This document shows positions 1-44,795 of a stretch of DNA of 44,795 nucleotides, piece after piece. Both the position numbers and the translations under genes were made by a program. The stretch comes from a virus. The stretch covers positions 1 to 44,795 of the IMG/VR virus record IMGVR_UViG_3300034196_000067; one strand, written 5' to 3'. Numbering within the stretch: the stretch's first letter is position 1; every line of letters begins with the position of its first letter. The notes below the pieces were generated by a model. The model worked only from the letters and a program-made list of their open reading frames with translations. It did not search any database and was not told the origin of the DNA.

Positions 1-337
1 CCAGAGGGGTTCCGAAACGAACCGTATACGATCCGGTGATGGAGAACGTACCTGCTGTCAGGTTGACACGACACTTCCCTGTCCAGAAGTTCGGTACAGC
101 CTCGATCGCTGCCTGGAAGGTCCTCTTCGGTAGGGTTTGGGTTCCAGGCCAAGAGTCATTCCCGTTGACGGGATCGGCGTAGACGCCAACGTCTCCTTGG
201 TAGACCTTGAAGTCGGGAGCTAGGAGCGGGACGAGAGAGTTACCGGACTGATCCACCGCGCTGCTTTTGATGACCTGTGCTAGCACCAGGCTAGGAAGCA
301 GCGACCCTAGAAACAGGAGTCTCTTGGATGAGATCAT
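1..337 (-). CDS. Secreted right-handed beta-helix protein, paralog of the next gene (N-terminal part only; gene continues beyond window start)
   Basis: Reverse-strand ATG at 335-337 overlaps the stop of the upstream gene (ATGA) with GGAGG 13 nt upstream. Translation MISSKRLLFLGSLLPSLVLAQV... has an n-region/h-region/AQV Sec signal-peptide pattern. It then aligns with the 334..1779 product (APDF..Y.DP.NG.DS.PGTQ....GKCR..L.AG). This reverse frame is not in the supplied ORF track because it is truncated. Confidence 0.5.
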   Translation of the reverse strand, partial: MISSKRLLFLGSLLPSLVLAQVIKSSAVDQSGNSLVPLLAPDFKVYQGDVGVYADPVNGNDSWPGTQTLPKRTFQAAIEAVPNFWTGKCRVNLTAGTFSITGSYTVRFGTPL

Positions 338-1779
338 TTGGTAGCAAAGCCTCCAACGGCGTCTGTGATCGGGGTGCCGTTCCACACGTTTGCGTGAGTG
401 CCGACGGTTGTGCCTACCAGGATCTCTCCGGTAGCCCCTGTGACGGTGGTCGTGTTGGCAACAGATTTCGAGATACCAGAACCACGAAGGACTGCGATCC
501 CAGCCCCACCATTTCCTGTACCAACGATACCGCCTTGATCAGACAAAACGGACCTGTCTTCGAGATCGATCCCGTGGCCTGCGTTGTTACTGAGATCCAA
601 ATCCATCATTTTCTCGCAAACGGATCCAAGCTGGATTCTTAGCCCAAAGGTCGAAGAGGAGTAGATACGACCCTTGAGGCCGCTTACCCCTACATGTCTA
701 AAGTCAGAAGTCGGACCGATGTCGATATAGCAACCTTTGGCATCGACAGCGTACATAGAAACGAAAGCTCCTGGACCTAGAAGACGAAGACCGAGACCTC
801 CTGGTCCGCGGAAGAGGAAATACCCAGAAATCATGACGCCGGGACCGGCCGTTTCCACTCCCCAGGGCCTGTTTGCCGAGGAGTGGATGTATACACCAGA
901 TCCACTTACAGCGGCATTTACAAACAGATCATCATCAACCAGTAGCGCCTGCACACCAGCGTTGAATTGGGAGTACGAACTAAACATCAGTGTTCCGTTG
1001 GTCGTGAGATCCCATTCCGACAGCAAGGAGTACATCACGGTGCTGGTGGCTACATTCATGTAGCCACCAGACATGACGAACTTCACGCCATACGAGGCCC
1101 AAGAAAGCCCTGTCAGAATGAGACTCGACGAGATCGTAATCGTAGCGGAGGGCTTCTCTAGTACGAAGTGATCCCCTACAGCCGGTCTTTTGGAGGCCCC
1201 TCCATCAGGAGTCAGCCACTCAAACTGACCTCCGACCGTGTTGCCACGCACCAGTCTTGTGTACCCGGCTGCTGTGCCGGTCGTCATACGCAGATAGTAG
1301 CCAACGTACTGATCAACCGTAGGTGTGAGGGTAGAGTCCGTGATCTGGTATACGTAGTTGGTCGTGGTGGCGCCGACGGAGGACACTGTCCTCGTCCCCA
1401 AACCAGAGTCAGTCAGGGCAGGTCCAACAAGGACGCAGGCTCCTGCCTTTGTTCCGACTGAAGTCCCGGCGCGCATCGTAAGCGCGGTCACGGCGTAGGA
1501 ACCAGCGGCCAGCATGATACGACACTTACCTGTGTAGGTTACAGGAAGTAGAGCTGCCGCAGCACTCAAAGTTTGTACAGGAGAACCTTGAGTCCCTGGG
1601 TTGCTGTCCAGGCCGTTCGTCGGATCAACATAGACGTACACATTACGTTGAGTCGGTCGAAAGTCAGGGGCGGAGATGACTACCGAAGACTCTCCGGAAG
1701 GGCTGATCGCCGAGGGAGAGTACACCTGAGCCTGCGTAAAGAGAGGGATCAGGGCAGTCAGGAGCAGAGTCTTACGCAT
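334..1779 (-). CDS. Secreted beta-helix (pectin-lyase-fold/DUF1565-like) protein, possible polysaccharide depolymerase or receptor-binding protein
   Basis: Track ORF 334..1824. I prefer the start at 1779 (MRKTLLLTALIPLFTQAQV, textbook Sec signal peptide) with AGGAGAAGG SD 3-4 nt upstream. The N-terminal motif VYVYVDPTNGLDSNPGTQGSPVQTL matches the conserved start of DUF1565/right-handed beta-helix proteins. The product is Thr/Gly/Val-rich. Confidence 0.6.
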   Translation of the reverse strand: MRKTLLLTALIPLFTQAQVYSPSAISPSGESSVVISAPDFRPTQRNVYVYVDPTNGLDSNPGTQGSPVQTLSAAAALLPVTYTGKCRIMLAAGSYAVTALTMRAGTSVGTKAGACVLVGPALTDSGLGTRTVSSVGATTTNYVYQITDSTLTPTVDQYVGYYLRMTTGTAAGYTRLVRGNTVGGQFEWLTPDGGASKRPAVGDHFVLEKPSATITISSSLILTGLSWASYGVKFVMSGGYMNVATSTVMYSLLSEWDLTTNGTLMFSSYSQFNAGVQALLVDDDLFVNAAVSGSGVYIHSSANRPWGVETAGPGVMISGYFLFRGPGGLGLRLLGPGAFVSMYAVDAKGCYIDIGPTSDFRHVGVSGLKGRIYSSSTFGLRIQLGSVCEKMMDLDLSNNAGHGIDLEDRSVLSDQGGIVGTGNGGAGIAVLRGSGISKSVANTTTVTGATGEILVGTTVGTHANVWNGTPITDAVGGFATK

Positions 1780-1789
1780 GCGCCTTCTC

Positions 1790-2239
1790 CTACTGGGAAG
1801 TAGACTGCCTGGAGTATGTACCAAGGAGCCGAACCGTCACTCCCCCGCTGCTGACGGTGATCCCGTTAGACACTCCCATCACGCGACCTCTTGGAGGAAC
1901 GCTGTAGCTGTCAGAGACGCAGATGGTTTTTCCGGCACAGCGGGATGGGATGGAGAAGGATTGAGAGCCTTGGAACCACTTCAAGCTGGAGTCGTAGAAG
2001 TAGATATCGATCTGTCCTGCACCAGATAGAGTCTGACCGGTGTCAGAAGTCACGATAATGAAGAACGAGAGGAGGTTTGCCGCATCCAGCCCGGCAGTAG
2101 CACTGGTAACGCTCGTGGGAGCAGTGCCTGTGAGCGCGGTGTCTATGCTGGTCCAGTCTCTCTTCCCAAAGTCATCGGGAGAGCCTCCGACGAAGGCAAG
2201 GAGGAAGATCGCAGCGATCGAGATGAAGAGCTTCTTCAT
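1790..2239 (-). CDS. Small secreted protein (Sec signal peptide), function unknown
   Basis: MKKLFISIAAIFLLAFVGGSP signal-peptide-like N-terminus. AAGGAG SD upstream of ATG at 2237-2239. 10-nt gap to the next gene. Confidence 0.5.
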   Translation of the reverse strand: MKKLFISIAAIFLLAFVGGSPDDFGKRDWTSIDTALTGTAPTSVTSATAGLDAANLLSFFIIVTSDTGQTLSGAGQIDIYFYDSSLKWFQGSQSFSIPSRCAGKTICVSDSYSVPPRGRVMGVSNGITVSSGGVTVRLLGTYSRQSTSQ

Positions 2240-2243
2240 GGCT

Positions 2244-2372
2244 CTACTCCTTGTAGAGAAGAGTGAACTTGCTGCTGCTGGTGTCGAAGACGAGAGAGAC
2301 GAAGACGACGGAGTGCGCGTTGAGAAACGTGACAGCTTCCGTCATGGTCCGGAAGTACTGGGTCTTATACAT
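2244..2372 (-). CDS. Possible small hydrophobic peptide (42 aa)
   Basis: ATG at 2370-2372 is preceded by a near-perfect SD GAAGGAGGAAGC. Product MYKTQYFRTMTEAVTFLNAHSVVFVSLVFDTSSSKFTLLYKE has one hydrophobic stretch. It overlaps the 3' end of 2365..2847 by 8 nt. Speculative. Confidence 0.25.
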   Translation of the reverse strand: MYKTQYFRTMTEAVTFLNAHSVVFVSLVFDTSSSKFTLLYKE

Positions 2373-2847
2373 GCTTCCTCCTTCGGAAGACGTTCTTGAC
2401 GGCCCTGGCTGGTCCGGTGAAGACACCCTTCCCAAACTCTTCCCCTGCCGCGCGGGCAGCAGGCCTGGTCGCCTTCTCCATCTCTCGTGAGATGGTCTTC
2501 TTGAGCATTCTCGTGCTGCTGGGGACGACGGATCCCACTGTGGCGGCCTGGAGTAGGGAGGGTAGGTATTCCTTCTCGATCCGCTTGTTCCGGAGCTTCT
2601 TCGACTCTTCAGGCGTGAGCCGGGCACGCTCGTCAGAAAGGCGCTCGTGCTTCTCTTTCTTCACAGAGCTGCTGAGGCTTGCGCCAGCACCTGCGGCTCC
2701 AAAGAGGGCCGACTTGGGAGCCTTCTCCAGAGCCTTCTTGCCTGCCTTCATGGCGCGGACCTTGAGACGAGAGACTGGGGTGAAGGTCTTAGCGATCTTC
2801 TCCAGTTCATCGAACAGACCGTCGACCAGTTGAGTCTGCATCACCAT
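2365..2847 (-). CDS. Basic Gly/Ala/Lys-rich protein with N-terminal GLFDELEKIA motif (member of the 'FDEL-KI' family; candidate packaged/internal protein)
   Basis: MVMQTQLVDGLFDELEKIAKTF... shares the N-terminal motif with 18308..19207, 34029..34760, 35680..36207 and 36216..36560. Start overlaps the stop of the upstream gene. The antisense track ORF 2396..2833 is rejected. Confidence 0.55.
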   Translation of the reverse strand: MVMQTQLVDGLFDELEKIAKTFTPVSRLKVRAMKAGKKALEKAPKSALFGAAGAGASLSSSVKKEKHERLSDERARLTPEESKKLRNKRIEKEYLPSLLQAATVGSVVPSSTRMLKKTISREMEKATRPAARAAGEEFGKGVFTGPARAVKNVFRRRKHV

Positions 2848-3404
2848 TCACCGTAGAAGTTGTTCACGAAGCGGTACTCAGAATGGATGCCGCCTCCCCA
2901 AGCACTCTCGATGTTGTAGGCCACCTTGAGGCGCTGCTTCTTCTCCTCGTAGGTGTTTCGAAAGAGCTGGATCCAGCTCTGGATGAAGGGAGTCTTGTCG
3001 TTGATGCCGACCTGAATCCCTCCATCCGAGAACTGAAGATGGTTGCGTGTCTGAAGCAGACCTACTGATTCGAGCAGGCAGATGACTGTGGCCCGCACTA
3101 GAAGATGGCGCGATGGGAAGTTCCCGATGGTGTGTCTCGTGAAAGGAGGAGTGGTGTTCCAGTCATCGAGAGCATCGAGGATGGCCCAGACGATCTGTCG
3201 GTTCGAGCTCTCTTCACCCGCGATGAGCCGGTTCAGCTCTGCGTAGTCGCGGGTGAAGAGACGAACCTGGTTCACGAAGTTGTTGAGCTCCAACTCCGCA
3301 TCTGGAACCTGTGCTTTCTCGATGGGCGTGAGAGAAGGAGTGGGAAGCCTGTCACCGGCACCCATGTACCCCGCACCGCTTGGGAGCTTCTCATAGTCGT
3401 CCAT
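2841..3404 (-). CDS. Hypothetical protein (187 aa)
   Basis: Long minus-strand ORF in an operon-like run, translationally coupled to the downstream gene. No recognisable motifs. Confidence 0.45.
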   Translation of the reverse strand: MDDYEKLPSGAGYMGAGDRLPTPSLTPIEKAQVPDAELELNNFVNQVRLFTRDYAELNRLIAGEESSNRQIVWAILDALDDWNTTPPFTRHTIGNFPSRHLLVRATVICLLESVGLLQTRNHLQFSDGGIQVGINDKTPFIQSWIQLFRNTYEEKKQRLKVAYNIESAWGGGIHSEYRFVNNFYGEW

Positions 3405-3413
3405 CAGCGACTC

Positions 3414-3707
3414 CTACTTGCGCTTGGGCTGCTGATTCTTCTTCTCGACAGGACCCTCGTCGCTTGTGGAGAACGTGACGAAGTCCACCGGCTGAGCTTG
3501 GTAGGTACGTGGAGGCGCAAGAACTCGGTGTTCGAGGTTCCACCAATCTGGGAGCCTCCCAAAAGCCAGGACCTTCTTGTCTGCGAGCCGCTGGTCTGCT
3601 TTTGGGATGAACTTGTCGAGCTCCGGGACTTCGATCACTCCCCCGTTCGAAGGGATGAGCTTCTTGTGGAAGTCGAGGACGCTGTCCGTGAGGTTGAAGA
3701 CCTTCAT
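3414..3707 (-). CDS. Hypothetical protein (97 aa)
   Basis: Minus-strand ORF. Its start overlaps the stop of 3704..4126 (ATGA). Confidence 0.4.
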   Translation of the reverse strand: MKVFNLTDSVLDFHKKLIPSNGGVIEVPELDKFIPKADQRLADKKVLAFGRLPDWWNLEHRVLAPPRTYQAQPVDFVTFSTSDEGPVEKKNQQPKRK

Positions 3708-4126
3708 GAATCCTCCCGCGATTCGAAGTCTGACGGCGGTTCTTCCGCCGCCGAGGAGGGAGGCAGAGCCTCCGACTCCTCTTGCGAGCCAGGAGAGCTT
3801 GCAGGGCTCTTCGGCGGCTCGTCCCCGGGCTTCAAAACGGATGCCTCCTTGCTGGTGACGAAGCGTCGCGCCATCATGTGGCTGAGCTTCGTTATCTCTC
3901 CCTCTTCGCCGATGACGTAGAGCTCGATGGACTCCGAGCGGAGGAGTTTGAGAAGCGTCGACCGATGACGAGCGAACTCGTCCTCGGTGAGTTTGCGTGC
4001 TCCCAGCCCTCGACGAAGGACCTTCCCTAGGACCAGGGGCTCTTCCGCGAACTGCCCTGACTGCCTTTGAGCAGCAGTCAGGGGACGCTTGTCGTGGAAC
4101 CCTCTCCGGATCTCGAAGTGCATCAT
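3704..4126 (-). CDS. Hypothetical protein (140 aa), acidic Ser/Pro/Glu-rich C-terminal tail
   Basis: Minus-strand ORF directly downstream of the small membrane protein gene. Low-complexity tail EESEALPPSSAAEEPPSDFESREDS. Confidence 0.4.
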   Translation of the reverse strand: MMHFEIRRGFHDKRPLTAAQRQSGQFAEEPLVLGKVLRRGLGARKLTEDEFARHRSTLLKLLRSESIELYVIGEEGEITKLSHMMARRFVTSKEASVLKPGDEPPKSPASSPGSQEESEALPPSSAAEEPPSDFESREDS

Positions 4127-4133
4127 CGTCCTC

Positions 4134-4367
4134 TCACACCTTCTGCTGGACTTCCGTCGCGGTCTTCTGGACGCCCTTGAGGACCTTGTCGATCTCCCAG
4201 GCGGCGACGAAGAAGTAGACCGCCACTCCCACGGCCAACGCGAGGGCGGCCTTCACGATGGTGGAGGAGAGGATGAGCGTGAGCAACATCGGGACGAAGG
4301 TGAGGACGAGGTAGACCACAACCGCAGACACGGCTGCGGCGATGAGCTTCTTGAGATTCGGGGACAT
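4134..4367 (-). CDS. Small membrane protein with two predicted TM helices (77 aa); holin-like topology but function unproven
   Basis: MSPNLKKLIAAAVSAVVVYLVLTFVPMLLTLILSSTIVKAALALAVGVAVYFFVAAWEIDK. GGAGGT SD upstream of ATG at 4367. Confidence 0.5.
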   Translation of the reverse strand: MSPNLKKLIAAAVSAVVVYLVLTFVPMLLTLILSSTIVKAALALAVGVAVYFFVAAWEIDKVLKGVQKTATEVQQKV

Positions 4368-4435
4368 GAAGCAACCTCCAGATGGTTAGGGTACAGACTG
4401 CGCGATTGTGAGAGTAGCGCGTTCCGGCCTTGGTG

Positions 4436-4486
4436 GGAAAAGACAACCTGAAAGAAGAACGGCCTGGTCAAAGAAGACCAGGCCGT
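4436..4486 (-). terminator. Rho-independent terminator downstream of the capsid gene
   Basis: 11-bp stem ACGGCCTGGTC/GACCAGGCCGT (4459..4486) with a 6-nt loop. On the minus strand it is followed by TCTTCTTTCAGGTTGTCTTTTCCC. Confidence 0.6.
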
Positions 4487-4509
4487 CCGCAGGTCCCCGC
4501 TGGGCCAGC

Positions 4510-5691
4510 TTAGAACTGGCTGACGTTCGGGTACTTCAGGCCCTGGTCGACCTTGTTGTTCACCGGGGCGAAGAGCGGGTCGCTCTCGTCCACCGGGATC
4601 TCGGCGCCGTAGCCAGTGTCGGTCAGGCCCGGGGTCACCGAAGCGGAGTAGAGCTCCAGCTTCACGATGGCGGCCACGTTGCCGATTCCGATGCCGATGT
4701 CCTCCCAGCTCTGCCAGGTGATCAGGTTCGCGATCTTGTCGATGTAGAACTTGACCTGGTTGAGGACGTAGCTGCGGCCCAGGAACCCCGGCGCGGTGAA
4801 GCAGTAGATGTTGCCCTCGCGCAGGATCTCCGTCTTGATCGTCCGGATGTACTTCAGGCCGGTGATGTTGTCGCTCTTCCAGCCCTCGGTCGAGGTCTCT
4901 CCGGCGATCGTCATGCCGACGTCCTGGATGGTCCAGGAGCTCACCTCGTCGAAGTCGGGCTCGGTCATGAGCATCCGCTCCGCACGGAGGTGCCGGCGGT
5001 GGAGCAGCTTCTTCAGCTTGATGAAGTCGGTCTTGAGGACCGGGTAGATCGAGAAGTCGTCCGCGCCGTTGTTCAGCGAGGCCTGGAGAGCGCCTTCACC
5101 CTTCACGATCGAAGAGCTGATCACCGCGCTGGCGTTGACGTTGGTGGCGCTGAACTTGATCGCGGCACCAAGGGTCTGCGCCTGCGCCTGGAAGGCCTGG
5201 ACAGCGGCCTCGGTGAAGAGCAGGAAGGTCCTATCCTCGACGGCCTGGATGTCCTTCACCGTGTTCTCTTCGATGATCTTGGTGATGGGCATCTCGTAGG
5301 CCAGAAGCTCCTGCTCGTACTTCTCGAACTTCTCGCTGGAGATCGTGAAGAAGGGGATCTCGTAGCGGGGCGCCCGAATGAGCCGAGCCGTGGGCTGACC
5401 ACGGAAGGTCATCGCCATGGCGCGCGAGTTGGGCTCGATGTCCACGATCTTCACGAGCGTGTCGTGGTTGACCGAGCGCTGGCACTCAGACCGCTGCACC
5501 GGCTGAGGTGGGATCACCTTCTTGTGGAACGACACTTCACGCAGACGGTCTCGGATGTAGTTCCCGCCGAACTCGGCGATCTTGTCCTTGGCCTCTTGCG
5601 TGGCGACCTTCTCGAAGAAGAGGTCGTTGAGGGCTTTCTGGGGAATCATTCTGGTCTCCTGTTTTGTCGAAAGAGTTGAAGGTCTCTTCAC
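4510..5691 (-). CDS. Major capsid protein (HK97-fold-like), 393 aa
   Basis: Size, composition and context fit a major capsid protein. It is the last gene of a run of low-complexity scaffold-like genes and is followed by a strong terminator. No single diagnostic motif, so the call rests on overall resemblance and context. Confidence 0.6.
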   Translation of the reverse strand: MKRPSTLSTKQETRMIPQKALNDLFFEKVATQEAKDKIAEFGGNYIRDRLREVSFHKKVIPPQPVQRSECQRSVNHDTLVKIVDIEPNSRAMAMTFRGQPTARLIRAPRYEIPFFTISSEKFEKYEQELLAYEMPITKIIEENTVKDIQAVEDRTFLLFTEAAVQAFQAQAQTLGAAIKFSATNVNASAVISSSIVKGEGALQASLNNGADDFSIYPVLKTDFIKLKKLLHRRHLRAERMLMTEPDFDEVSSWTIQDVGMTIAGETSTEGWKSDNITGLKYIRTIKTEILREGNIYCFTAPGFLGRSYVLNQVKFYIDKIANLITWQSWEDIGIGIGNVAAIVKLELYSASVTPGLTDTGYGAEIPVDESDPLFAPVNNKVDQGLKYPNVSQF

Positions 5692-5694
5692 CCG

Positions 5695-6183
5695 TTACGG
5701 CAGGATGAAGTTCGACAGGTGGAGGAACCGGAGCATCCCGACTCCCGTCGCTGTCGTACCCGGAAGCTTCGTGACGAAGCCCACCACCGCCTTGCCCGAG
5801 ACGGCCTTGATGAGGCCGCGCCGAGTGATGCCGCCAGCGTCGGTGATGTTGGTGACCTCCAGGGAGTCGCCGATGCCGAGACCGGTGAGATCACCGTGGA
5901 CGAGAGTCTCCGCCTCGTAGGGGCCGGCGAAGAGGACGGTGGCCTTCTGGATGGCCTGGGTGTCGTACCGGCCGCGCTCGGTGTGGATCGGGAACATGGC
6001 CAGCGTGGTTGCCGGGCTGGTCGAGCCACGAACCAGAGCGTAGTCGGAGTTGAGCTCCAGCCATTCTCCTTCGACGAGAGGCTGCGAGTCGAGAGGGTTG
6101 AGGATGCCCGGAACCGCGAGGGGGAAGTCCCTGCGGAGGGTGACCTGGAGCTCAGTGATCAGGGTGAAGTTCGGTGCTGGCAT
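5695..6183 (-). CDS. Hypothetical capsid-associated protein (162 aa), possible decoration/auxiliary head protein
   Basis: Immediately upstream of the capsid gene with a 3-nt gap. No motifs recognised. Confidence 0.45.
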   Translation of the reverse strand: MPAPNFTLITELQVTLRRDFPLAVPGILNPLDSQPLVEGEWLELNSDYALVRGSTSPATTLAMFPIHTERGRYDTQAIQKATVLFAGPYEAETLVHGDLTGLGIGDSLEVTNITDAGGITRRGLIKAVSGKAVVGFVTKLPGTTATGVGMLRFLHLSNFILP

Positions 6184-6227
6184 TGCGTCTCTCTCCTTGA
6201 AGGGTTGTGTGAAGTGCTACTTGCTGC

Positions 6228-6626
6228 TCATCCCAGTGAGGCGAGGTTGGCGGCGAACTGCTGTGTGGCGCGATCTGCTGCTGCATCGCCGCTGCTCTCG
6301 ACCTCGACATCGTTCTCGTGCAGCGAAGCAAGCTTCGTCTGCGGGGCGGTGAGGCTCAGGGCCTCCTCGACCACATCCAGGTTCGGGCGCTCCAGGATGT
6401 CGGAGACCTTCTGGATGTAGGACATCTCGGAGTTGATTCCCTTCTCCTCCATGACCTGTGCGAGCTTTTCCGCTCGCGTCTTCTTCTCGAAAGACGCGAC
6501 CTTCTCCTTGAGGGAGTCGACCTCGCTCCGGAGAGACACGTTCTCTTTCGAGAGATCGCGGAGTGCCGCACTCGCCACCTTGGTGAGGTTGGCGACTTCG
6601 ATGTTGCTGATCTGCTCGGCGGGCAT
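6228..6626 (-). CDS. Coiled-coil protein, scaffold-like (track ORF 6228..6728; start revised)
   Basis: Internal ATG at 6626 has an AGGAGAGA SD and lies just below the stop of 6638..7741. Product MPAEQISNIEVANLTKVASAALRDLSKENVSLRSEVDSLKEKVASFEKK... has heptad-like periodicity. Confidence 0.45.
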   Translation of the reverse strand: MPAEQISNIEVANLTKVASAALRDLSKENVSLRSEVDSLKEKVASFEKKTRAEKLAQVMEEKGINSEMSYIQKVSDILERPNLDVVEEALSLTAPQTKLASLHENDVEVESSGDAAADRATQQFAANLASLG

Positions 6627-6637
6627 CGTCTCTCTCC

Positions 6638-7741
6638 TTACACCGTGGTCTTGTCTGCGACGGTGGACTGCTTCTTCTTCATTGCTGCTGTCATCTTGCA
6701 GTGCCGGCACGTACCGGCATCGCTGCACGTGCAGCCCTCCTCGGCAATCTTCGCGAGGAACGCCTTTGCCACTGCTGCTGCGATCTTCACGCCTCCCTTC
6801 GAGGCGCTACGCAGGTTCTCCTGCACCTTCGAATCGTGAGCCGCGGACATGGCCGGCTCGGTGAGGACTTCGGCCAGCTCCTTCTTCCGAGGCGCCTTGG
6901 CTTCCCGCTTGGTGGCGGCCTTGGGCGCGGCGTTGGAGCTGATGAGCTGTCGTCCCGGGTTCGACGGCACTGGAGCGGTGCTGGAAAGAGTCTCTCCACC
7001 CTGCTTGTGCTCGCCACCCAGATGCGCAGCCTCAGAGATCTTCGCGAGGATGTACTCGGCAGCTTCGGACGAGGACTTCTTCTCCTTGTTGTCCTTCTCT
7101 TCCTTCTTCTCGTCCTTCTTGCCCTTCTCATCCTTCCCGAAGCCGCCGGCCATCTTCTCGACCTCCTCCTTCAGGAGGTCGACGCCTGCCTTCTTCCGGA
7201 GGATGTCCGCCGGCTGCTTCTGATGCAGGTAGGCCGGGCTCTTCTCGTCGGTGGCGACAGCGTTGGCGGGCGCACCCTTTGCGTCCGAGGGTTTCTCGGA
7301 GCCGGTCTGCATGGGGATGTTGTGGGACTTGGACTTGTCCTTCTTGTAGGGCTGAGTGCCTCCGACCGGCCGTCCTGTCTGGAGCACTTCCCCGCCCTGA
7401 TGAACCTCTTTGCCCAGCTCGACCGAGTCCGCGAGCTTCTCGGAGGCGTAGTCGAGTGCGGCAGCGAGCTTCTCGACCTCTTCCGGATCGGCAGGATCGA
7501 TGACCGAAGAGCACTTCTCCTTCTCTTCCTCTTCTTCCTTGGCCGAGGGGATGTGGCCGCCGTGCTCCTTCTTCTCGTAGGCCACGAGCTTCTTCACCTT
7601 CTCCTTGTCATCGCCCTTCTTCTCTTCCTTCTCCGCAGCCGCGAGCTTCATCTTCTCACGAGCCGCCTCGATGGTCTGAGCGACCACGTCCTGGAGAGGC
7701 AGGGCCACACCGGCGAGCTTGTTCTTCATCTCCGTCTCCAT
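6638..7741 (-). CDS. Lys/Glu-rich low-complexity protein (367 aa), scaffold/internal-protein-like
   Basis: EEEEEKEKC, KKDEKKEEKDNKEKK runs. Sits in the head-assembly neighbourhood. Confidence 0.45.
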   Translation of the reverse strand: METEMKNKLAGVALPLQDVVAQTIEAAREKMKLAAAEKEEKKGDDKEKVKKLVAYEKKEHGGHIPSAKEEEEEKEKCSSVIDPADPEEVEKLAAALDYASEKLADSVELGKEVHQGGEVLQTGRPVGGTQPYKKDKSKSHNIPMQTGSEKPSDAKGAPANAVATDEKSPAYLHQKQPADILRKKAGVDLLKEEVEKMAGGFGKDEKGKKDEKKEEKDNKEKKSSSEAAEYILAKISEAAHLGGEHKQGGETLSSTAPVPSNPGRQLISSNAAPKAATKREAKAPRKKELAEVLTEPAMSAAHDSKVQENLRSASKGGVKIAAAVAKAFLAKIAEEGCTCSDAGTCRHCKMTAAMKKKQSTVADKTTV

Positions 7742-8200
7742 CTAGATGGCCCCCGCGGCTGTCGCGAGGGGAGGGGGTAGCGAGTTCTGTGGCGACATCT
7801 TCACCGCCGGCATGTCCATACGGGGCTTCGAGTACGACGCTTGCTTCATCGAGGGGCTCAGCCTTGGGAGCGCCTTTGTAACGGTGGAGATCGTAGCGGG
7901 TTGCATGGGACCGGCTCCGGCTGCGATCTTCAAGAGCTCGTCTTCGAACCCTTTCCACATGACCAAGTCGATTGCGCTCGACTTGGTCATGTGGCCGGGG
8001 TCCGCCTTCTGCTCATAGGTGGACTTCGGCTCGTCGTACTTCTTCTTCGCAGCTTTCCGTCCTTCCACAGTGCCGTAGCCGGACGGAGTGTGTCCTGTAG
8101 CGTGAGACTGTTGAGTCGCAATGGCGAACGCAGTGCTCTTATTCATGGCCGGGTTCTTGGCCATGATGTGCTCAGCGCGGTTGTGAATCCACTGCGGCAT
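7742..8200 (-). CDS. Hypothetical protein (152 aa)
   Basis: Minus-strand ORF abutting 6638..7741 (stop/start adjacent). Confidence 0.4.
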   Translation of the reverse strand: MPQWIHNRAEHIMAKNPAMNKSTAFAIATQQSHATGHTPSGYGTVEGRKAAKKKYDEPKSTYEQKADPGHMTKSSAIDLVMWKGFEDELLKIAAGAGPMQPATISTVTKALPRLSPSMKQASYSKPRMDMPAVKMSPQNSLPPPLATAAGAI

Positions 8201-8279
8201 CGTGTTCCTTGAAGTGAGCGCTCAGAGAGGGGGGCAGAAAGGAATGGGAGGTCCTCCCTGAGCGCCCGGGGAAGGAGAG

Positions 8280-9074
8280 CTACTTGCTCTCCTCAGTCTG
8301 CTCGTCCTTGAACTGGTAGCCGGCCGTCTCCAGCATCTCGGTGGCTCGCTGCTCGACCGCAGCCTCCAGCTTCGCGCGCTGCTCGTCGCTGGCGCTGACC
8401 TTCTCCTGCTCCGGCTCCTTCTGGTCGGCGGTCGGATCGATCCCGTTCGCCTTCAGGATCTCCAGAGCCCGACGCTCGGCGAGGACATCGAGTGCGCTGG
8501 CTGACGGCTCTTCCGCGGACGACTGCTTCTTCTTGCTCATGCGGCCAGCAGCGAAGCCAGCGGCGCCGGCAGCACCGGCCGAGTACTTCTTGCCATGCGC
8601 CTTGAGGTGCGCGCCGACCTTGCCGCCCACTTCCTTCGCCCCGCCCTTGATGGCCTCGAACCGGCCAGCGGTCTTCTCTTGCTCCGCAGCACCGATGTTC
8701 CGGAGCTCCTGAGCGTAGGCATGGGCCATCACGCGGCCCAGGTAGTCGGCCTCGGCGAGCTTCTCCTTCGCCTCGGAGACCTTCTCCTGCCCCTCTTCCT
8801 CTTCTTCGCCCTGAGCGGCCTTGGCAGGCTCCTCTTCCTCGGGCTCTTCGACGGCGGCCTGGTCATCGCCGTCCTCGTCAGCCAGAACCTGCTTCGCGAG
8901 CTCTTCGGCCTCTTCGTCGGACATCGCGGCCGGATCGATCTCGCCGTCAGCAGCCAGCTTCTCTGCGAGCTCGGCCTGGGCCAGCTTCTCGACGTCACCC
9001 TCGTCCTGGTTGGTGTGGTAGATCTCGGCGAGTCTCTCGTCCATCGGCATGTCTTCTTCTCCTTCAGCTTTCAA
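8280..9074 (-). CDS. Highly acidic coiled-coil protein (264 aa), scaffolding-protein-like
   Basis: EEPEEEEPAKAAQGEEEEEGQEK, Glu/Ala/Lys-rich helical composition. Canonical position between a portal/protease-position gene and the capsid gene. Confidence 0.5.
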   Translation of the reverse strand: MKAEGEEDMPMDERLAEIYHTNQDEGDVEKLAQAELAEKLAADGEIDPAAMSDEEAEELAKQVLADEDGDDQAAVEEPEEEEPAKAAQGEEEEEGQEKVSEAKEKLAEADYLGRVMAHAYAQELRNIGAAEQEKTAGRFEAIKGGAKEVGGKVGAHLKAHGKKYSAGAAGAAGFAAGRMSKKKQSSAEEPSASALDVLAERRALEILKANGIDPTADQKEPEQEKVSASDEQRAKLEAAVEQRATEMLETAGYQFKDEQTEESK

Positions 9075-9103
9075 GGTGAGGGCCGTCTTCGAGGCTTTGG
9101 CCT

Positions 9104-10831
9104 CTAGGCCGCGTGTGTGGTCTCCCGAAAGAGATCCGCATGTTCGAAAACGGCCGCACCAGCGACCGCGTCACTGCACAACAGGCTTCGATCTTGAAGA
9201 TGAGCGCCCAATAGATACCGCATCGAGTCGGGAGTGAGGATCTCGGCGTTGGCTTTCTTCAGGAACATGGTGCTGAGGCCTTCTCCAAGAACCGCTTCTC
9301 TCAACTTCGGGTCACTCTCTACTGCATCCACTACCTGCGAAATCTTCTTCAAGAAGGAGCGCCGATATCCGTTGTACGCGGCGCTAACCTTGTCCAGCAA
9401 AGGATGCTCGATAGGCGCTCTGGTGGGAAGGACGTTTTTCGCCCCTCTTCCAGCAATCATGACCCGGAGCTGAAAAGGAGTCCCAAGGGCGGTACGTTCC
9501 TTGATGTACTTCTTGAGAGCGACGAAGATAGCATCCAGCGGCTCATCAGAGTCCCGACTCCCCATACCTCCGAAGTCGAAGTCGGGGACCTGTCGGAAAA
9601 CCTTCCGCTCCCGAGTGAGCTGGTTGAGGAGATCGTCTTCGCCCATTCTGCGGAGCACCACATGCTGATACTCGTGGGGCTTCAGGACCATACCAGTACG
9701 AGAGATTGTCCCCAAGACGTCTTGCAGTCGCTTCTGCGCCAGGAAGTCGAGATCCTTGGGAGAGATGTCCGGTTCCTGCTTCTCCATGGCTGGCAAGGTC
9801 TTCATGCCAAAGGAGCTGGAGGGAACCTGCTTCACAATCTCGGAGAGCTTCTGTCTTGCTTCTTTCACTCCAAAGGCCGAAGCGAGCTTCTCGGTATGAC
9901 AAGTGACCTGCTCTGCGCATGAAGAGCAGAGACGCCCACAAGGTCCTCGTAGACCAGAAGCCCCTGAGCACGAAGCGGCTTTGGACAGCCCGTCAGAAGA
10001 CAGGGGCACACCGCGAGAGTCGAAGAGAGAGGACTCCACCACGGTGGGTACCGCGCAAACATTGCCGAGGCAGAGTTGCGCGCCCTTCTGCGCCAGCTTC
10101 GCCATCACCTTGGCCGTCTTGTCGGCACCGATGAAGACGAAGCTGATGTCAAAGAAGCGAGGGAAGATGTTCTTGACGAAGATCTTCTGGCCGTCTGGGA
10201 GAATCCGATTTGGCCCGTAGATCCCTCGGAGTTCTTCCGGAGGACGCATGTGCTTGCAGTAGTCGTCTCGCGTCTTGGAACGATGCAAACACTCTCGGAC
10301 GGAGCACTCGTCCCAAGGAACCCGACACCCCATGCTCACGTCAGGGAAGTCCCCGGACTCGATACGCGCCAGAATGCTTCCCGCACCTTGGCGTTCTGCG
10401 GCTTCTCGATCGAGCTTGATGACGAGCTCGACTCTACGCATCCTGTGATTCAGGACGGAGAGAACTGGATTCCCGAAAGCACGAGCCGGGTCCTTGTTGG
10501 CGTGGTGCTGGAAAGCGTGAGCGTTGAGGAACGTCTGGTAGCCGTAATCCGTTCCTTTGTGAGCCAAAGACTCCCAAGGAAAGTAGTCGGCGTTGATGTT
10601 TGAACCGAAATACTCCCCAGCACCAAGGGCGTTCACTAGGACGTAGAGGTGCCTCTTCCGATCGTCCGACGTGATGGTCTGGATGTACTTGCGCAGCTCT
10701 TCCCCAGTCTCCCAATCGGAGAACGGATCTGCGCCGGCAGTCTTCTCGAAACAACCGGCACTGCCGAAGAGTGCCTGGGCGTAGATGCCGGCGTCCGTGC
10801 GACCGAAGAAGAGTACCTGCTTCTCTTTCAC
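9104..10831 (-). CDS. Large head-assembly protein (575 aa) in the canonical portal/protease position; identity unresolved
   Basis: Long confident ORF with His/Cys-rich segments (HAFQHH, GCRVPWDECSVRECLH, CSGASGLRGPCGRLCSSC). Its position between terminase and scaffold/capsid suggests portal or prohead protease. No diagnostic motif recognised. Confidence 0.5.
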   Translation of the reverse strand: MKEKQVLFFGRTDAGIYAQALFGSAGCFEKTAGADPFSDWETGEELRKYIQTITSDDRKRHLYVLVNALGAGEYFGSNINADYFPWESLAHKGTDYGYQTFLNAHAFQHHANKDPARAFGNPVLSVLNHRMRRVELVIKLDREAAERQGAGSILARIESGDFPDVSMGCRVPWDECSVRECLHRSKTRDDYCKHMRPPEELRGIYGPNRILPDGQKIFVKNIFPRFFDISFVFIGADKTAKVMAKLAQKGAQLCLGNVCAVPTVVESSLFDSRGVPLSSDGLSKAASCSGASGLRGPCGRLCSSCAEQVTCHTEKLASAFGVKEARQKLSEIVKQVPSSSFGMKTLPAMEKQEPDISPKDLDFLAQKRLQDVLGTISRTGMVLKPHEYQHVVLRRMGEDDLLNQLTRERKVFRQVPDFDFGGMGSRDSDEPLDAIFVALKKYIKERTALGTPFQLRVMIAGRGAKNVLPTRAPIEHPLLDKVSAAYNGYRRSFLKKISQVVDAVESDPKLREAVLGEGLSTMFLKKANAEILTPDSMRYLLGAHLQDRSLLCSDAVAGAAVFEHADLFRETTHAA

Positions 10832-10843
10832 GTCACGCCCTTC

Positions 10844-11446
10844 TTACTTCTTGGGGCCGCCGCCGGAGAGTCGGTACTGCGCATCGACCATCTTCTTCTG
10901 GCTCTCTGCCATCTCGGTAAGGATCCGGTGGTAGGACATCGGAGCCGTATCCAGAAGCTGAGAGACGGCTGCCCCAGCCGCCATCGGGTTGGCCGCAAGA
11001 GCGGGGGCCACGTCACGAAGGGACTTGTAGTGCTGACGAACGACGTCCAGATCCTTCTCGCGCAGCTCTGGGTTGGCCGCCAGCATGTTCTTCCAGTGAG
11101 TCCCTGAGCGGAGGTTCTTCCGAACCACGTTGTAGAGGTCGGCAGCGACTGCCATCCCGAGGCCTCCTAGAACTCCGCTGGCCACACTGCTGGCAGAGTC
11201 TGCCCCGAGACGCTTCCCCCAGGAACCGAGTCGAGCGACGCGACTGGACGTGTCGAGAACCCCAGGGTTGACGGCAGCCGTCTTGGATCTTTCCGTCACC
11301 GTCTCTGTGATCTTGCGAAAGCCTTCCTGGACGTCCGGAACGAACTCCGGAGCCACCCGTTCCAGGAGCTTCAGCTCGAAAGCCGTCTTCTCGACGACTT
11401 CCGGAGCAGCTTGTGCAGCGATCTTCATCATCTCCTGGACGTTCAT
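10844..11446 (-). CDS. Hypothetical protein (200 aa)
   Basis: Minus-strand ORF. ATGA overlap with the upstream 11443..11706. Confidence 0.45.
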   Translation of the reverse strand: MNVQEMMKIAAQAAPEVVEKTAFELKLLERVAPEFVPDVQEGFRKITETVTERSKTAAVNPGVLDTSSRVARLGSWGKRLGADSASSVASGVLGGLGMAVAADLYNVVRKNLRSGTHWKNMLAANPELREKDLDVVRQHYKSLRDVAPALAANPMAAGAAVSQLLDTAPMSYHRILTEMAESQKKMVDAQYRLSGGGPKK

Positions 11447-11706
11447 TGTTCGATCCCCAGTTGGGCACGATGAACGGCCGGGTTGAATCCCGACATCGTT
11501 CTCTTGGCCTGGCCGATGGCTGCGGCCGTCCCCAAAACCCCGACGGCTGTTGGGAGAGGGTGTGCGAGTGCCGTGGCGCCCACTCTCTTGGCGACCCCCA
11601 CAGCAGCTCTTCCCGCGGCGCCGACAACCCCTGATCGCTTCTCCACCAGCCGAGTCAAGGCGCGCGTCGTAGAAGAGTGCTTCCGAAGTTCATCGAGCAG
11701 CGGCAA
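11443..11706 (-). CDS. Small basic Ala/Gly-rich protein (87 aa) with weak N-terminal LLDELRK motif
   Basis: MPLLDELRKHSS... loosely resembles the FDEL-KI family motif. Coupled into the operon. Confidence 0.35.
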   Translation of the reverse strand: MPLLDELRKHSSTTRALTRLVEKRSGVVGAAGRAAVGVAKRVGATALAHPLPTAVGVLGTAAAIGQAKRTMSGFNPAVHRAQLGIEQ

Positions 11707-12634
11707 GGAGATCCTCCTTGATCACCTGCTTCACCGCCTGAAGCTGGTCTTCGACCGTGAGGATGGCTGTGGCAACCTTCTCGCACTCGTGTTGGAAGGA
11801 GACCACTGCGCCGAACGTCTTCACGAAGGGGTGGTCCTGGTCGACGATCCGATGAGCCACCTTCTCCAGGTCAGAGAGTTGGCAGTAGACCTCGTCAGGC
11901 GCCGCCACCTTCTCCTGGAACAGGCGTGACATGACCGGCACCAGAGCTTCTTTCAGATCCTCTCCTTCAAGGACCTCACTGGCGCCACGTGCCACGTCCG
12001 CGAAGGAGCCTCCGTCGAGCATGTGGCTCTTCACGGCGTCGTAGTACTCCGCCTCCGCCTGCTTCAAGAGCAGGTCGAGCTTCTGAGCAGAGTCGGTGAG
12101 GTTGTCCTTGAGGGAAACCAGATCTTCCTTCTTGGAGATGATCTCGTGGACACCGGTCTCGTAGGAGAAGTCGAGGCTGGCCGTCTTCTCCCGTGTAGAG
12201 GGATCCCCGAGGAACATCCGCTCCAGCTCGTCTTCGAGCTTGGCGTTGGAAATCTTTTGCCTCGGAACCTCTCGGCAGTAAGACGGATCCTCGATGGACC
12301 GCGAGAGTCGCAGGGACGTTGCCGAACCGAGGGCGTCCAGCACTTGGTCGGCGTCTGCGAGGTCGAATTGGGGGTAGCTGTGTCCGGCCCCCGCGCTCTT
12401 CGCCTTGTCATGGAAGCCGAGGTAGGCGCTCGTGTTGGCGAACTCCACCACACGGCGAATCTGTTCGGAGTTGAGGTCAGGGCTCTCGGACGCGATCTTC
12501 ATCACGCTGTCCTGAAGAGGGATGCCTGAAGTCAGAAGGCGATCAGCCGCCTCCTTCCCAAGCAACTCCAACTTCTCGGCGGAGGCCGCCTGTCCTTTTC
12601 CGGAGCTCAAGAACTGTGCGAGATCTGCTGGCAT
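11690..12634 (-). CDS. Hypothetical protein (~314 aa; track ORF extends to 12802)
   Basis: I prefer the internal ATG at 12632-12634 (MPADLAQFLSSGK...) with GGGAG SD 8 nt upstream. The track's longer version would overlap the divergent plus-strand HTH gene by more than 100 nt. Confidence 0.45.
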   Translation of the reverse strand: MPADLAQFLSSGKGQAASAEKLELLGKEAADRLLTSGIPLQDSVMKIASESPDLNSEQIRRVVEFANTSAYLGFHDKAKSAGAGHSYPQFDLADADQVLDALGSATSLRLSRSIEDPSYCREVPRQKISNAKLEDELERMFLGDPSTREKTASLDFSYETGVHEIISKKEDLVSLKDNLTDSAQKLDLLLKQAEAEYYDAVKSHMLDGGSFADVARGASEVLEGEDLKEALVPVMSRLFQEKVAAPDEVYCQLSDLEKVAHRIVDQDHPFVKTFGAVVSFQHECEKVATAILTVEDQLQAVKQVIKEDLLAAAR

Positions 12635-12694
12635 GGGTGGTAGACTCCCGTCCCTGGGAGAAGCTGGGTTCAGAGTAGAAGGGAGGTGGCTGAA
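12635..12694. promoter_or_regulatory. 60-bp divergent intergenic region (probable back-to-back promoters/operator)
   Basis: Lies between the divergent starts of 11690..12634 (-) and the HTH gene 12695..13384 (+). Too short for anything but regulatory signals. Confidence 0.35.
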
Positions 12695-13384
12695 ATGGGA
12701 AGCGAATTCCTCACCATCGACCAGGCAGCGGCGAAGCTCCGGGTGACGAAGAGATCTGTTCTCAACTACCTGCGGAGGGGGCTCCTGCGTCGAGAGAGGC
12801 AAGGAAAGAACAAAGTTTGCATCCCGCTCGAAGACGTTGAGCAGCTTCAGACAGACCTAGGGGTCGGGTTTCCTCCGATGAGTCGGAAGACCTTCTTCCA
12901 GCTCTGGGCCCGGGTGCAGCGCCTAGAAGCCGACATGGTAGTCGTGAAGAGGGGCCTTGGGGTAGGAGGTTCTCCTCTTCGTCCAACCAAGCAAGAGGCC
13001 ATCCTCCTATCTGAGCACGCAAGACGAGCTCTAGACGCCGGGCAGTGGGGGGAGGAAGAGCTTGTGTCCTGGGCTGATCTCTTCGACCGTGCCGACGAAG
13101 TCTTCTTTGAGACTCTGGACGCAGCTCTCGAAGCCTCGGACGGGTGGCTCCCGTTCTACCAGCTCTGTGTTGCTCAGATGAAGCAAGTGAGCTTCGATCC
13201 CCGGTTCAAGACCTCCCTCTCTCTGCAAGCCCTGCACTCTCATCTGACGCAAGGGTTGCAGCATATCCGACAAGCTGCTCTCGTCTACATAGAGGCAGGA
13301 GGCGGCAAGACGACAGAGACGGCTGTCGCAAAGATGGACGGTGTCAAAGCCACGCTGGAGAAGAGGCTGACTGCAAAAGGTTGA
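12695..13384 (+). CDS. DNA-binding protein with N-terminal excisionase/MerR-like HTH (HTH_17-like), 229 aa
   Basis: LTIDQAAAKLRVTKRSVLNYLRRGLLRRERQGKNKVCIPLEDVEQL matches the excisionase-family HTH pattern. ATG at 12695 with GGGAGGTGG SD. The track start 12686 is GTG. Confidence 0.55.
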   Translation: MGSEFLTIDQAAAKLRVTKRSVLNYLRRGLLRRERQGKNKVCIPLEDVEQLQTDLGVGFPPMSRKTFFQLWARVQRLEADMVVVKRGLGVGGSPLRPTKQEAILLSEHARRALDAGQWGEEELVSWADLFDRADEVFFETLDAALEASDGWLPFYQLCVAQMKQVSFDPRFKTSLSLQALHSHLTQGLQHIRQAALVYIEAGGGKTTETAVAKMDGVKATLEKRLTAKG

Positions 13385-13451
13385 GCTCTGAAGGGATAAG
13401 AAGAAGAGGCGGAATTATTCGCCTCCTATTCCTTGGAGGTCTATCTCAACC

Positions 13452-13826
13452 ATGAATACCGTTTCAGGAGTTGCCGTCGATCAAGCAGACCCTTCCAGCC
13501 CTCCAGTCGGGAGTGACGGGAAATCCCGACCCCATCGAAAGATCAGTCTGACGGACGAAGAAGTCCGTCTGATCGCCTTCGAGGCGGCAAGAAGAGGCGA
13601 CAGCGCGCAGGCGGCGCGCATCGCTGAACTCATCGGGGAGCAGCCTCCCAAGGTCGGCTTCTTTCAGAAGATGCCCACTCGGGGAGAGATCCTCACCGTG
13701 GTTGGAGTAGCTGTGGTGGCCGGCGTCGGGGCGTATGTCGGCGTCAAGATCTCGCGACGTCGATCCTCCATGAAGTCCGGAGGCAAGGTGCTGAAGCTGG
13801 CACCACCTCTCGCCGCCAGCCGCTGA
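13452..13826 (+). CDS. Small protein (124 aa) with one C-terminal hydrophobic helix
   Basis: ILTVVGVAVVAGVGAYVGV membrane-like segment followed by an RRRSS basic tail. Downstream of the HTH gene on the same strand. Confidence 0.35.
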   Translation: MNTVSGVAVDQADPSSPPVGSDGKSRPHRKISLTDEEVRLIAFEAARRGDSAQAARIAELIGEQPPKVGFFQKMPTRGEILTVVGVAVVAGVGAYVGVKISRRRSSMKSGGKVLKLAPPLAASR

Positions 13827-13920
13827 GGTTAGGGACTCTCTCGAATATGCAGTCTTCGGCTCGCGCCGAACGCCTACCAAAAATAGGCTCCTTCGATTTG
13901 AGAGAGGCGGGAAGGAAGCA

Positions 13921-13957
13921 GAAGGTCGGGCTTCCACACCCGACCTTCTTCCCTTTT
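13921..13957 (+). terminator. Rho-independent terminator at the convergent junction between the plus-strand island and the terminase gene
   Basis: GAAGGTCGGG / CCCGACCTTC 10-bp stem with 8-nt loop, followed by TTCCCTTTTAGG. Overlaps the TerL stop codon. Confidence 0.5.
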
Positions 13958-15758
13958 AGGTATCTTCCGGCGCTGCGTAGTTGGTCTTCTGCGTCGGGTT
14001 CAGCACGTCATGGCGTGGATTCCGAATCATCGAGGCGAGGAAGCAGAAGAGGATGGCGTGGAACGAGTCGTCCGTCATGTCCGGCGCGTGCTTGTACTGC
14101 ACCTGACGCTGCGTCTCGTTGTACTCGCTGAAGATGTTCAGCATGTCCTTCGCGAACGGATCTTCGAACTGAGCAAAGTCCGGGAAGCGGAAGACGTCTA
14201 GACGCTTGATGGCGCTGAAGATGTCGCTCATCACCTCTGTGCGATGGACGAGGTAGCGACGCAAACCATCTTCCCAACGCACCTTCTGGCTGGGCTGGGA
14301 GTACTGGTACTTCACGATTCTGCGAGAGCCGAAGGTGCGGGCGAGCTGATCGTTCGGGTAGTGGCCACCACCGTAGTCAACTCCGACGAGCTGCACGTTC
14401 CAGTACTTGATGAGCTTGCTGATGAGGTCGATCTGGGCCGAAGGTTCTACCTCTGGGCCCTCAAAGCGGTGGATGTAGAAGATGTTGAAGAAACCATGAA
14501 TGTAGGCGCCTAGCGCGATGACGGAGTACGAACCTTCGCCAGTACCCCAGTCGATTCCCGCGTAGACCGGAGAGATGTCTCCGAGAGCTGCTTTGATGGC
14601 ATGAAGACCATCCTGGTCCATGTACTGACCAGGGACGCAGTTGTCGATGATGTTCTTGCGCGTGAGGGGACGCGAACCAGAGTCGTAAGAAAGCCCCAAT
14701 ACCTCGTTGTAGAAAGTGGCGCGCGGGAACTTGACGTACTTGTCTAGGATCTCAGACCAAGGGATCCAGGGCACCATGAGCTGCGGGATCCGATACCCCT
14801 CGTAGAACTCCTTCAACTTCTGCTTCACGCCCTCATTCATCGAAGCCCACTGCGCCATCGGGTGCATGGGATCGATACGCTGTTTGCACTTGGAACAAAT
14901 CGGACCATCCTGCCCAGGGTCGATGTTGTCCTCAGTGAGGATGTTCCAGAACCAGCTCGACGGGTTGTTGGGAGTGCCGTGCCGATCGCAGGGCACCACC
15001 CACTCATTCTGCGTTGAGAAGTTCTGCCAGTAGTGCTCGATGGTGTTGTCAGTGCTCTTCGGCGTGCCGGAGTAGAGGAAGAGCTTGTAGTGCGAGTGGG
15101 ACGCGCACTCTTCGATGACGGGGATGTTGTCGGTGATGACATCCTGGATCTCGTCTACCAGGATGAGATCAGCCGGGATGCCTCTGGTACGGTCGGCGTT
15201 GTGGTAGGCGTATCGAAGCGTGATCTTCGAACGGTTGATGAACTGCTTCTCAAAGACGTTGTCGGAGAGCTTTGAGGTAGTCCAGGCCTTCAAGATCTCC
15301 GACGTCTCGATGGGCTCCTTGAGACGGTCCGCCGAGAACTTCTTCGTCTGCTGGTTCGTCGGAGAGACGTAGAGAACGTTGAAGGCGTTGACGATGCAGC
15401 AGTAGGCGAGACACTTGTTCCCGAGCAGCGTCGACTTCTCGACCTGGCGCCCGCATTTGTAGAGAGTGCGACGTGCTGGCGTGTCGTAAGGAAGACGGAG
15501 GTACCGTCTTCCGTCGAAGCTGAAAGGGACGTGTTTCTGAAGCTCCTTGTTCGGAACCCGGATGGCGAACTCGACAAACTGAGAAGGAGGCACTCCGATG
15601 AGTTGAGCTTGTCTCTGCTGAAGCTCGCTCTCGTCCAGGAACCCTTCTTCGACCTCGGAGCGGTAGTCCCACTCTTCGCGGAGCTCAGGATACCCGCTCT
15701 CGGAGATGACGACGTCCGAGTCTAGGCGTAGGTACTCATCATATGGAAGGGTCAGCAT
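13956..15758 (-). CDS. terL: Terminase large subunit (ATPase + nuclease)
   Basis: Walker B-like ADLILVDEIQDV in the N-terminal ATPase region. RNase-H-like nuclease region with IDWGTGEGSYSVIALGAYI. Size and two-domain layout fit TerL. The track start 15842 is TTG. I prefer ATG 15756-15758 (MLTLPYDEY...) with AGGA upstream. Confidence 0.75.
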   Translation of the reverse strand: MLTLPYDEYLRLDSDVVISESGYPELREEWDYRSEVEEGFLDESELQQRQAQLIGVPPSQFVEFAIRVPNKELQKHVPFSFDGRRYLRLPYDTPARRTLYKCGRQVEKSTLLGNKCLAYCCIVNAFNVLYVSPTNQQTKKFSADRLKEPIETSEILKAWTTSKLSDNVFEKQFINRSKITLRYAYHNADRTRGIPADLILVDEIQDVITDNIPVIEECASHSHYKLFLYSGTPKSTDNTIEHYWQNFSTQNEWVVPCDRHGTPNNPSSWFWNILTEDNIDPGQDGPICSKCKQRIDPMHPMAQWASMNEGVKQKLKEFYEGYRIPQLMVPWIPWSEILDKYVKFPRATFYNEVLGLSYDSGSRPLTRKNIIDNCVPGQYMDQDGLHAIKAALGDISPVYAGIDWGTGEGSYSVIALGAYIHGFFNIFYIHRFEGPEVEPSAQIDLISKLIKYWNVQLVGVDYGGGHYPNDQLARTFGSRRIVKYQYSQPSQKVRWEDGLRRYLVHRTEVMSDIFSAIKRLDVFRFPDFAQFEDPFAKDMLNIFSEYNETQRQVQYKHAPDMTDDSFHAILFCFLASMIRNPRHDVLNPTQKTNYAAPEDT

Positions 15759-15776
15759 CCGACAGGAGTCCTCATC

Positions 15777-16112
15777 ATGGCGCCCCCAGGTCTTGCCTGG
15801 CTCAACTCGTTCTCGATCTCGACTGGAGCTGCACTCGACCAAGGCATCGTGGCAGAAGTCTACTCCACTGTAAATCCGTTAGTGTACACGGTTCGCGTCC
15901 GGTGGCCAGAGTCCATCTCCATGAAGAATGCAGTCATGGTATGGAATCTGCTACAGAAATGGGCGGCTGCAAACAAGACAACTCCAGATGGGCGAGTGGA
16001 CTTCGTTCAAGAAATCATCACCACTACAAGAGAAGTCCGCATCCGAGGCTTCTCCGTAGACATCCACATTCGTGAGCGACTCGGGCATCCAAAGAACGAG
16101 TACCCGAAGTGA
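15777..16112 (+). CDS. Hypothetical protein (start uncertain), first ORF of the plus-strand island
   Basis: ORF diverging from terL. No clear SD. Could be shorter or non-coding. Confidence 0.25.
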   Translation: MAPPGLAWLNSFSISTGAALDQGIVAEVYSTVNPLVYTVRVRWPESISMKNAVMVWNLLQKWAAANKTTPDGRVDFVQEIITTTREVRIRGFSVDIHIRERLGHPKNEYPK

Positions 16113-16135
16113 TAAGAAGTGAAGGAGGATTTTTC

Positions 16136-16450
16136 ATGTTCTGGTTCTTCAAGAAAAAGTCTGCTCGTCACGCTGCTATCGCCGAAGAGCTGAAAAAGAT
16201 TACCGCTGCGAATCGGCACAAGGTGGAGGCGGAAAAGCTCGCTCGCATCAAAGCGATCAACGCAGAAAGTGGACGCATCCTCGCTAGAGCAAGAGAAGAG
16301 GCTAGAGAAGGACATTCCAGGGCCGACTTCGACATCTCTCCAGCTCTTTGCTTGCACAAGGATGCCATCGTGGCCGATCTCAGAGCGAAAGGCCTCCAGG
16401 TCTCCTGCGGATTTCTAAAGGATGACCTTTCCCTGACGGTCTCGTGGTGA
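16136..16450 (+). CDS. Hypothetical coiled-coil protein (104 aa)
   Basis: ATG MFWFFKKKSARHAAIAEELKK... preceded by GAAGGAGGA SD. The track ORF 16109..16450 extends upstream. Confidence 0.4.
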   Translation: MFWFFKKKSARHAAIAEELKKITAANRHKVEAEKLARIKAINAESGRILARAREEAREGHSRADFDISPALCLHKDAIVADLRAKGLQVSCGFLKDDLSLTVSW

Positions 16451-16456
16451 GGAGCT

Positions 16457-17104
16457 ATGGCAGAACTTCTCACAGGCGGGCTCGATGAGGTTGGTTGGGG
16501 AAGTCTCGCTGGTCCCATCGTTTCCGTTGTGGCGGTGATGACGAAGAAGGACCTCCTGCTTCTGCCGAAGGGGGTCACGGATTCGAAGAAGCTCAGTCCT
16601 TTACGACGAGAGAGCTTCTTTCTTCAACTCTGTGCGGCCGTCACAGACGTAGGACTGGGTGCGGTGGAGCCCTGGGAGATCGACAAGATGGGCCCGAAGT
16701 TCGCGCTTCAGGAGAGCTACAACCGAGCGCTCGCAGAGCTGCACCACGCACCAGACCTTCTCATCGTGGATGGCTCTGAGTGGACGAACCGGGTGAAGGG
16801 CTGGGCAGGGAAACAGGAAGTGGTCCCCAAGGCAGACTTCAAGTTCAAGGAGGTATCCATCGCCTCCATCATCGCCAAGGTGGTGCGAGATCGGGTGATG
16901 GTCGAACGCGCAGCGCGGCTGAAGAAGCTCGGCTTCCCTGACTACAACTGGGCAGAGAACAAGGGCTACGGAACCCCCGACCACTTCGCCGCCATCCAGA
17001 ACCACGGCCTTCTCTTCGGGCCCGAGCATGACGGCTATCAACACCGGAAGAGCTACTGCAAGAACCTCATGGGGAAAGTGAAGATCTACAAGAAGGAGAC
17101 CTAG
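16457..17104 (+). CDS. rnhB: Ribonuclease HII
   Basis: Conserved RNase HII motifs: GLDEVGWGSLAGPIV, DSKKLS, LIVDG, ASIIAK, GYGTPDH. GAGGAG SD upstream. Confidence 0.8.
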   Translation: MAELLTGGLDEVGWGSLAGPIVSVVAVMTKKDLLLLPKGVTDSKKLSPLRRESFFLQLCAAVTDVGLGAVEPWEIDKMGPKFALQESYNRALAELHHAPDLLIVDGSEWTNRVKGWAGKQEVVPKADFKFKEVSIASIIAKVVRDRVMVERAARLKKLGFPDYNWAENKGYGTPDHFAAIQNHGLLFGPEHDGYQHRKSYCKNLMGKVKIYKKET

Positions 17105-17364
17105 TGAAATTCATCGGCACATTCGGTTTCGCCCATGAGGACCCCAAGACAGGGAAACCGTTGCGAGGCAAATACGTCGTGGTAGAGGCTGAGACCTTTG
17201 ACGAGGCGCATCGGAAGATGTCCAGCAGGTTCGATAGGAAGTGGGGATGCTTGTACGAGTCCAAGGAAGAGGCTGGGGTGGATCGTTTCGGGCTCACGAA
17301 CCTCGACGAAAGACCTGACGAAGGGGTGGTGGTACCCAACCTGAAGCGCGTCGTGGAGCTCTGA
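17104..17364 (+). CDS. Hypothetical protein (86 aa)
   Basis: Start overlaps the rnhB stop. Same-strand operon member. Confidence 0.4.
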   Translation: MKFIGTFGFAHEDPKTGKPLRGKYVVVEAETFDEAHRKMSSRFDRKWGCLYESKEEAGVDRFGLTNLDERPDEGVVVPNLKRVVEL

Positions 17365-17366
17365 TC

Positions 17367-17606
17367 ATGCTCGTGCTGGTGAAGTGCCACTGCTGTGATG
17401 TCCCCTTCCACTTCCCACAAGAGGTCCTCGCCCGGATGAAGGTTCCGTCGACCTTCTGCGAGCGCTGTTTCAACAGCTTCGACGCACTCACCCTTCGAAA
17501 GTGGTTCGTGGTCGACATTCTCCATCGACAGGTTCAGGAACTCTCCCGAACCATCGAACAGGTGTTGGGTGGTCTTGTGAACCAAACGCCGACAGCGCTT
17601 GGGTAG
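17367..17606 (+). CDS. Small Cys-containing protein (79 aa), possible zinc-binding
   Basis: CHCCDV...CERCFNSF cysteine pairs. Last gene before the terminator. Confidence 0.4.
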   Translation: MLVLVKCHCCDVPFHFPQEVLARMKVPSTFCERCFNSFDALTLRKWFVVDILHRQVQELSRTIEQVLGGLVNQTPTALG

Positions 17607-17643
17607 AGAGAAGGCCGGACAGAGAGTCCGGCCTTCTCTTTTT
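17607..17643 (+). terminator. Rho-independent terminator ending the rnhB island
   Basis: 14-bp perfect stem AGAGAAGGCCGGAC/GTCCGGCCTTCTCT, loop AGAGA, then TTTTT. Confidence 0.65.
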
Positions 17644-17646
17644 AGC

Positions 17647-17844
17647 TCAGAATCCAGTTCGGGTGACGAAGGCGGTGTTCTCTGTGCCCCCGCTGGGCCA
17701 CATTCCTTCAGGGGAGAACGCCCTGTCCCTAGGAGAGAGATCGTCCTTGGAAGGAGGAATCCCTCTCTTCTTCCCCTGCGTAGCCTGGGGACGGAGAGCT
17801 CCCATCTTGACGATGGCCAGCAACTCTTCAGCGAAGGAAGTCAT
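17647..17844 (-). CDS. Possible small protein (65 aa) with N-terminal FAEELLAI motif
   Basis: ATG overlaps the stop of 17841..18311 (ATGA coupling). MTSFAEELLAIVKMG loosely resembles the family motif. It would be the last gene of the long minus-strand unit. Speculative. Confidence 0.3.
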   Translation of the reverse strand: MTSFAEELLAIVKMGALRPQATQGKKRGIPPSKDDLSPRDRAFSPEGMWPSGGTENTAFVTRTGF

Positions 17845-18311
17845 TCTCCGCCGAGACTCTTGTGGAGAGCAGTGGCGGCTCTGATAGCCAAGTCAGACCA
17901 GAACTGCTTCCCACCGAAGCCTGCGACTTTGACGAAGTAGGCTCCCATGTCCCGATCATCCTCGACATCGAGCCCTTCGCCTCCAAAGACGTCCGTCATG
18001 GCCTTCTGGAGCTCATCCTTGAAGCCTTTGGGGAAGGCGGGGCGCGGTACGCCTGCGCTGTCTGCTGCATGAAGACCCCAGGGCCAGAAGTGGAAGATGA
18101 TGTCCCCACTCCGCTTCGCGAACTCCGCCTCGAAGTGTCCGGGGCTACGGATCTCCCGGAACTGAATGGGCTCTACTTGCTTGTTTCCGAAGGATGTCTC
18201 CTTGGTGATGACGGGAAACCCTTCGCCCTTCGCCTGGTCGAGAACGGAGATGCGCTCCGGAGAGAGTGCAAGCTGCTTCCTCGATTGAAGTTCCTGCTCA
18301 ACCCAGCTCAT
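17841..18311 (-). CDS. Hypothetical protein (156 aa)
   Basis: Minus-strand ORF coupled (ATGA) to the upstream 18308..19207. Confidence 0.45.
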   Translation of the reverse strand: MSWVEQELQSRKQLALSPERISVLDQAKGEGFPVITKETSFGNKQVEPIQFREIRSPGHFEAEFAKRSGDIIFHFWPWGLHAADSAGVPRPAFPKGFKDELQKAMTDVFGGEGLDVEDDRDMGAYFVKVAGFGGKQFWSDLAIRAATALHKSLGGE

Positions 18312-19207
18312 GAGAAACCCCCGTCATCCTTTGGGTGGTACCCCTTCTTGTCGACCTCGATGTACTTCTTTCCACGAACCTTCGCCTCGGCGTGGGTTGC
18401 TGCGTACCTCGGAGCGTCTTGGCTGGAAGGATGGCCTACCCACACGTCTTTCACTGGCCCCTTCCCTTTGAAACCGCCCTGGCTCTTGTAGAACTTCTCC
18501 ACTTCTTTCACGCGCTGCCGGGCCTGCATGTGAGGATGCTGAGACAGCTTCTTCCCTACCCCAGCCGCTGTAGCGAGCGCCAGTCCTCCGGCGACAATCT
18601 TCTTCCTGTGCTTGTGCCAGAGGGAGTCACTGGGACGCTCCCAGTCGTCGTTCTTTGCCGAGGTCTTCTCAACCGACTTGGTTTCGTAGATAGGTCTCTG
18701 GCGTTTCAGCTCGTCGGCTTTCTGCCAGACCTTCTGCTTCGTCGCCTTGGGCTGCTTCAAGACTTCGGCGGCGTCGTTGAACTTGTGATGACGCGCCGCT
18801 TCTTGAAGAGTCGAGGAGTCTCTCCCAACTCGGCGCATCATGTGGCCGCCCGAAGCTCCTACGAGCGCGCCGAACAACGCTCCCCGCTTGGCGCCCTTCT
18901 TCCGCTCATCAGGCTTGGCGGCCATGGCGCCTCCCACCGCTCCTGGGATGGCGCCTACGACCGCATGCGCCGACGTCGGCCCCACCCAGGCTGGGATCTT
19001 CGGCATCTTCACAGCGGACAGTTTCTTGAAGAACGTCCGTGTCTCCGCCCTGGCTTGCTTCTCGAACTGGATCTTCCCGAGCTCATCGAAGAAGCCATTC
19101 CACATGGCTTGCTTCTCCATCGTAGAGAGGTCTCTGGAATGGAAGGTTCCTCGGGCGATCGAGGCTTCCTTTGACTTCACCATCGCAAGGTAGGTTCGGG
19201 AGTTCAT
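18308..19207 (-). CDS. Basic Gly/Ala-rich protein of the FDEL-KI family (possible true start at 19120)
   Basis: Contains MEKQAMWNGFFDELGKIQFEK. Starting at this internal Met puts the motif at residues 10-17, as in the other family members. Gly/Ala-rich basic remainder. Confidence 0.5.
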   Translation of the reverse strand: MNSRTYLAMVKSKEASIARGTFHSRDLSTMEKQAMWNGFFDELGKIQFEKQARAETRTFFKKLSAVKMPKIPAWVGPTSAHAVVGAIPGAVGGAMAAKPDERKKGAKRGALFGALVGASGGHMMRRVGRDSSTLQEAARHHKFNDAAEVLKQPKATKQKVWQKADELKRQRPIYETKSVEKTSAKNDDWERPSDSLWHKHRKKIVAGGLALATAAGVGKKLSQHPHMQARQRVKEVEKFYKSQGGFKGKGPVKDVWVGHPSSQDAPRYAATHAEAKVRGKKYIEVDKKGYHPKDDGGFS

Positions 19208-19210
19208 AGA

Positions 19211-20074
19211 TCAGTTCTTGAGCCCGTCCTTCTCCTGCTCATCCTGCATGCCTCCGGAGAAGTTGCCGAGCGGAGCGAGAGTGTTGATGTCCGGTGGTGG
19301 CTTCTGCGGGTGTTCCATCCGGAAACGCTCGAAGTTCTTGAGCACGTCCTTGAGGGCCATGTCGCTGGTGGAGAGAGCCTCGTGACACTCGACGACGGCC
19401 TTCGCAAGCACGGCGATGGCCTTCACCTTGTCAGCGCCGGTACCAGGCTTGAGGTTCACTTCTTCTAGGGTGTAGTGAGCGATCTCCTGTGCGCGTTGGA
19501 TCATCACCTTAGACTCAACAGCTTGCGCGATGCGAAGGTGGTAGAGAGCAAGGCGGGCATCGCCTTGCAGAAGAGACATGTAACGCTCATAGAGCGCGGC
19601 TCGCCCGAAGAGGAAGCGTCCCCAGTCGTCGAAGGTGAGTAGCTGGGGATTCCAAAAGTAGTGGCGGAAGGTCTTCACGCCCTCTTCGGAAAGGAACCAG
19701 GTGTACTGCTTGTTGATGCGCTGGCAGGTCACCTTGATGTCGAGGCGGGAGAGGATCATCTGCTCTACCACCAGCCGTTGGTCAGGCATGGAGAGGATGT
19801 TCCACGCCTCCTGCATCTCAGGAGAGTTGCGGAAGATCTCGTAGATACCGAGGTTCCGCAAGTAACGCATCGACGGTCGATGCGTGGTGTCGAGGGGATC
19901 GAAGTCCTCTGGCGCCGGCGGAAGGCTCGCCTTCAAGAAGACGAAGTAGTTCTTCTCGTAGCTTGGAGGAAGAAGGCAGCCCCAGTCCTGGAGATGCTTC
20001 TCGATGGCCGCCTGATCCCAGTCAGGGTGCCGGATGATGAGGAACTTGATGAAGTACTCAGCAGGATGTCTCAC
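19211..20074 (-). CDS. Hypothetical protein (287 aa)
   Basis: Long minus-strand ORF. No recognisable motifs. Confidence 0.45.
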   Translation of the reverse strand: MRHPAEYFIKFLIIRHPDWDQAAIEKHLQDWGCLLPPSYEKNYFVFLKASLPPAPEDFDPLDTTHRPSMRYLRNLGIYEIFRNSPEMQEAWNILSMPDQRLVVEQMILSRLDIKVTCQRINKQYTWFLSEEGVKTFRHYFWNPQLLTFDDWGRFLFGRAALYERYMSLLQGDARLALYHLRIAQAVESKVMIQRAQEIAHYTLEEVNLKPGTGADKVKAIAVLAKAVVECHEALSTSDMALKDVLKNFERFRMEHPQKPPPDINTLAPLGNFSGGMQDEQEKDGLKN

Positions 20075-20076
20075 GA

Positions 20077-22584
20077 TCAGGCCTCAGCGTGCTGAACGGC
20101 GCGGAGGGATTGGATGACCTCTTCCATGTTCTTCATCGTCCTCTCCACTGCCTCTTCAGGCACCGCCCTCTCTCCGACGTATCCCGAGAGAAGCATCTCG
20201 GCGAGTTGCTCGCTTGTCTGCTCCAGGCTGGGAATGAAGTCGATGAAGGTCGAGAGGTTCTCGGGGTTGACGAAGTTCAGAGCGAGCACCTTGTCGACCG
20301 TTGATTCATCCTGAAGCGTCGCGGCCTCCTTGATGAGATCGCGACGAAGGTTCGGGATCAGCGAAGCGAAGGCGGATGCGGTCTTCTTCTTTTCTTCGTA
20401 GAGCTCCGCCAGTGTGGTGATGTCCTTCAGGTTGGAAAGCTTCACCACACCATTCCGACGAGCGACAGAGAGCTTCTCCTTGATGGAAGAGCCATCGACG
20501 CCGAGCAGACCGAGCATGAACTCCGCAGAGACGGGGTCGAGGTCGTAGCGGTACTTGGCCGCGATCTTCGCCAGCCCACAGCCTCCTTCGAGGTTGAACG
20601 AGCCGTTCCAGAAGAGGTCGACGGAGTGGGCCGCTGCCCGAGCCGCACTCGTCTTGTTCATCTCCTCCGCACTTCCGAGGAGCTGAGTCTGGCCATTCAA
20701 GGCCATGAACTTCCAGGAGGCCGGTACGGCGAATTCGCCATCAGCGATCTGTTGAGGCTGCACGAGCTCTGGGGAGAGATGCACCGTGACCTGATTCCCC
20801 ATGAAGTCGACGCAGGTGTACATTTCCCCGCCATCGGGACCTGTCATGCCTCCTCGCACTGTCACAGGAGCAGTCGCACGGGCACCATCTCTCGTGACTT
20901 CGTAGAAGACTCCCTCACCGCGAGGGGCGGAGACTGGGAGCGTCATGCTCTTGCCGACGAGTTCTCCGACAACGGCGTCCTGGACAGAGAAGGCTGAGCC
21001 GTTTGTGAAGAGAGCCACTGGCGTTTCAGAGAAGCTCCCATCCCAGGCCAGTGTGGTAGGGAAGACCCATCCCAGTATCTGGTTCCCCATCTTGTCCTGA
21101 ACCAGATACTCCCCGAACTCTTGAATGGCGTCAGCATTCGGCTCCTCGGGAGAGAGAACCTCTTCCGGGATCGGATCGGCCACTGCGGAGAGCGTCTGAC
21201 CAGGCTGCATCGCCTGCGCCTGATCGGGACCGATGGCCTCTGCCGCCTCTTCTTGAGGAACCACCTGCCCTTGTGCCTCCTGGCCTGGAGCGAAAGCGTT
21301 TACGTTGGCGCTCTTCACGAGGAAGTTGCCACCGGGAAGCTTCTGGAAGGTGATGACCGTCGGATCGATGCTCTCCGCGATGGCGAGCAACCGCTCCTCT
21401 ACTGAGGCCCTCTTCGTCTTGTCGAAAACTTCGACGAGGAGGTCGGTCACCCCTGCTCTCTGAAGCCCGGCGCGCAGCGTCGCATCAGAGGCCACCTTCT
21501 GCACGAAGGCTTCCGCATCCTTCTCGCGGATGGTCGGAGCGATGGCGCGAAGAAGGGAGACAGAGGCCTTCTTCTGCTGACCTCCGCCCAGCATCTTCGT
21601 CCCCTCCGACATCATCTTCTGGCCCTTATCGAACTGCTTCTGCTGCGTCTTCTGCTGCTTCTCGACGAGCTTTCTCTTGTACTCCTCGATCTTGCCAGGA
21701 GGCGGCGGCTCCGGCTTTGGGTGGTAGCCGTAGATCTTGGTGGCCATCTCGTAGACCCGGTTCTGAACTGCCGGGTGATCGCGGCCACCGTACTCCTGCA
21801 CCATCTTCTGGATGTCGAGAGAGTCGTAGATCGCGTTCCACTGCTCCTTGGAGATGTGCTTGAAGGAGACCTTCTCCTTGGTCGTCTTCTGGAGCGTCGC
21901 GAAAAGCTGCTCTTCTGGAGACGCGCTCGACAAGACCATCTTCGCAGCCGCGAGCCCTTGGGGGCCCTTATTGACCATCTTGAAGCCGATCGCCTTGGCC
22001 CGCGCCACTCGCGAGGGGTCTTTCGATCCCAGGTTCTTGATCGCGGTCTTGGCAGCGTAGGCGAAAGGCATCGACTCCTTCTGCACCGATGCGGTCTTGT
22101 AGTCGCCACCCATGCCGATGCCGGAACGGTGCGGCGGCATGAGAGGCTCGACCAAGGACGGATCCTGGGGCGGCGAGACAGAGAGGTCGAAGGTGCTGGG
22201 GTTGAAGAGCTGCTCCCTCACCCGCTCTTCGTTGAGCGGAAGGACTCGCTCGCCGTCGAGGAAGGTGCTGAAGGGACGGACCGACCGCTCCTGCACCACA
22301 AGGGGGACCCGAATGTGAGGCAGCCCGGCCTCGTCATGCTCAGCGTCGGGGCGCTCCGTCTTGTTGTGGATGTCGGCGTACCCGAAGGCGTAGCCGCGTT
22401 CCGGGTCGACTCGATCCAAGTTGACGTTGACGTCGTAGTCGGAGAGGTAGGGAAGCTGCTTGTAGAGATCGCTCGTCAGCTCCTGTGGCCAGTTCTCCGG
22501 CTTCTCCGAGAGACGGCCGGCGTATGCAGACGTCTTCTGAAGCTGGTCCTGCTTTGGGAGGTTGTCCTTGTAGAGGGAGCGCAT
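20077..22584 (-). CDS. Large virion-type protein (835 aa), function unknown
   Basis: Long ORF tightly packed between neighbours. Mixed Q/K-rich and beta-rich regions. Confidence 0.5.
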   Translation of the reverse strand: MRSLYKDNLPKQDQLQKTSAYAGRLSEKPENWPQELTSDLYKQLPYLSDYDVNVNLDRVDPERGYAFGYADIHNKTERPDAEHDEAGLPHIRVPLVVQERSVRPFSTFLDGERVLPLNEERVREQLFNPSTFDLSVSPPQDPSLVEPLMPPHRSGIGMGGDYKTASVQKESMPFAYAAKTAIKNLGSKDPSRVARAKAIGFKMVNKGPQGLAAAKMVLSSASPEEQLFATLQKTTKEKVSFKHISKEQWNAIYDSLDIQKMVQEYGGRDHPAVQNRVYEMATKIYGYHPKPEPPPPGKIEEYKRKLVEKQQKTQQKQFDKGQKMMSEGTKMLGGGQQKKASVSLLRAIAPTIREKDAEAFVQKVASDATLRAGLQRAGVTDLLVEVFDKTKRASVEERLLAIAESIDPTVITFQKLPGGNFLVKSANVNAFAPGQEAQGQVVPQEEAAEAIGPDQAQAMQPGQTLSAVADPIPEEVLSPEEPNADAIQEFGEYLVQDKMGNQILGWVFPTTLAWDGSFSETPVALFTNGSAFSVQDAVVGELVGKSMTLPVSAPRGEGVFYEVTRDGARATAPVTVRGGMTGPDGGEMYTCVDFMGNQVTVHLSPELVQPQQIADGEFAVPASWKFMALNGQTQLLGSAEEMNKTSAARAAAHSVDLFWNGSFNLEGGCGLAKIAAKYRYDLDPVSAEFMLGLLGVDGSSIKEKLSVARRNGVVKLSNLKDITTLAELYEEKKKTASAFASLIPNLRRDLIKEAATLQDESTVDKVLALNFVNPENLSTFIDFIPSLEQTSEQLAEMLLSGYVGERAVPEEAVERTMKNMEEVIQSLRAVQHAEA

Positions 22585-22593
22585 CTTCTTCTC

Positions 22594-23667
22594 CTACGAT
22601 CCGAAGAGAGTCGTCGACACCGGAAGGTTGTTGGAAGGCGGAGCCGGGGGTCCGGTCGGTGATCCAGGCCCGATGACTGGGTGTACGTGCGTGAGCAACC
22701 AAGTAAGGAAGGCAGGATCCGCCAGAAGAACAGGGAACGTCCCCTCCCCTACCACAAGCATAGGGCCAGCAGTCACCTGGCCTCCTGCGAGGAGGGAAAG
22801 GGTCGTTCCTGCTTTGACGCTCGCCGCTGCATCTGCCTGGACGTCAACTGTCCTTCCTTGAATGCTGGCTGCGAGAGAAGAGGAGACTGAAACATTCCCT
22901 TGAGCCGCGAGAGAGAAGTTCCCTCTCACGCTCCAGTCTACATTCCCTTCGCAAGACCAGGATACCGAGCCATCCTTCTGAAACTCCAAGCTGATCTTCG
23001 TCGCCGCCCCTGTCTTCCCCGAGGCGTTGATGACGAGAGACAGGATATTCTGGGAGCTGTCTGAGTGGGAACCGATTTCAAGAACTGCGACGTAGTCAGG
23101 GTCGTCTGCAAACTGCTTCGCGCGCAGTTTCAGCGTTGCTGGGCGAGCTCCGTCCGTCGTGTTCTCAGAGCGCTGAATGCTCCAATCCAAATCCCCACCC
23201 AACGTATTCAGAGTGTAGTTCTCGCAGAAGTCTCTGATGGCATTGTTGATTGGGATGAACATCCTCTGAGAAAGAGGACCTCCTCCGATCTGCACGACCC
23301 CACCCCGGCGCAAGATGAGGAAGTTCTCATCTCTCGTCCCTAGGTAGATGTCTCCTGGATTGAGACCCATCTTCTTGGAGCGCAGAGAGTCGTTCTCGTC
23401 TCGGGCAGGAGCCCAAGCCAAGACGAACGGCTTGGAGCCGTCAGAGGGGAAGCAGATCCAACACAGACTCCCTACCTCCGGCATGAAGTAGATGCCTTCG
23501 CCGTTTGCGTGGTGCTGGTAGGGTGTCGCGAACCCAAGGCCGGACAGTGGTTTCTTGGTGAACTGCGTGACAGCGGAGACCGAGTAGGCCTCGACATCGA
23601 CGTCGATGATCTGACCAGACTCGACGTAGGCCGGAACGGTTCGGATCTGAGAGGCGGCTATGGCCAT
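22594..23667 (-). CDS. Hypothetical structural protein (357 aa)
   Basis: ATG immediately follows the RNAP stop (TAAATG). Ser/Gly/Val-rich beta-like composition. Confidence 0.5.
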   Translation of the reverse strand: MAIAASQIRTVPAYVESGQIIDVDVEAYSVSAVTQFTKKPLSGLGFATPYQHHANGEGIYFMPEVGSLCWICFPSDGSKPFVLAWAPARDENDSLRSKKMGLNPGDIYLGTRDENFLILRRGGVVQIGGGPLSQRMFIPINNAIRDFCENYTLNTLGGDLDWSIQRSENTTDGARPATLKLRAKQFADDPDYVAVLEIGSHSDSSQNILSLVINASGKTGAATKISLEFQKDGSVSWSCEGNVDWSVRGNFSLAAQGNVSVSSSLAASIQGRTVDVQADAAASVKAGTTLSLLAGGQVTAGPMLVVGEGTFPVLLADPAFLTWLLTHVHPVIGPGSPTGPPAPPSNNLPVSTTLFGS

Positions 23668-26600
23668 TTAGTAGGCGAACGGCTTCTTGCGAGTGACTTC
23701 CTTCGGAGGAGCCCCGAACTCCTTGCCGTAGGCGATTCCAGGAATGGGGTGAGCGCCGTGGATGTCGCTCTTCCACGCCTGACTGGCCCCTCGCTGAAGG
23801 GTCTGCTTGAGGCGCTGGTAGTTGAGGCGAGCCATCCAGTCGGTAGACTGGTTGGGGATGTTTCCAGAGCCAGGAAGCATGGGCTCGTGTGTGATTGGCT
23901 GCTCGTGCGTCTTGCCTTTGTTGTTGCGGTTGAACTCCTCCACCAAGGAGTGCGGAACTACGTCTCCTGGATCCCACTGAGAGCTGCCAGGGTCCTTGAT
24001 CCGAGTGTAGTTGGTGAGGCTTCGAACCACGAGCTCGATGTTACGTGGCCGGACGTTTTCGTCCTTGTAGAGCTTCCTGTAGAGCTCGTCGACCAGGTGG
24101 CGCTGCACCCCATGCATGTCCTTGGTGATGTGGAGGAGCTCCTTCGGGTGAATCGGAGCCATCTCATGAGACAAGCTCTCGCCTCGACGCACCTCCGCTC
24201 CAACCACAAGAGCAGGGTTGATTTCTCCTTCTCGAATGTGGTGGTCGATCCCGTTGATGGTAACGACGTGGCCACCAAGACCGGGGTCTGGCTTGATGCC
24301 TGTGACGGTTCCTGTGGTCTTGGCAAGAATGGCTGACCCCTTCAAGATCTTCGGCATCTTGAGTAGGTCCTTCAGTCGTTGAATCCTGGAGACGGAACCA
24401 CCTCCACGGCCCGACGCGATACCTCCGGTGTGGAAGGCATCCATGGCGAGCTGAGTCGCGGGCTCGCCCAAAGCTTGTCCAGCGAGGACGCCGATGTTGG
24501 TCCCCACCGGATGGAGCTTCCCATTCTCATTGAGGCCGAAACACTTAGAGCAGACACCTTCTCCGTGCTGGCACTTGAGAGGGGAGCGGACTTGGATCTT
24601 GGCGTCCTTCCCAAGAACCTGACGCAGGCGATCTACGAGAGCAGGAGTGACCTGTTCCCCCGCCTTGAAAGGCCCGTGGTCCTTGGCCAAGAACCGATCG
24701 TAGACGTCGAGATGGTAGGGATCCTTGGGGTCGAGAGGCATCAGGATGCCGTGCTGCGTTCCACAGTCCTCGCTCGTGATGAGCGTCGAGATTGTGGAGT
24801 TGATGATGTCCTTCGTCATCGCGCCAGGCTCTCTCGTACCGCTGGCGCGCTGGAGAGTTCCCTTGCGGGCGCCGTGCTGGGCGAGCCAGTAGTCTCCGAC
24901 GTCGAGCCCCTCTCCGTAGGACCTGGTGATGGGGAAGGGAACCACGCGGCCCGTAGAATCCTGCACAAGCATCGGGGCTGCGATCATCTGTCGAAGCTGC
25001 TCTGGTTTTCCACGCGCACCGGAGTAGACCATGGCGCCGAGGTGGCTACCTTCTTTTGGCAGCCGCACTCTCGCTGCGGCGTCGAGCTTCTCCGTTGCCT
25101 TGGAGAAGATCTCCACCAGCTTCGCCTCCCTCTCCCATGAATGAAGAGACGGGTCGATCTTTGCTGCTTGATGCTGCGCCTCCGCTACGATCTGGTCGCG
25201 CTCAGGCAGAGGAGCAAAGTCCTTCAGACTGAGAGAGAACCCGTGCTTGAAGGACTGCTCAGTACCCAGATCCTTCAGGTTGTTCACCACCTTGTCGAAC
25301 TCTCCAGGATGCTTCTTGGCGAGCTCGGTGACAATGGAGCCCATTGGCTTCTTGGAGATCTCGAACTCGGGGTCGTAAAGCACTTGCCCCCGCATCGCGA
25401 AATCCCGAGGAAGGCGGGATTCGATCCGTAGACGGCCAAGCGTAGTAGGCCGGTTCCCGACTTGTTCGACTCGGACTACATCTGTGTGAGTCAGGAGTCC
25501 TTTGTCGACCAGGTCTGAGAGCTCATCGACGGTCTTCACGGTCTTGCCGGAATCCTTACCCCATTTGGAGATGAGGTGAAGGCCGAGCAGGAACTCCTGG
25601 GAAGGGATGTGCATCGCGCCGTAGGTCGTGGGAGAGAAGAGGTTCCGTGAAGGGAACATCTTCTTCGCCTCTTCCACCGCTTCTTGGGAAATAGGGACGG
25701 TGCCCGCCATCGTATCGCCGTCGAAGTCGGCGTTGAAGCCGCCACAGACCAGCGGGTGGATCTTGATGGCCTTGCCTTCCACCGTCTTGGGGCGGAACGC
25801 TTGAACCGAGAACTTGTGCAGAGCCGGATCTCTTTTGAGAAGAAGGGGTCGATCCTTCATCACCTCGTCGAGAGCCTTCTTGGCATGATCCGACTGTGCC
25901 TTCATCTCGGACATAGCTTGAGAAGGCGTGTATCCGTAGCGCGAGTGCATATGCGCCACGACGAAGGGCTTGTAGAGCTCCATCGCGGCCACACGGGGAA
26001 GCCCGATCTCGTCGATGTGAAGGGAAGGTTCAGGGACGATGGTGGACCGAATTGACAGGTCCTGCTTCCGCTTGACGAGCTTCTCTTGGAAGTACCCCTC
26101 CTTCGGCTGATCTCCACCGATGAGGTCCACAATACCCTTCAGCTCTCGGTTGTCGAAGCTCTCCTTGTCGTAGATGGGTGTGTAGTCTCCGACAGCCTGT
26201 AGAGCCTTCATGCTGTTCCAGAGCTCGCCGCGGAGCTCGTGGACCATCTCATGCCCATACTTCTCCGCAGGCATGACCTTCATCTTCTCATTCACAAGAC
26301 CCACGGTCTTGTAGAGGTCGTTGAGAGAGCTCTTCGCCACATCACCGCGTGCCGTGGGAGTCACTGGACGGAAAGCAGCCGGCAGGACCGGGATGTTTTG
26401 AAGCACGTAGGCCTCGTGCGGCTTCATGTCGAGGTCCTTCAGTGCCAGAAGGTACTTGAGCGTGCGGTTGCTCTGGTCGCGCTTCGAGCCTCTCTTCGTA
26501 GGAAGCTCCTCCCGCAGCTTCTTGATCTCCTCTTCGACGTTGACGCTCTTCAGAGCGTCTGCGATGGCTCGACCCCCCACCTTCCCGTCGAGGGTGCTCT

Positions 26601-29600
26601 GCCCTGACATGATCTTGTCCACTTCCTGGACGGAGATGTCGCCATGCTTGAGGGAGAGAAGAGACGGGATGGGGCCCTTGTTCTGCTTGTCTCCGACAAA
26701 GAGCGGATTCGGCACCGGCTCATGGAGCTTGATGTAGCTCCACTTCTCGCCGCGGGACCCGACGATAGCAGGATCGAACAGACCGCCCTTCTCAGGCTTG
26801 AAACCCTTGGAGGTGAAGAGCAGAGGTTTGCGGATCTCGTTCTTACCGTTGTCAGCGATCTTCAGGACCTCGCGATCCGTCATAGGCACCAGCCGCATCG
26901 AGGTGCCTTCCTTGCGAACATCAACGCCGAGGCCGCGAAGCAGTCCTTCGAATTTGGTGTATGCGAAGGGGATCTTCGGAGGAGGCGGCTCTCGTCCTTC
27001 TTGAATCATCCGCCAGAAGTCGACGCCCTGCATGTCTGCTTTGTAGGTCGTCATCTCCCGAAGGTTGTGACGCGCGTTGTGTCCGAGGAGAGAGTAGAGC
27101 TCAAGGGAGCCGAAACCCTGGCCACCAGAAGCCCCGCCCTTCACTGGCTGCATGTCCTGATCGTATTTGTACGGGCGATCGGAGAGGTCCGAACCTCCTC
27201 CGCGCACTACCAGCTTCTTCTCGACCTGGTGCTTCAGCTTGAGAAGGTGTTGAGGGCCGACGAGGATCTTGCCCAGAGGGCGTCGACGATCAGATGGGTC
27301 GAAGACTTCCTCTTCGTCAGACAAGCCATGCTTCGCAAGCTCGTCCACCACCTGCTTGCGATAGTCGTGTCCTGATCCAGCGAAGTTGTTCACGAAGAAG
27401 GGGGAGCCGGTCTTCTCTGCCACTTTACCGGCAGCAGTCTCCAAGACCTGCCCGATGTTCATACGAGTAGGCACGCCTGATGGGTTCAGGAGCACATCAA
27501 GAGGACGGTCTGTCCCATCCGGCTTCTTCACGAAGGGCATCTCGTGGTCCGGAAGGATCTTGGTGATGATGCCCTTGTTGCCGTGGCGTCCGGAGAGCTT
27601 GTCGCCGATCTCAGCAGCTTCCTCGGTCTTCACGAAGACCTTCACGCTCTTGCCGTTCGGACTCTTCACAACTCGCGTGACGATGCCCGGGTAGTCACTG
27701 TCCCAGGTGAGAGACTTGTCCTTCCATGGCTTGATAGCCTTGTTGCCGAATCTCTCGACCATGATCTGACTCTTCACCTTGTTGGGAGTCAGACACGTAG
27801 CGAGAACCTGCCCGTTCGTTACCCTAGAGCCCTCCTTGATGACGCCATCGTCATCCAACATGGAGAGCTTATCTTTCGAGTGGCTCGTCGCCTTGTGTGA
27901 GGCGTAGGACATCCACTTCTTCTTTGAAGTAACGTCCTCTTCCGGCGCCACATCCATCTTCAGCTTGTGCAAATGCTCGCTGGTGAGCTTCTGAGAAGCC
28001 GACTCAGAGATGACGATACCGTCTTCGAAGTTGTACCCTTTGTAGGGAATGTAGCCGACGTGGAGGTTCGTCCCTAGGGCCAGAGTGCCGTTTCGAGTGA
28101 AGTTCGAGTCGGCCACCACCTGCCCAGCCTTCACCTGGTCCCCGACCTTCACCACCGGCTGGGAGTGCAGCATGGTAGTCGGATCATTCAGCGGGAAATG
28201 GTTGTAGAGCTGAACCTTGTGCTCAGTCTTGCCGTCGTGGACGTGGACCCCGTCCGCAGTGATCTTCGTCACCTTGCCATCCACAGGAGCTCTGTGGGCC
28301 GCGAAACTCGTGCCGATGAGCTTCTCGAAGGAGTGGGTTGGGTTGTCCGACCGCACCAGGCTCTGCACGAGAGGGGCTTCACGGTTCTTCAGCGAGATGG
28401 CCTGTTCCATCTGCTTGTCGGCCATCGAAGCGCGGTTGCCTTGGTCGCAAGGAAGGAAGGGGATGAGGTTCGATGTGTAGCTGAACATCGCCTTCGCCGT
28501 TGGCATGAGGAAGTCTGCCTCATGGTAGGGGCGCCGACTGATGTCCCCACCAGGCAACTTCACCTTCACTTCTCTGGCGATGGGAACGTACTTGCCGTCG
28601 ACCTTCTTCACCTGATCAGGCAGCACCACCATGGCCGTGTGGAACTCGGGAACAGTGACATCCTTGAGCTTCCCGGTCTTGAGATCCACGACGGTGGTGC
28701 TGAGGCTCCGACCCTCCTTGCGAACACCAGAACCGAGGTGGAGCGTGATGCCTGTACGCTCAGACTCTGGGGTATGCATCGGATCGAGGAAGGCGAAGTG
28801 AGAAGGGTTCACCCCCTGCATCTCCTCACCGACCTTCTCGGGGTCCTTGATACCACCGTAGTCCTTGGCGATGACGGTAGTCTTGAAGTTCCCTGAGAGC
28901 ATCTGTACTGGGTTCGTCTGCTCACTGCGTTCGGAGACGTTGCCGCCTTGGGTGAAGAATTCCTTGATGGGACGGTTGAAGAGATCTCCGCCCTGCATGA
29001 TCTCGGAGATGACGTTCTTTCGTCCGATGGAGAGCAGGACCTTGTTCTTCACTCTCTTCTTGAAGTTGTTCTTGTCGAGCTTCTCTGGAATGAAGTCCTC
29101 GACGTGAACGACTTCCTTGAAGATCAGGCTGTCACGATCATCAGGCTCTACCTCGCGCCGCTCCAACTTGAGCAGCTTGTTCGATGCAGCGAGAAGAGCT
29201 CCTCCGGTCACCTTCTCGAACGGGTGCCCGAGTGTGGCTTTGGTGGTATCTGGGAAGAGCTGCGTATCGTCGAAGTAGCGGAAGATGTGCTCCCGCATCT
29301 CTTCCATGGACGGAGCTCGCCCGATGTCTGGCGGGGCGGTCTTCTCCCAGAACTTCCGAAGAGCTCGTTCCTCTGCCTCTGGCTGAGCGACCTTGTTGGC
29401 TTCGAAGACGGCTTTGCCCCAGGACTTCTCCATCTCGGCATCGTCTACTCCCATCACCTTGAGAAGGGGGTATGCTGGGATCTTCGCATCCCCCGACTTG
29501 GTCTTGAAGTTGATGAGACTCTTCTTGCGATCGAGGAGTAGGTCGAAGTTCTTCGACCCGCCCTTGCGCAAGTTGAATTCAGAAACCAGGTCTCCGTTGC

Positions 29601-29979
29601 GCTTCACGCGCGTGTAGATGCCGGACTTGAGGCGAAGAAGGTGGTCGACTTGATACTCACCCCCGTCCACGATGAACGAGTAGCGAGAGGTGAGCTTGGG
29701 GACCCGAGCGAGTTGGATGGTCGACTTGGAGATGGGCTTGCCCGTGATGTTGTCGATCAGCTCCATCTCCGCCCGGATCGGCACACCCCAAGTCTGTTCG
29801 TTGTGCTTGGCTTGGAGCTGCGAAGCGACATCGTTCGGATCGAGAGTATCTTCCGCCCAGATTCTCTTGAGCGACAGAGTTCTCTGACTCGTCTGGATGG
29901 GGAAGATGCTGGAAATCTGCTGGATGACGCCATTGGTGAGGGTCGTCATCTTGTCGGCGGTCTTAGGCTCACCGGCCAC
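23668..29979 (-). CDS. Fused multisubunit-type RNA polymerase, beta-like N-terminal half + beta'-like C-terminal half in one 2103-aa polypeptide
   Basis: Beta motifs: [20 protein letters not shown] (cf. GTFIINGAERV..RSPGVYF), [65 protein letters not shown]. Beta' motifs: [24 protein letters not shown] (clamp N-terminus, Zn cysteines absent), [24 protein letters not shown] (catalytic Mg site), [33 protein letters not shown] (trigger loop/F-helix region). GTG start with GGAG SD. Confidence 0.85.
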   Translation of the reverse strand: [2103 protein letters not shown]

Positions 29980-30186
29980 GGGTGCTCCAGTTGCACCTCG
30001 CGCTGGGTGCTATATCTGTCAGCCCTCTCTCTGCGCGTCTAGAGGTCTTCGGGCCGTATCGACTCGATGCGAGGATACAAGCACGGCCCACAGCATGGCA
30101 ACGAAAAGGCTCGAAGATCCAAGGCATAAGAAGTTGCAGGAGAACTGGTAGGCATCTCTTGCTTTTACTCCGACCAGAGAGTGGTG
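29980..30186. promoter_or_regulatory. ~200-bp divergent regulatory region between the RNAP operon and the plus-strand regulatory island
   Basis: Non-coding gap flanked by divergent starts. Contains a TTGCAC...TATATC sigma70-like pair on the plus strand with a short 14-15 nt spacer (weak). Confidence 0.3.
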
Positions 30187-30302
30187 ATGAGCACCAAGCC
30201 TAACTCTACCGAGTTCGAAGAAGAAGTCCTGAGCTCGCTGTATGGAGACGAAGAGGGCAGCGATGACGTAGACGAAGGGACCGACGAGAGGGAGGAAGAG
30301 GT

Positions 30303-30413
30303 ATGGCAGGAATCTTCATAGGAGCGTTCGTGGTTGGAATGCTCAGCTACTTCGTGATGCGGTTCACGCAGGCTTTGCAGGAAGTCCAAGTGCAGCAGGG
30401 ATGGGGCTACTGA
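30303..30413 (+). CDS. Possible small single-TM peptide (36 aa)
   Basis: ATG preceded by GGGAGGAAGAGG SD. MAGIFIGAFVVGMLSYFVMRF hydrophobic helix. Followed closely by the next gene's SD/start. Confidence 0.3.
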   Translation: MAGIFIGAFVVGMLSYFVMRFTQALQEVQVQQGWGY

Positions 30414-30420
30414 GGGCACC

Positions 30421-30834
30421 ATGGATCGTCCGCCATTTTGCAAGATCCTCTTCGGGAAGAATGGAGGGAAGTTCACGGCGACAGGCTTGCCGGACTTCAA
30501 CCGAGAGGACGAGGACGATTGGGTCCGTGGGTGCTGTACCCGAGCCTTCGACTGCGGAAGTTGTCTCTTCCTCCAGGAGTGGCTCGCAGCTCTTCAGGCG
30601 CAAGGATGGGAGTTCGGTTGGGAGTGTGATCAGTGTCTAAGAGAGACCCTCCCCCTCGATCGGCAGAACGGAGTGACCCGGTCTGTGCAGGGCTTTTATC
30701 AAGCCGGGCGACGTGCAGGTCTCACTCCCGACGATCCTGATTACGATCCAGACATGCCAGGGCTCGAAGGTTGTACACGCAACTGTGGATGGGAGAGCAG
30801 TCTTCTACAACTCGTACTGAGGAAACGGCCATGA
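30421..30834 (+). CDS. Cys-rich protein (137 aa), probable zinc-binding
   Basis: GAGGG SD upstream. Contains CC...C..C and C..C..C...C clusters. Stop overlaps the next start (ATGA). Confidence 0.4.
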   Translation: MDRPPFCKILFGKNGGKFTATGLPDFNREDEDDWVRGCCTRAFDCGSCLFLQEWLAALQAQGWEFGWECDQCLRETLPLDRQNGVTRSVQGFYQAGRRAGLTPDDPDYDPDMPGLEGCTRNCGWESSLLQLVLRKRP

Positions 30835-31070
30835 GTGAAGCGGTTCTCGCAAGGAGCACGCAGTCGACTACGAAGAAGGTTGCTTGGTCCGAAGCCATGA
30901 AGATGGTGCAGGCCAAGATCAAGGACACGACGCAGCAGAAGGTGCTTCAAGCGATGCTCTCGGGGACGTACCCCTCTGGCGACATCGCTCGGAAGCTGGG
31001 CATCCCTTGCCGCGAGGTGGAGCGCATCAAGGACGCCATCTGGAAGATGATCGACGAGCTGGTGGGCTAG
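30831..31070 (+). CDS. Sigma-70 region-4/GerE-like HTH protein (79 aa), candidate transcription factor for the phage RNAP
   Basis: PSGDIARKLGIPCREVERIKDAIWKMI aligns with the sigma region 4.2 consensus [27 protein letters not shown]. Located immediately divergent from the RNAP gene. Confidence 0.45.
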   Translation: MSEAVLARSTQSTTKKVAWSEAMKMVQAKIKDTTQQKVLQAMLSGTYPSGDIARKLGIPCREVERIKDAIWKMIDELVG

Positions 31071-31286
31071 GTGTCTTGCGCCCTTTGCGGAGGGCCGATC
31101 CTCAAGGGGCAGTGGTGGGCGCGCACTCAGGCCTTCGTCAACATCATCGACGCGCATGGGCAGGCAGTATCCGTCCCTGTTGTCTTGGAGGACGGAGCTT
31201 CTAACAAAGAGGCTCACTACGGCTGTCTTCTCAAACGCTGCCCAGAACTGATCGGTGTGAAATGGGGTGAGCCGAGAGAACCATGA
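31071..31286 (+). CDS. Small Cys-containing protein (71 aa)
   Basis: GTG start directly after the upstream stop. CALCGG...C motif. Overlaps the next start (ATGA). Confidence 0.3.
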   Translation: MSCALCGGPILKGQWWARTQAFVNIIDAHGQAVSVPVVLEDGASNKEAHYGCLLKRCPELIGVKWGEPREP

Positions 31287-31867
31287 CCAACTTCTACAAT
31301 CCAACACCTCAACAAGGAACCCCATCTCTCGGGCCCTACACCGAGCAACAAGCTCCGTTCCTTGAATGCTCGAACTGCGGTACTCCGATCACGGTGGGGC
31401 AGCGCTACACCATGGTATGCGAGTACCTGCTAGGAGTGGACCTAGCCACAGGGCAGCTTGTTCCAGTGGCTTGTGTCGACTTCGAGGAAAGTGTAGCGGT
31501 CCACTCCGCGTGCTCCGCAGAGTACGCCCACGATCAGATCACCAAAGAGCCCTGCGGAAAGGACGAGGAAGATGCGCAGAGTGATTGTCCCTTCTGCGGA
31601 GCGGAGGGATGCACCCATTGTAGGGAACGTCTTCGAGAAGTTGATGCGTCCTTGCTCAAGGAACCAGTGACTCGTTCAGACATCCTCGACCAAGAGGATA
31701 TGATCGAGAACGCCGTAGGGGTTCAGAAGTTCCTCTTCGACCGGGTTCGGAACGGGCAGCCGGACACGGCTGTAACGAACGAGCTCTGGTACATCCATGA
31801 GCTTCTCAATCAAGCAGCCGAGAGGCTGTCGAACCTTCGAGCCGCAGGAGTGTTTCCAGACACGTAG
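31283..31867 (+). CDS. Zinc-finger-rich protein (194 aa)
   Basis: CSNCGT...C..C, CPFCGAEGCTHC cysteine clusters. Last gene before the terminator. Confidence 0.45.
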   Translation: MTNFYNPTPQQGTPSLGPYTEQQAPFLECSNCGTPITVGQRYTMVCEYLLGVDLATGQLVPVACVDFEESVAVHSACSAEYAHDQITKEPCGKDEEDAQSDCPFCGAEGCTHCRERLREVDASLLKEPVTRSDILDQEDMIENAVGVQKFLFDRVRNGQPDTAVTNELWYIHELLNQAAERLSNLRAAGVFPDT

Positions 31868-31878
31868 ATGTGGCGAGG

Positions 31879-31909
31879 AGAAGCCGACGAAGTTCGTCGG
31901 CTTCTTTTT
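31879..31909 (+). terminator. Rho-independent terminator at the convergent junction with the portal gene
   Basis: AGAAGCCGACGAA/TTCGTCGGCTTCT inverted repeat followed by TTTTTA. Confidence 0.55.
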
Positions 31910-31916
31910 AGCCTGT

Positions 31917-34022
31917 CTAGACGCCCGTCGAGGATGCCCGGCGAGTTGGGCGCTGCGTCGGTTGCGGAGTCTTGGCGTCGAGAGGGCTGGGTCCTCTGTT
32001 CTGGTTGATGATTTGGAGTACCAAATTCCCGAGCTGCGGATTCGACATCCGCACCTTGTTGATCTCCATCATCATCGCGCTCTCGCCTTGCTCGTCTCCG
32101 ACCTTCTTGATCTGGTTCGCTGCTCTCTTTGCCAGATAGAGAAGGTTGTAGCCGCCACCCTTCTGACCAAGCTGGAGCGGGCTGGACGCGGAGACAGGAA
32201 CCCCATCCGTCGGCGCTTGCTGCGCGTTGTCTGGAGAGACCGTCGACCCTTCTGGCATTCCTGGAGCGGCTTGGGGACCTGGGACCATCTCCCCTTCCTG
32301 CCCAGACTGCTGACCTCCCATGCCCGGCATCCCAGGCATGCCTCCAGCCTGGGATGGGTCTTGTCCCTCTCCCTGCGCGCCTGCCGGGCCGCCGGCACCT
32401 GCCTGAGCGTCGGCACCCGCTCCAGCGCCTGCCCCTTGCTGGCCACCCGCTCCCCCCGTCGCCTCCATGAGCTCCTGCTGCGCCTTTGCCTGATACCGGG
32501 TCTGGACCATCATCATCTCGCCCTGGATACCGGCTTGGGCGAGCTGCTGCTTCCGCATGACGTCGAGTTTGTGGTCCAGCTCCAGAGCCTTCCGCTCTTC
32601 CTCCACGGCGATGTCCTGGTCGACCTCGGATAGAAGCGTCTGGTCTGAGAGCTTGTCCGCCTGGTTGAGGGTGAACATGAAGTTGGAGCGCTGGAGATCG
32701 TCAGCCATCTTGAAGCGCTTCATGTGAGCCCGGACAATGGGCCACTGCATGAAGTTGGCGATTCGACGGATGACGAAGTTGTTGAGCATGTTCTCGTGGT
32801 CCTGACGGTACCCGATGAACATGTTCTCCAGCATTCGCATCGAAACGTTCGACCCCGAGTAGGTGAGGCCGCCGTAGACGAACTCTTGAGGAACGCCCAT
32901 GCCGGCCACGATCTGTTTCGACCAGACGTCCATCTCTTGGTAGAGACCGAGGGCCTTCCCGTCCCCTCCAATGGACTCGTTCCCGATCGGCACAGGAAGG
33001 ATGGGGAGGTAGTTGTTGTCGTACTTCCACTTGGCGATCTCTGCCTCGATACGCTGGCGCCAAGAGTTCAGGTCGAGAGTGGTGTACGGATCGCTGGTGT
33101 TTGAGCCTGCCTGGGGGAAGAGGATGCGCAGCGGGACGATGTGCTCCTGAGCGATCGACTCCTGAGCCTTGCGAAGGATCTGGAGGTAGAAGGTGTCCTT
33201 CAGGACCGGCAGGATGAGAGGCATGCCCCAGCCGTTGTCCTTCTGGGAGATGATGGGGCGCTTGAAGACGAAGATGTTGTCGTCGGTGAAGCGGATGTAC
33301 TTGTTGCGCCGCAGAGCCTCGACGAAGATGTCAGGGACGGTGTCGAGAACGTTCTTCTTCCCCAGGATAAGATCGTTCTTGAGCTGAAGGGGGAGTTCGA
33401 AGGTGTAGATGGGGTCTGCGCCACCGAAGCCCGGGTCGATGTTGATGTACTCCGGATTCCACCGCATCAGGCGGATGCGCCGCAAATCTCGGTCGTACCA
33501 GTCCAAGACAGCAGCAGGACCCTCCCTCCCGCACTTGTCACAAGAGATGATGTACTCCAAGTTACGCCACTTGTAGTGGATCTTGGAGGCCTTCTCCTTA
33601 TGCTTGCAGCTCTTGCAGATGAGGTACTTGGTGAAGGGGAAGTGGATGGTGACGGCGCAAATGCCGTAGGTGTAGTAGTCGAGCCCAACCTCGATCTGGA
33701 ATGCTCGGTACCGAAGATGCTGACCAAGCAGGATCTCCCACTTCTCACGGATCCGCTGATCCTTCTCGTCGATGACGATCTCGGTGACGGGGTACTCACT
33801 CATCTTGTGGATGACCACGTTGATGAGTGGGTTGACGAGATAGTAGTAGCGGCACCACCTGAGCAGCGCCTTCATCGAAGGCGGCAGATATGTGTGCGCG
33901 ATGTCGAAGAAGGGAGACGGGTAGCGAACACCACTGCGGTTCGTTCCGTCAGCGGTACGTCCGCGCTGTCCCGAGAACCGGGAAGCGCCTCCGTAACCGA
34001 GGGACAGGTTGTCGTAGCTCAT
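31917..34022 (-). CDS. Portal-like protein (701 aa) with Gln/Gly/Ala-rich C-terminal extension
   Basis: Size and general portal-like sequence character (e.g. VPLRILFPQAG, GMGVPQEFVYGG). Long helical low-complexity C-terminal 'barrel-like' tail. Sits amid internal-protein-like genes. Not confirmed by a diagnostic motif. Confidence 0.5.
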   Translation of the reverse strand: MSYDNLSLGYGGASRFSGQRGRTADGTNRSGVRYPSPFFDIAHTYLPPSMKALLRWCRYYYLVNPLINVVIHKMSEYPVTEIVIDEKDQRIREKWEILLGQHLRYRAFQIEVGLDYYTYGICAVTIHFPFTKYLICKSCKHKEKASKIHYKWRNLEYIISCDKCGREGPAAVLDWYDRDLRRIRLMRWNPEYINIDPGFGGADPIYTFELPLQLKNDLILGKKNVLDTVPDIFVEALRRNKYIRFTDDNIFVFKRPIISQKDNGWGMPLILPVLKDTFYLQILRKAQESIAQEHIVPLRILFPQAGSNTSDPYTTLDLNSWRQRIEAEIAKWKYDNNYLPILPVPIGNESIGGDGKALGLYQEMDVWSKQIVAGMGVPQEFVYGGLTYSGSNVSMRMLENMFIGYRQDHENMLNNFVIRRIANFMQWPIVRAHMKRFKMADDLQRSNFMFTLNQADKLSDQTLLSEVDQDIAVEEERKALELDHKLDVMRKQQLAQAGIQGEMMMVQTRYQAKAQQELMEATGGAGGQQGAGAGAGADAQAGAGGPAGAQGEGQDPSQAGGMPGMPGMGGQQSGQEGEMVPGPQAAPGMPEGSTVSPDNAQQAPTDGVPVSASSPLQLGQKGGGYNLLYLAKRAANQIKKVGDEQGESAMMMEINKVRMSNPQLGNLVLQIINQNRGPSPLDAKTPQPTQRPTRRASSTGV

Positions 34023-34028
34023 TGTGTG

Positions 34029-34760
34029 TTACCTCTGGCCCTGGAGCGGAACAGCAGGAATCGTTTTACGTCCCCTCATGCGATCTGCTGCTGCTCCGGC
34101 AAGGTCCCCGAGCTTCCCTCCGATCAGAGAAGCTGAGACACCTCCGGCGAAGCCGAACGGGGCTCCGATGATGCCACCAGCCTGATCCCCTACAAGCTTG
34201 GCCGCTCTGCGAAGTCGGCTATGCCCTTGCCCCGAAGGATCTTGGCTCTTCATCACATCACGAGCCCCGGTCGCTAGACCGTAGCCCATAAGTGCTTTCC
34301 ACCCAAAACCCAGAGGCTTCCCTCCTGGACGGAAAGTGGCCTGCATCCCTTGCTGGAAGCTCTTTTGAGGGGTAAGGAAAGCGGCGGCGGCTTGTCCCAT
34401 CTGACCAGCAGCGGTGGCTCCATAACTGGCAGCCCCTTGAGCTCCTCGCTGGGCCACGTTGCCGATGTAGCCGCCTACATCGCGCAAAAAAGAGATCTTC
34501 TTCAGGCCTTCCCGCGCCTTCTTCTTGTTGGCCTTCCCCCAAGACCGAAGCTCCAATCTCTTCGAAAGCTTTGGAGTGACGCTCTTCGCAGCCTTGCGCC
34601 CTACAGCATGTGCGTTGACACGGTTGTGCAGGTACGTCTGCGCGTCCCGGGACAGGTTCGTCCCTCGTATCTGAAGCATCTTCTTGGAGATGCCGGAAAT
34701 CTTCTCTAGCTCATCAAGGAACGCAGGGAGGGAGTCTCTGATCACGTGGCCCCCAGCCAA
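34029..34760 (-). CDS. Basic Gly/Ala-rich protein of the FDEL-KI family (243 aa)
   Basis: N-terminal SLPAFLDELEKISG. Gly/Ala-rich basic remainder. Immediately upstream of the portal gene. Confidence 0.5.
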   Translation of the reverse strand: MAGGHVIRDSLPAFLDELEKISGISKKMLQIRGTNLSRDAQTYLHNRVNAHAVGRKAAKSVTPKLSKRLELRSWGKANKKKAREGLKKISFLRDVGGYIGNVAQRGAQGAASYGATAAGQMGQAAAAFLTPQKSFQQGMQATFRPGGKPLGFGWKALMGYGLATGARDVMKSQDPSGQGHSRLRRAAKLVGDQAGGIIGAPFGFAGGVSASLIGGKLGDLAGAAADRMRGRKTIPAVPLQGQR

Positions 34761-35680
34761 CTCTTCAGAGTCGTGAGCTGTTCGGCAAGCTGCTTGCGGC
34801 GAATGTTCATGTAGTCGCGCGCCAGAAGTAGCTTGGAGACCTGCATGTCTTCCATACTCTCTTCGTCGGGATGGAACTCGACGAAGGGGAGCTTCTCTAC
34901 TTCCTTCCAGCGCTTGACGATGGGAGTCGGGTCGAACTTGACGATGAGATCGAGGTTCTTCCCCTTACCAGCATTCACCAGCTCTTGTCTTGGCTGAAGA
35001 GAGAGGCCTTGCAACGGATGTAGGCGATCCGTGCAGTTCGAGCAGAATCCGTCATGGAAGAGAGCAGACTCTTCGTTGCCACAATCCTGGCAGCGGTAGT
35101 GGGGCTGGGAGAGTTCGAGCTGCATGAAGTCCAGAGGAGGCGGCACGTAAAAGACGTTCTCTTCCAGCACAGTTGCTGCCATGTAGAGACGAACCTCGTC
35201 GCTGAACTTCTCACGACGAAGGAAGTCTAGGGCATCGACTGCCCCGTACAGCTCTTCCAGAGAGAGCATCTGCATGATGCGGAAGTTCGGAAGATGGTTG
35301 CCGTTCAAGGCATGCGCCACCTTCTCGAAGATCTGCCAGCGGGTCCATGGACCGGTGGAGGAGTGCAGAGCTTGGAGTGCGCGGATCTTCTGCCAACAGA
35401 TCTCCGAGACGCCGGTAGAGAACTCTTGAGAGATCTCTTCGCGAACCGTCTCAGGCTCCCACCGATACCAGTCAGACCCGAAGGCTCGTAGGAGAGAGAA
35501 GTCGAGGACGACGGGGTGGGTGTTGGGACGGATGAACAGGTTCCGAAGCGTGACCGGTTGAGAATAGTCTTGAGTCGGAGCCACGACGCGCTCCTCCGGA
35601 CTACCCTCGGTCGGAGCGGTCGGCTTGACCTCGTCCAAGGAACGAAGCTTCTCGAAAAGGGTGTCTTCAGGAGTCGGCAT
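34742..35680 (-). CDS. Hypothetical protein with zinc-ribbon (312 aa)
   Basis: YRCQDCGN...FCSNC. Start overlaps the stop of 35680..36207. Confidence 0.45.
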   Translation of the reverse strand: MPTPEDTLFEKLRSLDEVKPTAPTEGSPEERVVAPTQDYSQPVTLRNLFIRPNTHPVVLDFSLLRAFGSDWYRWEPETVREEISQEFSTGVSEICWQKIRALQALHSSTGPWTRWQIFEKVAHALNGNHLPNFRIMQMLSLEELYGAVDALDFLRREKFSDEVRLYMAATVLEENVFYVPPPLDFMQLELSQPHYRCQDCGNEESALFHDGFCSNCTDRLHPLQGLSLQPRQELVNAGKGKNLDLIVKFDPTPIVKRWKEVEKLPFVEFHPDEESMEDMQVSKLLLARDYMNIRRKQLAEQLTTLKSWLGAT

Positions 35681-36207
35681 CAGCGCTCGATGATGAAGGG
35701 CTCCGTTGCCTTCGGCAGCTCGATCGACCTCTTGGGCACTGTGTTCGACTTCGGAGTGAAGGAAGAGAGCATCGCGGCCCGTTGCGGATCTTGGTGAAGA
35801 CGGACAGGCGGGTGCGGTAGAACCTTCTTCTGAGCAGCTTGGAAGGCGTGCCCCAGAGCGTCAGCCTTCATGCTCCCGACCGCCGCCCTCCCTGCCCGCG
35901 CTACTCCGCTAGGCCCGAAAGGCAGCCCCGCCTTCTTCATCTTCTTGAAGGCAGAGTGCGCAAGGTGGGCAGCCGAGGGAACGCCGAGAACACCAAGGCC
36001 TGCCAGTTCGTACTTCGCGTGCCTCTTCTCTTCGTCCGAGGCCGGGTTGTTCTTGCGGAGCTTGGCGGCGCTTGGAACGGCGAGAACGCCGAGGCCCCCA
36101 AGCTCCGCGCCGTGAGCTAGATGACCTCCGTGCTGAGCAAGGAAGCCGGAGAGGCCGGCGATCTTCTGGAACTCGTCGGCGAAGGCGTGAACGGTGGTCA
36201 AGTGCAT
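35680..36207 (-). CDS. Basic Gly/Ala-rich protein of the FDEL-KI family with internal tandem repeat (175 aa)
   Basis: N-terminal VHAFADEFQKIAGL. Repeated ELxGLGVLxVPSAAxL units are mirrored at DNA level by ggaacgccgagaacaccaaggcc / ggaacggcgagaacgccgaggcc. Confidence 0.5.
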   Translation of the reverse strand: MHLTTVHAFADEFQKIAGLSGFLAQHGGHLAHGAELGGLGVLAVPSAAKLRKNNPASDEEKRHAKYELAGLGVLGVPSAAHLAHSAFKKMKKAGLPFGPSGVARAGRAAVGSMKADALGHAFQAAQKKVLPHPPVRLHQDPQRAAMLSSFTPKSNTVPKRSIELPKATEPFIIER

Positions 36208-36215
36208 GACGTCTC

Positions 36216-36560
36216 CTACTCTACGCTGGTAATGGCTCTCCCGTACCCTCTTCCTGCTGCTGCCACGCGATCCGCGTCGGCCGCGGCCTTGGCGCCCGAC
36301 GGCTTGCGCATATTCGCCTGTAGTTTCGCGAGCATGGACGACTCTGGCGACAGCTTCTTGACTGGAGGGGACGGACGCGAGGCGCGCGATGCAGAGAGAA
36401 GGGAAGAAGACTTCCGGGGAGGGATGACGATCCCCTTGGCCGCGCGGAGGTTCTGGTGCTCCGTTACGAGCTGCTTCGCGATGGGACTTTTGAGGAGAGC
36501 GCCCGTGAAGGCGATCTTCTGGAGTTCATCGAAGAAGCCGCTGAGGGTCTGGGAGTTCAT
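36216..36560 (-). CDS. Basic Ala-rich protein of the FDEL-KI family (114 aa)
   Basis: N-terminal LSGFFDELQKIAFTG. Start overlaps the stop of 36557..37966 (ATGA). Confidence 0.5.
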   Translation of the reverse strand: MNSQTLSGFFDELQKIAFTGALLKSPIAKQLVTEHQNLRAAKGIVIPPRKSSSLLSASRASRPSPPVKKLSPESSMLAKLQANMRKPSGAKAAADADRVAAAGRGYGRAITSVE

Positions 36561-37966
36561 GAATTCTTCGCCATCCTCGCGATCACCTGTTTCGTGTCGG
36601 CTGGCATGGAATTGAAAATGGTGACGGGGTCGATGGAGAAGGCTTCCGCGAAGTCCGGCTGGAAGTTCCTCTCGATCTCTTCCCGAGGAATGGTATGGAG
36701 CTGCCGATAGGTGACGGAAGTGCCGTCTGGAAGCTCAAAGCACGGAGTGTCGCTTGACGCCGCCGTCTTCTCCGACTCTTCGTTCTTGCCGAAAGTGGCG
36801 AAGTAGGGGTCGCACACAACACCACCCCACTCGTAATTGAGCCCACAGAGCTCATCCGCCTCGCGCAGAAGCTGGGCGAACGTCTCTGGCTCCATCATGG
36901 CTCTCTTCTCTTGGAGGTCGTCCCAGACGGCCTTGAAATCAGGAGCCATGGTTCGACGATTGGCGAGATGGGCCTCGACATCAGGTGCGTACTCGGTAGA
37001 GCCGTACCGAGCCATCGTGTCTGGGACGGTGACGCCGAGAGCGTCTGCTCTCACGCTGGCCGTCTTGGCGAACTCGTGGCGATCTTGAGGAGGCAGAGTA
37101 GGCCAGTTCTCTTCGAAGAACTGAATCGCCCTCTGCACGTCGGAGTAGCTGTCGAGGGCGTATTGGCCGTTCAGAGCGGTATACGAGGCCTTCTTGACCT
37201 TCACCACTGGTCGAGCATACTCGGTGGCGACGTCGACCTGGTTGGCGACCTTTTTGAAGGGTTTCACTTTTTCAGGAGGAATGGCTCGGCTGTCGTCCGT
37301 GAGGATGACGCCTCCGTCTGGAGGCTTGGCTCCAGCGGTCTTCATCTGGTTGGCCGTTGGGATGACGCGGCCAGAGTCCGCTCCTCCTCGGACCGAGATC
37401 AGGTTTGTTCGCTGCGCCCAGTCTGCTTCGTCGCCGACGAACGGCTGGTTGCGGGAGTCCCTTGTCCTGGACAAGGCGCCTGCACCTTTCGAGGAGGCAG
37501 CGGAGACCTTCGAGTGCTGCATGATGTCAGAGAGTCGGTTCAGGACCCTCCCACCCTTGGACTGTTCGCGACGAACGTAGCCTTTGGAAGCGGTCTGGGG
37601 CTCAGGGGCGAACGCCTGCTTCAGCTTCTCTGGGACAGGAAGCCCGAACTCTTCGTTGAAGGCAGCGAGGTTCTGCGCGGCGACCTTCACAGCAGAAGCG
37701 GGGAGCTGATCCATGGTCTCCAGAAAGTACAGTGTCGAGAGGACGGTGTTTCCTGCATCGACACAGGCGAACTTCCGAAGGTGTTGATCGTCGCTGTGAA
37801 GAACGAGTGCGAAGGCTTCGTCTCTCAGGACATCTCGCTCTTCCGGAGAAAGAAGATGCGCCTCGGAGACCGCTTCAGGGAGGTTCTCGGGATCCGGACA
37901 AGCGGTCTTGAGAATCTCTCCTGTTCTGTCGTCGTAGAAGTCGAGAACCAGGCCTGCGATCTTCAT
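36557..37966 (-). CDS. Hypothetical protein (469 aa), first gene of this minus-strand unit
   Basis: Long ORF diverging from the replication operon. No recognisable motifs. Confidence 0.5.
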   Translation of the reverse strand: MKIAGLVLDFYDDRTGEILKTACPDPENLPEAVSEAHLLSPEERDVLRDEAFALVLHSDDQHLRKFACVDAGNTVLSTLYFLETMDQLPASAVKVAAQNLAAFNEEFGLPVPEKLKQAFAPEPQTASKGYVRREQSKGGRVLNRLSDIMQHSKVSAASSKGAGALSRTRDSRNQPFVGDEADWAQRTNLISVRGGADSGRVIPTANQMKTAGAKPPDGGVILTDDSRAIPPEKVKPFKKVANQVDVATEYARPVVKVKKASYTALNGQYALDSYSDVQRAIQFFEENWPTLPPQDRHEFAKTASVRADALGVTVPDTMARYGSTEYAPDVEAHLANRRTMAPDFKAVWDDLQEKRAMMEPETFAQLLREADELCGLNYEWGGVVCDPYFATFGKNEESEKTAASSDTPCFELPDGTSVTYRQLHTIPREEIERNFQPDFAEAFSIDPVTIFNSMPADTKQVIARMAKNS

Positions 37967-38118
37967 CTCTTCTGCTCCCTAATGGTGAGAGACCCTTCGC
38001 CTTTTTGCGAGTGTAGGGCAGGAGCGCAACGAGTGGCAACGATGAAGACAGCAAGGAGGTTTCAAACCTCGACATAAGAAGAATGAGCTGAAGTCTTAGC
38101 TCTGAAGGAGAGTGTCTC
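37967..38118. promoter_or_regulatory. Divergent intergenic region (candidate promoters for the structural/internal-protein unit and the replication operon)
   Basis: 152-bp non-coding gap between divergent gene starts. GAAGGAGAG SD for the plus gene at its 3' edge. Confidence 0.35.
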
Positions 38119-38778
38119 ATGTATTACCCGGGCAACTCGGCGAGCCAACCGCCGTGTTACGGGAATGGAAGGATGTACGACAACGAGTCCTCTCGTTGCC
38201 AGGCGTGTTCGTTTCAGCATCCGTGCAGGCAAGAGGTCATCAGGATGAGTTTCTCACCACCGTTTGCTCCACTAGCTCCTGCGCCAGTGGCGACACCACA
38301 GCCGTTCTACAATACAAGCCCAGTCGCCGCCCCTGTACCGGCGAACTTCGCTCCTACACCGTGGAGACCAACAGCGGCGCCGGCATGGGTACCACCTGCT
38401 GCCCCACTACCCATGCGGATCCCAGTTCAGACACAACAATCGGTAATGCAACTTCCGGTGCCCTACCCCCCGACGCAGCAGTACCACCCAACACAGCAGT
38501 ACCCGGGGACGCACCAGATGCCGAGCGGTCTTCCGTACTCCCCATTCGGCTTCTACGGGTATGCGCCAGATCCGATGTTTCAAGCTCTGGCAACCGTCCC
38601 TCCTATGTGGAGGCCGCAGAATCCCGGAGAGACGTTCGGAGTCCGGGTCCTGAAGAACACGGCGCTGGTCTTGATGGAAGCGCTCCTCCAGCAGTTCATG
38701 CTGGCAACACGACAAGCATTTCTGCCTCCGCCTCCAAGACCAGCGGATCCGATCATCGACGTCACCCCGCAAGGGTGA
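38119..38778 (+). CDS. Pro-rich protein with N-terminal Cys4 zinc-ribbon-like cluster (219 aa)
   Basis: CYGNGRMYDNESSRCQACSFQHPC followed by a Pro/Ala/Gln-rich low-complexity region. First gene of the plus-strand replication module. Confidence 0.45.
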   Translation: MYYPGNSASQPPCYGNGRMYDNESSRCQACSFQHPCRQEVIRMSFSPPFAPLAPAPVATPQPFYNTSPVAAPVPANFAPTPWRPTAAPAWVPPAAPLPMRIPVQTQQSVMQLPVPYPPTQQYHPTQQYPGTHQMPSGLPYSPFGFYGYAPDPMFQALATVPPMWRPQNPGETFGVRVLKNTALVLMEALLQQFMLATRQAFLPPPPRPADPIIDVTPQG

Positions 38779-38782
38779 CGTT

Positions 38783-40270
38783 GTGGTAGTCATCTGGCTT
38801 GGGCGAGAGGAAACCGTGACATACGAGTTCGTTCCGAAAGAGCCAGGTAAAGCCTACGTATCGAACAGGCTCTGGCTCCCCAAGGCAGGCATTCGAGAAG
38901 CTCAGGTCAGACATGCCCTGGAGTTTCTGGTAGATGGGGAGGGAGGACAGGATCTTCTGAGGTTGTGGACTGAGAGTCAGTTCCACATCGTATGCCCTCG
39001 GGAATTCCTTCCTCCCTCGCAGTACCCTCACTACAAGTTCCCATTCATCGATCTCCGACCGACGTTTCGAAACGTCGAGTTCGAAGACTGTGTTGTTCCG
39101 AGAGACGAGGATCAAGAGAAAGCGTGGGCGGCCCTGGCTGCTCACGACAATGGCATCCTAAACTTAGGGTGTGGTAAGGGTAAGACGAAGCTCGCTCTCA
39201 AGAAGATCGCCCAGAAGAAAGTCCCGACGCTCATCATCGTTCCGGATGGTGGCATCTTGTCTCAGTGGATGGAGGCGATCGAAGGTAGTGCTTCTACTCC
39301 TGTAGGCCTTCGGTTCAAGAAGAAACTCGGTCTCCTTCAAGGAAAGAGCTTCGAGTGGGAGGGGTGTGACGTCGTCGTCGCCCTCATCACCACCCTGGCG
39401 CTCAAGATTCGAGACGGGAAGATTCCTGAAGAGTTCTTCAGGTACTTCGGACTCGTCATCTACGACGAAGTCCATCGACTAGGGGCGCCTGTCTTCTCCC
39501 TCTGCGCGGAGCCCTTCTACGGAGACCGTATCGGGCTCACAGCTTCTGTCGAGAGAGAAGACGGCCTCGATCCCATCTATCGTTACCACTTGGGCGAGCC
39601 CTTCTACTCCGACTTGAGGCAGGACCTTGTACCTCGAATCTACTTCTGGAGAACACCGGCCGCCGTCGATTTTGAGAAGTGCCGGAAGAACGACGTCGTC
39701 AACATCTCGCTTCTCCGAACCATCATCGGGCGAGACTTCGTAGGGAACTGTTACAGGTACTACGCTATCCAAGAAGCGTTGAAGGGTGGTCGAAAGATCC
39801 TCTGCCTCTCCCACTCCTTGGACCAGCTCAAGCTCTTCCACGCCATCTTCCCGAACTCCGGTCTCATCGTCGGAGCAACTCCGAAGGAAGAGCGTCTCCA
39901 CATCCTCCGTTCCAACCAGATCGTATTTGCCATCGCCAAGCTAGGGAGCGAAGGGGCGGATGATTCTAGGCTTGATACACTTTTCTGGCTCACCCCTTTC
40001 CGCTCTCGCATCGCTCTTCAGCAGTCGATGGGTCGCATTCTTCGCACCTTCGCCGGCAAGATGACTCCCGTGATGGTAGTCTTTGAGGACCACAACACAC
40101 CACCGCTTCGCAGTCTGTGCCACAAGCTGAGGGCCAATCTCCGTCTTTGGGAATTCGAGATGGAGACGAACCCACCTCAGAAGTTCCCAACCCAACTCCC
40201 TCCAGAGATCAGGAATGTCTACGATGCAGCCTTCGCAGAACTCCCCGAACGACCAGGACTTGCAGCTTGA
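38783..40270 (+). CDS. Superfamily-2 DEVH-box helicase
   Basis: Walker A LGCGKGKT, motif II IYDEVHRL, motif III LTAS, motif VI QSMGRILR. Extra N-terminal ~130-aa domain. Confidence 0.7.
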   Translation: MVVIWLGREETVTYEFVPKEPGKAYVSNRLWLPKAGIREAQVRHALEFLVDGEGGQDLLRLWTESQFHIVCPREFLPPSQYPHYKFPFIDLRPTFRNVEFEDCVVPRDEDQEKAWAALAAHDNGILNLGCGKGKTKLALKKIAQKKVPTLIIVPDGGILSQWMEAIEGSASTPVGLRFKKKLGLLQGKSFEWEGCDVVVALITTLALKIRDGKIPEEFFRYFGLVIYDEVHRLGAPVFSLCAEPFYGDRIGLTASVEREDGLDPIYRYHLGEPFYSDLRQDLVPRIYFWRTPAAVDFEKCRKNDVVNISLLRTIIGRDFVGNCYRYYAIQEALKGGRKILCLSHSLDQLKLFHAIFPNSGLIVGATPKEERLHILRSNQIVFAIAKLGSEGADDSRLDTLFWLTPFRSRIALQQSMGRILRTFAGKMTPVMVVFEDHNTPPLRSLCHKLRANLRLWEFEMETNPPQKFPTQLPPEIRNVYDAAFAELPERPGLAA

Positions 40271-40745
40271 GAAGTTGACCCTAGAGCTCCATGAGAAGTT
40301 GAAGAAGGAGGGGGTAGATCCTGACGCTCTTGCTGTGCTCAGAGTCATGGATCAAGAAATGCTCATCGGGGAAGTGGGGGATCACGAACACTTCCTAGAC
40401 GCCAACGGGGGCCACGGACCATTCATGGGTACGAGGCAAGAGATCCACGTCTGTCTCAAGAACCCGAAGCTCATCATTCGGCGCGTTCTGTCGCAGCAAT
40501 CGACGGGAGCCCTGGCAATCCAAACCGTCTTCTCTGACTACGATCTGCTCGATGAAGGGTACATCGAGGTCGTTCCCAAGACCTTCTTCTTCCTGGATTG
40601 GTTGAACTACCAGAGTCAGATCAACTACTGCGGCGCCTACTTCAACTTCTTGGAGGGCAGGCGCTTGGCCAGAGCACAAGCTGCGGGCATCCAGATCGCT
40701 GGGCCGGAGGCTCTGCGGGAGCTGCCAAAAGTCGGGAGAGGCTGA
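40215..40745 (+). CDS. Hypothetical protein (~176 aa, start uncertain)
   Basis: ORF overlapping the helicase 3' end in another frame. Stop overlaps the UDG start (TGATG). Confidence 0.35.
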   Translation: MSTMQPSQNSPNDQDLQLEKLTLELHEKLKKEGVDPDALAVLRVMDQEMLIGEVGDHEHFLDANGGHGPFMGTRQEIHVCLKNPKLIIRRVLSQQSTGALAIQTVFSDYDLLDEGYIEVVPKTFFFLDWLNYQSQINYCGAYFNFLEGRRLARAQAAGIQIAGPEALRELPKVGRG

Positions 40746-41575
40746 TGGCAGAGAAGAAGCCGAAGAAGGAGCAGCCCGTAGAAGCCAAGCTCCACTCGTT
40801 CACAGGAACGAAGATGGAGCAGTTGAAGCAGCTCTGGGAGCAGCACTGGTACGGATGTCAGCGCTGTATCCTGCACACCTTTCGTCGAGGAGATGACGGC
40901 TCTCCTTTCCCAGACATCGTCTTTGGGGATGGGAATCCTGAAGCCAAGATTCTGATTATCGGCGAGGCTCCTGGGGCCGAAGAGGACATCAGCGGGGTGC
41001 CTTTCGTTGGACCCGCCGGGAGGCTGCTGAACCAGATCCTCGCATCAGTGTCAGACGACCCTGGTATCCAAGAACTCTACCGATGGTACAGCAGCATCCG
41101 CCATACCAAGGAGAATATCGACCACTTCCACGAGAAGGTTTTGGAGTGGCGCCGCCACGAGTTCTTCATCACCAATGCGGTGGCTTGTCGACCCCCAGAC
41201 AACCGGACCCCTACCCATCCAGAAGTAAAAGCCTGCTGGGAGAGGCTTCTCAACATCATCGACATCATCGACCCCTGGTTCATCATCGCCAGCGGGAAGT
41301 CTGCCGTCGAAGTCTTAGTCCATCGGCAGATCGAGATCACGAGGAAGCACGGCGAGATCTTCGATGTCGAAATCCCTGGCCATGTGATGCCGTATCGCAA
41401 GCCTGTGATGGCTACGCTTCACCCTTCTTACCTACTGCGCCAGGCAGACTGGAAGAACAAGAAGGGCAGTTTCATGCAGACAGTTCACGATTATCTCCAG
41501 GCGATGCGCTACGTCGATGGGATGAAGTTCCAGCATCTCGGCACGCCGATCCCCAAACGGTTGGACTACCCCTAG
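40745..41575 (+). CDS. Uracil-DNA glycosylase, family 4 (Fe-S type; 'SPO1 DNA polymerase-related protein' class)
   Basis: GEAPGAEEDISGVPFVGPAGRLL and HPSYLLR hallmark motifs plus C-x2-C and additional Cys for a 4Fe-4S cluster. ATG 40745 with GGGAGAGG SD. The track ORF starts upstream at 40598. Confidence 0.75.
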   Translation: MAEKKPKKEQPVEAKLHSFTGTKMEQLKQLWEQHWYGCQRCILHTFRRGDDGSPFPDIVFGDGNPEAKILIIGEAPGAEEDISGVPFVGPAGRLLNQILASVSDDPGIQELYRWYSSIRHTKENIDHFHEKVLEWRRHEFFITNAVACRPPDNRTPTHPEVKACWERLLNIIDIIDPWFIIASGKSAVEVLVHRQIEITRKHGEIFDVEIPGHVMPYRKPVMATLHPSYLLRQADWKNKKGSFMQTVHDYLQAMRYVDGMKFQHLGTPIPKRLDYP

Positions 41576-41588
41576 AAAGGAAACACCC

Positions 41589-42245
41589 ATGAACGAGCAG
41601 ACGACGGCCGAAGTCTCCCGGCCGCAGCACCAGATCCTTGTCGACGAGTTCCTCGATCTCGACAAGCAGTGCCAGGAGATCATCGAGAAGTTCAACACTG
41701 GCAAGATCCTCTACGACGCGATGCCGACGGACGGAGGCAGCGGGTCTCTCAAGGAGTTCATGGACAAGCTGGTGGCCAAGTTCAACGCCGCCAGAGCCTT
41801 CCTCAACCTCCTCATCGAGAAGAGGAACGCCAAACTTCAAGAGGTGAGTGCTGCGATGCGCTCTCTCGTCATGGCCGGGGAGAATGTGCAGCGTGGTCCG
41901 GACGGGAAGGCGTCGGTGCAGCGATACGGCCCCTTCGAAGTCTCGTCCAAGACCTTCCGCGGTTTCACTCCGGAAACCCTCTTCGGCGAGCTCCAGAAGC
42001 TCGGGCTATACGAGCGCGTCCTCGATCTCAAGCAGATCAACAAGAACTCTGGGGCAGAAGAGGCCGCGATCCAGCAGGAGTGGAAGATCGCTTACGAGAC
42101 GGTGAAGAACTGGCTCCGTGAACAGAATCTGGAAGAGGTCCTCCAGAACGCCTACGAAGAGAAGGAAGGGACCCCGGCCGTAACTGGTCCGAAGCCTCTG
42201 GCGATGCTGGGGGAAGTCGATACCAACAAGAAGGGCAAGAAGTGA
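41589..42245 (+). CDS. Hypothetical protein (218 aa)
   Basis: Plus-strand ORF with a short gap after the UDG gene. Helical, no recognised motif. Confidence 0.45.
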   Translation: MNEQTTAEVSRPQHQILVDEFLDLDKQCQEIIEKFNTGKILYDAMPTDGGSGSLKEFMDKLVAKFNAARAFLNLLIEKRNAKLQEVSAAMRSLVMAGENVQRGPDGKASVQRYGPFEVSSKTFRGFTPETLFGELQKLGLYERVLDLKQINKNSGAEEAAIQQEWKIAYETVKNWLREQNLEEVLQNAYEEKEGTPAVTGPKPLAMLGEVDTNKKGKK

Positions 42246-42249
42246 AGCC

Positions 42250-42633
42250 ATGGGTTCGGAGCTTCAAAACCGTCTCCCCAAGTACTTCATCACCCGGGAA
42301 TACGTGAACAAGGGGAAGACCACAACCGATCGGTATGAAGGAGAAGTTCCCATGGAAGTACAGAACTACGCGACGCAAGTTCTCGGAGACGGACAGGCCA
42401 GAATCTCAGTCACAGCCGACTTCGGGATGAAGGATTACGGAAATGGAGCCAACGGTTCTGTCACCATTTCCCTCTCCTGCAACCAGGACGACACCACCAT
42501 CAACAACGTCGTGAACACCCTCTCGATCTGGACTCGTGCCTACGCCAAGCAACACTTCGAGGCGATGGACAAAGAGTTCCAGCAGATGTTCTTCACCAAG
42601 AAGCAAGAAGGACCTCCGTCCTTCAAGCCATGA
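42250..42633 (+). CDS. Hypothetical protein (127 aa)
   Basis: Tightly spaced after 41589..42245. Confidence 0.45.
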   Translation: MGSELQNRLPKYFITREYVNKGKTTTDRYEGEVPMEVQNYATQVLGDGQARISVTADFGMKDYGNGANGSVTISLSCNQDDTTINNVVNTLSIWTRAYAKQHFEAMDKEFQQMFFTKKQEGPPSFKP

Positions 42634-42646
42634 GCAAGGTCAAGAA

Positions 42647-42949
42647 ATGAAAACCGTCAACGGAAGGCCGAGGTTCGATTCCATCTTCCTCGGGCAGATC
42701 ACAGTCGAGCTTCTCTCCGTCCCGGACCTTCATCTCCAGGCCACCTTCGGCTATGCAGGTTCGAAGGACCAACGTCGTTACGGACAGTCCAGTCGCTCCG
42801 CTGGCTGGAGTCCGGAAACGCTCAAGCGGTTGAACGCTCTAGTTGAGTCCATCGAGCAAGACATCGCTTCCGACATCTTCGAAGGAGTCACAAGTCCTGG
42901 TGGAGAGACTGAGGGGGATCCCCCCATAGATAGTGTTCCAGGTCTTTGA
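42647..42949 (+). CDS. Hypothetical protein (~100 aa; track ORF 42536..42949 overlaps upstream gene)
   Basis: Internal ATG (MKTVNGRPRFDSIFLG...) just after the upstream stop. Confidence 0.3.
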   Translation: MKTVNGRPRFDSIFLGQITVELLSVPDLHLQATFGYAGSKDQRRYGQSSRSAGWSPETLKRLNALVESIEQDIASDIFEGVTSPGGETEGDPPIDSVPGL

Positions 42950-42954
42950 CCTTG

Positions 42955-43001
42955 ACCACGCCACGAAGGCTCCATCATCGTGAGAGCCTTCGTGGCGTGG
43001 T
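42955..43001 (+). promoter_or_regulatory. Perfect 18-bp inverted repeat (stem-loop) upstream of dnaB
   Basis: ACCACGCCACGAAGGCTC-(11 nt)-GAGCCTTCGTGGCGTGGT. No T-tract after it, so it is not a classical terminator. Confidence 0.5.
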
Positions 43002-43033
43002 GGGCAAGCTCGTCTCAGTCACCGTCATAAGCC

Positions 43034-43079
43034 GAGCGGCGGAGGGTAGTAAGACCACCTTCCGCCGCTCTCGTTTTAG
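43034..43079 (+). terminator. Terminator-like hairpin with T-tract just upstream of dnaB (possible attenuator)
   Basis: GAGCGGCGGA/TCCGCCGCTC 10-bp stem with a large 17-nt loop, followed by TCGTTTTAG. Confidence 0.35.
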
Positions 43080-43100
43080 CCTTCTACCTGGAGGGATCCC

Positions 43101-44495
43101 GTGTCGGCGCACATCGAATACGCGCTCATTTCAAGGGTCATCGAAGACCATGACTTCCAAACGCTGGAGAAGAACCAGATCACAGCGAGCTTCTTCACCG
43201 CTCCAGAAGTTCGAATGGTCTACGAATATCTTCGTTGGACATACCACCACCCTGAGACCGCTGGGCTCGTCCCCTCGATCGACATGGTTCGGCAGTACTA
43301 CCCGAGCTTCAACCCAGTGTACGCCCCAGACTCGGCAGCGATTCTCTGCCAAGCCCTGCGAGACACGAAGCTGAAGCTGGATCTTCTCTCCCTCGCGCAG
43401 ACGCTTCAGTTCGCGGCGGAGAAGGATCCAAAAGAGGCCTTCTCGAAAGCGCGGCAGGCGGTACAAGCAATGGCTTCGATGGAGCAAGTCGGAAACGACC
43501 TCTCCATGTCAGCGGCTTACCAGATCCTGATGGAGCGCTACTCTTCCGTCGCTACGGCTGGGGGAGTGATTGGGATCCCCTACCCATGGGATCTCTTGAA
43601 TCAAGAGACACAGGGACTTCAGAACGGCAACTACGTCATCGTCTACGGACGACCCAAGTCGATGAAGACGTGGACAGCTATCTACATGGCCGTTCACGCT
43701 TACATGAAGTCTCGACGGCGAGTGCTCTACTACACCAGAGAGATGCCGCAACTTCAGGTTGCACAACGTGTCGCGGCTGCGATGTGCGGGGTCAGCTACA
43801 AGGCCTTCATCAACGGTATGCTGGAGCCAAGCCTTCTACAGTACGCCCAGTTCATCCTCCAGAGCCTGCTCAACGATGAAGTCTCGGCGGGAAAGCATGG
43901 GCACCAACCGTGCTTCGTCATCACAGCAGATCGCAGTCCGAATGGCGGCGGTGTCACTTGGTTGAACTCAAAGATCGCCGAGATCAAGCCTGACATCGTA
44001 TTCGTCGATGGCGTCTACCTGATGCGAGACGATCGTTCCAACCAGCGTAACGCCGACTGGAAGAACATCCTCCACATCTCCCAAGATATTCGCCAGATGG
44101 CCCTCACCATGAACATCCCGATCGTCGCTATCACACAGGCCAACAAGAAGTCGGAACAGATTCGAGGAGATGGCGACACGGACATGGCCTACACCGATGC
44201 GTTCAACCAGGACGCTGATGCCACGTTCAAGGTGAAGCACGTCATGAAGCGAGATGAGGCAACGGGGCTCAAGAAGTCCGAGATCCACATCTACGCCCCC
44301 AACCTCCGAGAAGGTCTCCTCGACGGAATCGTCATCAACGGGGTTCCTGCTACAGACTTCAGCTACATCCGCCCCATAGTTGAGGCAGATGAAGAGGAGG
44401 AGGAGCCGGCATACGGAGAGAAGAAGCCAGCGAAGCCTATGGGATCGACCTTCCGAAAGACGCAGATCGATCCGGTAACCAAAGTGGGAACATGA
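43101..44495 (+). CDS. dnaB: DnaB-family replicative helicase
   Basis: DnaB N-terminal-domain-like start. RecA-fold C-terminal domain with Walker A-like VIVYGRPKSMKTW, Walker B-like IVFVDGVYLM and the DnaB motif ITQANKKSEQIRGDGDTDMAYTDAFNQDADATF. GTG start with GGAGGG SD. Confidence 0.75.
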   Translation: MSAHIEYALISRVIEDHDFQTLEKNQITASFFTAPEVRMVYEYLRWTYHHPETAGLVPSIDMVRQYYPSFNPVYAPDSAAILCQALRDTKLKLDLLSLAQTLQFAAEKDPKEAFSKARQAVQAMASMEQVGNDLSMSAAYQILMERYSSVATAGGVIGIPYPWDLLNQETQGLQNGNYVIVYGRPKSMKTWTAIYMAVHAYMKSRRRVLYYTREMPQLQVAQRVAAAMCGVSYKAFINGMLEPSLLQYAQFILQSLLNDEVSAGKHGHQPCFVITADRSPNGGGVTWLNSKIAEIKPDIVFVDGVYLMRDDRSNQRNADWKNILHISQDIRQMALTMNIPIVAITQANKKSEQIRGDGDTDMAYTDAFNQDADATFKVKHVMKRDEATGLKKSEIHIYAPNLREGLLDGIVINGVPATDFSYIRPIVEADEEEEEPAYGEKKPAKPMGSTFRKTQIDPVTKVGT

Positions 44496-44510
44496 TCGAC
44501 CGAGATCTGG

Positions 44511-44795
44511 ATGCGAGAACAAGTCCTCTCGTTGCTCCAGCGATACTTGCCGGGATCTATCCGGCCGGGCGCTGGCGGCAACGTTCTACTGAAGTGTCCC
44601 TTTCACAAAGAGGGACAAGAACGTCGCCCTTCGTTTAGCGTGAATGTAGAGCTAGGGCTCTTTCACTGCTTCACTTGTCACACCGCCGGAGACATCAGGT
44701 ATCTCCTCCGACTCCTAGGTCTACCTCGAAGCAACATCGACGCAGAGCTGCATTCCATCCAAGCAGAGCTCGACTCCAACCGAGCAAAGCTGGAG
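44511..44795 (+). CDS. dnaG: DnaG-type DNA primase, N-terminal CHC2 zinc-finger domain (continues beyond window end)
   Basis: KCPFHKEGQERRPSFSVNVELGLFHCFTCHTAGD is the canonical CHC2 zinc-binding motif. ATG lies 6 codons downstream of, and in frame with, the dnaB TGA. Confidence 0.65.
   Translation, partial: MREQVLSLLQRYLPGSIRPGAGGNVLLKCPFHKEGQERRPSFSVNVELGLFHCFTCHTAGDIRYLLRLLGLPRSNIDAELHSIQAELDSNRAKLE

Follow-up and report, generated by a model that had tools for sequence, protein, structure and literature searches.

Phage beta-helix depolymerases are usually thought of as virion components acting on the cell from outside. We analysed a window of 44,795 nucleotides (positions 1 to 44,795 of the IMG/VR virus record IMGVR_UViG_3300034196_000067) that opens with two beta-helix genes, bh1 and bh2, and a small neighbouring gene, sp149, all three of which encode N-termini that look like cleavable Sec signals. 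The locus raises the question of whether the infected cell exports these proteins or they are built into phage particles, and whether the genes belong to a phage at all. From the comparisons below we consider it moderately probable that sp149-bh1-bh2 is a mobile cassette of Sec-exported, non-virion proteins that would act on envelope glycans.

Gene organization of the locus

The open reading frames of the initial annotation proved to be real at the positions given there, and all of them lie on the minus strand. The full length of bh2 was read from L082 (JGI 3300034159 Ga0370509_0000001), the 209,442-bp source contig of the window.

1790..2239, minus strand: sp149, 149 aa, start MKKLFISIAAIFLLAFVGG; partner gene directly upstream of the beta-helix genes
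334..1779, minus strand: bh1, 481 aa, N-terminus MRKTLLLTALIPLFTQAQV; beta-helix protein with a predicted signal peptide
1..337, minus strand: bh2, N-terminal 112 codons, start MISSKRLLFLGSLLPSLVLAQV, running off the left window end; full 493 aa at L082:10738-12219
334..337, minus strand: ATGA shared by the stop codon of bh1 and the start codon of bh2 (the plus strand reads tcat)
2247..2251, minus strand: Shine-Dalgarno sequence of sp149, AGGAG, 7 nt ahead of the ATG
1787..1791, minus strand: Shine-Dalgarno sequence of bh1, AGGAG, 7 nt ahead of the ATG; overlaps the sp149 stop codon (1790-1792)
2244..2372, minus strand: 42-aa ORF between p160 and sp149 (JGI gene call L082:8703-8831), with AAGGAGG upstream

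The ATGA overlap agrees with the proposed translational coupling of bh1 and bh2. Their paralogy was likewise clear, with 45% identity over the N-terminal 108 aa (E 2e-26) and 34% over the full length (505 aligned positions, E 8e-70). The third gene had been described as a downstream gene with a signal peptide; our reading of the sequence supported the signal peptide, but along the direction of transcription sp149 lies upstream of the paralogs. The chosen start codons are supported by the AGGAG-N7-ATG sites, and a Shine-Dalgarno core of at least 4 nt was found at 18 of 24 L082 gene starts against a background of 20%. The public gene call of bh1 begins 235 codons too late and so leaves out the signal peptide as well as the helix cap, which is a lesson for annotation. 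The 42-aa ORF, for which no homolog was found, may be part of the inserted segment, and its status as a gene is uncertain.

Predicted signal peptides

Signals for Sec and signal peptidase I were judged by a positive n-region, an h-region of about 7-15 residues and small residues at -3 and -1. By sequence reading and a heuristic filter (which the sp149 signal peptide passed), sp149, bh1 and bh2 all showed this tripartite layout of n-, h- and c-regions, as the initial annotation had proposed.

2183..2239, minus strand: predicted signal peptide of sp149, residues 1-19, MKKLFISIAAIFLLAFVGG cut before S; n-region MKK, 14-residue h-region, V-G-G at -3..-1
1729..1779, minus strand: predicted signal peptide of bh1, residues 1-17, MRKTLLLTALIPLFTQA cut before QV; n-region MRK, 11-residue h-region, T-Q-A at -3..-1, Gln at +1
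278..337, minus strand: predicted signal peptide of bh2, residues 1-20, MISSKRLLFLGSLLPSLVLA cut before QV; n-region MISSKR, 13-residue h-region, V-L-A at -3..-1, Gln at +1

The n-, h- and c-regions were read as MRK, TLLLTALIPLF and TQA before Q in bh1, as MISSKR, LLFLGSLLPSLVL and (V)LA before Q in bh2, and as MKK, LFISIAAIFLLAFV and GG before S in sp149. None of the three proteins has a lipobox ([LVI][ASTVI][GAS]C) or a Cys close to where the hydrophobic region ends, and the n-regions MRK, MISSKR and MKK hold no Tat motif (S/T-R-R-x-F-L-K). In the structure model of bh1, residues 1-20 had a pLDDT below 50 and were disordered, and the confident fold began after them.

A hydrophobic N-terminus in all three proteins would also be expected if these were uncleaved signal anchors that fix the proteins to the inner membrane on its periplasmic side, or releasable anchors of the SAR type linked to lysis timing. 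We consider this very improbable, since h-regions of only 11-14 residues that contain Pro are too short for a stable membrane helix, and the residues at -3 and -1 are canonically small.

Fold and domains of the beta-helix proteins

The AlphaFold model of bh1, run as a monomer on a 114-sequence alignment, was a right-handed parallel beta-helix of the pectin-lyase-like type, which confirmed the predicted fold and excluded the possibility that no beta-helix is formed. An earlier run on a 4-sequence alignment (pLDDT 40.8) was discarded in favour of this one. Two parts of the protein could be set apart from the helix body:

1540..1641, minus strand: cap at the N-terminal end of the beta-helix in bh1, residues about 47-80, VYVYVDPTNGLDSNPGTQGSPVQTLSAAAALLP
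1150..1437, minus strand: inserted domain of bh1 between cap and helix body, residues about 115-210, ...ITDSTLTPTVDQYVGYYLRMTTGTAAGYTRLVRGNT...GDHFVLEKP; a separate set of strands in the model

The cap, formed in the model by a strand (47-51) and a helix (71-77), carries the best-conserved columns of the family (G56, D58, T70 and P79). The near-invariant residues of the inserted domain are G119, T154 and N180, joined by G160 and G168, and some other proteins (P0020, P0039 and others) carry this module in 5-9 tandem copies. The cap had been called a DUF1565-type start. The motif is there, but weakly: Pfam DUF1565 (PF07602) was reached only by the bh2 fragment (E 0.009), whose 15.8 bits lie under the curated cutoff of 20.3, and neither bh1 nor full-length bh2 matched any Pfam model. 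In PHROG the 112-aa bh2 fragment weakly matched the tail family phrog_21973 (E 0.026), and bh1 and full-length bh2 matched nothing.

Fold comparison of bh1 returned many tailspike matches, and the BFVD fold search gave only generic beta-helix matches with TM-scores of at most 0.44. Searching PDB sequences with profiles of the family and of sp149 brought no significant match; a weak one to the PL9 rhamnogalacturonan lyase 5olq (E 0.37) fell on positions 102-163 of the A2 profile, which were not mapped onto bh1 residues.

The fold and its tailspike matches would suit bh1 and bh2 being tailspikes or side fibres, that is, receptor-binding depolymerases on the particle whose hydrophobic N-terminus is an assembly element or an artefact of the gene start. 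We hold this to be distinctly unlikely. Only about 25-28 residues separate the predicted cleavage site from the helix cap in bh1 and bh2, and a stretch of about 25 residues leaves no room for a virion-anchoring domain; no N-terminal tail or baseplate anchor domain was found. The AGGAG-N7-ATG sites also speak against a misplaced start.

Position of the cassette in its carrier phage

L082 belongs to a myovirus-like phage of roughly 209 kb that codes for its own RNA polymerase. The cassette lies in the stretch from its major capsid gene to its tail sheath gene, and beyond bh2 the contig continues with genes conserved in the lineage, such as that for the tail sheath (phrog_279, E 1.6e-16) and a homolog of p305. 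The placement of the genes at the edge of the structural region was thus an artefact of where the window was cut, and extension of the contig, which had been suggested as a check for a phage/host junction, revealed phage DNA on the bh2 side too. The reading of the region as flanking host DNA or a junction, with the genes as bacterial secreted proteins, could draw on their place at the window edge and on a GC content slightly under that of the neighbouring genes (53-58% in the cassette, 58-63% around it, a small deviation in composition). It is already refuted by the gene content of the source contig, and we give it practically no probability. Two scans of 185,579 species genomes pointed the same way, with no close relative except one phage-like contig: the bh1 group gave no match, and the 'TRGGALKKRxYQTY' subfamily matched once, on a phage-like contig in a MAG labelled Myxococcales.

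A Bacteroidota host, which the Gln after the signal peptide had brought to mind, was considered and dropped because of the strong Shine-Dalgarno sites, a GC content of 58-60% and the Myxococcales label of the only genome match. No tRNA genes were found in the window, so these gave no help toward assigning a host.

We compared the locus with related phages. In the closest relative found, L002 (capsid 79% identical), the p160 homolog is followed directly by the p158 homolog, with about 0.7 kb between the aligned segments compared with about 3.5 kb in L082, where this space holds the cassette. The cassette is therefore present in L082 and missing at the same site in a close relative, as is the case for morons. 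It was not found in the equivalent interval of 25 related phages, and a crude signal-peptide filter detected no other signal-peptide-like ORF in that variable interval (roughly 100 kb). Among 80 relatives, only L006, L007 and L031 carry a family member near the capsid gene, at a site that differs from that in L082. A search for a sigma-70-type promoter or a flanking terminator around the cassette found none, although the promoter search is limited by the phage having its own RNA polymerase, since phage promoters may differ.

A location inside the structural operon, between capsid and sheath, counts for the tailspike reading and against export. However, the cassette is missing from the closest relative and from most of the lineage, and neither its presence nor its position is conserved among the tail genes of the relatives.

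The wider beta-helix family

Word-indexed homology searches gave at most 5 matches each, and the family was revealed by an exhaustive search of representatives, which recovered 3,678 at E<=1e-3; it has no Pfam model of its own. Closer to home the searches were empty: tblastn of bh1 against GenBank phages gave no match, IMG/VR scans with bh1 and with the sp149 alignment found nothing, and a JGI metagenome scan with the bh1 group had no match and also missed the source contig itself. Alignments A3 and A5 diverged too much to be usable in locus scans.

Among the top 150 members, 59 (about 40%) had a signal-peptide-like N-terminus, 57 a short non-hydrophobic one and 34 a long one. When ten members with long N-termini were scanned, most PHROG tail or tail-fibre matches fell in the N-terminal extension, and the relatives with tail-fibre N-termini carry no signal peptide. 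Among them is P0001, which is encoded a few genes downstream of Baseplate_J and Tail_P2_I of the baseplate. Such members are a point in favour of a virion role for bh1 and bh2. So is a difference between the nearly identical phages L006 and L031, whose family member shares its N-terminal 105 residues and differs in the helix body, resembling the exchange of a host-range cassette. A shared N-terminus with a swapped helix body is the classic pattern of a virion receptor-binding protein.

The members with signal peptides showed two features of their own. Gln was the first polar residue past the hydrophobic core in 40 of 61 and was preceded by A, G or S in 37 of these 40; bh1 and bh2 conform to this. 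An N-terminal Gln is known in mature signal peptidase I substrates of some bacteria (PMC5837995). Of 61 signal-peptide members, 38 had a Cys-x(3-10)-Cys pair in the N-terminal cap, as did 1 of 91 others (Fisher p 1e-18), the single exception having an internal signal peptide behind an apparently miscalled start. The pair, typical of most signal-peptide members, is not present in bh1 and bh2. Disulfides also stabilise VexL, a beta-helix lyase of the periplasm (PMC6003464).

The strong preference for Gln makes sense only if Gln becomes the new N-terminus, which speaks against uncleaved anchors. Both patterns also fit poorly with tailspikes, since the virions of tailed phages assemble in the cytoplasm.

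A recurring gene pair

Phage or phage-like contigs (L082, L083, L084, L086, L087, L090, L091 and L092) offered eight sites at which a signal-peptide beta-helix gene directly follows a small partner gene, a phage backbone being shown for five. The partner carries its own signal peptide in six of the eight; in L090 it is cut by the contig end, and in L091 it has none as called. The partner in L087 (Logan SRR27370456_87107), a 149-aa protein at L087:7544-7993 whose gene likewise stands just ahead of a signal-peptide beta-helix gene, is 38% identical to sp149 over the full length (E 1e-23), and the two share two Cys residues (CAGKT.C). Pfam and PHROG gave no match for sp149 and nothing usable for the other partners or the third secreted proteins. 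The downstream 204/207-aa protein of L087 and L092 belongs to phrog_3000, a family of unknown function, and a spanin-like match in L092 is weak (E 0.006).

The surroundings of the pair differ from place to place. In L083, a 77.8-kb contig, it lies among helicase and DNA polymerase genes, and in L084 and L086 it adjoins an endolysin gene (PHROG-supported in L084, endolysin-like by sequence reading only in L086) and a membrane protein gene. L087 is a Mu-like phage that has, besides the pair, a separate bona fide tail fibre of its own (phrog matches). Gene pairs among replication genes or beside an endolysin, and a carrier with its own fibre, all weigh against the tailspike reading. The neighbouring endolysin and membrane-protein genes, with the weak spanin-like match in L092, are what SAR-type anchors tied to lysis could appeal to. 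A dedicated component of a lysis cassette was kept only as a possibility, the endolysin adjacency being PHROG-supported in L084 alone. Taken with the family patterns, this comparative evidence points to real export over a virion role.

Possible binding or cleavage of glycans

We looked for catalytic residues in the beta-helix. Conserved Asp and Glu residues occur in the cap and the inserted domain, but in the helix body of close relatives R324 is the only conserved charged residue, and no conserved acidic catalytic residues were found there, either across the family or in bh1 and its closest relatives. A bh protein may therefore bind glycans without cutting them. It could be an exported but non-enzymatic beta-helix that binds or shields the envelope, for example by masking or sequestering a receptor against other phages, possibly with its partner; conservation of the partner gene does suggest a two-protein complex.

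We rate this non-enzymatic role as rather unlikely. In Pfam, family members match models of enzyme type (Beta_helix, Pectinesterase and Pel9A-like; among 66 members, 7 matched Beta_helix, 2 DUF1565 at E<=0.001 and 1 Pel9A-like), and the relatives of tail-fibre type are most simply read as depolymerases. The absence of catalytic conservation at the family level is weak evidence, because the catalytic residues of depolymerases are often conserved within one specificity group only.

A proposed role for the cassette

In the exported-cassette reading that we favour, a small partner gene (sp149) and a tailspike-type beta-helix gene, tandem-duplicated into bh1 and bh2, would have been inserted into the late structural operon and would be transcribed late alongside the virion genes. 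The pre-proteins would pass through host Sec and be cut by signal peptidase I, leaving an N-terminal Gln on bh1 and bh2, and the mature proteins would fold in the periplasm or envelope and not be incorporated into virions. There the beta-helix would bind, and probably cleave or modify, a polysaccharide of the envelope, such as capsule, EPS, O-antigen or another glycan of that kind. It may act on polymer crossing the periplasm, or at the surface once freed by lysis. A point against this reading is that, before lysis, a protein in the periplasm would have to get at substrates on the far side of the outer membrane. Since bh1 and bh2 are only 34% identical, they probably differ in glycan specificity.

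A likely benefit would be destruction of the phage's own receptor on the infected cell, so that superinfecting phages are excluded and fewer progeny are lost on debris; alternatively, the glycan layer could be cleared at release. A role in lysogenic conversion is possible for the Mu-like relative L087; it suggests itself less readily for a phage of 209 kb with an RNA polymerase of its own.

The initial annotation had seen here a different use of the beta-helix fold. Its location at an edge or junction fell away, whereas the export-like N-termini stood and were strengthened by the Gln pattern, the Cys pair, the signal peptides of the partners and the fibre-type relatives without a signal. This suggests a second deployment of the fold, in which a secretion signal takes the place of the fibre-anchoring N-terminus and a small partner accompanies the gene. 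More broadly, and tentatively, a portable export module of two genes (a secreted partner and a Sec-signal beta-helix), which delivers a glycan-active protein to the host envelope from inside the cell, may be present in many uncultured phages. Such a module would destroy receptors or clear capsules separately from the virion and the holin-endolysin-spanin set, and its helix body could be interchanged between virion and exported proteins by an N-terminal swap; we regard this generalization as possible but short of probable.

If export and glycan activity are true, a large body of phage proteins that runs to thousands of cluster representatives and lacks annotation would gain a function, and phages would remodel or remove envelope glycans from within. 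This would bear on superinfection exclusion, on progeny release from capsulated or biofilm hosts and on receptor dynamics, and it would offer a pool of naturally soluble, secretion-competent depolymerase-like proteins.

Comparison with known systems

The cap motif of the bh family (Y-V-D-P-x-G-x-D-x-N-x-G-T...P-x-x-T) resembles the start of DUF1565 (PF07602), Beta_helix (PF13229) and Pel9A-like proteins, but the family has a distinctive inserted domain of about 95 residues after the cap. Phage tailspike and tail-fibre depolymerases (CBA120 TSP2-4, the P22 and HK620 tailspikes, Klebsiella phage capsule depolymerases and Andhra gp15) have a virion-binding N-terminus, where the bh proteins have a predicted Sec signal. 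The bh genes also differ from these in being accessory, not core, and in having a partner gene that often bears a signal peptide; their products share only 6-14% sequence identity with solved tailspikes.

Among the exported beta-helix enzymes that bacteria use on glycans are the Vi-antigen lyase VexL (PMC6003464), Pantoea WceF (PMC7949094), the alginate epimerases AlgG and AlgE4, and RbmB, the VPS lyase of Vibrio. These are chromosomal and lie in polysaccharide biosynthesis clusters, whereas the cassette genes are phage-borne, and there is no homology at the sequence level (10-13% identity). WceF uses the Tat pathway, in contrast to the Sec-type signals predicted for the cassette proteins. Proteins of Porphyromonas gingivalis phages follow a Q-rule, with Gln after the signal peptide as in bh1 and bh2 (PMC10367356). 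We did not find such a cassette described in the literature on phage depolymerases with signal peptides, of which our coverage was incomplete.

In the classical examples, morons encode small lipoproteins or outer-membrane proteins, where the cassette has 50-kDa beta-helices. The cassette also differs from them in having no detected promoter or terminator of its own and in being carried by a large phage with its own RNA polymerase and no sign of temperate life. Like lambda lom and bor, T5 llp and the cor genes of phi80 and N15, however, it consists of accessory genes, here for putatively exported proteins, that lie amid structural or lysis genes and are missing in close relatives.

Results

The cassette comprises three open reading frames, each with a predicted tripartite N-terminal signal:

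2239..1790, minus strand: sp149, the small partner gene, 149 aa, first in transcription order; predicted signal MKK, LFISIAAIFLLAFV and GG before S
1779..334, minus strand: bh1, the first beta-helix gene, 481 aa, second in transcription order
1729-1779, minus strand: predicted bh1 signal; MRK, TLLLTALIPLF and TQA before QV
337..1, minus strand: bh2, the second beta-helix gene, first 112 codons in the window, third in transcription order
278-337, minus strand: predicted bh2 signal; MISSKR, LLFLGSLLPSLVL and A before QV

The reading frames are real and, as the initial annotation proposed, the two beta-helix genes are adjacent and translationally coupled, with the bh1 stop overlapping the bh2 start in an ATGA at 334-337. 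AGGAG was read 7 bases ahead of the ATG in both sp149 and bh1. The claimed paralogy also held: bh2 is complete (493 aa) in the source contig L082, and the full-length proteins share 34% identity over 505 aligned positions (E 8e-70), so that they are true paralogs end to end. However, sp149, which had been described as downstream, precedes bh1 and bh2 in the direction of transcription.

Signal peptides were called by our own reading of the sequence and a crude N-terminus filter. The short tripartite N-termini support the Sec-type signal peptides initially predicted on all three genes, and neither a lipobox Cys nor a twin-arginine motif was read in these N-termini. The filter flagged sp149, bh1 and bh2 among the window's real genes. 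Applied to the corresponding variable interval in 25 related phages it gave no matches, so three signal-type genes in a row are no chance pattern. If left uncleaved, the same N-termini would be membrane anchors, which is improbable since the hydrophobic cores, as read, are 11-14 residues and too short for this.

Profile searching recovered a protein of 246 aa (P0003) that is identical to the C-terminal half of bh1 and was traced to L082 (JGI 3300034159 Ga0370509_0000001, 209,442 bp). The public JGI call for bh1 covers the last 246 aa only (window 334-1074, minus strand; L082:10001-10741). It begins 235 codons late, leaves ~700 bases without annotation, and the deposited annotation therefore misses the bh1 signal peptide and helix cap. 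The gene order in L082 is the major capsid protein (phrog_2522); five small genes and then a 42-aa ORF; sp149, bh1 and bh2; genes of 158, 295 and 456 aa; three further genes, among which at least the 305-aa gene is conserved throughout the lineage; and a tail sheath of 1,105 aa (phrog_279, E 1.6e-16). This capsid-to-sheath order puts the cassette among the late structural genes of a large phage of myovirus-like type. The cassette had been placed at the edge of the structural region, but structural genes run on past bh2 to the tail sheath, and extending the contig beyond the window edge revealed late structural module on both sides instead of the suspected phage/host junction. Flanking host DNA is thus refuted as an explanation, the cassette lying inside the structural module of a 209,442-bp phage contig. 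A 2,103-aa ORF (window 23668-29979, minus strand) encodes the beta (Rpb2_6, E 1e-63) and beta' (Rpb1 domains 1-5) parts of a multisubunit RNA polymerase as one fused protein. This puts the phage close to the Caudovirales lineage with RNAP genes described in PMC7481178.

Several further features were observed around the cassette. A strong hairpin resembling a terminator, with a 13-bp stem that includes 9 G-C pairs and a T-rich tail, lies ~20 bases past the major capsid stop (window 4457-4488, minus strand; L082:6587-6618). The 77-aa protein directly 3' of the capsid gene (window 4134-4367, minus strand) has long hydrophobic stretches and weak matches only, including a holin family at E 0.04. 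The 456-aa protein downstream of bh2 (L082:13618-14988) looks fibre-like, with at least four motif repeats (...SSKDLSQVDTDVLAVK.KTDNLPATPA...); it was not detected in L002, the closest relative, and had no PHROG or significant Pfam match. The products of the cassette-flanking genes p160, p158 and p295 (window 2365-2847, minus strand; L082:12237-13597) are rich in Gly/Ala zipper-like stretches, e.g. GAAGAGASL and ALVGGALATGLGAA. Searching the relatives by tblastn recovered homologs of p160 and p158 in L002 only and no homolog of p295.

Comparison with related phages shows the cassette to be inserted. IMG/VR contains 172 relatives of the capsid protein, on contigs up to 210 kb; the closest found is that of L002 (79% identity). 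The aligned segments of the p160 and p158 homologs are ~0.7 kb apart in L002; in L082, ~3.5 kb lies between p160 and p158 and contains the 42-aa ORF, sp149, bh1 and bh2. No sigma-70 promoter or terminator was found flanking the cassette, and its GC is slightly below that of the neighbouring genes. The interval from p187 (window 2841-3404) to p305, both conserved genes, occupies L082:8231-14989, which is window 1-3404 and continues beyond the left edge. It ranges from 1.3 to 7 kb across 26 relatives, and signal-peptide ORFs passed the crude filter within it in L082 only, with 25 related phages compared. The interval looks like a cargo hot-spot within the structural module. The related contigs L006, L007 and L031 carry a beta-helix family member, also with a signal-peptide-like start, at another site, between the p97 and p187 homologs.

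The first bh1 model, from a 4-sequence alignment, was useless (pLDDT 40.8), whereas the model with 114 family members aligned reached pLDDT 89.5 and pTM 0.87, with residues 1-20 below 50. It matched the Vag8 passenger domain, the phage Andhra receptor-binding protein gp15 and AlgE4 epimerase, further RbmB (a Vibrio polysaccharide lyase), the PL9 lyases 5olq and Pel9A and CBA120 tailspike 3, and after these many additional tailspikes and capsule depolymerases. Sequence identity to the matches was 6-16%, and ~270 of the 481 residues aligned to the matched helices. The model and its matches confirm the beta-helix fold predicted initially. A fold of this kind does not by itself tell an enzyme from an adhesin, and an exported protein that binds without catalysis is a possible, minority explanation. 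Residues ~115-210 of bh1 form a separate inserted domain, whose motif occurs as tandem repeats in other proteins. This ~95-residue domain (window 1150-1437, minus strand; motif TDS..W/Y..N/D.Y.G..[LV]R..TG...G..R.I..NT...) is present in 5-9 tandem copies within the long proteins P0004, P0005, P0020, P0039, P0042, P0047, P0057 and P0067. The domain seems to be a repeat module not described before, and P0004 and P0005, the repeat-bearing proteins with a precomputed Pfam listing, have no domain there.

No Pfam or PHROG match was found for bh1 and full-length bh2, and the 112-codon bh2 fragment gave sub-threshold matches only. When 1.84 billion cluster representatives were searched exhaustively with a profile, 3,678 family proteins were recovered at E<=1e-3, of which 1,272 reached E<=1e-10. 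A Pfam scan of 66 members matched Beta_helix in 7, Pectinesterase in 3, DUF1565 in 2 and Pel9A-like in 1; the family is thus a remote, uncurated branch of the pectin-lyase-like superfamily. The N-termini of the top 150 members were signal-peptide-like in 59, short and non-hydrophobic in 57, and long extensions in 34. When ten long-N members were compared with PHROGs, the matches to tail or tail-fibre families fell mostly within the extension, and the gene of one such member, P0001, follows the baseplate genes Baseplate_J and Tail_P2_I at a distance of a few genes. Close relatives of bh1 (28-37% identity) include forms with and without a signal peptide, so the N-terminal module is exchanged on a common helix body. 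The family members of the nearly identical phages L006 and L031 (L006:5380-7035; L031:12325-14022) present, from their sequences, a clean module swap, in which the first 105 residues (signal peptide and GLVNTGSQTLGGLKTF segment) are the same and the helix bodies differ. A constant N-terminus with a swapped body is the classic receptor-binding protein pattern, and this pair is the best argument that the cassette encodes virion tailspikes after all. However, an exported enzyme tracking host glycan diversity would leave an identical swap pattern, and we consider a virion tailspike unlikely.

Two N-terminal signatures suggest export. Of the 61 signal-peptide members, 40 have Gln as the first polar residue behind the hydrophobic core, following A, G or S in 37 of these 40, and bh1 (TQA before Q) and bh2 (VLA before Q) match this pattern. 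Such a preference makes sense only if Gln becomes the new N-terminus, and it agrees with the "Q-rule" for signal peptidase I substrates in Bacteroidetes (mean 71%; PMC5837995), also noted in P. gingivalis phage proteins (PMC10367356). Within the N-terminal cap, 38/61 signal-peptide members versus 1/91 others have a Cys-x(3-10)-Cys pair (Fisher p 1e-18), the lone exception having an internal signal peptide behind an apparently miscalled start. Disulfide formation takes place outside the cytoplasm. Such bonds also stabilise VexL, a periplasmic beta-helix lyase (PMC6003464). Neither bh1 nor bh2 has the Cys pair, so the argument is weaker for these two in particular.

The Gln pattern by itself points to a Bacteroidota host. 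However, a Shine-Dalgarno core precedes 18 of 24 L082 gene starts (background 20%), Bacteroidota rarely use such sites, the phage GC is 58-60%, and the single match among 185,579 species genomes scanned was a phage-like contig binned with a Myxococcales MAG. Together these disfavour a Bacteroidota host. The Q-rule-type Gln of bh1 and bh2 conflicts with the strong Shine-Dalgarno sites and the GC. No tRNA genes were found in the window.

The gene pair recurs, with a small partner gene immediately upstream of a signal-peptide beta-helix gene in eight places: the phage of the window (L082); L087, a Mu-like phage that encodes a tail fibre of its own; L083, a contig of 77.8 kb, where the pair is surrounded by genes for SNF2 helicase, DUF3987 and DNA polymerase A; L084, adjoining a PHROG-supported endolysin and a membrane protein; L086, adjoining a membrane protein and a gene that reads as endolysin-like; and L090, L091 and L092. 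Six of the eight partners carry a signal peptide themselves; that of L090 is cut by the contig end, and that of L091 lacks one as called. A third signal-peptide protein follows downstream in L084 and L091. Along its entire length, the sp149 product shares 38% identity with the L087 partner (E 1e-23). The partners of L083, L084, L091 and L092 are mutually homologous (E 1.6e-5 to 2e-21), the L086 partner resembles that of L084 by eye, and a weak link (E 0.009) joins the sp149/L087 group to the L083-type group. This conserved neighbour counts as evidence that the signal-peptide forms are probably truly exported.

Discussion

The most likely mechanism, which we hold with moderate confidence, is that the cassette proteins are exported and act on envelope polysaccharide. 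The cassette would be transcribed late together with the virion genes, and its products would undergo Sec translocation and then signal peptidase I cleavage. The mature proteins would fold in the envelope and bind polysaccharide there, probably cleaving or modifying it, either as polymer in transit, in the manner of VexL or AlgG, or, after release, at the surface. A plausible benefit would be ridding the infected cell of the receptor that the phage itself uses; alternatively, the capsule or EPS layer could be cleared at lysis. The tandem, 34%-identical paralogs may provide two glycan specificities. This hypothesis is well defined and testable, and spans a large unannotated protein family.

In the literature searched, the coverage of which was incomplete, we came across no account of such a phage cassette. 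Virion tailspike depolymerases are alike in fold and wider family, but differ in N-terminus and deployment. The bacterial exported beta-helix glycan enzymes VexL, WceF, AlgG and RbmB follow the same logic, but are chromosomal and not sequence-homologous. The signal-peptide morons of phage late regions share the genomic behaviour of the cassette, while the proteins themselves differ.

Follow-up and report, generated by a model that had tools for sequence, protein, structure and literature searches.

A conserved N-terminal peptide on unrelated head-module proteins of uncultured jumbo phages: a candidate T4-CTS-like capsid-targeting signal

Why should several small basic proteins, encoded at scattered positions among the head genes of one phage, carry the same short peptide? 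The question is raised by a stretch of 44,795 nucleotides (the window), which is the part with the head genes of an uncultured phage of ~209 kb. A sequence-only reading of the window had listed at least five genes that share the motif, and all five were recovered at the positions first given, each in frame with its minus-strand gene: GLFDELEKIA in 2365-2847, GFFDELGKIQ in 18308-19207, AFLDELEKIS in 34029-34760, AFADEFQKIA in 35680-36207 and GFFDELQKIA in 36216-36560. The count, however, is six, since MWKGFEDELLKIA at 7925-7942, inside ORF 7742-8200, had been overlooked. Back-translated as GAYGARYTNNNNAARATH, the pattern D-E-[L/F]-x-K-I has 6 matches in the window where 100 dinucleotide shuffles predict 0.01, and every one of them is an in-frame match on the minus strand. 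With a 16-column profile, the members score 22.0-27.4 bits and the runner-up window segment 4.9; the profile places two supposed weaker echoes, in 11443-11706 (1.9 bits) and 17647-17844 (nothing reportable), outside the set. The codons of the window copies vary synonymously; conservation therefore acts on the peptide.

The proteins had also been described as a basic, Gly/Ala-rich family. Their composition is as described (pI 9.8-11.2, and G+A 19-29% in the six proteins vs a window mean of 16.6%); the word 'family' is misleading, because the six have no detectable likeness outside the tag and no BLAST links. Searches of PHROGs and Pfam with the motif proteins returned no family, save a marginal glycine zipper in one of them.

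Three tagged genes, here m5, m4 and m3, sit just upstream of the portal gene (31917..34022; PHROG portal families, tblastn E = 7e-69 to the portal of phage Arash, the nearest cultured relative); these and all other genes located below are on the minus strand. In m5 (36216..36560; 114 aa, also the JGI call; pI 10.8, 27.4 bits) the tag forms residues 1-17 (MNSQTLSGFFDELQKIA, nt 36510-36560), and the ATG start, 10 codons before Asp, has a Shine-Dalgarno sequence. The start of m4 (35680..36207; 175 aa, pI 10.2, 23.4 bits) is an ATG at -10 from Asp with the Shine-Dalgarno sequence AGGAG, and its tag (MHLTTVHAFADEFQKIA, nt 36157-36207) is followed by two GLGVLxVPSAA repeats. Directly upstream of the portal gene lies m3 (34029..34745; 238 aa in agreement with the JGI call, pI 11.2, 22.0 bits), with the tag (M)IRDSLPAFLDELEKIS at nt 34695-34745 and a glycine-zipper-like C-terminus; its GTG start at 34745, 10 residues before Asp, forms a GTGA overlap with the stop of the upstream ORF 34742-35680, and in 12 related loci an orthologue adjoins the portal gene. 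The tag of m2 (18308..19207; 299 aa as called, 270 aa from Met 19120; pI 10.2, 24.4 bits) is …AMWNGFFDELGKIQ (nt 19067-19117), and this protein contains the marginal Gly-zipper 2TM domain (PF05433, aa 82-124; 25.0 bits vs a gathering cut-off of 24.2). Downstream of the block of the major capsid protein (MCP) gene is m1 (2365..2847; 160 aa, pI 10.6, 22.2 bits), tagged with M(VM)QTQLVDGLFDELEKIA at nt 2791-2847. A distance of about 10 residues between N-terminus and motif, as had been claimed, holds for m5, m4 and m3, where Asp comes exactly 10 after the start, and in m1 the distance is 10 or 12; it does not hold for m6, where the tag is internal, and in m2 the candidate Met lies at -11, -6 or -40.

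The overlooked gene, m6 (7742..8200; 152 aa, 22.0 bits), encodes a conserved 3-helix N-domain, which is the best conserved part among 75 homologues, then the internal tag (LVMWKGFEDELLKIAA, nt 7922-7972, residues ~79-94), a disordered linker and a PPPVT-like C-terminal end. The AF2 model of m6 presents the tag as a lone 16-residue helix (79-94) flanked by disordered segments. The gene lies upstream of the MCP gene (4510..5691; phrog_2522, E = 1e-6, 28% identity to the Arash MCP), with the genes for a protease and an acidic protein on one side and a scaffold-like gene on the other. The protease (9104..10831, 575 aa) is T4 gp21-like and comprises an N-terminal assemblin-fold domain (~aa 40-235) with a Cys-rich insertion, followed by a helical C-terminal domain of ~300 aa; it may process the tagged proteins and may also be what the tag docks on. 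Between protease gene and m6, a Glu/Ala-rich acidic protein of 264 aa (8280..9074) found no match in family searches, and between m6 and the MCP gene a Lys/Glu-rich, low-complexity protein of 367 aa with internal repeats (6638..7741) found none in family or PDB searches; the former appears scaffold- or core-like and the latter scaffold-like, and either may be the receptor of the tag. An internal tag behind another domain also occurs in a few relatives (L012, L001, L027). Two further apparent fusions, L051 (tag at ~505 of 567) and L060 (~336 of 398), were rejected, since they came from reading through the acidic scaffold gene out of frame.

Relatives of the source phage are available as uncultured jumbo-phage contigs. 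At a profile threshold of 10 bits, 226 related loci yielded 307 further tag copies, and a shuffled control covering the first 109 sources yielded 0. Those sources, the window and 108 related loci, gave 108 profile matches at or above the threshold vs 0 in shuffled ORFs (maximum 7.2), which puts the motif far above chance in the relatives as in the window; 102 of the 108 matches lie on the same strand as the structural gene used as query. Scanning IMG/VR by DNA pattern alone retrieved 118 loci vs about 1-2 expected by our own estimate, and 63 of these carry homologues of the window TerL, portal, MCP, protease or RNAP genes. The D, E and K of the tag are invariant across about 200 copies, and the commonest start codon lies 10 residues before Asp, with Met at -10 in 41 of 95 unique copies. 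Identity in the leader before the tag core is 0.37 within a genome vs 0.13 between genomes, and that of the cargo is 0.071 within and 0.074 between. Tagged genes can form tandem arrays, up to at least 12 in 16 kb, and a 10-kb extension of the source contig on the tail side contained no tag. The clade in which the tag is recognisable consists of uncultured members whose MCPs are only ~55% identical.

Searches elsewhere returned little. No close relative turned up among GenBank phages with megablast or tblastn, and tblastn of two tag peptides of 21-25 aa gave nothing meaningful, a result that is uninformative since the 9-residue core is below tblastn sensitivity. A full-text literature search with motif strings found no paper. 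A 42-column profile run against a collection of 5.8 billion proteins, through a word-index prefilter ill-suited to so short a motif, passed 97 candidates and gave 2 matches, both short tagged ORFs.

The proteins behind the tag are highly diverse. The 95 sequences downstream of it form 40 BLAST clusters, in which the six window proteins are unlinked to one another. Pfam domains found in 96 cargo sequences include SNF2/ResIII helicases, InPase (1e-45), NUDIX, GNAT, Peptidase_C92 and NlpC/P60, along with a Zn peptidase, glyoxalase, kinase, DUF5661 and Gly-zippers, and the cargo is basic overall (K+R 16% vs D+E 8%). The tag is a modular element on at least 40 unrelated cargo groups rather than a protein family. 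Tagged helicases in three loci (L118, L127, L173) are 27-38% identical to the untagged Arash gp217 (E = 1e-39 to 1e-77), and the untagged orthologue starts exactly at the end of the tag. Virion mass spectrometry of Arash detected the gp217 helicase alongside the RNA polymerase (RNAP); the split homologues of the window RNAP were the most abundant proteins (PMC10585845). It is important to point out that the Arash list of 116 proteins includes ribonucleotide reductases (PMC10585845) and hence is no clean virion proteome. Neither the tag nor an analogous shared N-terminus was found in the ~123 kb of Arash scanned (about two thirds of the genome).

Since the tag occurs on hundreds of proteins in relatives, enzymes included, it is most likely an address label for capsid loading. 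The preferred reading, to which we assign a probability of roughly 0.6, is that of a T4-CTS-like capsid-targeting peptide that would load proteins into the capsid for injection. Capsid targeting had been proposed in the sequence-only reading and is partly supported, with each expectation that could be checked in the sequence borne out: the peptide is short, N-terminal and fixed in position, it precedes unrelated cargo and recurs many times in a genome, it does so within the head/packaging module only, where a gp21-type protease and scaffold-like proteins are encoded alongside, its leader is genome-specific, and an untagged homologue of the tagged helicase was detected by mass spectrometry in virions of the cultured relative. 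The tag is non-random, conserved in evolution and modular; its docking as a helix, and the packaging, ejection and cleavage of the proteins that carry it, are predictions from sequence.

The peptide spans ~17 residues, M-x-x-x-[T/M]-[L/M/V/W]-x-[A/G/S]-F-x-D-E-L-x-K-I-[A/S], and most likely folds as a single amphipathic helix. While the prohead assembles, this helix would most likely dock on some part of its interior, for which the scaffold/core proteins, the protease C-terminal domain, the portal and the inner face of the capsid protein are candidates. A tag-bearing protein would thereby be trapped in the head and leave it together with the DNA at ejection, like the cargo of the T4 CTS. The six proteins that form the window cargo are small, basic, rich in Gly/Ala and for the most part disordered, which makes them comparable to the T4 internal proteins, and glycine-zipper segments of some cargo might insert into host membranes; a DNA-condensing or anti-defence role of the six, as had been put forward, is speculation. 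Relatives have the same tag on helicases, pyrophosphatase, NUDIX, GNAT and peptidases as well as on many uncharacterised proteins. The large RNAP of the window (23668..29979, 2103 aa), a single chain with fused beta and beta' (Pfam Rpb2_6 at 1e-63 and Rpb1 domains) that aligns to Arash gp206 and gp216, is untagged; as it is presumed to be packaged, at least one further loading route must exist.

The invariant residues and the genome-specific leader point to one specific protein partner, whichever it may be, and this partner need not belong to the capsid. As a generic docking helix for the RNAP, a chaperone or assembly factor, or a host protein, the tag would recruit late proteins that stay unpackaged; the RNAP gene does sit among the tagged genes, and helicase, NUDIX and pyrophosphatase cargo could work on nucleic acids in the cell. 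We consider this unlikely, given that tagged genes lie within head/packaging operons on the structural strand, that one of them is wedged between protease and scaffold-like genes, that a helicase homologue was detected in Arash virions, and that the cargo is mostly short, basic and disordered, as is typical of internal head proteins.

Less probable still is a localisation or membrane signal, which would direct proteins to an inner-membrane site of prohead nucleation or a phage compartment, or bind membranes peripherally through an amphipathic helix. Lipid-binding helices of this type tolerate charge swaps, whereas D, E and K of the tag do not vary; soluble enzymes are among the tagged proteins, inspection of the tag sequence revealed no Sec, Tat or lipoprotein signal features, and the window cargo has no classical transmembrane segment (top 19-residue Kyte-Doolittle mean 1.42). 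Such a role would accord with glycine-zipper or 2TM-like segments in m2, m3 and several relatives and with the amphipathic character of several tag copies, whose helical hydrophobic moment exceeds that of shuffles; the tags of m2, m3 and m6 reach no significance by this measure. Descent of all tagged proteins from one ancestral small head protein, with the N-terminal helix kept as an untransferable structural element, might be suspected from the tandem arrays, which suggest duplication, and from the similar composition of the window cargo, but is very improbable and largely refuted by undetectable similarity between bodies, unrelated Pfam-level folds behind the tag (SNF2 helicase, InPase, NUDIX, GNAT, peptidases), an Arash helicase that begins where the tag ends, and cargo identity equal within and between genomes.

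As a capsid-targeting peptide, the tag would among known systems come closest, by analogy, to the T4 CTS. The T4 peptide has the sequence MKTYQEFIAE, ending in Glu at residue 10. It is borne by IPI, IPII and IPIII, internal proteins that are basic (PMC9026906), and by Alt, and is processed by the prohead protease gp21 (Mullaney & Black 1996, reviewed in PMC9026906, PMC5694885). In both cases an N-terminal peptide of 10-19 residues is common to otherwise unrelated proteins of one phage, the cargo combines small basic proteins and enzymes, the head module encodes a gp21-family (assemblin-fold) protease and separate scaffold/core, a possible acidic P1 residue is present (~12 in the tag, Glu 10 in the CTS), and the peptide would be the lineage's means of loading varied proteins into the capsid. 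The likeness is one of analogy, not homology, as the two have no evident sequence relationship and no convincing alignment by eye. Unlike the CTS, the tag can be internal, is far more conserved, being recognisable clade-wide, and is far more numerous, with 6 copies here, 12 or more in certain relatives and at least 40 groups of cargo; packaging and cleavage are predictions in its case.

Encapsulin cargo-loading peptides, too, are short, conserved and found on diverse enzymes, dock inside an HK97-fold shell and make cargo readable from sequence; they differ from the tag in being usually C-terminal, with another consensus, in a non-viral compartment from which cargo is not ejected. Closer in setting are phiKZ-like phages, where SPN3US gp53 and gp54 have identical 15-residue N-termini and ejection proteins have long propeptides (PMC5694885). 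These are likewise jumbo phages whose virions contain an RNAP, and they have numerous ejection proteins and a gp21-type protease that cuts after Glu; conserved N-termini on their diverged paralogues have been read as targeting signals. In contrast to the tag, the phiKZ-like propeptides are mostly longer than 100 residues, are shared by true paralogues only and have no clade-wide consensus, and the RNAP is multi-subunit and split rather than fused. In phage P1, at most 30 N-terminal residues of DarB suffice for capsid loading of a large enzyme or a reporter (PMC9024508). The Dar proteins have no consensus N-terminus, and a consensus-free signal of the DarB type is ruled out by the strong consensus common to all tagged proteins.

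A secondary and weaker prediction is that the tag is cut. Because gp21-type proteases cut after Glu (PMC5694885) and the tag contains a sole invariant Glu, cleavage would be expected at F-x-D-E↓L, freeing a 12-residue propeptide. The invariant D-E occupies residues ~11-12 of the tag and P3 of the proposed site is variable, unlike known gp21-type sites, where P3 is defined. Downstream of the tag, no conserved Glu or cleavage motif was found in the cargo.

If the tag is a packaging signal, sequence alone would suffice to list the proteins that an entire clade of uncultured jumbo phages injects; anti-defence and host-takeover functions are concentrated among injected proteins, whose discovery normally requires virion proteomics of cultured phages. 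The tag would further be the first capsid-targeting peptide whose consensus is both sharp and widely conserved, suited to structural study of how cargo docks in the prohead, would show that new cargo is recruited through fusion of a 17-residue module, and could provide a portable tag for engineered protein delivery. Otherwise, a dozen late genes per genome would still be marked by a linear motif of high conservation that calls for an explanation. A broader version of the preferred reading, to which we give somewhat less than even odds, would extend the loading and ejection signal to the entire clade of uncultured virion-RNAP phages of ~130-210 kb, with every tagged ORF injected, the cut made at D-E↓L and the leader co-evolving with a single prohead-core receptor. 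The injected 'ejectome' would then include SNF2 helicases, pyrophosphatase, NUDIX, GNAT and peptidases, together with small basic proteins, uncharacterised and dozens in number.

All five places at which the sequence-only reading had recognized a shared N-terminal motif do carry it, in minus-strand genes at 2365-2847, 18308-19207, 34029-34745, 35680-36207 and 36216-36560, and a six-frame scan extends its count of 'at least five' members to six by adding a copy (MWKGFEDELLKIA) in the ORF at 7742-8200 (-). Matches to the back-translated core D-E-[L/F]-x-K-I number six in the window vs 0.01 expected from shuffles, every one of them in frame on the minus strand; since synonymous codons vary among the copies, it is the peptide that is conserved and not a DNA repeat. 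The enrichment above chance also holds in a profile search: with a 16-column profile the six copies score 22-27 bits and the next window segment 4.9, and two segments previously described as weaker echoes (11443-11706 and 17647-17844) reach at most 1.9 bits and are not members. The tag comprises 17-20 residues (for example MNSQTLSGFFDELQKIAFTG). Its proposed spacing of ~10 residues from the N-terminus stands for 36216-36560 and 35680-36207, and an Asp spacing of 10 holds for 34029-34745 with a start at GTG 34745, which overlaps the upstream stop codon and agrees with the JGI call (238 aa); the spacing is 10 or 12 in 2365-2847, and the start of 18308-19207 is ambiguous. The six proteins are indeed basic, with pI values of 9.8-11.2, and rich in Gly+Ala. 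Neither Pfam nor PHROG provides a family for them; the one exception is 18308-19207, in which a Gly-zipper 2TM domain matches marginally. Directly downstream of this last gene, a 156-aa protein (17841-18311, -) contains a partial internal copy without the I-A, GFKDELQK (aa 100-107), which at 4.8 bits is not significant and may be a decayed tag.

With the portal, capsid and 835-aa protein as bait, 108 related IMG/VR loci were collected on contigs of up to ~210 kb. Together with the window, these loci hold 108 profile matches of at least 10 bits, of which 102 have the same orientation as the structural bait gene; residue-shuffled ORFs yielded none (maximum 7.2). With the Asp as position 0, the consensus reads M(-10)-x-L-[A/V/I]-[T/M]-[L/M/V/W]-x-[A/G/S]-F-x-D(0)-E-L-x-K-I-[A/S/G]; its D, E, K and I hardly ever vary, and the most frequent start codon lies exactly 10 residues ahead of the Asp. 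A scan of IMG/VR by DNA pattern for F-x-D-E-L-E-K-I-A alone returned 118 loci, where chance would provide an estimated 1-2 for an assumed collection size of 5-10 x 10^10 bases. These loci contain 199 profile matches and 63 of them encode homologues of the window terminase, portal, capsid, protease or RNAP; the motif thus belongs to a single broad clade and, within it, to the head and packaging module. The source contig was also followed for 10 kb beyond the window on the tail side, where no tag copy was found.

The notion of a protein family did not survive comparison of the cargo, i.e. the protein portion after the tag: downstream of the motif, BLAST links none of the six window proteins to another. 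The 95 sequences compared past the motif form 40 BLAST clusters, and Pfam matches in 96 non-redundant cargo sequences include SNF2/ResIII helicases, inorganic pyrophosphatase (1e-45), NUDIX, GNAT, Peptidase_C92, NlpC/P60, Zn peptidase, glyoxalase, kinase, DUF5661 and Gly-zippers. One contig carries at least 12 tagged genes within 16 kb, and in tandem arrays the first ~15 residues are common to each gene and are followed by complete divergence (for example MNFQEAFFDELEKIA, four times, and MIDFSAFxDExxKIA, five times). The leader preceding the motif core (-10 to -3) is 37% identical within a genome vs 13% between genomes, and the cargo just past the tag 7.1% vs 7.4%. Such a genome-specific leader on unlike cargo would be expected if one receptor per genome reads a common signal; copying of a 5' module could also play a part. 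In three loci the tag is internal and lies behind a DUF5661-like domain and Zn ribbon (L001:2155-3090), a 'RYPIHDESHARNALARA' domain (L012:8651-9994) or DUF5661 and a hydrophobic segment (L027:13817-15265), suggesting that it also functions, or survives, as an inter-domain element. Two further short motifs were seen past the tag. One or two conserved hydrophobic GLG(V/I)LA(V/A)P(S/T) elements occur in the window protein 35680-36207 (ELGGLGVLAVPSAA and ELAGLGVLGVPSAA) and its relatives in L134, L164, L167, L168 and L224, and G(R/K)RP(I/M)RV (e.g. RKGRRPIRVKR) lies ~20 residues past the tag in L120, L153, L177, L179 and L215.

The nearest cultured relative, Salmonella phage Arash, shares its portal and RNAP neighbourhood with the window. 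Its particle list comprises 116 proteins, metabolic enzymes among them; RNAP beta and beta' (gp206 and gp216) dominate as the most abundant proteins by virion mass spectrometry, and the helicase gp217 is included (PMC10585845). Tagged helicases on at least three environmental contigs are 27-38% identical to gp217 (E = 1e-39 to 1e-77) and carry an extra ~20-residue tag ahead of its start position; the tag was not found in ~123 kb of Arash examined. The window RNAP, a single 2103-aa ORF at 23668-29979 (-) in which beta (Rpb2_6, 1e-63) is fused to beta' (Rpb1 domains 1-5), aligns with both Arash subunits, whose genes are separate and ~5 kb apart. The window enzyme seems to be a multisubunit-type virion RNAP produced as one chain. 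The RNAP gene lies downstream of the portal gene (31917-34022, -), with a few small opposite-strand ORFs in between.

We infer the function of the tag by analogy with the T4 CTS, and the best-supported reading is that it would act as a capsid-targeting peptide. In T4, basic internal proteins and Alt attach to the gp22 core through N-terminal propeptides of 10-19 residues, which gp21 takes off with a cut after Glu (PMC9026906; PMC5694885). In the tag, the hydrophobic positions -5, -2, +2, +5 and +6 form one helical face, and the invariant D, E and K favour a specific protein partner over lipid. The obvious candidates for this partner are scaffold-like proteins and the helical C-terminal domain of the protease (aa ~300-575). 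As rival readings, the tag could be a helix that docks on some partner other than the capsid, or a localisation or membrane signal. That the tagged proteins are diverged paralogues is essentially excluded, since the tag is fused to enzymes and the Arash orthologue lacks it.

For a capsid-targeting peptide, cleavage after the motif had been raised; a conserved Glu downstream of the tag was looked for and not found. Since gp21-type proteases cut after Glu, the F-x-D-E↓L bond would be the sole universal site if the tag is removed. P3 at this bond is variable, unlike in known gp21-type sites, so that cleavage there is considered appreciably possible but less likely than not.

The concept of such signals is already known from the T4 CTS, the P1 DarB signal and the SPN3US propeptides, and by analogy from encapsulin loading peptides. 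Apparently new are a sharply defined consensus kept across a large uncultured clade, the tag copy number and cargo diversity, and the presence of the tag alongside both a gp21-like protease and an RNAP with fused subunits. The motif strings turned up in none of the papers in the literature searched.

The 575-aa gp21-fold protease (9104-10831, -) goes undetected by Pfam, PHROGs, PDB sequence profiles and Foldseek, and aligns with gp222 of Arash, which carries a structural-protein annotation. It has a Cys-rich (CxxC…C) insertion within the protease domain and a C-terminal helical extension of ~300 aa, and its invariant Ser166 is the presumed nucleophile; homologues on other contigs contain intein insertions (Hint_2, Intein_splicing, LAGLIDADG_3) or carry DUF5661. 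In transcription order it is followed by an acidic 264-aa protein (8280-9074, -), the tagged gene 7742-8200, a Lys/Glu-rich 367-aa protein (6638-7741, -), two small genes and the major capsid protein (4510-5691, -), an arrangement that is T4-like in placing the protease first, core and scaffold next and the capsid last. The products of 8280-9074 and 6638-7741 are probably scaffold or core proteins. Both are highly charged and of low complexity, and the latter has a repeat within it (…LDYASEKLADSVELGKEVHQGGEVL… and …AEYILAKISEAAHLGGEHKQGGETL…) as well as fragments that resemble the tag (AFLAKIAEEG). The 7742-8200 product has 75 homologues, and because its N-terminal ~70 residues are best conserved, its tag is internal. 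An AF2 model predicts a three-helix N-domain, an isolated helix (79-94) whose limits coincide with those of leader plus motif, and a disordered remainder; where relatives are more distant, the corresponding gene opens directly with the tag. The N-domain (MPxWIHDRAxHIxxKNPxMxKSxAFAIATQQSHATG) matches no Pfam family, and the proteins share a conserved PPP(V/A)T ending after the disordered linker.

The window is contained in a 209,442-bp metagenomic contig (JGI 3300034159 Ga0370509_0000001). No close relative was found among GenBank phages; Arash and three Vibrio phages are protein-level relatives of both portal and capsid protein, and phage G is related, of these two proteins, through the portal alone. 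Late genes, nearly all minus-strand, occupy ~300-38,100, and plus-strand replication genes 38,100-44,800. Small plus-strand islands interrupt the late region at 15743-17606 and 13144-13826. RNase HII (16457-17104, +; JGI Pfam call) adjoins the large terminase (13956-15842, -), and a plus-strand island on the opposite side of the terminase encodes a protein with a weak HTH_17 match.

Follow-up and report, generated by a model that had tools for sequence, protein, structure and literature searches.

The window, i.e. the whole 44,795-nucleotide stretch of virus DNA analysed here (IMG/VR record IMGVR_UViG_3300034196_000067), comes from a contractile-tailed phage of ~209 kb. The phage belongs to an uncultured clade, whose distant relatives include Salmonella phage Arash and Vibrio phages D69, D148 and D181. 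The minus strand of the window carries a bacterial-type RNA polymerase (RNAP) in which β and β′ are fused in a single uninterrupted frame of 2103 aa. As the sequence-only reading had proposed, RNAP is the first gene of a minus-strand unit. The unit is a tightly packed operon of six genes, which are separated by gaps of 0-9 nt or overlap by 4 nt, and it ends at a hairpin. The features of the locus are as follows, in coordinates of the window:

4510-5691, minus strand: major head protein (PHROG 2522, E 1e-6; GC3 0.90)
13956-15842, minus strand: large terminase TerL (PHROG 675, E 9e-62; PF05876, E 1e-11)
17609-17641, no strand assigned: perfect 14-bp hairpin (fold -31.2 kcal/mol, z = -5.0)
17841-18311, minus strand: 156-aa conserved protein, last gene of the operon, kept in 15 loci
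18308-19207, minus strand: 299-aa member of the motif family with a glycine-zipper segment (motif WNGFFDELGKIQ; PF05433, E 1.7e-5)
19211-20074, minus strand: 287-aa all-alpha conserved protein (AF2 pLDDT 80.8)
20077-22584, minus strand: 835-aa conserved protein with no recognisable fold (AF2 pLDDT 75.7)
22594-23667, minus strand: gpV/gp5/VgrG-like tail central spike, 357 aa, whose start abuts the RNAP stop codon
23668-29979, minus strand: fused β-β′ RNAP (β residues ~1-1025, β′ residues ~1030-2103)
30016-30061, minus strand: conserved leader hairpin, between the class I promoter and the RNAP start codon
30072-30104, minus strand: class I promoter-like site before RNAP (TCGTTGCCA-N18-TATCCT, with TG extension)
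30123-30133, plus strand: class II motif GGCATAAGAAG, at the small-gene island
30181-31867, plus strand: opposite-strand island (1.7 kb, with about six small genes), which splits the portal from RNAP
31917-34022, minus strand: portal protein, 701 aa (PHROG portal families, E 3e-8 and 8e-8)
34029-37966, minus strand: upstream part of the portal operon, with motif proteins of 243, 175 and 114 aa, a 312-aa Cys-rich protein and a 469-aa protein
38010-38042, minus strand: class I promoter-like site before the portal operon (TCGTTGCCA-N17-TACACT)
38071-38081, plus strand: class II motif GACATAAGAAG, ~40 nt before the first gene of the replication module

The fusion that had been read from the frame is borne out by domain matches on one chain: residues 575-929 of the β part correspond to Pfam Rpb2_6 (E 1.3e-63), residues 1177-1880 to Rpb1_1/2/3/4/5 (E 6e-27 for Rpb1_2 and 3e-18 for Rpb1_5), and the β′ part matches bacterial β′ in the PDB with an E value of 3e-111. 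A T7-like single-subunit fold is ruled out, all matches being to the Rpb1 and Rpb2 families and bacterial β′. The two parts are joined head to tail, almost without a linker. The β barrel lysine motif GDKLSGRHGNKG (GDK..GNKG, residues 792-803) and the β′ Mg-binding motif NADFDGD (residues 1416-1422) are intact, and by its motifs the enzyme is a complete, catalytically intact RNAP core of the bacterial type. Relative to E. coli β′, which serves as the standard of comparison, the four-Cys zinc-binding domain of the β′ N-terminus is absent, with zero Cys between residues 729 and 1412. The termini are the canonical ends of β and β′, with no extra N- or C-terminal domain suited to packaging, and the chain lacks the FxDELxKIA motif found in the putative internal proteins. 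The start codon is GTG after GGAG in the window and in its closest relative (IMG/VR locus L001), and TTG after AGGAG in the relative L008. The RNAP of the relatives is likewise one chain, seen as single tblastn segments of ~2100 aa. The best phage matches are 29-32% identical and bacterial matches ~29%.

Earlier, the genes that follow RNAP had been described as large structural-type proteins, which is appropriate for the 357-aa protein and finds no family or fold match in the 835- and 287-aa proteins. The 357-aa protein is a gpV/VgrG-type spike, and the sole operon partner of RNAP that can be demonstrated as a virion protein: of 41 homologues, 36 contain PF04717 (best E 1.4e-7) and some contain DUF2345, Gp5_C or GpV Apex, the family profile matches the VgrG β-helix in the PDB (E 0.0024), and His residues H327 and H329 are invariant. 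The 835-aa protein has no Pfam or PHROG match, and its AF2 model no annotated match in the PDB or BFVD; its C-terminus has a weak hhalign match (E 0.0085, probability 4.7%) to Gp218, a virion protein of Arash. For the 287-aa protein there is no family match, and its AF2 model matches neither a PDB structure nor a sigma factor. The 299-aa protein, the member of the motif family that had been placed inside the RNAP unit and was found there, shows weak similarity (E 0.028) to Gp213, likewise a virion protein of Arash. The terminal hairpin is set between the converging RNAP operon and RNase HII unit, and a 65-aa ORF (17647-17844) may follow the 156-aa gene.

On the other side of RNAP, the portal (30% identical to Arash portal Gp204) and three further motif proteins (34029-34760, 35680-36207 and 36216-36560) lie on the same strand, as claimed, but the opposite-strand island intervenes. 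Its genes encode proteins of 46 aa, ~36 aa (TM), 137 aa (Cys-rich), ~80 aa (HTH), 71 aa and 194 aa (Zn-ribbon-like), and the 137-aa gene is conserved in divergent orientation to RNAP in 16 loci. TerL and the major head protein are found further along the minus strand, in agreement with the sequence-only reading; the latter is 28% identical to Arash MCP Gp226 and has no Pfam match. The replication module, from which RNAP had been said to stand apart, is on the plus strand from 38112 (SF2 helicase, UDG and DnaB, with DnaG and PolA past the window end), and RNAP is grouped with the virion genes. No sigma factor gene was found in ~65 kb of this phage's genome.

Comparison with related contigs, which had been suggested as a check, shows that at least 16 IMG/VR loci, with RNAP identity of 41-70%, share the order portal - RNAP - spike - 835 aa - 287 aa - 156 aa - TerL; the arrangement is therefore not due to chance. 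Adjacency of portal and RNAP extends to ~30% identity, in IMG/VR locus L019, Arash and Vibrio phage D69.

Two classes of promoter-like sites can be distinguished, which differ in sequence and in the strand that they serve. Class I is of the σ70-like -35/-10 type, and is common to the RNAP operon and three other structural operons. The relaxed class I pattern has five matches against 0.49 expected, all on the structural strand, and four of the five precede structural units, including the RNAP operon; the stricter form recurs at orthologous positions, the RNAP-type layout in L007, L008, L013, L014, L016 and L018, and the site of the portal operon in L001, L004, L009 and L016. The class II motif GGNATAAGAAG, unlike class I, precedes all four opposite-strand (plus) units, which are non-structural, each site lying 15-55 nt before a plus-strand start codon (further copies are at 13393-13403 and 16109-16119), and it is strand-specific in the relatives too. 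The proposed comparison of early and late promoters did separate structural operons from opposite-strand units, while the assignment of the classes to early and late expression is one that we infer. The leader hairpin has compensatory changes in 7 of 11 pairs, and 85.8% of its cells are paired, compared with 36-52% when the partners are slid. Its covariance model detects a single copy in each locus, in every case ahead of RNAP, and the hairpin has no Rfam match.

Arash (Gp206 and Gp216) and Vibrio phages D69, D148 and D181 also encode a bacterial-type RNAP in which β is joined to β′; its gene immediately follows that of the portal, within the head module. These are myoviruses of ~180-190 kb, with RNAPs ~29-32% identical to the one described here, and their MCP, portal and 575-aa/Gp222 protein are homologous to those of this phage. 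However, the Arash enzyme is split inside β′ into pieces of 1525 and 606 aa with genes between them, whereas here there is one 2103-aa chain; RNAP is followed by the spike gene here, unlike in Arash; and Arash has annotated sigma factors. By tblastn, there is only one RNAP in the Arash genome (Gp206 plus Gp216) and one place in Vibrio D181, with no second RNAP set seen in either cultured relative. The multimeric-RNAP-encoding Caudovirales (mReC; Weinheimer and Aylward 2020, PMC7481178) are similarly metagenomic tailed phages with β/β′ detectable by cellular profiles, but their MCPs match PF07068 and their TerL is of the PF03237 type, whereas the MCP here has no Pfam match, only the one to PHROG 2522, and TerL matches PF05876 better than PF03237; the mReC paper is silent on fusion, virion association and gene context (PMC7481178).

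Virion-carried RNAPs are known from N4, phiKZ-like and crAss-like phages and P23-45, and each of them is either not related to the cellular enzyme or very distant from it. In phiKZ and AR9 (Chimalliviridae and relatives), which are large myoviruses, the virion contains a two-barrel enzyme of the cellular type that is used for early genes (PMC7598289, PMC7824862), but it is highly diverged, consists of 4-5 polypeptides and is accompanied by a second, non-virion set, in contrast to the one fused near-bacterial chain found here. A phiKZ-like virion RNAP, split into several polypeptides and with a paralogous non-virion set, does not fit the single fused ORF here and the one RNAP matched by tblastn in Arash and the one place in Vibrio D181. 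N4 gp50 is alike in strategy, being a very large polymerase encoded among late genes that is packaged and ejected, with phage-specific promoters for early genes and σ70-type promoters for late ones; however, it belongs to a podovirus, shows no homology and is a single-subunit enzyme of the T7-like kind, whose ~3500 aa include dedicated domains at both the N- and the C-terminus. The crAss-like gp66 and the TMP-fused RNAP of P23-45 are reported to be single-polypeptide two-barrel virion components; these enzymes are undetected by cellular RNAP profiles (PMC7481178), whereas Pfam E values reach 1e-63 here. The parallel with N4 and crAss-like phages that had been drawn stands as an analogy of strategy, and not for the enzyme, which is a close-to-bacterial β-β′ fusion. 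An N4- or crAss-like podovirus is itself ruled out by the ~209-kb contractile-tailed phage.

Direct virion data come from distant cultured relatives only. In virions of Arash, the nearest cultured relative, analysed by LC-MS, the RNAP homologue Gp206 is the most-detected protein, with 128 unique peptides and 3516 spectra, and Gp216 (40 and 1210), the portal (32 and 877) and the MCP (30 and 1333) are also present, while primase, ligase and helicases have two unique peptides each, in the carry-over range of 2-3 (PMC10585845). In spectra per residue, computed from these data, Gp206 (2.3), Gp216 (2.0), Gp217 (2.4) and Gp218 (1.9) compare with 1.5 for the portal. The preparation held 116 of 272 proteins, ribonucleotide reductases included, and the authors raise carry-over of abundant soluble enzyme as possible (PMC10585845). 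A sigma factor and subunits of RNAP are associated with the particles of YerA41, but the RNAP genes are expressed early and the virion preparation also held many non-structural enzymes (PMC7354516).

Packaging of RNAP is plausible because of the conserved synteny, the shared class I promoter and the detection of the homologue in Arash virions, and by analogy with these relatives we lean, by a little, towards its presence in the particle of this phage. We adopt the packaging interpretation in part, since the Arash homologue is only ~32% identical to the RNAP here and both virion preparations carried many non-structural enzymes, since RNAP has neither a packaging-type terminal domain nor the internal-protein motif, and since the YerA41 genes are early and the N4/crAss likeness is one of strategy. 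As the RNAP gene has a class I promoter and is co-transcribed with the spike and four other genes, it would be made together with particle proteins, from a transcript that runs through the leader hairpin. Some copies would be incorporated into the virion and delivered to the cell along with the DNA; there, the injected RNAP, probably with a phage sigma-like factor, would start transcription at the phage-specific GGNATAAGAAG sites, those before replication and other opposite-strand genes being read first; newly made RNAP may continue transcription later. This order of firing, and the polymerase that reads each class, is what we infer to be most likely. Two further points run against the packaging model: a folded 235-kDa enzyme needs unfolding to pass the tail tube, and the 835- and 287-aa neighbours could not be shown to be structural.

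Alternatively, the enzyme may be a transcriptase that is not carried in the virion. As class I resembles an ordinary σ70 promoter with a canonical -35/-10 layout, host RNAP could make the enzyme after infection, which would then transcribe middle or late genes (as in T7, or as the phiKZ nvRNAP does), and portal adjacency would be an inherited order irrelevant to packaging. The termini without a packaging or ejection domain, the missing shared motif, the early YerA41 transcripts, the replication enzymes in both the Arash and YerA41 virion proteomes and the two operon partners of undemonstrated structural role all agree with this. However, class I also serves the portal operon and two further structural units, so that early host-driven expression would switch on particle genes too; RNAP is co-transcribed with the tail spike at zero gap, its adjacency to the portal persists down to 30% identity, and the 128 unique peptides in Arash contrast with the 2-3 of evident carry-over enzymes. 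We regard a non-virion role as possible, but on the whole rather unlikely.

It is quite improbable that an enzyme abundant late in infection is merely trapped in or stuck to particles, with early transcription dependent on host RNAP: this was raised by the Arash authors, and the 116 proteins of their preparation are in line with it (PMC10585845), but the similar spectra per residue of Gp206, Gp216, Gp217 and Gp218, above that of the portal, look like those of a defined component. Cellular contamination, or recent capture of host rpoBC without a phage role, would agree with the match to bacterial β′ (E of the order of 1e-111), but is effectively refuted by synteny, as the single ORF is flanked by phage portal and spike genes on a phage contig of 209 kb, with the same neighbours conserved in many phage contigs; full-length phage homologues also outscore bacterial rpoBC (773 against 524 bits).

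If the clade does inject a near-bacterial β-β′ core as one chain, the injected-polymerase strategy would be seen to have arisen with a conventional RNAP; such injection would also account for the gene staying beside the portal over deep divergence, and would offer a minimal bacterial-type core, without α and zinc finger, for structural and mechanistic work. A more elaborate scenario, which we consider doubtful, is that this ~200-kb myovirus clade is fully independent of host RNAP: the lone, nearly bacterial enzyme would be packed near the portal, pass down the contractile tail in unfolded form, following the spike and the glycine-zipper FxDELxKIA proteins, and refold without α to read GGNATAAGAAG first and then -35/-10 sites via sigma-like switching, its synthesis tuned by the leader hairpin, with fusion as an adaptation that delivers a stoichiometric core as one chain. 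The cultured relative Arash makes the packaging idea directly testable, and both classes of promoter-like sites, as well as the leader hairpin specific to RNAP, are handles for transcription mapping.

The TerL frame matches PF03237 with an E value of 0.0019 only. A conserved opposite-strand gene of 111 aa overlaps its N-terminal extension, and the true TerL start is probably M29, at 15758.

The sequence read comprised the window plus about 10 kb on either side of it in the source contig (209,442 bp). The window has a G+C content of about 58% and consists of long minus-strand units broken by short plus-strand islands; a tRNA search found no tRNA genes in it. Of about 30 neighbouring proteins scanned with Pfam and PHROG, most gave no match.

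Layout of the window
37966 to 31917, minus: Unit A, 469-aa protein, three small proteins with the motif F-x-D-E-L-x-K-I-A/S at the N-terminus, 312-aa Cys-rich protein and portal (PHROG portal match, E 3e-8)
29979 to about 17650, minus: Unit B, RNAP and five or six more genes
about 15758 downward, minus: Unit C, large terminase (TerL; PHROG 675, E 9e-62) through major head protein (PHROG 2522, E 1e-6; GC3 0.90) and beyond
12695-13826, plus: small-gene island
15777-17606, plus: small-gene island including RNase HII (PF01351, E 8e-28)
30181-31867, plus: small-gene island
from 38112, plus: replication module (SF2 helicase, UDG-family protein, DnaB)

Outside the window the replication module goes on with DnaG, PolA and a RecA-like protein, and past the left end lie further structural genes, including one for a 1105-aa protein with a faint tail-sheath match. 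Given these genes and the size of the source contig, this is a large contractile-tailed phage. As the sequence-only reading had it, the RNAP is the first gene of a minus-strand unit of about 12 kb that includes a member of the motif family (a 299-aa protein), with the portal and three further members beside it in Unit A, and the terminase and capsid gene on the same strand in Unit C.

The RNAP (ORF 23668-29979), a beta-beta' fusion of 2103 aa, carries the Pfam domains Rpb2 (residues 353-929) and Rpb1 (1177-1880) on one chain, and its beta' part matches solved bacterial beta' subunits with an E-value of 3e-111. It has an intact beta lysine motif, GDKLSGRHGNKG at residues 792-803, and an intact NADFDGD, which binds Mg, at 1416-1422. 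In comparison with the E. coli subunits, a recognisable beta' N-terminus follows directly on the C-terminal helix of beta (FEGLLRGLGVDV, 1010-1021), with almost no linker at the junction. The chain begins and finishes at the canonical beta and beta' termini, and therefore has no extra domain such as N4 vRNAP carries at its N- and C-termini. Residues 729 to 1412 contain no Cys, so that the zinc finger at the beta' N-terminus (residues about 1030-1100, window about 26680-26890) lacks its four cysteines; a second zinc site is apparently kept (C1739, C1803, C1810 and C1813). All catalytic features are present, and by its sequence the protein should work like a bacterial RNAP core.

Within Unit B, the start of the 357-aa gene abuts the RNAP stop codon, and the other junctions are gaps of 2-9 nt or 4-nt overlaps. 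The unit ends in a perfect 14-bp hairpin (17609-17641, z = -5.0) that faces the converging RNase HII unit. We identify the 357-aa protein as a central spike of the gpV/gp5/VgrG type: PF04717 is matched by 36 of 41 homologues (best E 1.4e-7), some homologues match DUF2345, Gp5_C or the GpV Apex motif, and the family profile finds VgrG beta-helices in the PDB (E 0.0024). Two C-terminal histidines are invariant in the family, as H-x-H at residues 327-329 (window about 22680-22690). This H-x-H is reminiscent of the metal-binding apex in spikes of the P2 gpV type; the GpV Apex match is in one homologue. The 299-aa protein has a glycine-zipper segment (PF05433, E 1.7e-5) and is weakly similar to Gp213, a virion protein of Salmonella phage Arash. 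The 835-aa and 287-aa proteins are both strongly conserved (157 and 170 database relatives, AlphaFold pLDDT 75.7 and 80.8, respectively). The 835-aa model has no annotated match in PDB or BFVD, and the 287-aa model matches nothing in PDB below E 0.5 with Foldseek, so the label “structural-type” that had been given to the proteins of this unit is demonstrated for the spike only. A sigma-like role for the all-alpha 287-aa protein is unsupported, no sigma factor being among its Foldseek PDB matches. Alignment of the 835-aa protein with Arash Gp218 by hhalign gave E 0.0085 at a probability of only 4.7%, the faint similarity involving the Gp218 C-terminus.

Scanning IMG/VR yielded 19 loci with an RNAP 33-70% identical to that of the window, on contigs of up to 198 kb, onto which the window proteins were mapped to read gene order. 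The common order (opposite-strand helicase, 469 aa, motif proteins, 312 aa, portal, variable island, RNAP, 357 aa, 835 aa, 287 aa, 156 aa, opposite-strand RNase HII, TerL) is kept in essentially every locus of sufficient length, and in the most distant locus (33%) the portal is still directly before RNAP. The best cultured-phage matches to RNAP, 29-32% identical, are from Vibrio phages D69, D148 and D181 and Arash. These phages have the order portal, small ORF, RNAP, and have MCP, portal and 575-aa/Gp222 proteins homologous to those of the window. Their RNAP comes in two pieces, one of about 1525 aa (beta fused to the first, N-terminal half of beta') and one of about 606 aa (the C-terminal part of beta'), whereas the window RNAP is a complete fusion, a variant of this arrangement. 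No homologues of the Arash sigma factor Gp196 and helicase Gp217 were found in the window.

Promoter motifs were compared, as the sequence-only reading had suggested for a check, and two classes of promoter-like site divide the window by strand.

Candidate promoter sites
Class I (TTGMCN-N16-18-TAyhCT), before four structural units:
4411-4439, minus
12672-12701, minus
30072-30104, minus
38010-38042, minus
Class II (GGNATAAGAAG):
13393-13403, plus
16109-16119, plus
30123-30133, plus
38071-38081, plus

The class I site about 125 nt 5' of the RNAP start reads TCGTTGCCA-N18-(TG)TATCCT. The layout TCGTTGMC-N17/18-TAyhCT recurs at the orthologous site in many relatives and, both here and in relatives, 5' of the 469-aa/portal operon as well. 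For a relaxed class I pattern, 0.49 matches were expected in the window and five were found, every one on the structural strand. Four of the five stand before structural units: the portal operon, the RNAP operon, the unit to MCP and the one that follows the MCP terminator. The class II motif, G[GAT]NATAAGAAG, stands 15-55 nt before the start codon of every plus-strand unit; its core pattern was found three times against 0.24 expected, and in relatives it is almost perfectly strand-specific. The two classes lie back to back in divergent regions. There, some 25 nt 5' of the class II motif, the class I -35 box TTCGTTGMC is read as GKCAACGAA. A sigma-70 consensus scan of 15000-34900 gave four sites against 3.2 expected, so that single-sequence scanning is uninformative, and it is only cross-locus conservation that makes the putative class I promoter credible. 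By type of candidate promoter, the RNAP belongs with the particle genes and not with the replication genes, which are on the plus strand, in agreement with the placement among late/virion genes first proposed.

Between the class I site and the RNAP start lies a conserved two-helix leader hairpin (30016-30061, minus), with compensatory changes in 7 of 11 pairs and 85.8% of cells paired, against 36-52% in slid controls. Its covariance model matches only 5' of RNAP, in one copy per related locus (e.g. 9881-9925 in locus L009), including a locus outside the training set. Folded as a single sequence the leader gives z = -0.4, and it has no Rfam family; the predicted structure is one defined only by covariation. 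The RNAP operon could be autoregulated through it as an operator.

The motif, kept across the clade as [SA]-F-x-D-E-L-E-K-I-[AS], is always on the structural strand in the window and relatives (for example at 3435, 5258 and 21355 of related locus L005).

Motif genes in the window
36216-36560, minus
35680-36207, minus
34029-34760, minus
18308-19207, minus
7742-8200, minus
2365-2847, minus

Usually it is close to the N-terminus, in small glycine-zipper-like proteins rich in Gly and Ala, whose genes flank that of the portal and occur in the RNAP operon. It may signal the targeting or processing of internal or ejection proteins. It is absent from the RNAP.

LC-MS on purified Arash particles found Gp206 (RNAP) with the highest count, 3516 spectra and 128 unique peptides, compared with 40 and 1210 (unique peptides and spectra) for Gp216, the beta' C-terminal part, 32 and 877 for the portal and 30 and 1333 for MCP; the sigma factor Gp10 was also present, and the primase, ligase and two helicases had 2 unique peptides each (PMC10585845). 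From these counts we computed spectra per residue of 2.3 for Gp206, 2.0 for Gp216, 2.4 for the adjacent helicase Gp217, 1.9 for Gp218 and 1.5 for the portal. The near-equal values suggest that the Arash RNAP is a defined particle component, and hint at a co-packaged complex of Gp206, Gp216, Gp217 and Gp218.

We lean towards an RNAP that is packaged and injected, on account of its co-transcription with the spike, the promoter class common to structural operons, the position beside the portal that survives to 30% identity, and the Arash proteome. Against this, virion data come only from relatives outside this clade, and the RNAP is without a packaging domain or the shared motif. Host RNAP might read the class I promoter early, and the RNAP genes of YerA41, a more distant phage, are transcribed early, although RNAP subunits and a sigma factor are particle-associated there (PMC7354516); a purely intracellular transcriptase is nonetheless rather unlikely. 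The virion preparations of the relatives were not clean, and the Arash authors weigh carry-over of abundant proteins alongside injection for early transcription (PMC10585845). With the per-residue values set beside this, adventitious incorporation seems improbable. Contamination is highly improbable.

The likeness to the virion RNAPs of N4 and crAss-like phages that had been drawn is one of strategy only. The fold feature looked for as a mark of the N4 type was not found, the RNAP is not a split enzyme of the phiKZ type, and it is far closer to cellular RNAP than are the crAss gp66 and P23-45 enzymes. The nearest known system is the Arash/Vibrio group, where particle association has already been reported; new here are the complete fusion, the presence of a spike gene in the operon, the pair of motif classes and a leader hairpin specific to the RNAP. 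RNAP-encoding Caudovirales were defined in PMC7481178, where packaging, fusion and context are not discussed, and we found no paper on the clade of the window or on packaging in it.

The longest TerL ORF has an N-terminal extension that is overlapped by a 111-aa plus-strand gene (15777-16112) kept in 13 loci. Met29 (15758) is therefore the probable start of TerL, which would make the two genes divergent and leave only about 18 nt between them. In 4134-4509 (minus), the capsid gene is directly followed by a T-tailed hairpin, then by a class I-like site and a 77-aa ORF, whose GC3 of 0.91 is the highest in the window; this ORF possibly encodes a decoration or tail protein with very high expression. 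A 137-aa Cys-rich protein without family match (30421-30834, plus) is encoded divergently from RNAP in 16 related loci, and the gene pair is therefore conserved; adjoining it is an HTH protein of about 80 aa (30831-31070) with weak CII/HTH matches.
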